From Macrostomum hystrix (lineage: Eukaryota; Animalia; Platyhelminthes), in the NCBI GenBank assembly GCA_950097015.1, contig CATNEN010000024.1, forward strand, positions 6,572,001-6,636,000: a stretch of DNA of 64,000 nucleotides, given 5' to 3'. The first letter of the stretch is position 1. Each line of letters opens with the position of its first letter. Positions 1 through 64,000 of this stretch are shown here, one piece after another. The translations under genes and the position numbers were made by a program. The notes beneath the pieces are model-generated. The model made no database searches. It was not told the DNA's origin and saw only the letters and a list, made by a program, of their open reading frames with translations.

Positions 1-790
1 GGGATCTGGGATCACCTGGGATCTGAAATCAGCTGGGGATCTGGGATCAGCTGGGGATCTGGGATCAGCTGGGGATCTGGGATCAGCTGGGGATCTGGGA
101 TCAGCTGGGGATCTGGAATCAGCTGGGGATCTGGAATCATCTGGGGATCTGGGATCAGCTGGGGATCTGGGATCAGCTGGGGATACGAGATCAGCTGGGG
201 ATCTGAGATCAGCTGGAGATCTGGAATCAGCTGGGGATCTGGGATCAGCTGGGGATCTGGGATCAGCTGGGGATCTGTGATCAGGTGGGGATCTGGGATC
301 AGCTGGGGATCTGGGATCACCTGGGATCTGAAATCAGCTGGGGATCTGGGATCAGCTGGGGATCTGGGATAAGGTGGGATCTGGAATCAGCTGGGGATCT
401 GAGATCAGGTGGGGATCTGGGATCAGCTGGGGATCTGGGATCACCTGGGGATCTGGGATCAGCTGGGGATACGAGATCAGCTGGGGATCTGGAATCAGGT
501 GGGGATCAGGGATCAGCTGGGATCTGAGATCAGCTGGGGATCTGGAATCAGCTGGGGATCTGGAATCAGCTGGGGATCTGGGATCAGCTGGTGATCTGAG
601 ATCAGGTGGGGATCTGGAATCAGGTGGGGATCTGGGATCAGCTGGGATCTGAGATCAGCTGGGGATCTGGAATCAGGTGGGGATCTGGGATCAGCTGGGG
701 ATCTGGGATCAGCTGGGGATCTGTGATCAGCTGGGGATCTGTGATCAGGTGGGGATCTGGGATCAGCTGGGGATCTGGGATCAGGTGGGA
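1..790. repeat. Minisatellite, 19-20 bp unit GGGATCAGCTGGGGATCTG (variants with CAGGTG/CACCTG), in a TMEM104 intron; runs off the window
   Basis: Periodic sequence read directly; lies just past the minus-strand donor at ~843. Confidence 0.95.
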
Positions 791-843
791 TGCTCAAACC
801 TCGGGATCTGCGGAAGGCTGTAAACTAAATGTAAGTCTCTGAC

Positions 844-2007
844 CTGTACCGCCAGTTGCCGACCTGGTTGAAAATTGAGCGTGTACAAATCCTCCAAATC
901 CTTGAACGCGAATATGCCTGTGTAGGCCAGGCTGAGGTAGAAAACCAGGATTAGCGAGAAGTCGGCCAGCAGCACCAGACGGAGGCGCCGCTTCGGCGAC
1001 ATCGGCGTCAGTAGAGCCGGCAGCGAGTGATGGCACATGAAGGAATACACAGAGGCGCCAAACAGCTGTGGAATGTGCGCCCAGCTCACAGGCTTCGGAG
1101 TTCCATTGCCCTTGCCGTTGGCCAGTGTAATAGAGGCCAGGGCTAGCATCACACCGAAGGCTAGCCACCTGGACAGCGTAGTTGCCACCTGCAGGTATTT
1201 AGTCTTCTGCACATTGAAGAAGGCGAACGGACAGACCAGCAGGCTAAACGCGGCCACAAATATTCGATAGGCGTCGCCTCTGGTGAGGCCGGATTTCGGC
1301 GACCAGCAATAATCCGAGTCGGTTAGATTGTCTATGCTGGCATTCAGCCAGGGATTATAAGAACAGGCCACATCCCTGAGGGATTTCGGTACTGCCACGG
1401 CGTAGATTGCCAGATCGCCGTACAGATAGACGCAGATCACAGCGTAGAACGCCACGATCAGGTAAGAGTTGAAGTACATGTGAGCCATCTGGCCCAGTTC
1501 AAATCGGCGCGTAATTTCAAACGGCAGCAATTCGGACGCGCTGCAGCTAGCAGTATTATTATTACTACTATTAGTAGGAGCCGAGCGGCCGGGATAGCGC
1601 AGCTCGTCGGTTTCGTTGCCAAAACTGGCGGCGGGACTGCGAATCAGAGGCGAGTTCTCACTATCCGTGACGTCATTGTTACTTAGGGCGGCGTCAGCTG
1701 ATTGGCGACGCGCCGACTGTATCAAGCGCTGTTCCTCTTCGCGCTTCACTAAAGCATTAGTTGTAGACATGACTTCCACTACGTAGCTAACTGTGATGTA
1801 GCTGAGGAAGGCCAGGCAGAAGATTGTCACACCGCCAGCAAGCCATCCAGCACTTGCGAACACCCTTGGCAATGTCAGAGCGCCGGTGCCAACTATCAGA
1901 TTGAATATGAACACCATTCCAGTCAGGGGACTGTAGACTGGCTCTGCTGAACTGACAGCCATGCCTACCACTGCAAGGGAGAGCATATAGGAAAGTGTCT
2001 GATTCAT
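844..2007 (-). CDS. TMEM104: TMEM104-like amino-acid transporter family membrane protein, first coding exon; gene continues left of the window
   Basis: ORF 781..2007 has YSPLTGMVFIFNLIVGTGALTLPRVFASAGW, RFELGQMA, YLYGDLAIYA, FGASVYSFMCHHSLPALLTP and DLYTLNF, motifs I recognise from TMEM104. Acceptor TTTACAG near 2030. Probable donor CAG|GTCAGA at 844/843 (alternative ~20 nt earlier). Start may be 2007 or 1962. Confidence 0.88.
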
Positions 2008-2316
2008 TACTGTCTGTCTGTCTGAGTCACCTGTAAACTGAGGTGCTGTTTAAACAAAATCTAGAAAAATTTGTCTAGATATAGCATTCTAGGTCTAGAT
2101 ACCCTATAGGATCACCATGTCCATGTAATTAGGCATAACCTTAATAGAAAATAGTTCATTTAATAACAAGAAATTTTTCAGAAATTTATATCATTAAACA
2201 ACTTTTTGTATCAATTTCAGATACCTAAGCTACTTGTATTGTGACATTTACCTACCATTTAAATAAACAAATACTTAAATGTCATTTATATAGCTTTATA
2301 CAGATAACAATTTTGA

Positions 2317-2734
2317 GCAAACTCCTAGTTTGCTGCATTAAATTAATTTACAATAGGCTACAGAATCATGTGTCAATAAATCACTGCCTTCGTGGACCCC
2401 AATGATCCCATCCTGCACACTAATACTATTGAGGGATCGTGGGCACAAGTGAAGGACAAGTTCTGGAGAATGTGTGGCACAAGTGACACACTATTTGAGA
2501 CTTACCAGAACAAGTATCTCTGGTGCCGCCTCTTCCTGGAGAAGACATTTGGCAACTTCCTCTACTGGGTTGCCCATTATGATTACTATTGATTGTTGAC
2601 TACATCCTTTTAAAACTTTCAAATTCCATGCATAATTTTAAGTCATTTTAACTTCCATGCGTGCCATTTAAACTTTGAAAAGGTTTTAAGTGTAGACCTA
2701 AAAATAATTTAGCACAGCAAACTAGGAGTTTTCC
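2317..2734 (+). mobile_element. Merlin (IS1016/ISXO2-like) DNA transposon, non-autonomous deletion derivative
   Basis: Terminal inverted repeats AAACTCCTAGTTTGCTG (2319-2335 and 2715-2731). 9-bp direct repeat CAATTTTGA at 2308-2316 and 2735-2743. Internal ORF remnant FVDP..HTNTIEGSWAQVK..Y..KYLW resembles the ISXO2-like transposase C-terminus. Confidence 0.8.
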
Positions 2735-4523
2735 CAATTTTGATATAAAAATAACATTATATCACATTATCATATTTCTAAGTTAATATAGAACCATTAT
2801 TATATAAACGAAGACAAGACAAAACTTATTGAGCTCATTTTTCTAATAAATCGACTTCATATAGACTGATATCAATAGACAATAGAGCAAACAAACAATT
2901 TAAGACTAAGCTGACTAGCTAATTGACATCGAAATCAATATATTAAAAACTTTCAAATCCATATTTAGGAGTAGGAATATATACACTATGTTTAAGAGTA
3001 GGACTTAGATTGTATAATCTCCTTAATATTTTGTCATACTACTAGGCCTAGTGCCTCATGGGCTTGATGCTGATACCTAGCAATTAACACAGTCTCTGAG
3101 TCAAAACACTATCCCGAATTAAATGTTTATTGCGTTTCATATGTTAAATTCATAAACAACTCATGGAGACTCTTAGTGACGATTGCCATTTTCTTATCTC
3201 ATCTTAGAACAAAATACACTTATTATTTTTTATCTTACTGCATTTGATTCACATAAGTATTTGCCGGAGCTACGGCAATTATCAATGTTTCTTGGAATTG
3301 ATCTGTTTTTGAGCTCAGTCGATTGTGTCGTATGATTGCGTTAGATTGTTGCGGTTTTATGGACCTGTGTTTTTTTGCAGTGATGATATTAGGGCTTGAT
3401 TATTTCTTTGACCATAAATAAAAAACAGATCAGCCAGCGACATGGAAGGAAATGGAGTATAATATTTTAGTTACTGCGTACTCAATCTGATTTGCATATT
3501 CAGATAAAATATTCAATCAAAAGTCAATAAAAATCAATCAATAAATTCAATAAAAAGTTCAGACAAACATTTCAAAGCTGCGTGTATGGCGTACATCACA
3601 TAAGTAAGCTTCGGCATAATAGCATAATAGCAGAAAACTTTTAAGGGAACTGTAAGCATTTCCCACTTCACTTACTTCGCACCGTACTACGGTATACATA
3701 TTCAATCCTTTGTTAGTCTATCCAGCTTCCCTGATTTTTTTATTTTAAGTTAGTGGTGACTTTGCGAAGTTTTATTGCATATTATCTTTACCAGTTGAAA
3801 CTTTAAGATGGATCCTCCAAATTCATAGAGATATTAAAAAGCAATGTTTTTTCCGAAGGACAGAGTCTGGTTACTCCAGTTATCACACCATGCAGTTATT
3901 CATCCTTTTGATTGATGAATAGTAAATTTAAATTTTTCGACGTTCTTATCCACCCTAGCTGCTATCGTGCTGTTATTCTGGATTTTATTTGGCCAAACTA
4001 TGTAATTGCTATTCTTAGTTTTTTCCATCTAATACAGCAGAGGGAATTGATACTGGCATGTAAAAACGTCAAGCAAATTTTTCTATCTGTAAGCCTAATA
4101 ATAGAAACAACTATAATAATGAGCATGTGCTATTCCTGCTGGCACTGCAAGCACATTTCCGCAGAAAAGTTTGCCAAAGAGGGCGAGAATGTTTGAGATC
4201 AAGAACTCGTTGGCTAAAAATTCGTTAAAGAAGAGAAAAATAGAAATTTAATATAGAGATTCTGGCAATAATAACTATAGCCCTAGCATAATTGTAGTCC
4301 TGCAAAATAAGCGTCTTCACTAAGCAAATGTGCATTTGCACATCCATTGTGCTTAGCATGTGTACACCCGAGACAAAACTTGGCAAAGAATTCGCACAGA
4401 ATTTGGTTTGAACTGTTCTGAATGGCTGCACACAGCGGGTCTGTATGGCGCGCAGAGCTTTCGTCAAGAGAAAAATATAGTTAAGACTGAAGCTCATCAG
4501 ATGCCCACTTTCTGTCCGTTGCA

Positions 4524-4547
4524 GCCGCCATTTTTATCTATATAAAG
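4524..4547. promoter_or_regulatory. Candidate core promoter between divergent TMEM104 and prominin genes (YY1-type motif plus TATA-like box)
   Basis: GCCGCCATTTT at 4524-4534 and TATATAAAG at 4539-4547, ~125 bp upstream of the prominin ATG; motif match only. Confidence 0.4.
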
Positions 4548-4671
4548 CTGCATAGACAACCCGCCACGCCTCATCAGCATTAAACAGCAGCTTGCGTTTT
4601 GAATCATATACGCACACACGCAAAGCACATAGACTAATCTTCTATCTCAGAGTACAAGTGGAGACAGCACG

Positions 4672-7600
4672 ATGGTGCCGCTGCCGCTGCTGCTGCTGCT
4701 GCTGTCAGCTGCCTGCCTGTCAGCTGGAGTTTCAGGCGCGCCAAGCTTGTCGGACTCCGTGCAGCCGTTCTACGATGCCACAGAGAAGTTTCTGGACTTT
4801 ATTCAGCCAAACCAGAAGCCGGTGCTGCTCACCGATGTTCTAACTGTCGTACTCAGTGAGTGCCAACAAAAAACAACTGTGGGGTTAGCTCAAAGAGGTC
4901 GGGCCACACCGAATTGGCTATTGTTGACTAAATTGTATTGACTACATTTTTTAATATTATATTATAACATGGATTCGGCATGTTGGTTTATATACAGAAC
5001 AATGTTAGTTGTCCTTGTCACCAGGGTCTTCGACAAGAATCGTTGAATATCTTGACGATTCTGATGTCGGACAACTTTGAAAGTCAGTTCATCGTAAAGG
5101 GCGGAAAATTTAGATTCAAATGATGGACTTTTACGAAAATCGGTCATTAGTTTTTGGAGCTACTTTCGTGAAGTCGGCAGTGGGTATTTGAAATACTACC
5201 ATGCTCTACTGTTAAAACACTTGAAAGTATCAGTTTGTATTTGCATTTTCAGATGACAGTTCAAAGGCAAACAGCAGCCGCGTGTTCAGCGACTGGAAAG
5301 CTGTGAGTATAGCCTTGTGCTCAACTGAACTGCTCTGCGGGGTAAACGGACAGGAAGTGAGAAAGTTTTTGGAAAGTGGAACACCAGACAGTTGTTAACC
5401 GACCAGCCGGATGTGAATTTTGGGGTAAAAGAGCCGCATTTAATAGCATGCCATGGTCCCAAAAAACCGACCCCATCCCTGTAGTGATCTGCAATATCGA
5501 TTTGTATTTTAAAGGACCCGACCAATTTTCTGCACGGTTCCAAGAACTATGAAATTGATCTGCCTCCGCTTCGAAAACAATATAAAACAACCTATAATTG
5601 ATGTCTCACCAAAAAAATCACTTCAAATCTCTGTCTCTACATCTATCACCTGTCTCATCATCCATCACCTGTCTCATCATCCATCACCTGTCTCATCATC
5701 CATCACCTGTCTCATCATCCATCACCTGTCTCATCATCCATCTCCTGTCTCATCATCCATCACCTGTCTCTTCATCCATCACCTGTCTCATCATCCATCA
5801 CCTGTCTCATCATCCATCACCTGTCTCATCATCCATCACCTATCTCTACATCCATCACCTGTCTTATCATCCATCACCTGTCTCTTCATCCATCACCTGT
5901 CTCTACATCGTTCTCCTGTCTCATCATCCATCACCTGTCTCAGCATCCATCACCTGTCTCATCATCCATCACCTGTCTCTTCATCCATCACCTGTCTCAT
6001 CATCCATCTCCTGTCTCATCATCCATCACCTGTCTCAGCATCCATCTCCTGTCTCATCATCCATCACCTGTCTCATCATCCATCTCCTGTCTCATCATCC
6101 ATCACCTGTCTCAGCATCCATCTCCTGTCTCATCATCCATCACTTGTCTCTACATCCATCACCTGTCTCTACACCCATCACCTGTCTCTACATCCATCAC
6201 CTATCTCTACATCCATCACCTGTCTCATCATCCATCACCTGTCTCATCATCCATCTCCTGTCTCATCACCCATCACCTGTCTCATCATCCATCACCTGTC
6301 TCAGCATCCATCACCTGTCTCATCATCCATCTCCTGTCTCAGCATCCATCACCTGTCTCATCATCCATCACCTGTCTCATCATCCATCTCCTGTCTCATC
6401 ATCCATCACCTGTCTCATCATCCATCTCCTGTCTCATCATCCATCACCTGTCTCATCATCCATCTCCTGTCTCTACATCCATCACCTGTCTCATCATCCA
6501 TCTCCTGTCTCTGCATCCATCTCCTGTCTCATCATCCATCTCCTGTCTCATCATCCATCACCTGTCTCTACTTCCATCACCTGTCTCATCATCCATCTCC
6601 TGTCTCATCATCCATCACCTGTCTTATCATCCATCTCCTGTCTCATCATCCATCACCTGTCTCATCATCCATCACCTGTCTCATCATCCATCTCCTGTCT
6701 CAGCATCCATCACCTGTCTCATCATCCATCTCCTGTCTCTACTTCCATCACCTGTCTCATCATCCATCTCCTGTCTCATCATCCATCACCTGTCTTATCA
6801 TCCATCTCCTGTCTCATCATCCATCACCTGTCTCATCATCCATCACCTGTCTCATCATCCATCTCCTGTCTCAGCATCCATCACCTGTCTCATCATCCAT
6901 CTCCTGTCTCTACATCCATCACCTGTCTCATCAACCATCACCTGTCTCATCATCCATCACCTGTCTCATCATCCATCACCTGTCTCATCATCCATCACCT
7001 GTCTCATCATCCATCACCTGTCTCAGCATCCATCACCTGTCTCAGCATCCATCACCTGTCTCTATATTCATCTAATGTCTCATCATCCATCACCTGTCTC
7101 ATCATCCATCTCCTGTCTCTACATCCATCACCTGTCTCATCATCCATCTCCTGTCTCAGCATCCATCTCCTGTCTCATCATCCATCTCCTGTCTCATCAT
7201 CCATCTCCTGTCTCTACTTCCATCACCTGTCTCATCATCCATCTCCTGTCTCATCATCCATCACCTGTCTTATCATCCATCTCCTGTCTCATCATCCATC
7301 ACCTGTCTCATCATCCATCTCCTGTCTCATCATCCATCTCCTGTCTCATCATCCATCACCTGTCTCATCATCCATCACCTGTCTCAGCATCCATCACCTG
7401 TCTCAGCATCCATCACCTGTCTCTATATTCATCTAATGTCTCATCATCCATCACCTGTCTCATCATCCATCTCCTGTCTCTACATCCATCACCTGTCTCA
7501 TCATCCATCTCCTGTCTCAGCATCCATCACCTGTCTCATCATCCATCTCCTGTCTCTACTTCCATCACCTGTCTCATCATCCATCACCTGTCTCATCATC

Positions 7601-10600
7601 CATCACCTGTCTCTGCATCCATCTCCTGTCTCATCATCCATCACCTGTCTCAGCATCCATCACCTGTCTCATCATCCATCTCCTGTCTCTGCATCCATCT
7701 CCTGTCTCTATATTCATCTAATGTCTCATCATCCATCACCTGTCTCATCATCCATCTCCTGTCTCTATATTCATCTAATGTCTCATCATCCATCACCTGT
7801 CTCATCATCCAACACCTGTCTCATCATCCATCACCTGTCTCAGCATCCATCACCTGTCTCAGCATCCATCACCTGTCTCATCATCCATCACCTGTCTATT
7901 TGCAGCAGCCATCACACAGCTCACTGCCCTCAATGCCCTTTCTGAAATTGCGCAGGTGGTAAGCCGGTACTGGCAGAACATGATGGGCTACTTTATCCTC
8001 ACCTGCATCGGTGTCGCAATCTTCTTCCTGGTGCCGCTGTCCGGCCTAATCACCTGCTGCTGCCGCTGCTGCTGCCACAGGTGCGGCGGCCGAGGTCGCC
8101 TGATGGAGAAGCGAGGATCCGACTGGCGCAGAGTGTTCTACGGAGTACTGCTCCTTGTGCTCATCACGGCCATGGTGTAAGTACCCAGTTACTCCCTTTC
8201 CATCACTGGCCCCAACTGGCAGATGCCGGCAAGACTGACAGATGCCGGCAAGACTGGCAGATGCTCAGTCTTGTCAGACTGAGGTTTAGGTTGAAGGACC
8301 TTCGTTCAATTGGTCATGCTAAGATTTCAGTTGGTCAGACCGAGATTTCAATTGGTCAGACTGAGATTTCAACTGGTCAGACTGAGATTTCAGTTGGTCA
8401 GACTGAGATTTCAATTGGTCAGACTGAGATTTCAATTGGTCAGACTGAGATTTCAGTTGGTCAGACCGAGATTTCAATTGGTCAGACTGAGATTTCAACT
8501 GGTCAGACTGAGATTTCAGTTGGTCAGACTGAGATTTCAGTTGGTCAGACTGAGATTTCAATTGGTCAGACTGAGATTTCAGTTGGTCAGACTGAGATTT
8601 CAATTGGTCAGACTGAGATTTTAATTGGTCAGACTGAGATTTCAGTTGGTCAGACCGAGATTTCAATTGGTCAGACTGAGATTTCAACTGGTCAGACTGA
8701 GATTTCAGTTGGTCAGACTGAGATTTCAATTGGTCAGACTGAGATTTCAGTTGGTCAGACTGAGATTTCAGTTGGTCAGACCGAGATTTCAATTGGTCAG
8801 ACTGAGATTTCAATTGGTCAGACTGAGATTTCAACTTGTCAGTCTGAGATTTCAGTTGGTCAGACTGAGATTTCAGTTGGTCAGACTGAGAATTCAGTTG
8901 GTCAGACTGAGATTTCAATTGGTCTGACTGAGATTTCAATTGGTCAGACTGAGATTTCAACTTGTCAGACAGAGATTTCAACTGGTCAGACTGAGATTTC
9001 AATTGGTCAGACTGAGATTTCAACTTGTCAGACTGAGATTTCAATTGGTCAGACTGAGATTTCAGTTGGTCAGACTGAGATTTCAATTGGTCTGACTGAG
9101 ATTTCAACTGGTCAGACTGAGATTTCAACTTGTCAGACAGAGATTTCAGTTGGTCAGACTGAGATTTCAGTTGGTCAGACTGAGATTTCAGTTGGTCAGA
9201 CTGAGATTTCAATTGGTCTGACTGAGATTTCAACTGGTCAGACTGAGATTTCAGTTGGTCAGACTGAGATTTCAGTTGGTCAGACTGAGATTTCAGTTGG
9301 TCAGACTGAGATTTCAGTTGGTCAGTCTGAGATTTCAACTTGTCAGACTGAGATTTCAGTTGGTCAGACTGAGATTTCAATTGGTCTGACTGAGATTTCA
9401 ATTGGTCAGACTGAGATTTCAATTGGTCTGACTGAGATTTCAACTTGTCAGACTGAGATTTCAATTGGTCTGACTGAGATTTCAATTGGTCAGACTGAGA
9501 TTTCAATTGGTCAGACTGAGATTTCAGTTGGTCAGACTGAGATTTCAACTGGTCAGACTGAGATTTCAGTTGGTCAGACTGAGATTTCAATTGGTCTGAC
9601 TGAGATTTCAACTGGTCAGACTGAGATTTCAACTTTTCAGTCTGAGATTTCAGTTGGTCAGACTGAGATTTCAACTTGTCAGACTGAGATTTCAATTGGT
9701 CTGACTGAGATTTCAACTTGTCAGACCGAGATTTCAATTCGTCAGACTGAGATTTCAATTGGTCAGACTGAGATTTCAATTGGTCAGACTGAGATTTCAG
9801 TTGGTCTGACTGAGATTTCAGTTGGTCAGACTGAGATTTCAGTTGGTCTGACTGAGATTTCAGTTGGTCAGACTGAGATTTCAATTGGTCAGACTGAGAT
9901 TTCAGTTGGTCAGACTGAGATTTCAATTGGTCAGACTGAGATTTCAATTGGTCAGACTGAGATTTCAGTTGGTCAGACTGAGATTTCAGTTGGTCAGACT
10001 GAGATTTCAATTGGTCAGACTGAGATTTCAATTGGTCAGACTGAGATTTCAATTGGTCTGACTGAGATTTCAATTGGTCTGACTGAGATTTCAATTGGTC
10101 AGACTGAGATTTCAACTTGTCAGACAGAGATTTCAACTGGTCAGACTGAGATTTCAATTGGTCAGACTGAGATTTCAACTTGTCAGACTGAGATTTCAAT
10201 TGGTCAGACTGAGATTTCAGTTGGTCAGACTGAGATTTCAATTGGTCTGACTGAGATTTCAACTGGTCAGACTGAGATTTCAACTTGTCAGACAGAGATT
10301 TCAGTTGGTCAGACTGAGATTTCAGTTGGTCAGACTGAGATTTCAGTTGGTCAGACTGAGATTTCAATTGGTCTGACTGAGATTTCAACTGGTCAGACTG
10401 AGATTTCAGTTGGTCAGACTGAGATTTCAGTTGGTCAGACTGAGATTTCAGTTGGTCAGACTGAGATTTCAGTTGGTCAGTCTGAGATTTCAACTTGTCA
10501 GACTGAGATTTCAGTTGGTCAGACTGAGATTTCAATTGGTCTGACTGAGATTTCAATTGGTCAGACTGAGATTTCAATTGGTCTGACTGAGATTTCAACT

Positions 10601-13600
10601 TGTCAGACTGAGATTTCAATTGGTCTGACTGAGATTTCAATTGGTCAGACTGAGATTTCAATTGGTCAGACTGAGATTTCAGTTGGTCAGACTGAGATTT
10701 CAACTGGTCAGACTGAGATTTCAGTTGGTCAGACTGAGATTTCAATTGGTCTGACTGAGATTTCAACTGGTCAGACTGAGATTTCAACTTTTCAGTCTGA
10801 GATTTCAGTTGGTCAGACTGAGATTTCAACTTGTCAGACTGAGATTTCAATTGGTCTGACTGAGATTTCAACTTGTCAGACCGAGATTTCAATTCGTCAG
10901 ACTGAGATTTCAATTGGTCAGACTGAGATTTCAATTGGTCAGACTGAGATTTCAGTTGGTCTGACTGAGATTTCAGTTGGTCAGACTGAGATTTCAGTTG
11001 GTCTGACTGAGATTTCAGTTGGTCAGACTGAGATTTCAATTGGTCAGACTGAGATTTCAGTTGGTCAGACTGAGATTTCAATTGGTCAGACTGAGATTTC
11101 AATTGGTCAGACTGAGATTTCAGTTGGTCAGACTGAGATTTCAGTTGGTCAGACTGAGATTTCAATTGGTCAGACTGAGATTTCAATTGGTCAGACTGAG
11201 ATTTCAATTGGTCTGACTGAGATTTCAATTGGTCAGACTGAGATTTCAGTTGGTCAGACTGAGATTTCAACTGGTCAGACTGAGATTTCAATTGGTCTGA
11301 CTGAGATTTCAATTGGTCAGACTGAGATTTCAGTTGGTCAGACTGAGATTTCAGTTGGTCTGACTGAGATTTCAGTTGGTCAGACTGAGATTTCAATTGG
11401 TCTGACTGAGATTTCAACTGGTCAGACTGAGATTTCAACTTGTCAGACTGAGATTTCAATTGGTCTGACTGAGATTTCAACTGGTCAGACTGAGATTTCA
11501 ACTTGTCAGTCTGAGATTTCAGTTGGTCAGACTGAGATTTCAGTTGGTCAGACTATTTCTAGGGACATCAGCAGCTGGGTTCTTGTGCTGTTGTCGGTGA
11601 GTATTGTTGCAACTACAACTAAAAGCACAGTTGATCTAATCTGGCAACAGTTTCCGGTTGACAAGTAGAGCTTTGCAAGCAATGCTGTTGCCAAATTTGC
11701 AAAGCAAATCTCGCTATCTGCTAAAGAGTAAACTAAACAAAAACTTTATTGGCAGCTGTTGCTCTGTGGAGCCAAATTTCACAATCCGAAATGACACAAC
11801 AGAAGTGTTAAAATTTTAAATGCCAAAATGCAAAATGCTAAATCTACCATTGCGCGGCGCTTCTACAGGCTGCTGGAGGTTGCATGCTAGATGCTGGAGG
11901 TTGCATGCTAGATGCTGGAGGTTGCATGCTAGATGCTGGAGGTTGCATGCTAGATGCTGGAGGTTGCATGCTAGATGCTGGAGGTTGCATGCTAGATGCT
12001 GGAGGTTGCATGCTAGATGCTGGAGGTTGCATGCAGATGCTGGAGGTTGCATGCTAGATGCTGGAGGTTGCATGCTAGATGCTGGAGGTTGCATGCTAGA
12101 CAATGGAGGTTGCATGCTAGACAATGGAGGTTGCATGCTAGACAATGGAGGTTGCATGCTAGACAATGGAGGTTGCATGCTAGACAATGGAGGTTGCATG
12201 CTAGACAATGGAGGTTGCATGCTAGATGCTGGAGGTTGCATGCTAGATGCTGGAGGTTGCATGCTAGATGCTGGAGGTTGCATGCTAGATGCTGGAGGTT
12301 GCATGCTAGATGCTGGAGGTTGCATGCTAGATGCTGGAGGTTGCATGCTAGATGCTGGAGGTTGCATGCTAGATGCTGGAGGTTGCATGATAGATGCTGG
12401 AGGTTGCATGCTAGATGCTGGAGGTTGCATGCTAGACAATGGAGGTTGCATGCAGATGCCTTGAACTGAGTTGAGCTGTCAGGCACCAGAAAGTTATTGA
12501 ATGCTTGAAGTCACGTGACACGAATGCTTTTATTTCAGGCTTGGCGTTGTGCTGGCCTTCATCTCCAACCAGCTGGTCCGCGAGCAGATGGACCCGGACA
12601 GTGGCCGTCCGACCATGCTGGCCAATTTCAGCTCGGACATGTCCGACGTTGCGAAAATGCTGACGATGATCCCGCTGCGTGCCAAGAACAACAGCTTCTC
12701 GGCGGTTGTCTCACTGATTGCGGCCATCTATCCGGCGTTGAACATCTCGATGATGAATCTGCGGAACACGCTTGGCAGCAGCAGCAAGGCTGACACAGTC
12801 TTAGCCGATGCTGTGCAAGCTATTCGGCATCTGAGCCAGGCGCATAGCTACTCCGAGAGCTACCTGGCCAACTACGCAAATTACTCGGCCCAATTGGACA
12901 ACCTGAACCGGCTGCTGGCTGACCTCAGGACCAACTTGACCGGCATCAACTCCGACTGTCCATTCAATGCCATCCAGTCCGACTGCAACCTGATTGCCAA
13001 CCGGCTGTTGGGACTGCGAGTGTCCCAGAATGCGACAAGGACTGGACTGGCCAACATTACCCAGCTCAACAGCCTCATGAGATCTGTCAATGACACTGAT
13101 CTCATGCAGAAGCTCATGACTGCTCAGCAGGCTCACAACAATATCACCAATGTTGCCCTGGGTTATGTAGGTTGAGCTGCTTCGTGAATGAGACTGCTGG
13201 ATCTCTAGTCGGGGGGAGATGAGATTTCTAGGTTATGAAGACGGGATCTCTAGGTTATGGAGATGGGATCTCTAGGTAGGGGGATGGGATCTTTAGGTAA
13301 TGGATATGGGATCTCTAGGTAATAGAGATGGGATATCTAGGTAATAGAGATTGGATCTCTAGGTAATAGAGATTGGATCTCTAGTAAGGGGGATGGGATC
13401 TCTAGGTTGGGAGATGGGATCTCTATGTAATAGAGAAGGGATCTCTAGGTAATAGAGATAGTGTTACGTTTGAGGAACACGAAGGCACTTGGGTTTGTGA
13501 ATTTCAGAAGAGCGTTATTAGAGCAGCTCCAAGTTGGCATGAGCCTAAAGCTCACTGTTATATTTCTTTACCCTTAAGGGGCATTGAAGCTTCTAGCAAA

Positions 13601-16600
13601 CAAGATGTACAGTAGCATTTTGCCTCAATGGCACATAGACTACTTTTAGACGAGAATAAGTCTATAAATAAATCAGCATAGCATGCAGCATATGCAACAC
13701 CCCCACCGATGCTGAAAAACGTCAGTAACCCAAACGATCAGGGGGTCGATGTTGGCGAGAACTCCGCCTCAGTTCTTGCGCCGTTTCCGTAGCTTGATTA
13801 GCCGTGACATCGGTAGTTTTTTCCTCCGAGACGGGTTTTTGATTCTGGTCGGAATCAGATCCGTCAGTCACGTCATGAAGCTTTGGTATAATATCCGATT
13901 GATGTACCAGCCGACCCTTGTCGTCACGAAAGGTATTGGTTCCGACGGAAGTAGTAATCATTGACGGAACCCTCTCTTCCTTGTGTTCCACACGAATGAA
14001 GACTGGTTCGGCTTGTAGTCGAGGTTGAATCCAGTCAGTGCACACTCTTGACAAGCGAGTTCTTGGCAGTTGAAGAAACACCAAACCAGCAGGAATAGAA
14101 CCATTGCATTGCGGTGTAGTATTGTGAAACAGACAGAACGCGATTGCAATTCGCTCTAGTTCAGCCGCGTCAGAAGTAGCGTTTGACTTCTTTAGATGAA
14201 ATTTAAACTCTTCTATTATCCGCTCCACTTGCCCATTCGACTGATGGTGACCTGGAGGAGTCAGAAGGTGCTGAACGAAGTTCTCCTTTAGGAACGTGGC
14301 GAATTCGGCGGACGTGAAATTTGTACCGTGGAGTGAAGCACGTGTCTCTCATAGTGAAGCAATGTTTTGGGCTTAAAATGTGCGGTTAGCGAATTCTGGA
14401 TATCATCGAACGTTACTTCCTCCTTCGTGATGTCTTTTGGCTTTGCAAGCTCTTCTATCAGTGTGAAGGCTGCGTCTCCGCATGTCGCTAGAAGTACTGC
14501 TTTGGAGTGAGCTTGCTTCCCTGAAGCCACCAGGTAAAACTGCAGTCTTTTGAAATACTGCTCGATCTCGGGATAAGAAAGAGGCAGTTCTCCAAGTCTA
14601 AAATCCAACGGCTGAGTCATCACTCCTGCGAACGTAAGGTAGTCAGTACACAGCTTCTTCAGTGAATCCAGTGGTTTTTCCTCGTCGCCATGTTACGTTT
14701 GAGGAACACGAAGGCACTTGGGTTTGTGAATTTCAGAAGAGCGTTATTAGAGCAGCTCCAAGTTGGCATGAGCCTAAAGCTCACTGTTATATTTCTTTAC
14801 CCTTAAGGGGCATTGAAGCTTCTAGCAAACAAGATGTACAGTAGCATTTTGCCTCAATGGCACATAGACTACTTTTAGACGAGAATAAGTCTATAAATAA
14901 ATCAGCATAGCATGCAGCATATGCAACAGATAGGATCTCTAGGTAGCAGAGATGGGATCTCTAGGTAGGGGATGGGATCTCTAGGTAGGGAGATGGGATC
15001 TCTAGATAATGTAGATCTCTAGGTAATTGACATGGGATCTATAGGTAGGAGGAGATAAGATCTCTTGGTTGTGATATCTATCAATATGGGGAGATAGGAC
15101 CCAGCAAGCTTAAAGATAAGATCTAAAAAGCATGTGCCATTTGATCCAATTCAGGTGCTAAACTTTGCCAATCAAGTTCAAAGTTCGTTAAACAGCAGTG
15201 CGGAACTTGATTTGATCTGGTTCAACGTGGAGCGTCTATTTAGCAGCCTGAGCTCATTCATAACGAACTCCAGTTACAATGTCAACAGCACCGTGACGGA
15301 TCCCATCACTAGGCAGTTTGCCACACTGGACGAGGCGGCATCAAACATCGATCTGGTGCGCTACTCCGTGTTCATTGTTATCGCCAGTCTCGGCTCCCTC
15401 GTAGTACTTCTATGGTACTTCGGCGTCGCCTACGGACTGTGCGGCGAGCCGCCGTACGAAGATTCGCGCTGCTGCAACAGGGGAGTCGGCGCCAGACTGC
15501 TCAGCGCCGGCCTGGTGATCGGATTCGTCAGCTACGCGCTGCTGTTCGCCGTCATTCTGGGACTGTTTCTGGCGGGAGGACTCGCTGGTGAGGACTGGGG
15601 TTGTGGACTCAGGTGAGGGCTGTGGACTCAGGTGAGGGCTGTGGACTCAGGTGAGGGCTGTGGACTCAGGTGAGGGCTGTGGACTCAGGTGAGGGCTGTG
15701 GACTCAGGTGAGGGCTGTGGACTCAGGTGAGGGCTGTGGACTCAGGTGAGGGCTGTGGACTCAGGTGAGGGCTGTGGACTCAGGTGAGGGCTGTGGACTC
15801 AGGTGAGGGCTGTGGACTCAGGTGAGGGCTGTGGACTCAGGTGAGGGCTGTGGACTCAGGTGAGGGCTGTGGACTCAGGTGAGGGCTGTGGACTCAGGTG
15901 AGGGCTGTGGACTCAGGTGAGGGCTGTGGACTCAGGTGAGGGCTGTGGACTCAGGTGAGGGCTGTGGACTCAGGTGAGGGCTGTGGACTCAGGTGAGGGC
16001 TGTGGACTCAGGTGAGGGCTGTGGACTCAGGTGAGGGCTGTGGACTCAGGTGAGGGCTGTGGACTCAGGTGAGGGCTGTGGACTCAGGTGAGGGCTGTGG
16101 ACTCAGGTGAGGGCTGTGGACTCAGGTGAGGGCTGTGGACTCAGGTGAGAAGTGAGGATTGTAAATTTACAGGTGAATGAGTGATGGCTGTGGGCTCACA
16201 ATTGAGGGTTAGGGTCTCACTTGCGACAAATGAATGTTTTGAACTCACAGGTGAGGAATGGAGAGAGTTGGGGACTCACAGGTGAATATCATGAGTGGGG
16301 TGAGGGCCTCCATTAGGCAGCACAGGTTAGAGGGGATCGATGACTCTCCGCATCTCACCTGACCCCTCACAGAAACGGAGGTGTGCCGCTACCTGACTGG
16401 GCGCAAAGGTGCCGAGGGCTACAATGAGCTGGACTCCAGCCTAAACCAGATCATGCGCGCCACATCGCCAGACCTGAACAGCTACTCGCTCAATCTCGTC
16501 AGCGGCCTGCTAGACGGTTGCGGCAGCGGCAACGCGTCTGTCACTGCGGCGCTGAACATCCAGAGCCTTGTACAGGGCAGCTACATCCAGACGCGCGTTG

Positions 16601-18268
16601 AGCAGTTTGTTAATGGCACCAGCGACCTGCTGCAGAGACAGCGCACGGATCTCGTGGCCAGAGTAAACATCGGCCTGAACCTCAGTCAGGCCGAGTCCGT
16701 GGCTGCGGCCGCGGCAGCTCAGCCGTTGCTGCCGTTCGTCAACGAGCTGCGCGGACCGCTGATCGACGGCTCAGATCCCGTGTTCGCCGCCATGGAGAAC
16801 ATCTCGCGCACCGCTTCCAAGGTGGAAGACAGAAACAGGTGATGATTGCCTGAGTAGGGAAGATGTTTGAGTACATAGAGCAAGATTTCAGCATTGGGAG
16901 CAAGATTTGAGCAAAGGGAGCAAGTTTTGAGCATTGGGAGCAACATTTGAGTATTGGGAGCAACATTTGAGTATTGGGAGCAACATTTGAGTATTGGGAG
17001 CAACATTTGAGTATTGGGAGCAACATTTGAGTATTAGGAGCCAGATTTGAGCATAGGGAGCAACATTTGAGTATTGGGAGCAACATTTGAGTATTGGGAG
17101 CAACATTTGAGTATTGGGAGCAACATTTGAGTATTGGGAGCATGATTTAAGCATAGAGAGCAAGTTTTGAGCATTGGGAGCAACATTTGAGTATTGGGAG
17201 CAACATTTGAGTATTGGGAGCAAGATTTGAGCATAGGGAGCAACATTTGAGTATTGGGAGCAACATTTGAGTATTGGGAGCAAGATTTGAGCATAGTGAG
17301 CCAGATTTGAGGATAGTGAGCCATATTTGAGGATAGTGAGCCAGATTTGAGGATAGTGAACCAGATTTAAGGATAGTGAGCCAGATTTGAGGATAGTGAG
17401 CCAGATTTGAGTATAGTGAGCCAGATTTGAGTATAGTGAGCCAGATTTGAGGATAGTGAGCCAGATTTGAGCATAGTGAGCCAGATTTGAGCATAGTGAG
17501 CCGGATTTGAGGATAGTGAGCTAGATTTGAGCATTGCGAGCAAGAATTGAGCACACGAAACTAGATTTTAAGACGGAAGGCAAGATTTGAGCACGGAGAG
17601 AAGTATTTGAGCACAGGAAGCAAGATTTTGAACACGTAGCACTGCTGACTATTTAAGAAAATATTTAATTAGTTGTTATGTCACCTGTTCGCAGATTCAT
17701 GGCCCTTGTTGCCTACCTGAGCTCTGTCGTGCGCCAAGCAGAAACTGTGCAGCAATCCCAATTGATGAGCCTCGAGGGGCTCAGTACTTCGCTGCGCCAG
17801 TTGAACTCTACAGTGTCTGGCATCACGCGGCGACTATTTGACTCTGAGGTTGCGCTTCACACACCCTTCAACCTGGAGATGTCAATCAACGTCGCGATGG
17901 CTAATTTAACAGCTCAATTGCGGTTAAAAGTCCGAGTAAGTAGCGCTTTGCTAAACTTATTATATTTTATCTTTCAAAATATAGCAGGCTACTTACAGTA
18001 GTGCAGTGCGAATAATTATTTGCTACATTTATCAAAGGACACCGTCCAACTGGTGGTTGGAGCAGCGGCTGACTGTGTCGGCCTGAATCAGAAGGTCAAA
18101 AGTTTGGTACGTGGGCCCTGCATCAACTTTCTGAGACCGCTCAACGGCTTCTGGGCTGGCATGGGTCTGTGCCTCATCTGCCTACTGCCCAGCCTCATCC
18201 TGGCCTTCAAGCTGGCCAACCTGTACCGAAAACGGCACCGCTATCAGCCCGAGTATGCCGACAAGTGA
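4672..18268 (+). CDS. PROM1: Prominin-family five-TM glycoprotein. Exons approx. 4672-4855, 5253-5302, 7956-8176, 12539-13166, 15155-15587, 16373-16838, 17695-17935, ~18002-18264/18268; 3' end uncertain
   Basis: Signal peptide; Cys-rich CCCRCCCHRCGG after TM1; AFISNQ; YEDSRCCNRGVGARLLSAG; GGLA-ETEVCRY; C..RPLNGFWAGMG..LLPSLILAFKLANLYRK. GT-AG junctions give consistent phases for all but the last junction. Family-level call. Confidence 0.88.
5631..7896. repeat. Minisatellite, 19 bp CATCCATCACCTGTCTCAT, ~119 copies, prominin intron 2
   Basis: Direct reading; explains the His/Ser/Pro ORFs 5549-7962. Confidence 0.97.
8322..11554. repeat. Minisatellite, 21 bp GGTCAGACTGAGATTTCA(A/G)TT, ~154 copies, prominin intron 3
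   Basis: Direct reading; source of the 1195-aa and 1060-aa repeat ORFs. Confidence 0.97.
11871..12458. repeat. Minisatellite, 21 bp GCTAGATGCTGGAGGTTGCAT, ~28 copies; second array in prominin intron 3
   Basis: Direct reading. Confidence 0.96.
13722..14337 (-). pseudogene. Integrase C-terminal remnant of the LTR element
   Basis: Reading upstream of the listed ORF gives GTNFTSAEFATFLKENFVQHLLTPPGHHQSNGQVERII..HNTTP..P..L..LPRTRL..LRRSSRQHRPPDRLGY, a Gypsy integrase core end and tail; first two catalytic Asp residues missing. Confidence 0.85.
14338..14623 (-). pseudogene. Gag N-terminal remnant of the LTR element
   Basis: QYFKRLQFYLVAS..KAVLLATCGDAAFTLIEELAKP..TFDDIQNSLTAHFKPK..YERH resembles the Mag-type gag N-terminus; fused out of frame to integrase near 14338. 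Confidence 0.8.
15603..16148. repeat. Minisatellite, 19 bp GTGGACTCAGGTGAGGGCT, 29 essentially perfect copies, prominin intron 5
   Basis: GT of CAG|GTGAG at 15613 then every 19 bp to 16145; degenerate copies continue to ~16330. Confidence 0.97.
16872..17640. repeat. Minisatellite, 20 bp GAGCAACATTTGAGTATTGG grading to GAGCCAGATTTGAGGATAGT, ~38 copies, prominin intron 6
   Basis: Direct reading. Confidence 0.95.
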
Positions 18269-18285
18269 GACCAAGATTTCTTCGC

Positions 18286-19095
18286 TTTCTAGTGGGTCAT
18301 AGAGCTCTGTTTCTAGTGGGTCATAGAGCTCTGTTTTTAGTGGGTCATAGAGCTCTGTTTCTAGTGGGTCATAGATCTCTGTTTCTAGTGGGTCATAGAG
18401 CTCTGTTTTAGTGGGTCATAGAGCTCTGTTTCTAGTGGGTCATAGAGCTCTGTTTCTAGTGGGTCATAGAGCTCTGTTTCTAGTGGGTCATAGAGTTCTG
18501 TTTCTAGTGGGTCATAGAGCTCTGTTTCTAGTGGGTCATAGAGCTCTGTTTCTAGTGGGTCATAGAGCTCTGTTTCTAGTGGGTCATAGAGCTTTGTTTC
18601 TAGTGGGTCATAGAGCTCTGTTTCTAGTGGGTCATAGAGTTCTGTTTCTAGTGGGTCATAGAGTTCTGTTTCTAGCGGGTCATAGAGCTCTGTTTCTAGC
18701 GGGTCATAGAGCTTTGTTTCTAGTGGGTCATAGAGCTCTGTTTCTAGTGGGTCATAGAGTTCTGTTTCTAGTGGGTCATAGAGCTCTGTTTCTAGTGGGT
18801 CATAGAGCTTTGTTTCTAGTGGGTCATAGAGCTCTGTTTCTAGTGGGTCATAGAGCTCTGTTTCTAGTGGGTCATAGAGCTCTGTTTCTAGTGGGTCACG
18901 GAGGTCTGCTTTTAGTGGGTCATAGAGCTCTGTTTCTAGTGGGTCATAGAGTTCTGCTTTTAGTGGGTCATAGAGCTCTGTTTCTAGCGGGTCATAGAGT
19001 TCTAATTCTTCTTGGTGATAGAGTCCTGTTTCTACTGGGTCATGCAGGTCTGCTTTTAGTGGGTGATGGAGGTCAGTTTTTTGGTCATAGAGTTC
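18286..19095. repeat. Minisatellite, 24 bp CTAGTGGGTCATAGAGCTCTGTTT, ~33 copies, immediately after the last traced prominin exon
   Basis: Direct reading. Confidence 0.96.
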
Positions 19096-19465
19096 AGATT
19101 CTTCTTAGTAATTTAGCTTGTTTGATTCAAGTACGAGCCCGTACCACTAGTAGCTTTAGTTGTCCTTAGTTTGATATTTGTTAATTCTGCTTTTAAATTG
19201 CTTTTTTTAGTAATTTGCCTTAAATAACCTCGCAACGTTACCTCGGTATTTTCAGCGACTATAAAAATCCAACTTATCAGCAGTTCTATCGAATTTCTAC
19301 AATCAGCCAGATAAAACCGCAAAGTGGTCTGTCTACAATAGTGCATGATGATTTATTTAGACATCAAGACAAAGTTTCAATATTTCAGGATATTCAATCA
19401 TTTTGAGCTGGGCATTCTCAGTCAATAGCAATTGTAGAATCTGCATGCACAAATTTCATGCTGTA

Positions 19466-20850
19466 GGGGAACTACTTCCCTCAGGCCTTCAGCAGGTTGA
19501 GAGCTACTCCCCTCAGGCCATCAGCAGGTTGGGAACTACTCCCCTCAGGCCTTCAGCAGGTTGGGAACTACTCCCCTCAGGCCTTCAGCAGGTTGGGAAC
19601 TACTCCCCTCAGGCCTTCAGCAGGTTGGGAACTACTCCCCTCAGGCCTTCAGCAGGTTGAGAGCTACTCCCCTCAGGCCTTCAGCAGGTTGGGAACTACT
19701 CCCCTCAGGCCTTCAGCAGGTTGGGAACTACTCCCCTCAGGCCTTCAGCGGGTTGGGAACTACTCCCCTCAGGCCTTCAGCAGGCTGGGAACTGCTCCCC
19801 TCAGGCCTTCAGCAGGTTGGGAACTGATTCCCTCAGGCCTTCAGCGGGTTGGGAACTGCTCGCCTCAGGCCTTCAGCAGGTTGGGAACTACTCCCTTCAG
19901 GCCTTCAGCAGGTTGGGAACTGATTCCCTCAGGCCTTCAGCGGGTTGGGAACTGCTCCCCTCAGGCCTTCAGCAGGTTGGGAACTACTCCTCTCAGGCCT
20001 TCAGCAGGTTGGGAACTACTCCCCTCAGGCCTTCAGCAGGTTGGGAACTACTCCCCTCAGGCCTTCAGCAGGTTGGGAACTACTCCCCTCAGGCCTTCAG
20101 CAGGTTGGGAACTACTCCCCTCAGGCCTTCAGCAGGTTGGGAACTACTCCCCTCAGGCCTTCAGCGGGTTGGGAACTGCTCCCCTCAGGCCTTCAGCAGG
20201 TTGGGAACTACTCCTCTCAGGCCTTCAGCGGGTTGGGAACTACTCCCCTCAGGCCTTCAGCAGGCTGGGAACTGCTCCCCTCAGGCCTTCAGCAGGTTGG
20301 GAACTACTCCCCTCAGGCCTTCAGCAGGTTGGGAACTACTCCCCTCAGGCCTTCAGCAGGTTGGGAACTGCTCCCCTCAGGCCTTCAGCGGGTTGGGAAC
20401 TACTCCCCTCAGGCCTTCAGCAGGTTGGGAACTACTCCCCTCAGGCCTTCAGCAGGTTGGGAACTACTCCCCTCAGGCCTTCAGCAGGTTGGGAACTACT
20501 CCCCTCAGGCCTTCAGCGGGTTGGGAACTGCTCCCCTCAGGCCTTCAGCAGGTTGGGAACTGATTCCCTCAGGCCTTCAGCAGGTTGAGAGCTACTCCCC
20601 TCAGGCCTTCAGCAGGTTGGGAACTACTCCCCTCAGGCCTTCAGCAGGTTGGGAACTACTCCCCTCAGGCCTTCAGCAGGTTGGGAACTACTCCCCTCAG
20701 GCCTTCAGCAGGTTGGGAACTACTCCCCTCAGGCCTTCAGCAGGTTGGGAACTACTCCCTTCAGGCCTTCAGCAGGTTGGGAACTGATTCCCTCAGGCCT
20801 TCAGCGGGTTGGGAACTGCTCGCCTCAGGCCTTCAGCAGGTTGAGAGCTA
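19466..20850. repeat. Minisatellite, 32 bp GGGAACTACTCCCCTCAGGCCTTCAGCAGGTT, ~43 copies
   Basis: Direct reading; host context (prominin 3' intron/UTR or intergenic) unresolved. Confidence 0.96.
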
Positions 20851-22830
20851 CTCAGCTCAGGTGTTTTCCAGCTTGGCCGCTACCCACCCTGTACTTTAAA
20901 CGCTAGCTGCTGTCACATTGCTTGTTTTTGTTGACGCCTGTTCACACAAGCGTTTGTTGCAGCAAAAAGAAAAGCAGAAATGTCAGACAATCAATACGGC
21001 CCCTCCATTTCAGAATACAGACGCTATTGAGCCTATACAGCCGCAGACTGAACGATCCTTCTTTATTAAATACTTCAACAGTTTGAAGCTGAGCTTACGA
21101 ACACGAAACGCCTCCTGGTTAGTTAGTTAGCAACAAAAACTAACGCGATTGGTGTGTTAGATGCATTCCCAATATCCAGCCTTTTTAACAATTGCTTGAA
21201 AAACGCTTTAAATTTCAAGCCCTAACTATTGTACAGGAGCACTGATTGTGCGCATTGCATAGAATTATTTCACACCAAAGCCAATTAAATTCTGTCCGGG
21301 GCCCGAACAAACCACCCCGCGCCTTTCTTTCTGCCCACCCACCTCACTCCGCGCTCTCCGCTCTGATTGGCCAATACCATTGAATACTGCGCCTGATCTA
21401 AATTAAAATTATCTTGATAAGTTCATTAACAAGCCGTATCGAATTATGTAAACCGCGATAGCTAATTAAACTTGTTAATCCACTCCCTCTTCTCGTTTCA
21501 GTAAAATAAACCTGGAGTATCGGTTTTGAGTCATCACGAAGATTTGCTTGCATGGTTCGATTATTATATATTCTTGTACTGCTGCTTATACCGTTGCACT
21601 CAGAATGCTCATTATATTCTCGTCAGTAAATTATTTTTCTCTGACAGACAAATTCACCCTCGTGTCGTTTGCTACACTAGACAATTCCATCTGATTGAAG
21701 ACGAATTTTGAAGTGCCAAAGATCCTGAGTTCGAATCCTCTATTGAGGACAATTGCTATTAGAAAGAAGCTGTTTGTTAGCCAACCTGTTGTATTTCATC
21801 TATGAGTTTGCTACACTTGCATCATAGACTCGCAGAGGAGGGCCTATTGTGTTACTGTTACTGTTTTGTTCTCTTTTTGTTTGGGCCATCATTAAAGTGA
21901 GAGCCCATTAAAATGCTTTTCACTTTGATGATTCGCGCGTACTTGACTGTTTTATTGTTGTACTTCTTTAAAGTCATTAAACAAATCGCATCTTGAGCTG
22001 TTCTTTCCTAGGTAATTAGTTAATCAGTTATTCTATTACGATGGATTTATTATTACAGATTATCATTTTGTGTTACACATATTATCCCGATACATTACTA
22101 TAAAAATGTGCATACAAAGTACACATTGAATATTAATAATAATTTCTGGCAATAAGATAAATAAAGCATCGATCGTAGATTTTGAATCTACAAATTTTAA
22201 GACGTTGAAATAGTATTTTCGACCGTTTTTAGTTAGATTTATTTAATGAGTTTAATCTCTCCGTATTTATAGATTACTGCAGATCAATTAGACAGACATA
22301 GTTATGATATATTTGTTAATTTCAGTCACATAAAGCTGTTGTGCACTTTTAGCACGATGCGCAAAAGGAATACACATTTTACAGGAGCTATTAAATATGT
22401 AAGAAATTACACGAACTCGTAAAAAATAACAAATGAGTAAAAACAGCAGCGGCGAATGACGAAAACTTGGTCAATGATTCTTTATCTTACCCTTTATATT
22501 AGTTTACTTGGTAGTTTTCTGTAAGTTCCGATTGTTTTAAGTCATAATAAGTTTATTTCAGGTGGTGCAGCACACTAAAATAGCATTTATATCTTTGAAA
22601 ATTTGAAGAAAAAAAATATTTTTTTTAACAATTAACAATTGTTAATTAACAATTGTTAAAATTACTTACTCGTAATTTTTATTAAGTAATTATTAAATAA
22701 ATAAAATATAAATACTTATCATTATAAGTAGTTAAGTAGTACGTATTTATTTGAATCTTATTGATATTCTGATCAAGCGAAAAGAACTTAATGATGCATT
22801 ATCTATCTTTAGCACTGGGATTACTAGTAG

Positions 22831-25800
22831 TTAAAAGCGCAAATTATTTACCAAGGTCAAAAAAATACAGCTGACAGACACGACGGCGGCGGAAGTTGAA
22901 GTGGATTTTAGTTGGCTGGCTACACTGGTGCATTGGGTCGAGTTGTCCTAAAATTAGGCAAATAAATTTGTGTTATAATCTGGTGAAAAGAAGATGGCAG
23001 ATTAAAACAAGATGCCAGGTGTACAGGAGATGGCAGATGAAAACAAGATACCAGGTGTACAGAAGCTGGCAAATGTACAGAAGATAACAGGTGTTCAGAA
23101 GCTGGCAGGTGTTCAGAAGCTGGCAGGTGTTCAGAAGCTGGCAGGTGTACAGAAGATGGCAGGTGTACAGAAAATGACAGGTGTACAGAAGCTGGCAAAT
23201 GTACAGAAGATAACAGGTGTTCAGAAGCTGGCAGGTGTACAGAAGATGGCAGGTGTACAGAAAATGACAGGTGTACAGAAGCTGGCAGGTGTACAGCAGA
23301 TGGCAGGTGTTCAGAAGATAACAGGTGTACAGAAGCTGGCAGGTGTTCAGAAGCTGGCAGGTGTACAGAAGATGGCAGGTGTACAGAAGATGGCAGGTGT
23401 ACAGAAAATGACAGGTGTACAGAAGCTGGCAGGTGTACAGAAGATGGCAGGTGTACAGAAAATAACAGGTGTACAGAAAATAACAGGTGTACAGAAAATA
23501 ACAGGTGTACAGAAGATGGCAGGTGGCGGAAATTCAGTGAGCAGCCTTCAGCAGTGTTTGCTCACCGTAAGCCTGATGCCGCTGCGAGTCCAGTGAGGCT
23601 TGGATCGCGGCCGCTGATTCAGGGTATAGTTGTCGGGGCTAGGCAGATCCCTGGCCCCGGTTAGGGGGCTGCAGCCCTGGCAGCCGCAGCCGGTGTCCTG
23701 CACAACGGCCACGAAGATCAGGTTGGACTTCGCCACGGGGCGCACGTAGATGTCGCTGCGAATCGGTTAAATAAATGAGAACCAGCACTCATGCAGTACT
23801 CATCCTAAGAGATTAACTGAAATCATCCAAGTAGTTGATACCTGGGACAGGTGGCTGTAGTCCCTGAAGAGAAATCCTGCCAGCAGCTGACGTTGGCAAT
23901 CGGTTCAAGACGGGCAGAGATTGCGGTGGCATTCGCCTGAAGAAGCGAGTATAACTGGCAGCCGATTGTGGCGCGGTTGGCGTACACCATCGTGACGGCC
24001 AGGCTTCTGTTCGTCCCTGAAATGCATTATTGATGGTTGCTTTTCAACTGTCTACTGTATACTAGTGAGCGCTTTTTTGAGGCTCCCGACGAACATGCAT
24101 GGGTTCTTCTATGCACCTATCTAATTTTGAGGATCTAAAGAAGTGTCAGAGACCAACAGAGGCTCTCAAGACAGCCTCAGTGTCCTCCTGAGGCTCTCAA
24201 GACACTTCAGTTTTAATCAGAGGCTCTCAAGACATTTCAATGTCTACCAGAGGCTCTCAAGACATCTCAGTGACCTCCTGAGGCTCTTAAGACGCTTCAG
24301 CTTCAATAAAAGGCTCTCAAGACACTTCAGCTTCAATAAAAGGCTCTCAATACATTTCACCTTCAATAAAAGGCTCTCAAGACACTTCACCTTCAATTAA
24401 AGGCTCTCAAGACACTTCAGCTTCAATAAAAGGCTCTCGAGACACTTCAGCTTCAATAAAAGGCTCTCAAGACACTTCAGCTTCAATTAAAGGCTCTCAA
24501 GACACTTCAGCTTCAATAAAAGGCTCTCAAGACACTTCAGCTTCAATAAAATGCTCTCAAGACACTTCAGCTTCAATAAAATGCTCTCAAGACACTTCAG
24601 CTTCAATAAAAGGCTCTCAAGACACTTCAGCTTCAATAAAATGCTCTCAAGACACTTCAGCTTCAATAAAAGGCTCTCAAAACACTTCAGCTTCAATAAG
24701 AGGCTCTCAAGACACTTCAGCTTCAATAAGAGGCTCTCGAGACACTTCACCTTCAATAAAAGGCTCTCAAGACACTTCAGCTTCAATAAAAGGCTCTCAA
24801 GACACTTCAGCTTCAATAAGAGACTCTCGAGACACTTCAGCTTCAATAAAAGGCTCTCAAGACACTTCAGCTTCAATAAAAGGCTCTCAATACATTTCAC
24901 CTTCAATAAAAGGCTCTCAAGACACTTCACCTTCAATTAAAGGCTCTCAAGACACTTCAGCTTCAATAAAAGGCTCTCAAGACACTTCAGCTTCAATAAA
25001 ATGCTCTCAAGACACTTCAGCTTCAATTAAAGGCTCTCAAGACACTTCAGCTTCAATAAAATGCTCTCAAGACACTTCAGCTTCAATAAAATGCTCTCAA
25101 GACACTTCAGCTTCAATAAAATGCTCTCAAGACACTTCAGCTTCAATAAAAGGCTCTCAAGACACTTCAGCTTCAATAAAATGCTCTCAAGACACTTCAG
25201 CTTCAATAAAAGGCTCTCAAGACACTTCAGCTTCAATAAGAGGCTCTCAAGACACTTCAGCTTCAATAAGAGGCTCTCGAGACACTTCAGCTTCAATAAA
25301 AGGCTCTCAAGACACTTCACCTTCAATAAAAGGCTCTCAAGACACTTCAGCTTCAATAAAAGGCTCTCAAGACACTTCAGCTTCAATAAGAGGCTCTCGA
25401 GACACTTCAGCTTCAATAAAAGGCTCTCAAGACACTTCAGCTTCAATAAAAGGCTCTCAATACATTTCACCTTCAATAAGAGGCTCTCAAGACACTTCAC
25501 CTTCAATAAAAGGCTCTCAAGACACTTCAGCTTCAATAAGAGGCTCTCGAGACACTTCAGCTTCAATAAAAGGCTCTCAAGACACTTCAGCTTCAATAAG
25601 AGGCTCTCGAGACACTTCAGCTTCAATAAGAGGCTCTCAAGACACTTCAGCTTCAATAAGAGGCTCTCGAGACACTTCAGCTTCAATAAAAGGCTCTCAA
25701 GACACTTCACCTTCAATAAAAGGCTCTCAAGACACTTCAGCTTCAATAAGAGGCTCTCGAGACACTTCAGCTTCAATAAAAGGCTCTCAAGACACTTCAG

Positions 25801-28800
25801 CTTCAATAAAAGGCTCTCAAGACACTTCAGCTTAAATAAAAGGCTCTCAAGACACTTCAGCTTCAATAAGAGGCTCTCGAGACACTTCACCTTCCATAAT
25901 AGGCTCTCAAGGCATGTCAGTGTCCACCAGAGGCTCTCAGGACATGTCAGTGTCCACTGACATAAAAAATGTCCACTGAAAAAAGACGTGTGTATTTCTT
26001 GCCAAACCCTCTAAAGATTAGGTTTGAGAAATCAGCAACTCACATTGAGCGTCAGTGTAAAGCTGGCTGAACAACGAGTTCGACAAGTCGGACAAGATTC
26101 TACAATAGAATTGCACTCCAGACTCATTTCACTTCAGAAGCATTGACGATTTAAAAATGATTTAAAATTAGATTGTTGACTAGAATTCTTACAGAAATCC
26201 TTCCACTAGAATCCAATAGAATAGCCGCATTACAGCTTTGATTGGCTGAAATGCGAATGAGTTATAAATCAATCAGTATAAATGTACTTTATAATCTATA
26301 TTTTTGGCGATTCGGCTTACACTGAACAGCGAAGAGGCACTGCTAGAAATTAGCGGCCGTTTAAAGCAAACTGACTGATAATCATTGAACCGCACGCTGA
26401 AAGGTACAATGTGTGAAGTTTGAGAGCTCCACCCCTCCTTTGATTCCTCACTGCTCCGTCCACCACCACTCCTTCGATTCCTCACTGCTCCGTCCACCAC
26501 CACTCCTTCGATTCCTCACTGCTCCGTCCACCACCACTCCTTCGATTCCTCACTGCTCCGTCCACCACCACTCCTTCGATTCCTCACTGCTCCGTCCACC
26601 ACCACTCCTTCGATTCCTCACTGCTCCGTCCACCACCACTCCTTCGATTCCTCACTGCTCCATCCACCACCACTCCTTCGATTCCTCACTGCTCCGTCCA
26701 CCACCACTCCTTCGATTCCTCACTGCTCCGTCCACCACCACTCCTTCGATTCCTCACTGCTCCGTCCACCACCACTCCTTCGATTCCTCACTGCTCCGTC
26801 CACCACCACTCCTTCGATTCCTCACTGCTCCATCCACCACCACTCCTTCGATTCCTCACTGCTCCGTCCACCACCCCTCCTTCGATTCCTAGAGCTCCAT
26901 CCGCCGCCCCTCCTTCAATTCCTAGAGCTGCGTCCGCCACCCCTCCTTCGATTCCTAGAGCTCCGTTCGCCGCCCCTCCTTCGATTCCTAGAGCTCCGTC
27001 CGCCACCCCTCCTTCGATTCCTAGAGCTCCGTTCGCCGCCCCTCCTTCGATTCTTCAGTGCTCCATCCACCACCCTTCCTTCGATTCTTCAGTGCTCCAT
27101 CCACCACTCCTCCTTCGATTCCTAAAGCTCCGTCTGCCGCCCCTCCTTCGATTCCTAGAGCTCCGTCTACCACCCCTCATTCGATTCCTATAGCTCCGTC
27201 CAATATCCTCCTTCGATTCCTGAGTGCTCCGTCCAATATCCTCCTTCGATTCCTGAGTGCTCCGTCCAATATCCTCCTTCGATTCCTGAGTGCTCCGTCC
27301 ACCGCTCCTCCTTCGATTCCTAGAGCTCCGTCCACAACCCCTCCTTCGATTCCTAGAGCTCCTTACACAACCCCTCCTTCGATTCCTAGAACTCCGTCCA
27401 CAACCCCTCCTTCGATTCCTAGAACTCCGTCCACAACCCCTCCGTCGATAGCCGCCGCAGTGACCTTTCAAACAGACTCATATTAACCATGGCCTGCATC
27501 GCTTCACACCGGACCAGGTCGAAAGATTTGCCCACATCGAGTCTGAGCTTCGAAAACACCACGATGCCGCTGGTGTCGAGCAGATAGCAGCTCACGCTGG
27601 GCGCTGAGCAGGTGACGCAACTGGCGTTCTCTGAGCAGCTGTTCGTAGCTCTGGGATGAGTAGTAAAGGTGACCAGATTCGCACTTATATCTGCGACATA
27701 ATCAACTGCTCTTGAGTCTACCACTCTCACTCTTCCAACTCCTCTTGAGTCTACCACTCTCACTCTTCTTGAGTCTACCATTCTCACTCTTCTTGAGTCT
27801 ACCATTCTCACTCTTCTTGAGTCTACCATTCTCACTCTTCTTGAGTCTACCATTCTCAATCTTCTTGAGTCTACCATTCTCACTCTTCTTGAGTCTACCA
27901 TTTTCACTCTTCTTGAGTCTACCACTCTCACTCTTCTTGAGTCTACCACTTTCACTTTCACGCCATCTTTTGAGTCAACATCAAAGACATCAGCCTCGCG
28001 CCACACCTGATGAAGTAGGTCTCCAGTTTGGCATAGTCCAGCTCAGCTCCCGCCACGGCCACCACAGACCCAGACACCCGAACCGGTGCCGTCAGGTACA
28101 CTGGAAACGCCCTCGGAAAGGTCAGATTGGATGCCGCATTAGCTGCCACAGTGACCGCAGATGGCGGCGTCAGAGCTACGCCAAGTGTCGACTCTTCCGT
28201 TGCCATGGCAACCGTACGCTCGTACAGCTGATCGCGACTTCCATTGCGCCAGCGTTGAGTCAGAAAGTTTGAATCGATCGGCCCCGAGCTGCTTGACGGG
28301 TCCACCAGCCACCGCGCCAGCCCGCTGCCGCCAACCCACAGGAAGGCGTGCCCCCCGGTTGCTCCTAGCAAACGAGCTGGAGCCGAGCTACTGGCTTGGC
28401 CGAAGCCAGCCCGCCAGGCAGCCGGAGCATTCTTCGAACTCTCGGCGTCGACTCGCAGTCGGTCGAGAAATTCAGTTGAGCACTGCATGCCTGTCTGAGC
28501 TGCTCGGTTGAGCGCCAGCACTCGGGCAGCAGCGCAGATTGCACTGGCATTGTACAGCTGGCGAAGGGCTCGCGTAAAGTCGCAGAACTCAAAGTCGGCC
28601 AGGGCCACTTCCAGCGACGCCGGCTGCTGCTGACAGACGGTGAGGTTTTCGACGAAAATCGGCGTCAGGCGGTTAGTCAGGAGCGCGCCAATCTGTGCGG
28701 CTGTCAGGCCCGCTCCAGTCAGCGAAGCGTTGAAGCTGTAGGCTGGCGGCTGCGGCCACTGCTGCCCGGATCTCCACGGCAACGCCAGTCCCAGGCTGTA

Positions 28801-31800
28801 CGGTGTCTGGCGAGTGACACCGGTGACCGAGCTGCTGATTAGGGGCGTTGTCAGATAGCGATAGCCAACTCGAAGCGAACGCGTCTGCCAGTGTCGAGAG
28901 TTCGGAGGTGGTGTGTGATATGCGAGCTGCCTGTCTTGTGTTCTTTTCTAACAGAATTAATCCGAATGGGCAGAGCTATGCGGGGGTAGCAGCCTTGTGC
29001 TTTGAGCATTGGACTCAGGACTTGAAGGTCGGGGGTTCGATCCCCGACTCCACTGGAATAATATGTGTCCTTTAGCAAGACAATTAAACTCTGCATTGCT
29101 TCAGTTCATCCAGCTGTTAAATGGGTACCAGCATTTACTGGGCTAATTGAGGGTGGGTGTGGCGTCCCACCAGTCCATGGACTGAACAGCTGTACGCAGC
29201 CTTCAGAAGCTCCGCGAAATAGCTGCGGCTGTGCTGTCGGCTGCACATCTGGTCCGAACGGGGCAGGTGTAATCAACTAATTTTATTCATGCTTAGATTT
29301 CTAATGCCAGTCTTGAATTAAGCTCGTACTCTAGACTTTTGCACTTAGTAAAAACAGTTTCATCAAATCGGCCACTAACATTGTCATCGTACACTCGAAT
29401 CCTGGCGAACTCGAACACCGAGGCCTGCTGCAGCACTAGCGCTGTGCGCAATCCCAAATTGTAGTCGGGCAAGTTGCTCATCGCATCGACGGGCACCTCG
29501 ATGTTGGCAATGTCGCGGCTGTTGTAGAATAATAGGGCATTGCCAGAGCTCTAAAATCAGACAAATTATAAAATACATGTAGTTGAGCGATTTTTAGCCC
29601 TGCGCTGGTTGGCTAACTAGTTTTTCTATTCTAGACTATCCGATTGGCTGATTGGTCAGACCCCATCCCACGCTCCGATTCCTGGGCCGGCATTGGCTGA
29701 TCTGTCAAGCCCACCTCACGCCGCCTATCTCATCGCCTCCTGATTGGTTGGCAAGCTTCCCTAGATCAGCGGACCAGCTACGAGTACAATTGGCTAACAG
29801 CATCAAACAAAATCGGGAATCTCACGTCGAGAGTCCTCAGCTCGGGATGATAGATAACAAAGCCATTGTTATTGACAATGAACATGTAGGCAAGTGGTCC
29901 CAGCTCCCAGGCTGGGCCGCGCCGATCGAACTGATCCACTGAGAGGTCAACGCCTGCCACGCCGATCATGTCTTCGGGTGGCTGTCAGTTGGAGAGAGAC
30001 ATAAAGCCTTTATTAATTTGTTTATTAATATTTTTACCAAATCGTCACTTACCGTTGAATTTCGCACATCGTACGCGGCTTGAGAAACCGATACGAACAG
30101 GGCATTTTTCTGTTGAGTGACAATGTTGATGCGACGATGTTTATGTGCGTCATTGACCTAACCACTAGCTCACACTCCCTCCTGACTACTCACCGCTTTG
30201 TCCGGCATACCCTGAAAAGTAGTAAAATAAGAAAATAAGCGTTTTTTATTTTGCCTTATTTCAAAATGAATGTTCCTACCAGCGTGACAATCTGATTTTG
30301 GTGCACATCACTCCAAGTAAAGAATCTTTGCCTGGATATTGAATTCGTTCTAGCCAGGACTGAAATGCAGCGCTGAAATATTTCCGAGCTAATCAGTTAT
30401 TTTATATTCAAATATATAATTTAAATTTTTCTGGGTTGCTAGAAATTTAAACAATAACAGGCTAGAGGCGTGAAAGATTTACCAGGACACTCTCCTTTGT
30501 TTCGGCCATTGCTGACACCTGGCTGAAGTAGCCCCGATTTGAGCAGGCCATAGACTTCACCAACGGCGCGTCTGTCGCCTCTTGACCCATCAGAAAGGTG
30601 AACAGCCTGATCTGGCGCTGAAGTCGACGTCAAGTTACATTTCAAGTTAAGTTACAGACTGGTTGGCAGGGGACAGGTAGTCAATAAACAGGTAGCTGAT
30701 AGACAGGTTAGTATAGTTTATGGATAGGTAGTGGAATGGATATGTAACTGATGGACAGGTAGCTGATGGACAGGTAGCTGATGGACAGGTAGTTGATGGA
30801 CAGGTAGTTGATGGACAGGTAGCTAGCTGATGGACAGGTAGCTGATGGACAGGTAGTTGATGGACAGGTAGTTGATGGACAGGTAGTTGATAGACAGGTA
30901 GTTGATGGACAGGTAGTTGATGGACAGGTAGTTGATGGACAGGTAGCTGATGGACAGGTAGTTGATGGACGGGTAGTTGATGGACAGGTAGTTGATGGAC
31001 AGGTAGCTGATGGACAGGTAGCTGATGGACAGGTAGCTGATGGACAGGTAGCTGATGGACAGGTAGCTGATGGACAGGTAGCTGATGGACAGGTAGCTGA
31101 TGGACAGGTAGTTGAATAAAGAATAGAGATGAATAGAGAATTTGATGAACGGGTAGTTACAGAACAGGTATACAGGTAGTCAGAGAACAGGTAATGATGT
31201 GACAGGTAGTAAACAGGTAGCCAGAAGACCTGTTATCACAACGTACATCGGGATTGTACTTTTGAAATACAGCCGCAAAGTCATCCCAAGCGCAGTCGGT
31301 AACCATAGCGATGGCCTGAACACCGCCAGCGCTGATGGCTGTGTTATTCTGTCTGACAAAGCGCAGTAGTTCGAATGCTTCGCTGAAGGCGACGCCAAGG
31401 TCCGCAAGTCCTTGAGGCTTGAGTACACGACTCAGAGTCTGGCCCTTGTCCTTGTCCTCGTTCAACAGCTCCAGAACTTTCTGCAAGGAACACAGAATGA
31501 GGACGACTTTTCTACATTTTCTACTCTTCTACTCGTATTTCCTAACGAGGAGATGAGTGAGAGAGTGGTTAACGCGTTTGCCTCTGGCACCAAGGTCCCT
31601 GAGCTCGATTCCGCGGCGAGGCCACATTAAATTGGGGCGCAGCCACGGAGAGAAGGCTTGGGGGCTTGTCGTGCAATTTGCGCCCTCGAGGGCCAACCTC
31701 TAAGGCACAGTGAAATCGTACACTGCCTGACGATGAGAAAGTCAGGGCAGATGTACACACCTGTGTGAGTGTGTGCCTGCGTACAGTATCTTTGTGCTTG

Positions 31801-33260
31801 TGTGCTCAGGAGTCAGCGGAATGGGAAGAATTGCCTCCTCGCTGGCTGCGGGTCTAGTGTCACCAACTGATGTGTCGCTGGCACCTAACGTCGCTACTTT
31901 TAGTAGGAATAAGCGAACAGAGGCGCTAGAATTGCCAGTTCACAGTTTACATTCTTATTTTCGTCAGTAGCCTGCAGCATGGTCCGATTGTAGACATTGG
32001 CAACGTAGCTGACTGCTGGTGGAGACTGGCCCATCACCTGCGCAAAGGTATGTAAAACTTTGATAATTAGCTGTAACTGAGGGACTGTTGAATAGCATTA
32101 TTTGTCCAGGCATACCAGTAGCACATTGAAATAGTCGTTGGCAGTGAGTGTGCCGAGAAGCTCAGACAGGGTCCTATTGGCCATGATGGAGCCAGCGCCC
32201 TTCATGGATCCGCTATTATCGATCAGCAGGACCACATCCTTTGGGTAGGTGGCCGACATGAGGTACCAGTTCTGGCTACGGCAGTCGAATGGATCCATTG
32301 GCAAGCCTTTCTGCACGGCGCCAGTTGTCTGGGGTGCCCATCGCACGCCGGGGAAAATTTTCATCAGGCCCTGGCTAGTGCCAAAGTACTGCCACTGGAG
32401 AGTGGGGTCGCTATTGACGCTCAGCCGCATTTGGTTCTCCAAGGTGTTGGTCCAGTTGGCCACGTTGAGAATTTGATTGGCTGCGGGGGTAGAGGGGGTT
32501 GCGTCATCTGTGTCCGATTCTATATTTAGAATAGTCCATCGTTGTCAGTCAGATTCTATATTTAGAATAGTCCATCGTTGTCAGTCAGATTCTATATTTA
32601 GAATAGTCCATCGTTGTCAGTCAGATTATATATTTAGCCTGTCATCGTTTGTCCGATTCTATATTTAGCCTGTCATCGTTTGTCAGATTCTATATTTAGC
32701 CTGTCATCGTTTGTCAGATTCTATATTTAGCCTGTCATCGTTTGTCAGATTCTATATTTAGCCTGTCATCCTTTGTCAGATTCTATATTTAGCCTGTCAT
32801 CGTTTGTCAGATTCTATATTTAGCCTGTCATCGTTTGTCAGATTCTATATTTAGCCTGTCATCGTTTGTCAGATTCTATATTTAGCCTGTCATCGTTTGT
32901 CAGATTCTATATTTAGCCTGTCATCGTTTGTCAGATTCTTTCTGGGGGTATGTGGGGTTTTTTTCTTGAGTCAGTCGGGTGTCTTTCTTTCGACTCACAG
33001 GCGTCGTAGACATACTGCGGCACGTGAGCAGTGGAAACATTAATATTTGTCTCGGCATCGAACACCAGTGGATCCTGGCTGAGGTCCAGGGTGACATTCT
33101 GGCTGCAGTAGTCGACTGAACTGCCTGGCGCTGGCGTGGCGGCCGGCGCACTCGAGTCCAGCTTAACCACAGCCGTGGCCCGATTGTAAGGCACTGTTGT
33201 GAAGTCCGAGCACTGCAGCGCCAAGACGGATTGTCAATTAGTCTATCAATAAATCAATAA

Positions 33261-33358
<98 letters not shown>

Positions 33359-34190
33359 ACATCTGGCTTGTATAAAATCGGACTAAAAATGGACTCACCG
33401 AATAATTTCTCGCCGAGTAGTTGGCAAAGAGTTGCTCGGCGCGAGACCGAATTGTCTGAAAGGGTGTTCCAAGCAGGTGACTCATTCTCTTGAACTAACC
33501 CAATGACTGAGCTCATGCTGCAGTCTCACTAACCTCAACCTGAGTTTCTCTCTTCCATAGAAGGTTCTGCAGTCGATCCTTTACAATGTTGAGTACCCGG
33601 GCCGCCTGAGTGATGTTGACGTTGCCACCTCTGACTCCGTTGGCGTTGAATGCCTGAATTAGGTGCGTGCATAGTCAATCAGATGTATTTCTGCTTAGAG
33701 GGAATACCGAAATTTGATCCTCGAGCAAGACTGCACTTAAGATGGAGTCGAATTTGGGTAGGCGGTCTGGAAAACTATTTTAGCCTTCAAACCTGTCACT
33801 GAACCTGTCAATTGTCAATCACGGCATTTAGACTTACATTCTCCAGATTGCTTGCGTCCAAAAAGCTATTGCGAAATGCCTCCAAATCAGTCGATATTTT
33901 ACTGACCCAGTTGGCAATGCTGGAACCATTATTTTAATGGGAATGCAAACGAAATGGATGTGGTTCAGCTATATTTAGCACGGATCCCTGCTCCAACTCT
34001 CCCTCACTCTCCCTCACTATCCCTCACTGTCCATCACTCTCCCTCACTCTCCCTCACTCTTACAAAGGTTCGCAGTCTCAACTTACTCATTGCTGGCCAA
34101 ACGGACTCGAGTTTGTGACTCAACCAGAGTTGACAATGAGCAAAGCGTGATGCACGCCACAGTTATGCTGACATAATTCAGGCCCAGCAT
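22831..34190 (-). CDS. CACNA2D: Voltage-dependent calcium channel alpha2delta subunit. Exons approx. 34190-34087, ~33930-33838, ~33465-33400, 33212-32999, 32480-32116, 32037-31951, 31480-31247, 30617-30483, 30372-30280, 30211-30194, 30157-30053, 29981-29826, ~29551-29380, 28884-28007, ~27695-27466, 26099-26044, 24016-23842, 23755-23566, 22947-22831
   Basis: Signal peptide MLGLNYVSITVACITLCSL; WQYFGTSQGLMKIFPG; FDCRSQNWY..TYPKDVVLLIDNSGSMKG (VWA/MIDAS); MACSNRGYFS; GVAGVD..AYMFIVNNNGFVIYHPELR (Cache); CYLLDTSG; SNLIFVAVV..CGC; hydrophobic GPI-signal-like C-terminus. A few junctions (28007/27695, 29380) are uncertain. Confidence 0.92.
22995..23524. repeat. Minisatellite, 18 bp GCAGGTGTACAGAAGATG, ~29 copies, last alpha2delta intron
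   Basis: Direct reading; intron 22948-23565. Confidence 0.95.
24155..25950. repeat. Minisatellite, 30 bp AGGCTCTCAAGACACTTCAGCTTCAATAAA, ~59 copies, alpha2delta intron
   Basis: Direct reading. Confidence 0.97.
26430..27445. repeat. Minisatellite, 33-34 bp TTCGATTCCTCACTGCTCCGTCCACCACCACTCC, ~30 copies with a unit gradient, alpha2delta intron
   Basis: Direct reading. Confidence 0.95.
27709..27955. repeat. Minisatellite, 24 bp CTTGAGTCTACCATTCTCACTCTT, ~10 copies, alpha2delta intron
   Basis: Direct reading. Confidence 0.93.
28968..29290 (+). mobile_element. tRNA-derived SINE with CORE-like domain, in an alpha2delta intron, antisense to the host
   Basis: B-box GGTTCGATCCC (29034-29044), then GTGTCCTTTAGCAAGACAATTAAACTCTGCATTGCTTCAGTTCATCCAGCTGTTAAATGGG, resembling the MIR/CORE domain. 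3' part shared with the copy at ~34835-34930. Confidence 0.75.
30748..31115. repeat. Minisatellite, 15 bp GATGGACAGGTAG(C/T)T, ~24 copies, degenerate flanks ~30670-31225, alpha2delta intron
   Basis: Direct reading. Confidence 0.95.
32510..32937. repeat. Minisatellite, 31 bp GTCAGATTCTATATTTAGCCTGTCATCGTTT (first units 35 bp), ~13 copies, alpha2delta intron
   Basis: Direct reading. Confidence 0.94.
33261..33358. repeat. (TATC)n / GATA microsatellite, ~24 copies, alpha2delta intron
   Basis: Direct reading. Confidence 0.97.
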
Positions 34191-34749
34191 CTCAGAGCTC
34201 TATTTCACTTTTTACAAGCTGTCAGAATGTCAATGAAATATATTTGGCCACAAAATAGACGGAACAAAAGACCATTATATCTGGTTTGTAGCTATGCCTG
34301 TATGACAAAGTAAGGATCGGGTTTTAGGCGATCTTGGGGTTGCTAAGTGAATTTTCCGTTCTCCCCAACGCCTTTCTCTACACTCCCCCCGGTGTTGAGT
34401 AGTATGCTCAACTCAGATCGAGAACTGCTTAGCTGCAGTGTTTTTTGCAAGCACACACATTTGAGTCCTTACACCCGCGGCGCCAACGTACTCGAAGGTT
34501 GCCAGTGTTATAGAGGCCAACCATTCAACTAACCGATCGCGCTCTCCAAATATCGATCGATAATTCCCCTACCAGAAAATGAACGTATGCTTGCGCTGAA
34601 CTCTCATTGTTGAACAATATTTTATTGCTTTGGCTGTGCTAGTGCTTGCATCACGGACAGCAGTGGCAATTAGAATTCATATATAAACTAGAATATCATG
34701 ATGTGTGCTTGAACTTTGCGATAGAGCTGTATAATAAACTAAAATATTT

Positions 34750-34980
34750 AGTATGTCCGGTCACGTCTAGTGCGTTTGGCACAGAAATGGTTTACATATT
34801 TTAGGAGGTTGAGGATTCGATTCCCGACTTCGAACTGTTAAATGGGTACCAGCATTAGCTTGGGCCCATTATTGAGGGATGGTGTGACGTCCCCAAGACC
34901 ATGGACTGAACAGCCGTACGCAGCCTTCAATAGCTTCATGCACATCTCACCCAGGTGTTAATCAGTTATTAGTTTTATTA
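34750..34980 (+). mobile_element. Second copy of the same SINE family, with part of the CORE domain deleted
   Basis: GATTCGATTCCC B-box-like motif, then CTGTTAAATGGGTACCAGCATT..ATTGAGGG..CGTCCC..CCATGGACTGAACAGC.GTACGCAGCCTTCA, matching 29115-29207. Confidence 0.75.
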
Positions 34981-35943
34981 TTAGAGTGTGGGTTCAAGAA
35001 TTAGGGACTTATTGGGAAACAAAGAGAGTTCAGAGATTGAATTCACAGTAAATGATCAAAGTATATCATTTGGCTCATATGGTACTCGTGTGTTATGTAT
35101 TTTATATTTCTACGAGTAATTATAAATTGTGCAATTTCTTTAAGGTACAGTTTTTTAGAGGCCCGTCTGTCTAATCGTTTTAAAAGCTAGGCCTAGTGTT
35201 CGCAATCAATATATTTCCTTACATTTCTACTCGTAGTAGAATGTTTGAAAGAGTGAAATATATAATTCTCACTTTCCAAACACGAAATTGAAACGAAGAA
35301 AAGAAATCCAATTTGTTCAATTTTTGTTCTGCATTTTTTACGAAAAGTAATAAAGAACACAAATCGTAAGGTCACGAGTTCCAGCTCCAAAACGGTGGAT
35401 ACTGGATTGTGACATGGAAACGATTTTTCGGTTAAAAATAGTATATTTTATTGCGCAACGCTTTTCAATTCACAATAGTTAGCGCGGAAATAATTATCCG
35501 GAATAAATGAAGAGAAAGTAATAATTCGTTCGTGACAAAATTGGCGACTAAATTCTAGCCAGATTATTTATTACTTGATAATTATTTGGCAAGGCAATTA
35601 CAATAGTCAGCGAGGCTAAAAAACCACGCGAAAATGATGCAATCAAATGTGCCAATTGCTTAATAAAATATTGCATAATTTACACATACAATCGATTTTT
35701 ACTATGCCTATGATACTAGTATACAGATTTGGCCTAAAACTATGTTAGGGGCCTATAATATTTAATAAAATATTGTACATGCGACAAAAACTATAGCAAA
35801 TAATTACGGGACCTTTACATGATAAAAGCAATAGTATTTTTTCGATTTCAACCAGACTATACAAAAAGCATTGGTAGAAAAATAGTATGACCATTATATA
35901 GGTGAGAATAGATAAGTGTTTCGCTTAAATGCTAGTCTGTAAT

Positions 35944-36711
35944 TCACTTCTTAGCCTTGACTGGCGCGGCCTTCTTAGTAGGCGTCTTCTTGGCCTTGGG
36001 AGCCTTCTTCGCCGGAGATTTAGCCTTCTTGGCGGCGACAGCCTTGGGCTTGGCCGCCTTCTTCTGCGTCGTCGCGGCAGCTGGAGCAGGGGTCGCGGGA
36101 GCGGCAGGCGCCGCCTCGGCTGCTGGGGCAGCAGCAGCAGCAGCAGGGGCAGCGACGGCGGCAGCTGGAGCCTTGGCCTTCTTGGCGGCGGCTGGCGATT
36201 TGGGCTTCATAGCCTTAGGCGACTTGGGCTTCGTCACCTTCGGGGACTTGGCCTTCTTGGCGGCCGGAGACTTGGCCTTCTTGGCGGCCGGCGACTTAGC
36301 CTTCTTCGCAGCCGGTGATTTGGCTTTCTTAGCGGCCGGCGACTTCGGCTTCTTGGCAACAGGAGACTTGGCCTTCTTAGGCGACTTGGGAGCAAGGGGC
36401 TTCTTAGCCGCAGCCTCCTTGGCTAGTTGGAAGGAGCCAGTAGCACCGGCGCCCTTCGTGTGCAGGTAGCGGCCGCTCTTGCTGCCGGCTTTTAGGGCAG
36501 TCTTGACGTAGACATCGATCTTCTCGTCGGCGTCGAACTTGTAGTTAGCGCGCAGATACTTGGTAATAGCCTGCCGGCTGGATCCCTTGCGCTCCTTCAG
36601 GCCAGCAATGGCCGCGTTGATCATGTCAGTATAAGATGGGTGGGACTTCGGCTTCGATGGCTTCTTCGGATGAGCAACCTTCTTGGGGGTAGCGACGGCA
36701 GCAGCGCTCAT
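35944..36711 (-). CDS. H1: Linker histone H1 (255 aa), intronless, solitary
   Basis: Globular domain HPSYTDMINAAIAGLKERKGSSRQAITKYLRANYK..VKTALK..HTKGAGATGSFQL; Lys/Ala/Pro tail with KSP repeats. Confidence 0.97.
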   Translation of the reverse strand: MSAAAVATPKKVAHPKKPSKPKSHPSYTDMINAAIAGLKERKGSSRQAITKYLRANYKFDADEKIDVYVKTALKAGSKSGRYLHTKGAGATGSFQLAKEAAAKKPLAPKSPKKAKSPVAKKPKSPAAKKAKSPAAKKAKSPAAKKAKSPAAKKAKSPKVTKPKSPKAMKPKSPAAAKKAKAPAAAVAAPAAAAAAPAAEAAPAAPATPAPAAATTQKKAAKPKAVAAKKAKSPAKKAPKAKKTPTKKAAPVKAKK

Positions 36712-37849
36712 TTTCTGTTAACGGTTGAGGCTTGTTTAGAAGGTAAGAGTAAAGGATGAATGGGCTGCTAACTTGTCAGATGGCTAGTAGGGAAGGCAGG
36801 CGATGAAAAGCTCCGCGTGTGATCGCGCGTGCTAAATATAAGGAGAGAAAACTGGACCGCATCATTGTGTTCCCCGCCCCTCGCGAAGGCCAGCCATGCC
36901 CCATGCAAAATTGACAAACCTGCCTGCAACTGACTTGAGGTGGATGGAAGATGTGCTCTCATTTCATATTGAATTAAGTTAGCACTTTCAGACCTGTGCA
37001 GTCAGTTTATACAGTAAATTATCTATCAGGTGCAGTGCGAAATATGAAAATAGATAAACCAGAGCCAGAGTTATGCCCCAATATTTAGCCGAATAACATG
37101 ATTTTGTAAGGGTGGCGGTCGGAAAATCATGCTATAAAAAAACTTACTGAAAATAAATTCTGCTAAAAAATGAATAAACTTATAGCTAAACATGTCCCCG
37201 AACTTCAAGTAAAAATCTGGACTGATTAGTGCATCAGAGGGGGAATTATTTAAGAAGTTTGCAACCTACCCTGGGCCATTTTTTGCCCGATTTCAAAACG
37301 TCGAACTTTTTTATGTGCGAATAAATTGCCTATTTGCATCAAATTTGAGCATTATTAACAAAATAGCAGTTTAATTACAATGCAGAAAGTAGATTTTCAT
37401 ATTCTGGTGAAGTTTTAAACGGACAGTTTGTCAGATATCGGTAGAATTTTCGACTATAGATTTTGCATATTGCAAGCTAGCTTTAGCCACGGCCCACGGC
37501 CCACGGGCCCACGGCCTTTTTCGTGAAGCCCCAAGTAAGGGACAAATAAGGAAGGAATAGGTTTATCTTATTTTACGTTAGATTTGTATATACATTTTTG
37601 TATTTATAATGCTAGTTGTATAGGAATACTTATATTTAGCTATTTGTACTTCTGTTAACGGTTAGCGAATGAATGAAATAATTAAGTTGATCAGATAAAA
37701 GCAAATTTTTTCAATGCGCTGATCGGTAGACAGGACTTCATTGCAAAAAGCTACTATGGCCACAAATCGCCATATTTACGAGGCAGTTTTTCACCGAAAA
37801 ATGCACTACGCTGATAGGAAATTTTCAATAATGCATACTACAACTGCAC

Positions 37850-38822
37850 AGCACACAATGACCCAGAGTGTGTCAGTTGTACATGTGATCCCACTGCACC
37901 CGATGACCCAGAGTGTGTCAGTTGTACATGTGATCCCACTGCACCCGATGACCCAGAGTGTGTCAGTTGTACATGTGATCCCACTGCACCCGATGACCCA
38001 GAGTGTGTCAGTTGTACATGTGATCCCACTGCACCCGATAACCCAGAGTGTGTCAGTTGTACATGTGATCCCACTGCACCCGATGACCCGAGTGTCAGTT
38101 GTACAAGTGATCCCACTGCACACAATGACCCCGTGTGTCAGTTGTACAAGTGATCCCACTGCACACAATGACCCCTGAGATTGTCAGTTGTACATGTGAT
38201 CCCATTGCACACAATGACCCCGAGTGTGTCAGTTGTACATGTGATCCCACTGCACCCGATGACCCAGAGTGTGTCAGTTGTACATGTGATCCCACTGCAC
38301 CCGATGACCCAGAGTGTGTCAGTTGTACATGTGATCCCACTGCACCCGATGACCCGAGTGTCAGTTGTACAAGTGATCCCACTGCACACAATGACCCCGT
38401 GTGTCAGTTGTACAAGTGATCCCACTGCACACAATGACCCCTGAGATTGTCAGTTGTACAAGTGATCCCACTGCACACAATGACCCCGTGTGTCAGTTGT
38501 ACAAGTGATCCCACTGCACACAATGACCCCTGAGATTGTCAGTTGTACATGTGATCCCATTGCACACAATGACCCCGAGTGTGTCAGTTGTACATGTGAT
38601 CCCACTGCACACAATGACCCCTGAGATTGTCAGTTGTACATGTGATCCCACTGCACACAATGACCCCTGAGATTGTCAGTTGTACATGTGATCCCACTGC
38701 ACACAATGACCCCTGAGATTGTCAGTTGTACATGTGATCCCATTGCACACAATGACCCCTGAGATTGTCAGTTGTACATGTGATCCCATTGCACACAATG
38801 ACCCCGAGTGTGTCAGTTGTAC
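37850..38822. repeat. Minisatellite, 43-45 bp ACCCAGAGTGTGTCAGTTGTACATGTGATCCCACTGCACCCGATG, ~22 copies
   Basis: Direct reading; between H1 5' end and TBL1 3' end. Confidence 0.95.
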
Positions 38823-39104
38823 ATATTACATGTTTGTACATGTTTGTACATGTCCTAGACTGCTAGGAACATCGTGAGCCGGCTTTAGTCTACTAGTAAG
38901 CAAAGAAATGAAACAAAAATATTAAGCCTATCGTAAATGCTGCAAATATGCAGTTGTGTTGCACTGTAGTTTACGGAGAATGAAGTGTGACAAAAGCACA
39001 GTACTCGTGAATGCATGATAAATGTGTCCAAATATGATGTATTCCAAGGCAGAAAGAAGAGAAATAAAAAATAAGGGCAATCAGGATTCGGAGAATAGTT
39101 ATCT

Positions 39105-41465
39105 CGGGAATCGTAGGATGAGAATGACGAGAATTGAAGGAGGAGAGTGTCGGTAATCGATGGAGGAGAGTGTCGGGAATCGAGGGAGGAGAGTGTCGGT
39201 AATCGATGGAGGAGAGTGTCGGGAATCGAGGGAGGAGAGTGTCGGGAATCGAGGGAGGAGAGTGTCGGGAATCGAGGGAGGAGAGTGTCGGGAATCGAGG
39301 GAGGAGAGCGTCGGGAATCGAGGGAGTAGAGTGTCAAGAATCGAGGGAGGAGAGTGTCGGGAATCGAGGGAGGAGAGTGTCGGGAATCGAGGGAGGAGAG
39401 TGTCGGGAATCGAGGGAAAAGAGCGTCGGGAATCGAGGGAGTAGAGTGTCGGGAATCGAGGGAGGAGAGTGTCGGGAATCGAGGGAGGAGAGTGTCGGGA
39501 ATCGAGGGAGGAGAGCGTCGGGAATCGAGGGAGTAGAGTGTCGGGAATCGAGGGAGGAGAGTGTCGGGAATCGAGGGAGGAGAGTGTCGGGAATCGAGGG
39601 AGGAGAGTGTCGGGAATCGAGGGAAAAGAGCGTCGGGAATCGAGGGAGTAGAGTGTCGGGAATCGAGGGAGGAGAGTGTCGGGAATCGAGGGAGGAGAGT
39701 GTCGGGAATCGAGGGAGGAGAGTGTCGGGAATCGAGGGAGGAGAGCATCGGGAATCGAGGGAGTAGAGTGTCGGGAATCGAGGGAGGAGAGTGTCGGGAA
39801 TCGAGGGAGGAGAGTGTCGGGAATCGAGGGAGGAGAGTGTCGGGAATCGAGGGAGGAGAGTGTCGGGAATCGAGGGAGGAGAGTGTCGGGAATCGAGGGA
39901 AAAGAGCGTCGGGAATCGAGGGAGTAGAGTGTCGGGAATCGAGGGAGGAGAGTGTCGGGAATCGAGGGAGGAGAGTGTCGGGAATCGAGGGAGGAGAGTG
40001 TCGGGAATCGAGGGAGGAGAGTGTCGGGAATGGAGGGAGGAGTGTCGGGAATCGAGGGAGGAGAGTGTCGGGAATCATAGGACGAGAATGTCGGGGATCG
40101 AGAGAGGAGAGTGTCGGGAATCGAGGGAGTGAGTGCCGGGAATCGATCAAAGAGAGATTTTCGGGAATCGAAGGAGAGATTGACGGGAATCGAAGGAGTG
40201 TCGGGAATCGAAGGAGTGAGTGCCGGGAATCGAAAGAGATTTTCGGGAATCAAAGGAATGTCCGGAATCGAGGGAGGAGTGTCGGGAATCGAGGGAGGAG
40301 AGTGTCGGGAATCGAGGGAGGAGAGTGTCGGGAATCGAGGGAGGAGAGTGTCGGGAATCGAGGGAGTAGTGTCGGGAATCGAGGGAGGAGAGTGTCGGGA
40401 ATCGAGGGAGGAGAGTGTCGGGAATCGAGGGAAAAGAGCGTCGGGAATCGAGGGAGTAGAGTGTCGGGAATCGAGGGAGGAGAGTGTCGGGAATCGAGGG
40501 AGGAGAGTGTCGGGAATCGAGGGAGGAGAGTGTCGGGAATCGAGGGAGGAGAGCGTCGGGAATCGAGGGAGTAGAGTGTCGGGAATCGAGGGAGGAGAGT
40601 GTCGGGAATCGAGGGAGGAGAGTGTCGGGAATCGAGGGAGGAGAGTGTCGGGAATCGAGGGAGGAGAGTGTCGGGAATCGAGGGAGGAGAGTGTCGGGAA
40701 TCGAGGGAGGAGAGCGTCGGGAATCGAGGGAGTAGAGTGTCGGGAATCGAGGGAGGAGAGTGTCGGGAATCGAGGGAGGAGAGTGTCGGGAATCGAGGGA
40801 GGAGAGTGTCGGGAATCGAGGGAGGAGAGTGTCGGGAATCGAGGGAGGAGAGTGTCGGGAATCGAGGGAGGAGAGTGTCGGGAATGGAGGGAGGAGAGTG
40901 TCGGGAATCGAGGGAGGAGAGTGTCGGGAATCATAGGACGAGAATGTCGGGGATCGAGAGAGGAGAGTGTCGGGAATCGAGGGAGTGAGTGCCGGGAATC
41001 GATCAAAGAGAGATTTTCGGGAATCGAAGGAGAGATTGACGGGAATCGAAGGAGTGTCGGGAATCGAAGGAGTGAGTGCCGGGAATCGAAAGAGATTTTC
41101 GGGAATCAAAGGAATGTCCGGAATCGAGGGAGGAGTGTCGGGAATCGAGGGAGGAGAGTGTCGGGAATCGAGGGAGGAGAGTGTCGGGAATCGAGGGAGG
41201 AGAGTGTCGGGAATCGAGGGAGTAGTGTCGGGAATCGAGGGAGGAGAGTGTCGGGAATCGAGGGAGTAGAGTGTCGGGAATCGAGGGAGGAGAGTGTCGG
41301 GAATCGAGGGAGGAGAGTGTCCGGTATCGAGGGAGTGAGTGCCGGGAATCGAAAGAGAGATTTTCGGGAATCGAAGGAGTGAGTGCCGGGAATCGAAGAA
41401 GAGATTGCTGGGAATCGAAGGAGTGTCCGGAATCGAAGGAGTGTCGGGAATCGAAGGAGGGAATG
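39105..41465. repeat. Purine-rich minisatellite, 23 bp GTCGGGAATCGAGGGAGGAGAGT, ~100 copies, with an 856-bp block duplication
   Basis: Direct reading; explains the many overlapping ORFs 38885-41654. Confidence 0.96.
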
Positions 41466-42116
41466 TCGGAGTCGGGGATTGGAATGTTGGGTATCAGAGA
41501 AAAGAATTTAAAAGAAAGGCAATTGGCGATATATATAATTTCTGCTGCAGGCGGCACAATGCGCGGCTTCCAGGTGAGCAGAAGATCTACTTTGCCGCAC
41601 GCATTCAACAATAGTGTATTTACGAATGCAAAGAAGTGCAAAGGTTTGGATTAAAAGACGCTATAAGCTAAGATGGAAAGTGTGTCTGATTCATGACTTA
41701 ACGGAAAGAATCAATTTGGTGCCAGTGCAATGATAAATATAAACGAAATCCATTCATTTATTAGCAAATAAGTAAACTTTCATAGCAGAAAATGTGGACA
41801 TAAAAAAGACATGACACATGAAACACCCCATAATTAAATTGATCCGAGCCTTCATTATCGGTACTTCAATAAAAAAAACATTTCTTAACATGAAAGTTAA
41901 GAAACAAAGCGACAGACAGAAGGAATCATAAATTAGACAGCAGCTAGCTAGTAACCGGCTAGACAGACAGAAAGGACTAGCAGCCAGACTGTTAATAAAA
42001 AAACAGTACAACTGCGAGCAGACGATAGAGTCACGATAAGGTATTTTTAGTTCTTATTTGGCACCGATCTGCTTGACAACCAGCTACTATCGCTCAAACA
42101 CATTCAGTGTGCATGC

Positions 42117-42628
42117 TCAGTCTGGGGATCTGGGTGAGTGGCGGGCGAGTCTGGGGATCTGGGTGAGTCTGGGGATCTGGGTGAGTGGCAGGTGAGTCTG
42201 GGTGAGTGGCAGTTCAGTCTGGGGATCTGGGCGAGTGGCAGGTGAGTCTGAGGATCTGGGTGAGTGGCAGTTCAGTCTGGGGATCCGGGTGAGTGGCAGG
42301 TCAGTCTGGGGATCTGGGTGAGTGACAGTTCAGTCTGGGGACTGGGCGAGTGGCAGGTCAGTCTGGGGATCTGGGGGGAGTGGCAGGTCAGTCTGGTGAT
42401 CTGGGTGAGTGGCAGGTCAGTCTGGGGATCTGGGGAGTGGCAGGTCAGTCTGGGGATCTGGGGGAGTGGCAGGTTAGTCTGGGGATCTGGGTGAGTGGCA
42501 GGTCAGTCTGGGGAGTGGCAGGTCAGTCTGGGGATCTGGGGGGAGTGGCAGGTCAGTCTGGGGATCTGGGGAGTGGCAGGTCAGTCTGGGGATCTGGGGA
42601 GTGGCAGGTCAGTCTGGGGATCTGGGGG
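42117..42628. repeat. Minisatellite, ~28-29 bp GAGTGGCAGGTCAGTCTGGGGATCTGGG, ~18 copies
   Basis: Direct reading; ~520 bp downstream of the TBL1 stop. Confidence 0.93.
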
Positions 42629-43151
42629 AGTTCATCTAGTAAGTGCAATAAACAAAGTAAATATCAGAAGAACATTAGTGACAACGGAAACACAAGCCCA
42701 CTGAGTGGGTGCAATATTAATATACTCGCAGATCAACTTTTTGCAATATTGAAGACGTGAATTTAATTTAAAGCAGTACAGCGCCTAGCTAAGCATAGTC
42801 CTTAAATAAACTGAATATATAAAAAAGATATCTAAAGTGGTATAAGCAGTCACATCGGTTGACAATTAAATAGGTTCGTAAAGATTATTAACAAGTGAGA
42901 ATGTCAGGTAAAATGATTAATTCCCGGAATAGAAGTCCAATGGCAGTAAAATTTTTAATTACAGTTACGAATAATAAACAAGTGTAGATAAGTGCTAAAA
43001 TTGTTTGATTGATTTAACTGGAGCACAGTTTTTGAAAGAAGGCGATTCAATAGTGAAGCAGTGTGGCAGCAAATTCTTTACTGTACAGCAGTCTGATTGA
43101 AGCAGCCGAAGCGGGCCAGCTAATACCACTCACTGTCACATGGGCGACTGC

Positions 43152-46100
43152 TCAGTGCATTTTGCGCAGGTCAAGAATCACCACCTGGCGAAGTTGGAGA
43201 GAATGTCTAAAGTTTGACTTCTGTCATTTCATAAATCATAAATTCAAGATCCCTGACACCTGTTAACTACCTTGGGTCTGGCCCTGACACCTGTTAACTA
43301 CCTTGGGTCTGGCCCTGACACCTGTTAACTACCTTGGGTCTGACCCTCACACCTGTTAACTACCTTAAGTCTGGCCCTCACACCTGTTAACTACCTTGGG
43401 TCTGGCCCTCACACCTGTTAACTACCTTGGGTCTGGCCCTGACACCTGTTAACTACCTTGGGTCTGGCCCTCACACCTGTTAACTACCTTGGGTCTGGCC
43501 CTCACACCTGTTAACTACCTTGGGTCTGGCCCTCACACCTGTTAACTACCTTGGGTCTGGCCCTCACACCTGTTAACTACCTTGGGTCTGGCCCTGACAC
43601 CTGTTAACTACCTTGGGTCTGGCCCTGACACCTGTTAACTACCTTGGGTCTGGCCCTCACACCTGTTAACTACCTTGGGTCTGGCCCTCACACCTGTTAA
43701 CTACCTTGGGTCTGGCCCTGACACCTGTTAACTACCTTGGGTCTGGCCCTGACACCTGTTAACTACCTTGGGTCTGGCCCTGACACCTGTTAACTACCTT
43801 GGGTCTGGCCCTGACACCTGTTAACTGCCTTGGGTCTGGCCCTGACACCTGTACTTGTCACTCTCCTTAACTGAAGAAGAAGACTCACAGTTCCATCAGC
43901 TGCGCTAGCACCGACTCTATCACCGCGATAATTCCAGCAGACTTCAAAGATGCCACCAGTGCCTTGGTATCTGTGCACTAGAGTGCCGGACTGTGGAGGT
44001 TAAAGAAAGTTTAATTTGATAGAACAAATAGCTAATCATCTAAGAAAAAGCGCGTGAAAGTAGCAGCAGAGGCGCTGACCCTGACACTCCAGATGTGGAC
44101 GCATTTATCGAAGCTGCCTGAGGCCAGGTAGCGGCCGCACGGCGAGAAGGCTACACTATACACTGGCTCGCGGTGATTTGAGAACACCTGAAAACAGCGA
44201 CCGGCGTCGATGTCCCACAGTCGAACAGTGGAGTCAAAGCTTGCGCTGGTGAGAGGGTGGCCGAGTAATTTGCATAATTAGTTCATTGTTTATCGCTGGT
44301 CGAATTACTCAACATCTTTTTTATCTGTTTTTCATAAAACCCCGAAAATGACCGTATGTTAAGTAGCTAAAATGACCGGCTCTTGAGTAGCTAAAATGAC
44401 CGGCTCTTGAGTAGCTAAAATGACCGGCTCTTGAGTAGCTAAAATGACCGGCTCTTGAGTAGCTAAAATGACCATCTCTTGAGTAGCTAAAATGACCATC
44501 TCTTGAGTTCAGAATCTGAATCGACCACGTATTCAGCAGCTAAAAAAAGCATCGCAATAGAAAGTAGCTTTAGTTGCTCACCTGGCCAAGTAGAGATTGG
44601 CATTGGGATTGTTAGTACTGTAACCAGTAGGACTCCACTTGATGGTATAGATCTCCTTCTGGTGGGCTTTGAAGTCGTGAACTGGCTGGCTGGACCTGGA
44701 GTCCATGGACCACAGTTTCAAGGTCATGTCGTCTGAACAGGAGGCCAATAGGCGGCCCATCGGATCCCATTTAATAGCGTTGACCTCGTTGGTGTGACCG
44801 TGGAAGGTTTTAATTGGCCTATCTTCGCCAAGGCGACACACCTGGATAGTCTGATCAGTGGAGCAGCTGGCGAAGGTGCTGTCGCTCTGCCAGTCGACGT
44901 CAAGTGCTGGGGCTAACAGCGAACGGGGATGCAGTGCATTACCACTCTCCTATTATCTATAGGCAAAGAACGATTAACCATTTACTGACGTTCTCCCTTA
45001 CCTATTTACCTGAATCTAACCTACCTGTCAACTGAATCCAACCTACCTGTCACCTGAATCTAACCTACCTGTCACCTGAATCCAACCTACCTGTCACCTG
45101 AATCCAACCTACCTGTCAACTGAATCCAACCTACCTGTCACCTGAATCCAACCTACCTGTCACCTGAATCCAACCTACCTGTCACCTGAATCCAACCTAC
45201 CTGTCAACTGAATCCAACCTACCTGTCACCTGAATCCAACCTACCTGTCACCTGAATCCAACCTACCTGTCACCTGAATCCAACCTACCTGTCACCTGAG
45301 TCTAACCTACCTGTCGCCAGAATCCAACCTACCTGTCACCTGAATCCAACCTACCTGTCACCTGAATCTAACCTACCTGTCACCTGAATCTAACCTACCT
45401 GTCACCTGAGTCTAACCTACCTGTCGCCTGAATCTAACCTACCTGTCGCCTGAATCTAAACTACCTGTCACATGAGTCTAACCTACCTGTCACCTGAATC
45501 TAACCTACCTTTGACCCGAATCCAACCTACCTGTCACCTGAATCTAACTTACCTGTCACCTGAATCCAACCTACCTGTCACCTGAATCTAACCTACCTGT
45601 CACCTGAATCTAACCTACCTGTCACCTGAATCTAACCTACCTGTCACCTGAATCTAACCTACCTTTCACCTGAATCCAACCTACCTTTCACCTGAATCCA
45701 ACCTACCTGTCACCTGAATCTAACCTACCTGTCACCTGAATCCAACCTACCTGTCACCTGAATCTAACCTACCTGTCACCTGAATCTAACCTACCTGTCA
45801 CCTGAATCTAACCTACCTTTCACCTGAATCCAACCTACCTGTCACCTGAATCTAACTTACCTGTCACCTGAATCCAACCTACCTGTCACCTGAATCTAAC
45901 CTACCTGTCACCTGAATCTAACCTACCTGTCACCTGAGTCTAACCTACCTTTCACCTGAATCTAACCTGCCTTTCACCTGAATCTAACCTACCTGTCACC
46001 TGAATCTAACCTACCTGTCACCTGAATCTACCCTACCTTGTCACTGAAGCGGTCAACGGTTCTTCTAAATAAAAAAATCCCTTCTCCTAAATCTAGCCAA

Positions 46101-49100
46101 GTATGTAGGCAAAGCATTTTCATACCTGTGTGAAAGGCGAACTGCCGCTGGGCTTGACCAGTCGCGGCGTCCCAAATAATTGTAGTCTAAGAAAGACGCG
46201 ACGCAAAAAAGGCAAATGTTTATTGGCGATTTTAATTTAAGAAAGAAAAGACCACTTTGCTTTAAAATCTTCAAGTATGTTATATAGCTAAATCCTACTA
46301 AACACACAAGGTTTTCGAAGTGGACTTTTTAAGCACAAAAGTCGCCTTACTTTGTCAACTCCGGCGCTAAGAATATAAGTGCCGGCCTTGTTCCATTTGA
46401 GTGCAAATATTGGACCCTTGTGCTGGCCGAGAGTGCGAACAAGTTCACCTGCGTAGTGCCAAAAAGTAGTGCAGTTAGTAACACAAATTTAGGAAGAAAA
46501 ATTACTAATCATATTTTCATACATTAAATATGAACTCGCACCTTCAGGAGACCAAAGCCTGGCGTAGCCGTCGTACGAGCCAGTTGCGAGGCGGCTGCCG
46601 TCACACTGCAATGTTCCAATGCAATAAAAACTTTGAGACGATTCTTAGGGACAGGCTGTCCAACAGGTTCCCCATCCAATCAATGGTGTCCAACAGGTTT
46701 TCCATCCAATCCTTGGTGACTAACAGGTTTCCCATCCAATCCTTGGTGACTAACAGGTTTCCCATCCAATCCTTGGTGACTAACAGGTTTCCCATCCAGT
46801 CAATGGTGTCTAACAGGTTTCCCATCCAATCCTTGGTGACTAACAGGTTTCCCATCCAATCCTTGGTGACTAACAGGTTTCCCATCCAATCCTTGGTGAC
46901 TAACAGGTTTCCCATCCAATCCTTGGTGACTAACAGGTTTCCCATCCAGTCAATGGTGTCTAACAGGTTTCCCATCCAATCCTTGGTGACTAACAGGTTT
47001 CCCATCCAATCCTTGGTGACTAACAGGTTTCCCATCCAGTCAATGGTGACTAACAGGTTTTCCATCCAATCCTTGGTGACTAACAGGTTTCCCATCCAAT
47101 CAATGGTGTCCAACAGGTTTTCCATCCAATCCTTGGTGACTAACAGGTTTACCATCCAGTCAATGGTGTCTAACAGGTTTCCCATCCAATCCTTGGTGAC
47201 TAACAGGTTTCCCATCCAATCCTTGGTGACTAACAGGTTTCCCATCCAATCCTTGGTGACTAACAGGTTTCCCATCCAATCCTTGGTGACTAACAGGTTT
47301 CCCATCCAATCCTTGGTGACTAACAGGCTTCCCATCCAATCCTTGGTGACTAACAGGTTTCCCATCCAGTCAATGGTGTCTAACAGGTTTCCCATCCAAT
47401 CCTTGGTGACTAACAGGTTTCCCATCCAATCCTTGGTGACTAACAGGTTTCCCATCCAATCCTTGGTGACTAACAGGTTTCCCATCCAATCCTTGGTGAC
47501 TAACAGGTTTCCCATCCAGTCAATGGTGACTAACAGGTTCCCATCCAATCCTTGGTGACTAACAGGTTTCCCATCCAGTCAATGGTGTCTAACAGGTTTC
47601 CCATCCAATCCTTGGTGACTAACAGGTTTCCCATCCAATCCTTGGTGACTAACAGGTTTCCCATCCAATCCTTGGTGACTAACAGGTTTCCCATCTAATC
47701 CTTGGTGACTAACAGGTTTCCCATCCAGTCAATGGTGTCTAACAGGTTTCCCATCCAATCCTTGGTGACTAACAGGTTTCCCATCCAGTCAATGGTGTCT
47801 AACAGGTTTCCCATCCAATCCTTGGTGTCTAACAGGTTTCCCATCCAATCCTTGGTGACTAACAGGTTTCCCATCCAATCCTTGGTGACTAACAGGTTTC
47901 CCATCCAATCAATGGTGTCCAACAGGTTCCCCATCCAATCAATGGTGTCTAACAGGTTTCCCATCCAGTCAATGGTGTCTAACAGGTTTCCCATCCAATC
48001 CTTGGTGACTAACAGGTTTCCCATCCAGTCAATGGTGTCTAACAGGTTTCCCATCCAATCCTTGGTGTCTAACAGGTTTCCCATCCAATCCTTGGTGACT
48101 AACAGGTTTCCCATCCAGTCAATGGTGTCTAACAGGTTTCCCATCCAATCCTTGGTGACTAACAGGTTTCCCATCTAATCCTTGGTGACTAACAGGTTTC
48201 CCATCCAATCCTTGGTGACTAACAGGTTTCCCATCCAGTCAATGGTGTCTAACAGGTTTCCCATCCAATCCTTGGTGACTAACAGGTTTTCCATCCAATC
48301 CTTGGTGACTAACAGGTTTCCCATCCAGTCAATGGTGACTAACAGGTTTTCCATCCAATCCTTGGTGACTAACAGGTTTCCCATCCAATCAATGGTGTCC
48401 AACAGGTTTTCCATCCAATCCTTGGTGACTAACAGGTTTACCATCCAGTCAATGGTGTCTAACAGGTTTCCCATCTAATCCTTGGTGACTAACAGGTTTC
48501 CCATCCAATCCTTGGTGACTAACAGGTTTCCCATCCAATCCTTGGTGACTAACAGGTTTCCCATCCAATCCTTGGTGACTAACAGGTTTCCCATCCAATC
48601 CTTGGTGACTAACAGGTTTCCCATCCAATCCTTGGTGACTAACAGGTTTCCCATCCAGTCAATGGTGTCTAACAGGTTTCCCATCCAATCCTTGGTGACT
48701 AACAGGTTTCCCATCCAATCCTTGGTGACTAACAGGTTTCCCATCCAATCCTTGGTGACTAACAGGTTTCCCATCCAATCCTTGGTGACTAACAGGTTTC
48801 CCATCCAATCCTTGGTGACTAACAGGTTTCCCATCCAATCCTTGGTGACTAACAGGCTTCCCATCCAATCCTTGGTGACTAACAGGTTTCCCATCCAGTC
48901 AATGGTGTCTAACAGGTTTCCCATCCAATCCTTGGTGACTAACAGGTTTCCCATCCAATCCTTGGTGACTAACAGGTTTCCCATCCAATCCTTGGTGACT
49001 AACAGGTTTCCCATCCAGTCAATGGTGTCTAACAGGTTTCCCATCCAATCCTTGGTGACTAACAGGTTTCCCATCCAGTCAATGGTGTCTAACAGGTTTC

Positions 49101-51834
49101 CCATCCAATCCTTGGTGTCTAACAGGTTTCCCATCCAATCCTTGGTGACTAACAGGTTTCCCATCCAATCCTTGGTGACTAACAGGTTTCCCATCCAATC
49201 CTTGGTGACTAACAGGTTTCCCATCCAGTCAATGGTGTCTAACAGGTTTCCCATCCAATCCTTGGTGACTAACAGGTTTCCCATCCAATCCTTGGTGACT
49301 AACAGGTTTCCCATCCAGTCAATGGTGTCTAACAGGTTTCCCATCCAATCCTTGGTGTCTAACAGGTTTCCCATCCAATCCTTGGTGACTAACAGGTTTC
49401 CCATCCAATCCTTGGTGTCTAACAGGTTTCCCATCCAATCAATGGTGTCCAACAGGTTCCCCATCCAATCAATGGTGTCTAACAGGTTTCCCATCCAATC
49501 AATGGTGTCCAACAGGTTTTCCATCCAATCCTTGGTGACTAACAGGTTTCCCATCCAGTCAATGGTGTCTAACAGGTTTCCCATCCAATCCTTGGTGACT
49601 AACAGGTTTCCCATCTAATCCTTGGTGACTAACAGGTTTCCCATCCAATCCTTGGTGACTAACAGGTTTCCCATCCAATCCTTGGTGACTAACAGGTTTC
49701 CCATCTAATCCTTGGTGACTAACAGGTTTCCCATCCAGTCAATGGTGACTAACAGGTTTCCCATCCAATCCTTGGTGACTAACAGGTTTCCCATCCAATC
49801 CTTGGTGACTAACAGGTTTCCCATCCAATCCTTGGTGACTAACAGGTTTCCCATCCAATCCTTGGTGACTAACAGGTTTCCCATCCAATCCTTGGTGACT
49901 AACAGGTTTCCCATCCAGTCAATGGTGACTAACAGGTTCCCATCCAATCCTTGGTGACTAACAGGTTTCCCATCCAATCCTTTGTGACTAACAGGTTTCC
50001 CATCCAGTCCTTTGTGACTAACAGGTTTCCCATCCAATCCTTTGTGACTAACAGGTTTCCCATCCAATCCTTGGTGACTAACAGGTTTCCCATCTAATCC
50101 TTTGTGACTAACAGGTTTCCCATCCAGTCCTTGGTGACTAACAGGTTTCCCATCCAATCCTTGGTGACTAACAGGTTTCCCATCCAGTCCTTTGTGACTA
50201 ACAGGTTTCCCATCCAGTCAATGGTGACTAACAGGTTTCCCATCCAATCCTTGGTGACTAAAAGGTTTCCTATCTTATCATTGGTGTCTAACAGGTTTCC
50301 CATCAACCCCTGATGCGGGGTGAGGCCTCACATTCCAGTCCAGCGAGGTGACGTCCTTGTTGCTGGGCACGTCCATTCCGCCGCGGCTGATGCAGTGTCG
50401 CAGGATCATTCGCTTGCTGGGATCGCCGGAGGCAACGGCGGCCAAATCGTTGGCGTCCCAGAGGCGAGCGGTGGAGTCGCCGCTGCCAGACGCCAGGAGG
50501 TCCTGGCGCGGATTCCATGCGCAGATGAACACCTCGGATTCGTGGCCTCGCAGCAGGGTGACGCGCTGTTGCGGAATGTCGAGAAATTCGCTACCGAGTT
50601 CGAATTGGCTGCTGGCAGCGTCGCCGCCCTGAGCAGCCTCCGGACGGTGGTGACTGTTGTTGGTGGCAGCGCTTCCGCTGCTGTTGCCATTGTTGCTACT
50701 GCTATTATTGTTGTTATTGTTGCTGTAGGAAGTCCCACCGCCATTGGTCTGGGGCGGCTGCGACTGCTGCTGCTGATCGGAGCTCGGCTCGGCCTGGCGT
50801 GTCAGCAGGTTTCGAAAATGTTCGAAATAGGGTCAATGCACTGGGGAAGTGTGGAGAAAGATGAAGGGAGAGTGGAGAAGGGGGTTGAAGAATTGGGAGA
50901 GTGAAGAAGGAAGAGTGGAGAATTGGGAGAGAGTGGAGAAGGGGAGTGGAGAATTGGGAGAGAGTGGAGAAGGGGAGTGGAGAATTGGGAGAGTGGAGAA
51001 GGGGAGTGGAGAATTGGGAGAGAGTGGAGAAGGGGAGTGGAGAATTGGGAGAGAGTGGAGAAGGGGAGTGGAGAAGGGGAGTGGAGAATTGGGAGAGTGG
51101 AGAATTGGGAGAGAGTGGAGAAAGGGGATGGAGAATTATGAAAGAGCGGAGAAGGGAGAAGCGAAAGTGGAAAAGGGATACTTAATAACGCAGTAAAGTG
51201 GAGGAGGGAGAGTAGAGAACGGGGGGGGAAGTTAAGAAAGAGGATTCGAGAAGGGAAAGAAGAGACTGGAGAGGGGAGAAACGAAAGTAAAGAAGAGAGA
51301 AAAGAAAGGAGGAGCGTGAAAGTAGAAGCAAGAGTGGATTGGCAATGGGAGAGAGGTGCAGTAATTAGTAAAGTTTCGATTGATGTACAACAAAGGCATA
51401 CAATAAAAGCGCACCTTAAGTCGTCTGCTCCTCTCGGTCTCCAGCAGCTGTTTCTTGCGCATCTCGACCACCTCGGGCATGACTGAGTCGATTAGCGACA
51501 AAGACTCGACAACTCGCTCGCCGCCGTCCTCGCCAATGCTAATCTCAGCCTCGGTGTATTGCAGGCCCTTCTGGATGATCTGCAGCAGTGCGGCCGGGGG
51601 CACCATAGCGCCATTGATGTTTGTGCTGGAGATGTGGCTCTCCATGCCGAACATGTAGGCCGAGTGCAGATAGCCTGCGCGAGTAGGCGGGATGGCGGAT
51701 ATATGTGGTGGGGACCAATCTAGGGCAGTGGATTATCACCCTGAATAATCATCATAAAGATGTTGAGAAAGCTTACCAGACTCTTGCAGATATCGATAGA
51801 TGAGAAAGTTGACCTCATCACTGCTGAAGCTCAT
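43152..51834 (-). CDS. TBL1XR1: Transducin beta-like 1 (TBL1X/TBL1XR1, ebi) LisH/WD40 corepressor. Exons approx. 51834-51777, 51674-51415, ~50795-50332, 46605-46542, 46448-46351, 46186-46126, 44912-44582, 44245-44080, 43990-43889, 43184-43152
   Basis: [20 protein letters not shown]; [35 protein letters not shown]; [28 protein letters not shown]; [14 protein letters not shown]; APALDVDWQ; [13 protein letters not shown]; [11 protein letters not shown]; [11 protein letters not shown]; final exon [14 protein letters not shown] junctions phase-consistent. Confidence 0.96.
43252..43850. repeat. Minisatellite, 31 bp GACACCTGTTAACTACCTTGGGTCTGGCCCT, ~19 copies, last TBL1 intron
   Basis: Direct reading; intron 43185-43888. 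Confidence 0.97.
44362..44507. repeat. Minisatellite, 24 bp GAGTAGCTAAAATGACCGGCTCTT, ~6 copies, TBL1 intron
   Basis: Direct reading. Confidence 0.92.
45005..46038. repeat. Minisatellite, 22 bp CACCTGAATC(T/C)AACCTACCTGT, ~47 copies, TBL1 intron
   Basis: Direct reading; intron 44913-46125. Confidence 0.97.
46650..50302. repeat. Minisatellite, 30 bp GGTGACTAACAGGTTTCCCATCCAATCCTT, ~122 copies with two interspersed variants, TBL1 intron
   Basis: Direct reading; fills ~3650 of the 3726-bp intron 46606-50331. Confidence 0.97.
50855..51135. repeat. Purine-rich GAGAGTGGAGAA(GGG/TTGG) tandem repeat, TBL1 intron
   Basis: Direct reading. Confidence 0.88.
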
Positions 51835-52427
51835 TTCATCGATCAGGTGTGACCAAAAATCTCTATTTTATTGTTAATTATGACCAGCTCATATCACAAA
51901 ATTCCTGAAAAAAGAAGTTTAAATCTAGTAATGAAGTAATAAGTGATATCTAACTATCTTCTATTTTAATGTATTGTTTTTTTAGTAACACATTTGTCTC
52001 ACTTTAAACTACACACTAGCAACTAAATGGTCCTATCTCAGTACCTAAATCTTCACAAAACAATAGCTATAGCTACATGTAGTACATAAACATTTTTAGT
52101 TTTTCTTTACCTCCTTATCTGCAACTTAGCAACCTAGTTTTTCATAATCTGTGTGTTAGTTTTCTCTTCTTTTGCAAATTAGTTTTCCCATTATTTTTTC
52201 TTCTTTTATCATTTCTGTTTTTTCTCTTTCATTTTTGTGCCTTACTTTTTTACTTCCAACCTTTGATTTTTTTCTTTTGGTCAGTTGGTTTTTAATGACT
52301 TACTTTGCTTGGCCATTGTTTCACCTACCAATTTGGCTGGGTATTGCATATGTATACTAGTACATGTATTTAGCATAGCTTAAGGCCTAAGGCTAGATAG
52401 GCTACAAAAACATTCTAGACTAGGGCA

Positions 52428-52708
52428 TATACATGCGCAACACCCGGCCGACCCGGCCAAACCGGCTGGGTGAAACGAGGGCCAAGCAAGGTAAGTCGCA
52501 AAAACCAATAGACCAAGCGCAAAAAAATCAAAGGGGGGACCAAGGGACAAAAAAGGAAGGCATGAAGAAAAGGAAAAAGGGGAGAGAAAAAGAGAGCAAA
52601 TGAGAGCAAACTAAGTCGTAAATAGAGCAATGAAACAAACTAAGTGGCAAATGAGAGCAAAAACTAAGTCGCACGGCTGGCTAAGATTTGGGAGGTTGCG
52701 CATGTATG
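52428..52708. mobile_element. 281-bp MITE with 14-bp TIRs and 8-bp TSD (hAT- or P-like), ~600 bp upstream of the TBL1 ATG
   Basis: TATACATGCGCAAC (52428) and GTTGCGCATGTATG (ending 52708); direct repeat CTAGGGCA at 52420-52427 and 52709-52716; internal TAAGT(C/G)G motif four times. Confidence 0.75.
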
Positions 52709-55269
52709 CTAGGGCAAAACAGTCTAACTTAAATAAAGTTAAGCTAATAAGACTAGCTAAATTGTTTAATAGCTATTCATAATTTTTATTGAGTGATTGA
52801 AATTTAGATAGGCCTGGCTAAACATCATAATTATAATAATAATATTTTAGGCAATACTCAAGTTTGTACATTTAGTTCTAAGTTTCTGAAAATAACAACT
52901 TTATTTGCATTAGCTACTATGAGTAAAACTAGTACTGACTTGCTGTTTTTAATCCACCTGGGTTTTTTATGTCTCAAATAGGAGTCATGGCATGATAAGA
53001 GTTAAAGTGACAGGACAGTCTTGATAGAAATATGAGATAAACATTAGGCCTAACTATTTGGACCATTTTGGAAATACTTTTAGCTGGTTGGCATACACAT
53101 GAAATTTTACTAGATTATCCTCCAACATACAGAGAAAGCCATCCAGCTAGCTAAACCTATTGCTTTAAAGATCAGAGTTTTTTTCTTGATAATAGTTCAC
53201 TGTAGTATTGTACGAATATAGCTATCTAAGTTATACAATATAGTATATATGGCTATAATAATATATTTATTGTCAATAGGCCTAAGGCTAAATAGCTTCT
53301 ATGCTACCATTGCTTATTTTTGCTTTTTAGCGAGACAATTATATAAAACGAGCATACAAACTGCATAGGGCCTTGCATAAAAAGAAATCTGACTTTACAT
53401 TTGATCATAACTCAATCTTAGCAATATCTATGCCCATCGCAATAGAAATTTAAAGTGTAGCCCGGTCTAGATCTATACTTTGTCAATGCAAAATATGTCG
53501 TTTTGTATTTAATTTCCTTAAAAAAGATTATTGATTATCTTTCTCCAAAACCAAATATTAGGCAGTTTATTCGGGTAGCTTTAACAAGAAAATCAGAACC
53601 GACAGGACATTACGTTCGTTAATTTTCAAGACCGGTGGTAATTCCGTTACACACAAGCGCAATTCAAGCAAAAAAAACATATATAATTTTTTAGAGATAG
53701 AAAAACAGTACAAACTTAGTCATGCTCTTTTAAAATTTAACTAGGTTTCGTACTCTACTGTATCTTATATATTAATTTTGATATAACCGATACTCCTTCA
53801 AATTATTCGTTGATATGCGTAATTAATTATACTCGTACTTTAAAACCTATTTGATGGTTTTCTATGGTATGTTTTCGTAAGATGTGACGTGGAAACTTCA
53901 TTATTTTCTCAATGCACTTAAATTTCACCACACTATTTATGTACATAGTCGTAAAATGCTTACAGATTGCACACTTGCAGTTACGGATCAGTGGATCACA
54001 AAGTTTAACCCTTGGGCGCTGTGTTTAAATATTTGTGAAAACTGAAAAGCCATATGAAAATTGCAACGTAGTATCTCATTTATTATTAAACTTTAACATG
54101 TCTGCTCATCTTGCAACCCTACGGTGCCTCATCTCCCCATGTCTTATCTCTGCTCTGTCAATCCATTCCGCCGTCGTCTTTCGGATTCTCTTCAACCCCA
54201 GTTGATTTAAATTTTTGAATTCACAGAATACATATATAATATTAAATAGACTGCAAATTTTCGATTACGACTCTGCAATACGGTGGAGGAAATCTAATAC
54301 AAAATTGAATCGTTCACTATTTTTTTAACCGTGCAAACAAATAGAAAGCAAAACGACAACAATAACAAACTAATAACAGTTTAAAGGTAAAATTTAACAA
54401 AAATTCACATATTGTTAAAAATATCAAGTACCAGATTTAATATAATTGATAATCGGAACTACTGTAAAGGATTATAAAAACCTATAATATTTTTCTTGAA
54501 GAAAGTAAAATCACGCGCAAAGCGGGAGCAGCAGATCAATAGTTTGTTTCTTATGCAATCCAGCGCAGCGCACACTTTAGAGATACCAATGGAGAAGATA
54601 TAAACTAGTTTTTTAAAAGCCTAATGAAAACATAATAGCAGCGCTAAAATGATAATTGATTTATTGATAGTGCAGCAATATAGATTGAGGTTGAGGATAT
54701 CTAACACGCTTATTTGCTGCACAATTGATGCTAGGATGGGATCAGTGCAATTTCAATGAAACCTGCATTGAAACAGATTTGCGAAAATTGGTTACAATGC
54801 TGCTGTAAGGGGAGCGAGGTGAGCAAACGATTGGAAAATCAAACTGCTAGTGGCATGCTATTTATACAGATGGTAGTTAGAAGTGCACTTCGCATTCTAA
54901 AGCGGGACAGTTTTTCCTTTGTTTAGTCTAGAACCGGTGACCGACTAGGCTGCCATCAAAATAGAATTCGTGCGCTATTTCACTACTGTGAGTAGAAGGC
55001 TAAAAACTAACACGCAGAATATTTTCTGATAATATAACCGGCTTGGATAGAGGCGATACGGCACTTCAAGTTTTTACACTGAAATAAATTTTCAGCATTA
55101 TACACTGTAAATACAAAGAGATTGTTCGTTCAATGGCTGGTGCAAAAGAGTGGATGCTATGCAATCAAAAGGGAGAATATTAATTTGTCCACCTGGGAGC
55201 GTTGCGAAATCCATTCCGTGAAAAAAGAGAAGAATGTGGGAAATTATTGGAGCCATTTTTCAGGCCCTA

Positions 55270-55370
55270 GCTGAGTACTAGCTCACAGCTGAATGAACTG
55301 AAGCGATAGGGAATTATTAGTTCTGAGAAGCTGAGATTCGAAGTTCGAACCCAAGACCTCTCGGATAGGA
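55270..55370 (-). mobile_element. Degenerate third SINE copy (B-box plus CORE fragment)
   Basis: Minus strand reads GGGTTCGAAC then GCTTCAGTTCATTCAGCTGT, matching GCTTCAGTTCATCCAGCTGT of the copy at ~29097. Confidence 0.55.
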
Positions 55371-56226
55371 CTTTTTAAGCTATAAAAATCTGTATCGTCT
55401 GATACTACTTACACTACTTAAAGTAGCTGCTTAGGAGAATTCTTTCTTCTTTTCACAAGAATTTTGAAGGAGTGGAGAATTAGTGAAACGAAAAAATTGC
55501 AAGTAGGTGAGTTAGCCACTCGAAACGAAGGTAATACAGAAAATAATTATCAATCAATAAAGCAGGAAAGCATTAACAGTAACAAAAACTGATTCAACTT
55601 TCTTAACAAACTGGAAAACCTAACAGTAGTAAACAAAGAACACGAACATATTGTGTTTATAAAATTCAGTTCGATAAAAACCTTTTACAAGGAGCAAGCT
55701 TCTAGAAAATAAATAATTCAATCAAAAAGTGAATATCTAATTAATTTGTTAATATACTTGTGCCAAAAGAACGGAAGGATTGATATTGAGAAAGAATAAG
55801 TGACACAGAATGATTAGCTGGCGATATTGTATTTGTTTTTTGTTCACAAATAAAAAACGAATCTAAAACTAACGCGTACGGAAATCGGGGTGAGAAAAGT
55901 TCTTGTAATGAAAAGTTCCAGCATCGACAAACAAATAAACAAACAATCAAACAGAATGAACTGAAACATAAATAAATAAACAATAATACTTTTCTCGTTC
56001 TGGGAGTTTCAATAGACTTTTACCTTGCCTTGAATATCACCATTTTTTATTTACTTATAAAGCCAAAGTAATTTGGTGAGAGAAAAGCAAAAAATGGACA
56101 AATAAAGTTGAGTAGCATTAAAAAATTACTGATCAGGGGGTCGGAGAGACGGTGCGAGGAAGGAAAAAGAAATAGTTTAGCAAATTGATTGCTGGCAAGC
56201 CTTTTGATTGATTGAGTGAGTCCGGC

Positions 56227-59200
56227 TCATTTCCGTTCAGTTGATACTTGCGAGCTGGAGTCGTAGGAGCCGGGACGGGTTTTCAGTAGGGCGTCAGACT
56301 GGCGAAGCAGCTGGTCCACCCTGTAAAAGTTGGGATAAATTGTGCGCATTTTCTTTTCATATTTTCAGCATACGCTCCCGTCCTGATTCTTTGGAATAGA
56401 CATAGAATCCATTGATTAAAACATGCCATTTCAGTCAGTCGGATTCGGGTTTGGGACTCTTGGATTCGGGTTTGGGATTCTTAGATTCGGGTTTGGGACT
56501 CTTGGATTCGGGTTTGGGATTCTTGGATTCGGGTTTGCGAATCTTGGATTCGAGTTTGGGATTCTTAGATTCGGGTTTGGGACTCTTGGATTCGGGTTTT
56601 GGACTCTTAGATTCGGGTTTGGGACTCTTAGATTCGGGTTTGGGATTCTTGGATTCGGTTTGGGACTCTTGGATTCGGGTTTTGGACTCTTAGATTCGGG
56701 TTTGGGACTCTTGGATTCGGTTTGGGATTCTTGGATTCGGTTTGGGATTCTTGGATTCGGTTTGGGACTCTTGGATTCGGGTTTGGGACTCTTAGATTCG
56801 GTTTGTGATTCTTGGATTCGGTTTGGGACTCTTGGATTCGGGTTTGGGATTCTTGGATTCGGTTTGGGATTCTTGGATTCGGGTTTGGGACTCTTGGATT
56901 CGGGTTTTGGACTCTTAGATTCGGGTTTGGGACTCTTAGATTCGGGTTTGGGATTCTTGGATTCGGTTTGGGACTCTTAGATTCGGTTTGGGACTCTTGG
57001 ATTCGGGTTTGGGATTCTTAGATTCGGGTTTGGGATTCTTGGATTCGGTTTGGGATTCTTGGATTCGGTTTGGGACTCTTGGATTCGGGTTTGGGACTCT
57101 TAGATTCGGGTTTGGGATTCTTGGATTCGGTTTGGGATTCTTGGATTCGGTTTGGGACTCTTGGATTCGGGTTTGGGACTCTTAGATTCGGGTTTGGGAT
57201 TCTTGGATTCGGTTTGGGACTCTTGGATTCGGGTTTGGGATTCTTAGATTCGGGTTTGGGATTCTTGGATTCGGTTTGGGATTCTTGGATTCGGTTTGGG
57301 ACTCTTGGATTCGGGTTTGGGACTCTTGGATTCGGGTTTGGGATTCTTGGATTCGGTTTGGGATTCTTGGATTCGGTTTGGGATTCTTGGATTCGGGTTT
57401 GGGATTCTTGGATTCGGTTTGGGATTCTTGGATTCGGGTTTGGGATTCTTGGATTCGGGTTTGGGATTCTTGGATTCGGGTTCGGAATTCTTGGATTCGG
57501 GTTTGGGATTCAGTCGGAATAAAATAGTGCACACAACAAAAAAGGAGACTAAACATCAGCATTTGGCACCAGAAATTGGCTACCAGAAATTTTGCTTCTC
57601 TAAATTGCAATAGTAAAGTTGAACAACATAGCTTGTAAAATAGAGAAAAAAACTAAATTGAAAAATAAATAGAGAGTAGATTAGGTCAGTTGTTTTCCTG
57701 ATCCGAAAGGCCTAATCATTAATTGTATGGGATGATGATCTAAGAAATAGGACGATAACGATAATAGACAAGCAGATTGGCTAGTTAATTAGATAGGTGC
57801 CCACATTTCAGGTAGATGAATAGTAATGTAGCTTTCAATAACATGAATTCAAGTAGAAAATAACTATTAGTACATTAGGGAACATTAGTACTACATTTCT
57901 AATAATAAAAAAAATAATCACGACACACATGCAGATTTTAAGTGGTATTAGCTGAAATTTAGTCACACCTACTAGGCTAGGCCATTGGATTTTAGGCATA
58001 GCTGACGCCACTGAAACAATTGTTGTGTGCGCGAGTGCATTACACAGCTGCAAGTTTACTACCCGAATCAGAATTCAAATCCATTCAATTCAATCCATTC
58101 AAATACCACCATGTTTCATAAATCAACCAATCAAGACCATTGAAATATCGCCAGGTCTCATAAATCAACCAATCAAGACCACTCAAATATCGCCAGGTCT
58201 CATAAATCAACCAATCAAGACCACTCAAATATCGCCAGGTCTCATAAATCAACCAATCAAGACCATTGAAATACCGCCAGGTCTCATAAATCAACCGATA
58301 AAGACCACTCAAATATCGCCAGGTCTCATAAATCAACCGATAAAGACCATTCAAATATCGCCAGGTCTCATAAATCAACCGATAAAGACCATTCAAATAT
58401 CGCCAGGTCTCATAAATCAACCGATAAAGACCATTCAAATATCGCCAGGTCTCATAAATCAACCGATAAAGACCATTCAAATATCGCCAGGTCTCATAAA
58501 TCAACCAATCAAGACCACTCAAATATCGCCAGGTCTCATAAATCAACCAATCAAGACCACTCAAATATCGCCAGGTCTCAGAAATCAACCAATCAAGACC
58601 ATTGAAATACCGCCAGGTCTCATAAATCAACCAATCAAGACCATTGAAATACCGCCAGGTCTCATAAATCAACCGATAAAGACCACTCAAATATCGCCAG
58701 GTCTCATAAATCAACCGATAAAGACCATTCAAATATCGCCAGGTCTCATAAATCAACCGATAAAGACCACTCAAATATCGCCAGGTCTCATAAATCAACC
58801 GATAAAGACCATTCAAATATCGCCAGGTCTCATAAATCAACCGATAAAGACCATTCAAATATCGCCAGGTCTCATAAATCAACCGATAAAGACCATTCAA
58901 ATATCGCCAGGTCTCATAAATCAACCGATAAAGACCATTCAAATATCGCCAGGTCTCATAAATCAACCGATAAAGACCATTCAAATATCGCCAGGTCTCA
59001 TAAATCAACCGATAAAGACCACTCAAATATCGCCAGGTCTCATAAATCAACCGATAAAGACCACTCAAATATCGCCAGGTCTCATAAATCAACCGATAAA
59101 GACCATTGAAATATCGCCAGGTCTCATAAATCAACCGATAAAGACCATTCAAATATCGCCAGGTCTCATAAATCAACCGATAAAGACCATTCAAATATCG

Positions 59201-62200
59201 CCAGGTCTCATAAATCAACCGATAAAGACCACTCAAATATCGCCAGGTCTCATAAATCAACCGATAAAGACCATTCAAATATCGCCAGGTCTCATAAATC
59301 AACGGATAAAGACCATTCAAATATCGCCAGGTCTCATAAATCAACCGATAAAGACCATTCAAATATCGCCAGGTCTCATAAATCAACCGATAAAGACCAT
59401 TGAAATATCGCCAGGTCTCATAAATCAACCGATAAAGACCACTCAAATACCACCAGGTCTCATAAATCAACCAATCAAGACCATTCAAATATCGCCAGGT
59501 CTAATAAATCAACCAATAAAGACCACTCAAATATCGCCAGGTCTCATAAATCAACCAATCAAGACCATTCAAATATCGCCAGGTCTCATAAATCAACGGA
59601 TAAAGACCACTCAAATACCACCAGGTCTAATAAATCAACCAATCAAGACCATTGAAATATCGCCAGGTCTCAGAAATCAACCAATCAAGACCATTCAAAT
59701 ATCGCCAGGTCTCATAAATCAACCGATAAAGACCACTCAAATACCACCAGGTCTCATAAATCAACCAATCAAGACCATTGAAATATCGCCAGGTCTCAGA
59801 AATCAACCAATCAAGACCATTCAAATACCGCCAGGTCTCATAAATCAACCAATCATGACCATGGTTGAGTATGGTAAATACATTACAATATCCAAACAGC
59901 AATGCCCCTTCTCAATCTCACCTCTCATCCTGATCGCCGGAGCTATCGTCACTGAGCAAATCGTCATCGTCAGAGTCCTGGCCGTCCTGCAGCATCGCCT
60001 GGAGGTCGGCTATTCGCTTCTTGGCCGCCTTCAGCTCGGACTCGAGTCCTGATTTCTCTTCGTCGGCGGTCTCGAATCTCTGGCTGAGGTCGCTGCGCTT
60101 CCGTTCGCTGTCAGCCAGGCGCTCCTCCAGGTCCGTGGCGTCGTCCTTCAAGTCGCGCAGCTGCTTGGTTAGTCGGCGAGTTTTCTCTTTCTCGGCCAGC
60201 TCGGAGGCCTGGAGACTGTCGCGCTCCTCAAGGGTGCGCTCGCTCTGCTCTTTGAGTCGGTCCACCTTTTGGGGGAATATATTTCGAATGGGATTCGTTA
60301 ACTGACGTTGCACAGTTGGAGACGAAGCAGAAGGTAAAAACGTAATTGAGTTTAAGGAAAAAGGTAAGAAGAAGAGAGAGAAGAGAGGGGGAGGCAAGAA
60401 GGTGAGAATAAAGGTGAGGGCGATACAGCGAGAATAAAGGCGAGGGCGATACAGCGAGAATAAAGGCGAGGGCGATACAATGGGAATAAAGGCGAGGGCG
60501 ATACAGCGAGAATAAAGGCTACGGAAATACAGCGAGAATAAAGGCTACGGAAATACAGCGAGAATAAAGGCGAGGGCGATACAATGGGAATAAAATGGAG
60601 ACTGTGAAGGCGACTATAAAGCTAGGCGAATGTGTGTTGGCGAGCATAAAGGCGAGTGTGTGAAGGCGAGAATTTAAGCTAGAGCGAGAAGAAAATAGTT
60701 CATGGCGAGAAGTAAAGTGGAAGAGCTTAAATGCGAACGAAAAGTATATTATTTCTCACTAGACGACAAATGGAAAGTCAAATAGAAGGAGGTTGAAAAA
60801 ATAAACAAATAAACTACTGCAAGTAGTTTGCTATAAAGAATTATTGAATAGGTTGACCAAGAGGACCCACCTGATTGGACAGCCGAGTCCTCGCCGTGAC
60901 CTCCAGGTCCAGCTTGGATTCCAGCTCCCTGATGCGGGTCTCGTATTTGGCCACAACGGCCCGGTCGACGGTGTCAGACTCGGCGCTGGCCAGACGAGCG
61001 TCTAGCTCCGCTGCCCGCTGCTTCAGCTGGTCCCGTTCTGCCAGCAGGGCTTCAATCTCGCTGGCCTGGCTCTGCACGGTGCGCTGGTCGGCCTCCAGTC
61101 GGCTGGCTGTAGCCTTGCACTTACGCAACAGGTCGCTGACTTCGTCTTCCAGCTCCTCCTTGTGGGCGCTCAGCTCGCGATTGGCCCGGTTGGCGGCGGC
61201 CAGCTTCTCGTCCTGCTCGGCTCTGCTGCGCTGAGCCTCGTCCAGTGTGGCCTGCGAGATGGGGCGAGTGAGTTGACAGGTACACAACGATGGATAACAA
61301 GCAATAACCAATAGCAACAAATGATGCAATAAAGACTCCAACTAGACTATTTACAGAGTCGCGTGCAACGATAGACAGTCAATCGAACTGTAACAGAAGC
61401 GTTTCAAGCAACGCGTTTTCTACAGTTGGTCAATCGGACAGGTAGGCAATAGGACAGGTGGACAAGTGGACAGTCGGACCGGTGGGCAATCGGACCTTCG
61501 GACAGGTGGTCAGGAGGACAATGGGACAGGTGGACAATGGGACAGGTGGACAATGGGCCAGGCGGACAATGGGACAGGAGGACAATGGGCCAGGCGGACA
61601 ATGGGACAGGTGGACAATGGGCCAGGCGGAAAATGGGACAGGTGGACAATGGGACAGGAGGACAGTGGGACAGGTGGACAATGGGACAGGTGGACAATGG
61701 GCCAGGCGGACAATGGGACAGGTGGTCAATGGGACAGGTGGACAATGGGACAGGAGGACAGTGGGACAGGTGGACAATGGGACAGGTGGACAATGGGACA
61801 GGTGGACAATAGGACAGGTGGAGAGTGGGACAGGTGGACAATGGGACAGGTGGACAATGGGACAGGTGGAGAGTTGGTTATAGAGACAAATTCAGACCTG
61901 CAGCTCCTCCAGGTCGGCCTCGGCGGAGCGGCGGCCCCTGAGCGCCAGGTCCCTAGCCGCCTCAGCGTCCTCCAGCTGTTCCCGCAGCTGCTTGATGAGG
62001 CCGCTTTGATCGCCAGCCCGACGGACCTGTTCCAGTTCGGCCTGAGTGTCCTTCAGCACCGCACGCAGTCGCTTCAACTCCTTGCGCTGGCGGCGGCGCT
62101 CGGCGTCGGCGCGCGGACCTCCGGACGCATCGGCGCCGGTCTGATCCCGGGCCAGCAGCTCGGCAAGCTGGCGCTCGGCTTCGCGTTTCTCCCTGGCCAG

Positions 62201-64000
62201 CCGCTGCCGCTCCTGCTGCTCCTCCTCCAGCTGCTCCTCCAGGTTGCGCAGGCGACGCTGCTGTGCGTAGCGCTGGTTGTCCAGCTCGGCGTCCCGCTCT
62301 TCGGCTTCGCGGGCCATCTGGGGGACGGACAAATTGGTAGAGAAAAATATTGCTGCGATACACCCGACCCTGATCAGAGAAATCTGTAGAAAATTTTTTC
62401 AGCATCAAGCCCAGAGAGCAGACGTTTATTACTCTTAAACACTCACAAGGCCTACCAGTCCTATAGAAAACTTATAGATCTAAATTCATCGATCTCTAGA
62501 CAATCTACCAGATCTAGATAATCAATCTCTAGACTTTCTACCATTCTAGATAAATCAATCTCTAGACTATCTACCAGATCTAGATAAACCAATCTCTAGA
62601 CTATCTACCAGATCTAGATAATCAATCTCTAGACTTTCTACCATTCTAGATAAATCAATCTCTAGACTTCTCGCTCGGCAAAGATCCCATGTCAGTTGAC
62701 CCACCAGTTGTCGCAGCCGCTCTGCCTCCATCTCAATCCTGGATTTATCCTGCTCAGCCGCGTCCAGCTGAGCGGCCAGCTCCTCGACTTCCTCCTCCAG
62801 AGTCGCCACCTTCTGCTCAAGATCGGCCCGGGCTCTCTTGAGCCGGCCAACTTCGAATTCGCTCTCGGAGGCGGAGCCGCCACCGGTCAGCAAGCCGCCG
62901 GGGCCGCCGGTGAGATCGGCCAGCTGATCCTGCAGCCGCTGCGATCGCTCCTGGGCGCTGGCCGCCGAGGCCTTGGCGTCTTGCAGCTCGCGCTCCAGGC
63001 GCCACTTGTCGCCAAGCAGTTCATCGCGAGATCGTTGAAGCGTTTCGCGCGACTCCAGCTGATCCGAGAGGTCCTGGACAAGGGGATAAGAGCAATGCGA
63101 AAAATTAGTGCTAATGGGTAGTCATTGTGGACAGTACAGCAGATTATTACCCGCACGACTTATTTATATAAGTCCGTTTTGATCCAAACTTTTAGTTGAG
63201 TTAACAATGACCCCCAAAATCTTGTAGTTATTCTTTGACCCACTGCTGATACTGTACAGTTTATCCTTGACCTACTGCTGATTTTGAACAGTTTATCCTT
63301 GACCCACTGATTCTGTACAGTTTATTCTTGACCCACAGCTGATTCTGTACAGTTTATCCTTGACCTACTGCTGATTCTGTACAGTTTATCCTTGACCCAC
63401 TGCTGATTCTGTACAGTTATCCTTGACCTACTGCTGATACTGTACAGTTTATCCTTGACCCACTGATTCTGTACAGTTTATATTTGACCCACTGCTGATA
63501 CTGTACAGTTTATCCTTGACCCACTGATTCTGTACAGTTTATATTTGACCCACTGCTGATACTGTACAGTTTATCCTTGACCCACTGATTCTGTACAGTT
63601 TATATTTGACCCACTGCTGATACTGTACAGTTTATCCTTGACCCACTGATTCTGTACAGTTTATATTTGACCCACTGCTGATACTGTACAGTTTATCCTT
63701 GACCCACTGATTCTGTACAGTTATCCTCAAATTATGGGTTGTCCCTTGAATGATCTCACTGTTTGAATAGTTTCGGATCTTATCGATTTTATTACCTTAT
63801 TGAGCCTGGCCAGCTCCGTGTCGTGCCGCTTCTGTCGCTTCTCCAAATCCGCCTTCCTATCCAGCGCGTCCTCTAGTTGAGCTCGCAAATCCGAGGTCTC
63901 CTGCTGGGATTTCGTAGCGCGCCGCTTCGAGCCGGCCAGCTCTTCGATGAGATCGTCGCGCTCAACGGTGACGGACTGCAGGCGAGACTCGATAGCCTTG
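56227..64000 (-). CDS. MYO18A: Unconventional myosin-XVIII coiled-coil tail, partial. Exons approx. >64000-63796, 63073-62705, 62317-61898, 61251-60871, 60265-59922, 56320-56227
   Basis: KADLEKRQKRHDTEL; EAELDNQRYAQQRRLRNLEEQLEEEQQERQRLAREKRE; ALRGRRSAEADLEELQ; TVDRAVVAKYETRIRELESKLDLEV; KRIADLQAML..DSDDD, matching MYO18 tail motifs as I recall them. Last exon is assigned by phase only. Confidence 0.88.
56440..57510. repeat. Minisatellite, 20-21 bp GGATTCG(G)GTTTGGGA(C/T)TCTT, ~51 copies, last MYO18 intron
   Basis: Direct reading. Confidence 0.96.
58085..59858. repeat. Minisatellite, 42 bp CCAGGTCTCATAAATCAACCGATAAAGACCATTCAAATATCG, ~42 copies, last MYO18 intron
   Basis: Direct reading; explains the 675-aa and 467-aa ORFs. 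Confidence 0.97.
60403..60595. repeat. Minisatellite, 26 bp GCGAGAATAAAGGCGAGGGCGATACA, ~7 copies, MYO18 intron
   Basis: Direct reading. Confidence 0.9.
61433..61871. repeat. Minisatellite, 16 bp GGGACAGGTGGACAAT, ~27 copies, MYO18 intron
   Basis: Direct reading. Confidence 0.94.
62478..62668. repeat. Minisatellite, ~33 bp TCTAGATAAATCAATCTCTAGACTATCTACCA, ~6 copies, MYO18 intron
   Basis: Direct reading. Confidence 0.9.
63232..63727. repeat. Minisatellite, alternating 32/29 bp GACCCACTG(CTG)AT(A/T)CTGTACAGTTTAT(CC/AT)TT, ~16 copies, MYO18 intron
   Basis: Direct reading. Confidence 0.94.

What the first reader, a model, noticed from the sequence alone, without database searches (positions are those of the whole stretch)
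1..64000. One intron, one private minisatellite: introns inflated by locally born tandem arrays
Seen: about 30 arrays cover roughly 29 kb (~45%). About 25 lie inside traced introns: all 5 MYO18 introns, 5 of 9 TBL1 introns, 4 of 7 internal prominin introns plus the stretch after its last traced exon, and many alpha2delta introns. Units differ from intron to intron. Arrays often fill the intron almost to the splice sites, e.g. ~3650 of 3726 bp at 46606-50331, ~1030 of 1213 bp at 44913-46125 and ~600 of 704 bp at 43185-43888. That leaves about 75-200 bp, like array-free introns (66, 86, 89, 93, 102 bp). No array was seen disrupting a coding exon. Inference: intron length here is set mainly by in-situ minisatellite birth and expansion rather than TE insertion. 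This points to a genome-wide mutational system, or a use of arrays as intron spacers, timers or protein-loading sites. I do not know whether it has been described at this per-intron level.
Basis: partly seen in the sequence, partly recalled or inferred. Interest (0 to 1): 0.85.

Follow-up and report, generated by a model that had tools for sequence, protein, structure and literature searches.

The report
Repeat arrays set flatworm intron length
In Macrostomum flatworms an intron is either tiny or swollen by its own short tandem repeat, which appears, stretches and vanishes independently in each species, so this looks like a mutational habit of the genome and not a built-in timer or spacer.

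Summary
Confirmed. The window is from a Macrostomum flatworm other than M. lignano. 33 arrays cover 45.6% of it and 70% of intron DNA, with none in traced exons apart from the coding histone H1 tail repeat. Array length explains 94% of intron-length variance; 22 of 25 introns over 300 bp carry one. M. lignano shows the same architecture (20 of 21).

Duplicate M. lignano loci keep the same unit and flanks but differ by up to tenfold in array length. Orthologous introns between the species have unrelated units, and array presence is uncorrelated (Fisher p=1). That supports local birth and neutral turnover, argues against intron-specific timers, and excludes an assembly artefact. Transposons add little.

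Two corrections. The non-array remainder is often above 200 bp (median 197). Units are not fully private: CAGGT is in 11 of 29 units (about 2 expected), and a 13-bp core noted elsewhere in this genome recurs on the sense strand in two arrays here and one in M. lignano.

Tandem-repeat richness of Macrostomum is published in bulk; I found no per-intron description. The scan noted this pattern in many other windows of this genome.

The parts
1..789 (-). 18-bp x 44 array in the TMEM104 intron (donor at 843); carries the recurring 13-bp core on the sense strand
5631..7897 (+). 19-bp x 119, prominin intron 5303-7905
8305..11554 (+). 21-bp x 155 with a roughly 50-unit block duplicated, prominin intron 8177-12538
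11871..12459 (+). second, unrelated 21-bp x 28 array in the same intron
13214..15069 (+). 22-bp array split by a young LTR element, prominin intron 13171-15154
15598..16149 (+). 19-bp x 29 near-identical donor-like units starting 10 bp after the donor; decayed copies follow
16878..17628 (+). 20-bp x 37, prominin intron 16839-17694
18286..19079 (+). 24-bp x 33, prominin intron 18265-19255
19467..20861 (+). 32-bp x 44, 3' of the last traced prominin exon
22989..23525 (-). 18-bp x 30, last alpha2delta intron (618 bp, remainder 81)
24191..27449 (-). 30-bp x 57 (24191-25911) and 34-bp x 30 (26429-27449), alpha2delta, either side of an uncertain micro-exon
27703..27956 (-). 24/33-bp compound array, alpha2delta, remainder about 60 bp
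30671..31115 (-). 15-bp x 26, alpha2delta intron 30612-31246
32503..32939 (-). 31-bp x 14; the orthologous M. lignano intron holds an unrelated 16-bp array
33261..34060 (-). two small arrays (4-bp at 33261-33358, 10-bp at 33996-34060) in introns that are array-free in M. lignano
37847..41469 (.). 45-bp x 22 and 23-bp x 105 arrays between the TBL1 3' end and the H1 promoter, outside traced genes
42143..42631 (-). 29-bp x 17 in the inferred TBL1 3' UTR (poly(A) signal at 41762); recurring 13-bp core, sense strand
43251..43852 (-). 31-bp x 19, TBL1 intron 43185-43888
44345..44508 (-). 24-bp x 7, TBL1 intron 44246-44581
45008..46048 (-). 22-bp x 47, TBL1 intron 44913-46125
46662..50304 (-). 30-bp x 121 filling 3643 of 3726 bp; carries the CTGTTAGAC core on the sense strand
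50868..51156 (-). 31-bp purine/pyrimidine-skewed array, TBL1 intron 50794-51414
56441..59862 (-). 21-bp x 52 and 42-bp x 42 arrays in the last intron of the MYO18-like gene
60404..63727 (-). four arrays (26, 16, 33 and 32 bp units), one in each of the other four MYO18-like introns

Best explanation
A genus-wide, mostly neutral minisatellite life cycle acting on a genome whose default intron is 65-120 bp. (1, inferred) A 15-45 bp piece of the dispensable middle of a short intron is duplicated in place by slippage or microhomology repair. (2, shown) The array then grows and shrinks by duplication and deletion of multi-unit blocks, as unequal exchange or gene conversion would give, while its ends and flanks stay fixed. 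(3, partly shown) New variant units re-expand inside old arrays and leave decayed copies at the edges, so short introns show one array rather than several. (4, shown by comparison) Over species-level time arrays are lost and replaced. (5, inferred) Exons and promoters purge them; introns and 3' regions tolerate them as long as donor and acceptor ends survive. Birth or survival is biased towards certain short motifs.
For: Intron length versus array length r=0.97. 22 duplicate M. lignano intron pairs: median array difference 225 bp, median remainder difference 4.5 bp, at 1.2-5.8% flank mismatch. Variant-repeat codes share both ends and differ by internal blocks. Orthologous introns: both species 3, M. 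lignano only 5, window only 2, neither 6, Fisher p=1, units unrelated. Remainders and mid-size 'array-free' introns hold excess repeated 7-mers. A nascent 59-bp duplication sits in a short M. lignano intron: about 1.6 copies in L007, 2.6 in L008. No intron with remainder up to 350 bp has two separate arrays (0 of 52, 6.4 expected). No shared array flanks.
Against: Motif sharing (CAGGT in 11 of 29; a sense-strand 13-bp core in two species) is not expected from blind local duplication. Units are richer in G+C (mean 0.49) than short array-free introns (0.37). No single-copy ancestor of any unit was seen, so the birth step is not shown. The one-per-intron test is inflated because adjacent related arrays are merged. 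Only five genes in one window and four M. lignano loci were studied.
Confidence: 0.7

Rival explanations
1. Motif-directed seeding. A sequence-specific process (a nicking or recombination factor recognising a core, or RNA-templated repair copying short transcript pieces) starts or amplifies many arrays, so units are variations on a small vocabulary and not copies of random local DNA.
For: CAGGT in 11 of 29 units versus 2.2 from dinucleotide shuffles and 1.5 from random window pieces, family-wise p<0.001. The core named in advance by s1-346778 occurs within one mismatch in two window arrays (p about 0.007) and one M. lignano array (p about 0.003), 3 of 3 on the sense strand, and never outside arrays. 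The core of s1-388042 occurs in the 46662 array.
Against: CAGGT is not enriched in M. lignano (3 of 44, p=0.44) and has no strand bias (4 versus 8, p=0.39). Most units carry no shared core. A third reported core is absent from arrays here. The CTGTTAGAC match alone is not significant (p=0.16). No donor element was found.
Confidence: 0.17
2. Arrays are left-overs of satellite-carrying transposons (Helitrons, MITEs, foldback elements) that inserted in introns.
For: Another scan note reports satellite-bearing Helitrons in this genome (s1-258403, unchecked). M. lignano has inverted pairs of like arrays.
Against: Self-BLAST of the array-masked window finds no shared flanks, only an LTR pair, a SINE-like piece and one inverted repeat. 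Remainders of 60-105 bp leave little room for element ends. The LTR element inserted into a pre-existing array. The mariner ends in L009 do not carry the motif.
Confidence: 0.06
3. Arrays are selected spacers, transcription timers or protein-loading sites for their introns.
For: Near-universal presence in long introns of both species; avoidance of promoters; one decayed CCAAT-box repeat sits in the same alpha2delta intron in both species.
Against: Presence, unit and length are not conserved between orthologous introns, and lengths vary up to tenfold between gene copies with near-identical or identical proteins. No strand bias in skew and no enrichment or depletion of splice-like motifs.
Confidence: 0.05
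4. Assembly artefact.
For: No reads could be examined.
Against: An independent assembly of another species shows the same architecture. Separately assembled gene copies share ordered variant units. Arrays hold up to 28 distinct variant units each.
Confidence: 0.02

Closest known systems
Classical minisatellites / VNTRs (human Jeffreys-type; own knowledge, not from a paper read here)
   Same: 10-60 bp units, interspersed variant units, block duplication, copy-number variation, G+C-rich strand-skewed units, short shared cores
   Different: Here they make up 64-70% of intron DNA in the genes studied and occur in most introns over 300 bp, instead of being scattered loci
Bulk tandem-repeat richness of Macrostomum lignano (PMC5730564: simple and tandem repeats 15% of the genome; PMC10468722 leaves repeat accounting open)
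   Same: Same genus and same class of DNA
   Different: The passages found do not relate arrays to introns, intron length or orthologous turnover. Wasik et al. 2015 could not be read and may say more.
Amphioxus 'mirages' (PMC3087553)
   Same: Locus-specific minisatellites in introns, often with splice-like signals, not disturbing splicing
   Different: Mirage units span an exon-intron boundary. Here units do not resemble their own junctions more than other junctions; only the 15598 array comes close.
Transposon-driven intron expansion (suggested, not shown, for the polyclad Prostheceraeus, PMC9469890)
   Same: Intron length inflated by repetitive DNA
   Different: Here transposons account for about 5% of intron DNA and arrays for 70%

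Membership tests
Minisatellite/VNTR | Head-to-tail units of about 10-60 bp | tested here: met
   periods 15-45 bp in the window, 11-48 in M. lignano
Minisatellite/VNTR | Variable copy number between alleles or copies | tested here: met
   M. lignano copies, e.g. 48/39/7 and 79/25 units; not testable in the window's own species
Minisatellite/VNTR | Interspersed variant units with block turnover | tested here: met
Mirage (junction-spanning minisatellite) | Unit includes the neighbouring exon-intron boundary | tested here: not met
   24 arrays scored against own and other junctions, none stands out
Transposon-borne satellite | Shared termini or flanks around arrays | tested here: not met
   masked self-BLAST; window scale only
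Transposon-borne satellite | Same unit dispersed at many loci | tested here: inconclusive
Introner / intron gain by tandem duplication | Array creates a new intron and supplies its splice sites | tested here: not met
   intron positions are shared with M. lignano and splice sites lie in unique flanks; two array-bearing M. lignano introns are absent from the window, direction untested
Functional delay introns | Conserved intron length or position of the expansion | tested here: not met
   16 orthologous introns, Fisher p=1

The most novel reading that the evidence does not exclude
Macrostomum has a sequence- or transcript-directed mechanism that seeds minisatellites inside transcribed non-coding DNA from a small set of core motifs, some strand-oriented and shared across species, and this is the main determinant of intron size in the genus.
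Probability: 0.17. Interest if true: 0.8.

Novelty: new variant of a known kind. Interest (0 to 1): 0.5.

Why it matters
It is a mode of intron-size evolution driven by locus-specific minisatellites instead of transposons. With probably many thousands of independent arrays, duplicated gene copies, several species genomes and transgenesis available, the old question of how minisatellites are born and whether shared cores drive them becomes testable at scale. Practically, it helps explain why Macrostomum genomes are hard to assemble and why library-based masking reports few tandem repeats (2-5% simple repeats, about 0% satellites in PMC10468722 supplement), and it offers abundant polymorphic markers.

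Tried and rejected
The window's H1 protein is not on record. A profile search for the full M. lignano prominin orthologue returned only a paralogue; only its first intron was reachable, through L009. Rejected: junction-derived units; splice-site origin of CAGGT, which has no sense bias; mariner-end origin; transcription-strand G/C skew (17 of 25 and 17 of 27 G-rich, weak); avoidance of cryptic splice motifs; known RNA families (none). Literature: ten searches found no per-intron description; the pipefish and Ectocarpus papers were checked and do not describe it. No contig taken for human was met.

Full report
Source. The long TMEM104 exon (window 790-2007, minus) hits M. lignano at 76% identity, with all other animals at 51% or less; histone H1 and prominin give the same answer. 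Gene order is conserved with M. lignano: TMEM104 head-to-head with prominin (L009) and H1 followed by alpha2delta (L007, L008). The window is therefore from another Macrostomum species, probably M. hystrix (inference from contig counts in PMC10468722).

Observation. TRF finds 33 arrays covering 45.6% of the window. I traced 41 complete introns in prominin, alpha2delta, TBL1 and a MYO18-like coiled-coil gene, plus the cut TMEM104 intron. Of the 40 tabulated, 23 carry arrays; 22 of 25 over 300 bp do; array-free introns have median 102 bp. Arrays are 70% of intron DNA and explain 94% of length variance. Per unique kb they are six times denser in introns than outside genes (p=5e-6), and absent from exons apart from the coding H1 tail repeat. 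Non-intronic arrays lie mostly 3' of genes; the promoter-side gaps hold only two tiny ones.

Second species. Exact spliced mapping of M. lignano proteins and anchored mapping of alpha2delta give 30 non-redundant introns: 21 with arrays, 20 of 21 over 300 bp, arrays 64% of intron DNA, median remainder 166 bp. The architecture is genus-wide and appears in an independent assembly.

Dynamics. Duplicate M. lignano loci differ by 1.2-5.8% in unique DNA. Across 22 array-bearing intron pairs the unit is kept, the remainder differs by a median 4.5 bp and the array by 225 bp, in one case 738 versus 69 bp. Array-free introns have identical lengths. Variant-unit codes share both ends and differ by internal blocks; window arrays show the same block duplications. 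This is ordinary minisatellite turnover. Between species, 16 orthologous introns show an array in both for 3, in M. lignano only for 5, in the window only for 2 and in neither for 6 (Fisher p=1). Where both have one, units are unrelated. Arrays thus outlast a few per cent divergence but not the species split. Remainders and several mid-size introns hold excess repeated 7-mers, consistent with decayed arrays; the 15598 array is a fresh homogeneous expansion inside an older decayed one. Among 52 introns with remainder up to 350 bp none has two separate arrays, against 6.4 expected. I read this as new units arising inside existing arrays and the dispensable core of a short intron being about one unit long, but merging of compound arrays inflates the statistic.

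Transposons. The array-masked window has only three repeated features. One is a 1.47-kb LTR element with identical LTRs and a 5-bp target duplication that landed inside an existing array. With a SINE-like piece, transposons give about 5% of intron DNA. No array flanks are shared.

Privacy and cores. Whole units are unrelated. But CAGGT/ACCTG occurs in 11 of 29 units against 1.5-2.2 expected, family-wise p<0.001 over all 5-mers. It has no strand bias and is not enriched in M. lignano, so it is a one-window result. Cores reported by unchecked scan notes on other windows served as tests fixed in advance. CCCAGATCCTCAG, within one mismatch, is in the arrays at 1-789 and 42143-42631 and in M. lignano L003:2087, all on the sense strand and nowhere outside arrays. 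CTGTTAGAC is in the 46662 array, not significant alone. A third core is absent from arrays. A minority of arrays therefore share a vocabulary across loci and species. This is the unexplained and most interesting residue; three cases cannot establish strand bias.

Mechanism. Best reading (0.7): local duplication in short introns (inferred), block-wise expansion and contraction (shown), re-expansion and decay (partly shown), replacement over species time (shown), purging from exons and promoters (inferred), with some motif bias. Motif-directed seeding 0.17, transposon-borne satellites 0.06, selected function 0.05, artefact 0.02.

Comparison. These are members of the minisatellite/VNTR class. They are not amphioxus-type mirages as a group (PMC3087553) and not intron-creating elements. 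Bulk tandem-repeat abundance in M. lignano is published (PMC5730564), and the M. hystrix / M. cliftonense paper leaves repeat nature unexamined. Ten literature searches found no per-intron account, with the caveat that Wasik 2015 and most subscription papers were not readable. The scan's own notes list the same pattern in many other windows of this genome; these are unchecked and not counted as support.

Verdict. Real, genus-wide, known in kind, apparently undescribed at intron level, and probably non-adaptive. Interest 0.5.

Noticed in passing
window 13462-14928: Miniature LTR retroelement, 1.47 kb, identical LTRs of about 238 bp, TG...CA ends, 5-bp target duplication, with an integrase-like and a second short ORF; very recent insertion into a minisatellite.
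   Followed up: partly
window 29551-29825 and L007:18952-19331: The same alpha2delta intron holds five CCAAT boxes mostly about 45-59 bp apart in both species: a fossil shared array or a conserved regulatory element. Alignment alone is not significant (p=0.09).
   Followed up: partly
L007:14482-16128; L001:1107-2750; L009:4531-6599: M. lignano has inverted pairs of the same array; in L007 they flank two exons and could pair in the pre-mRNA (editing or circular RNA).
   Followed up: no
window 841-1953 and 32116-32480: Two array-bearing M. lignano introns (TMEM104 codon 280; a GC-AG intron in alpha2delta) are absent in the window's species; loss or gain not polarised.
   Followed up: partly
window 28992-29287 and 34835-34935: SINE-like repeat 79-87% identical to copies in M. 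lignano L001; no Rfam match.
   Followed up: partly
window 52260-52534: Decayed 275-bp inverted repeat upstream of TBL1, MITE-like.
   Followed up: no
window 21290-21400: GC-box and CCAAT-like promoter patch between the converging 3' ends of prominin and alpha2delta; possibly an untraced small gene.
   Followed up: no
window 35946-36711: Intronless histone H1 with a coding KKAKSPAA-type tandem repeat; syntenic with M. lignano.
   Followed up: yes
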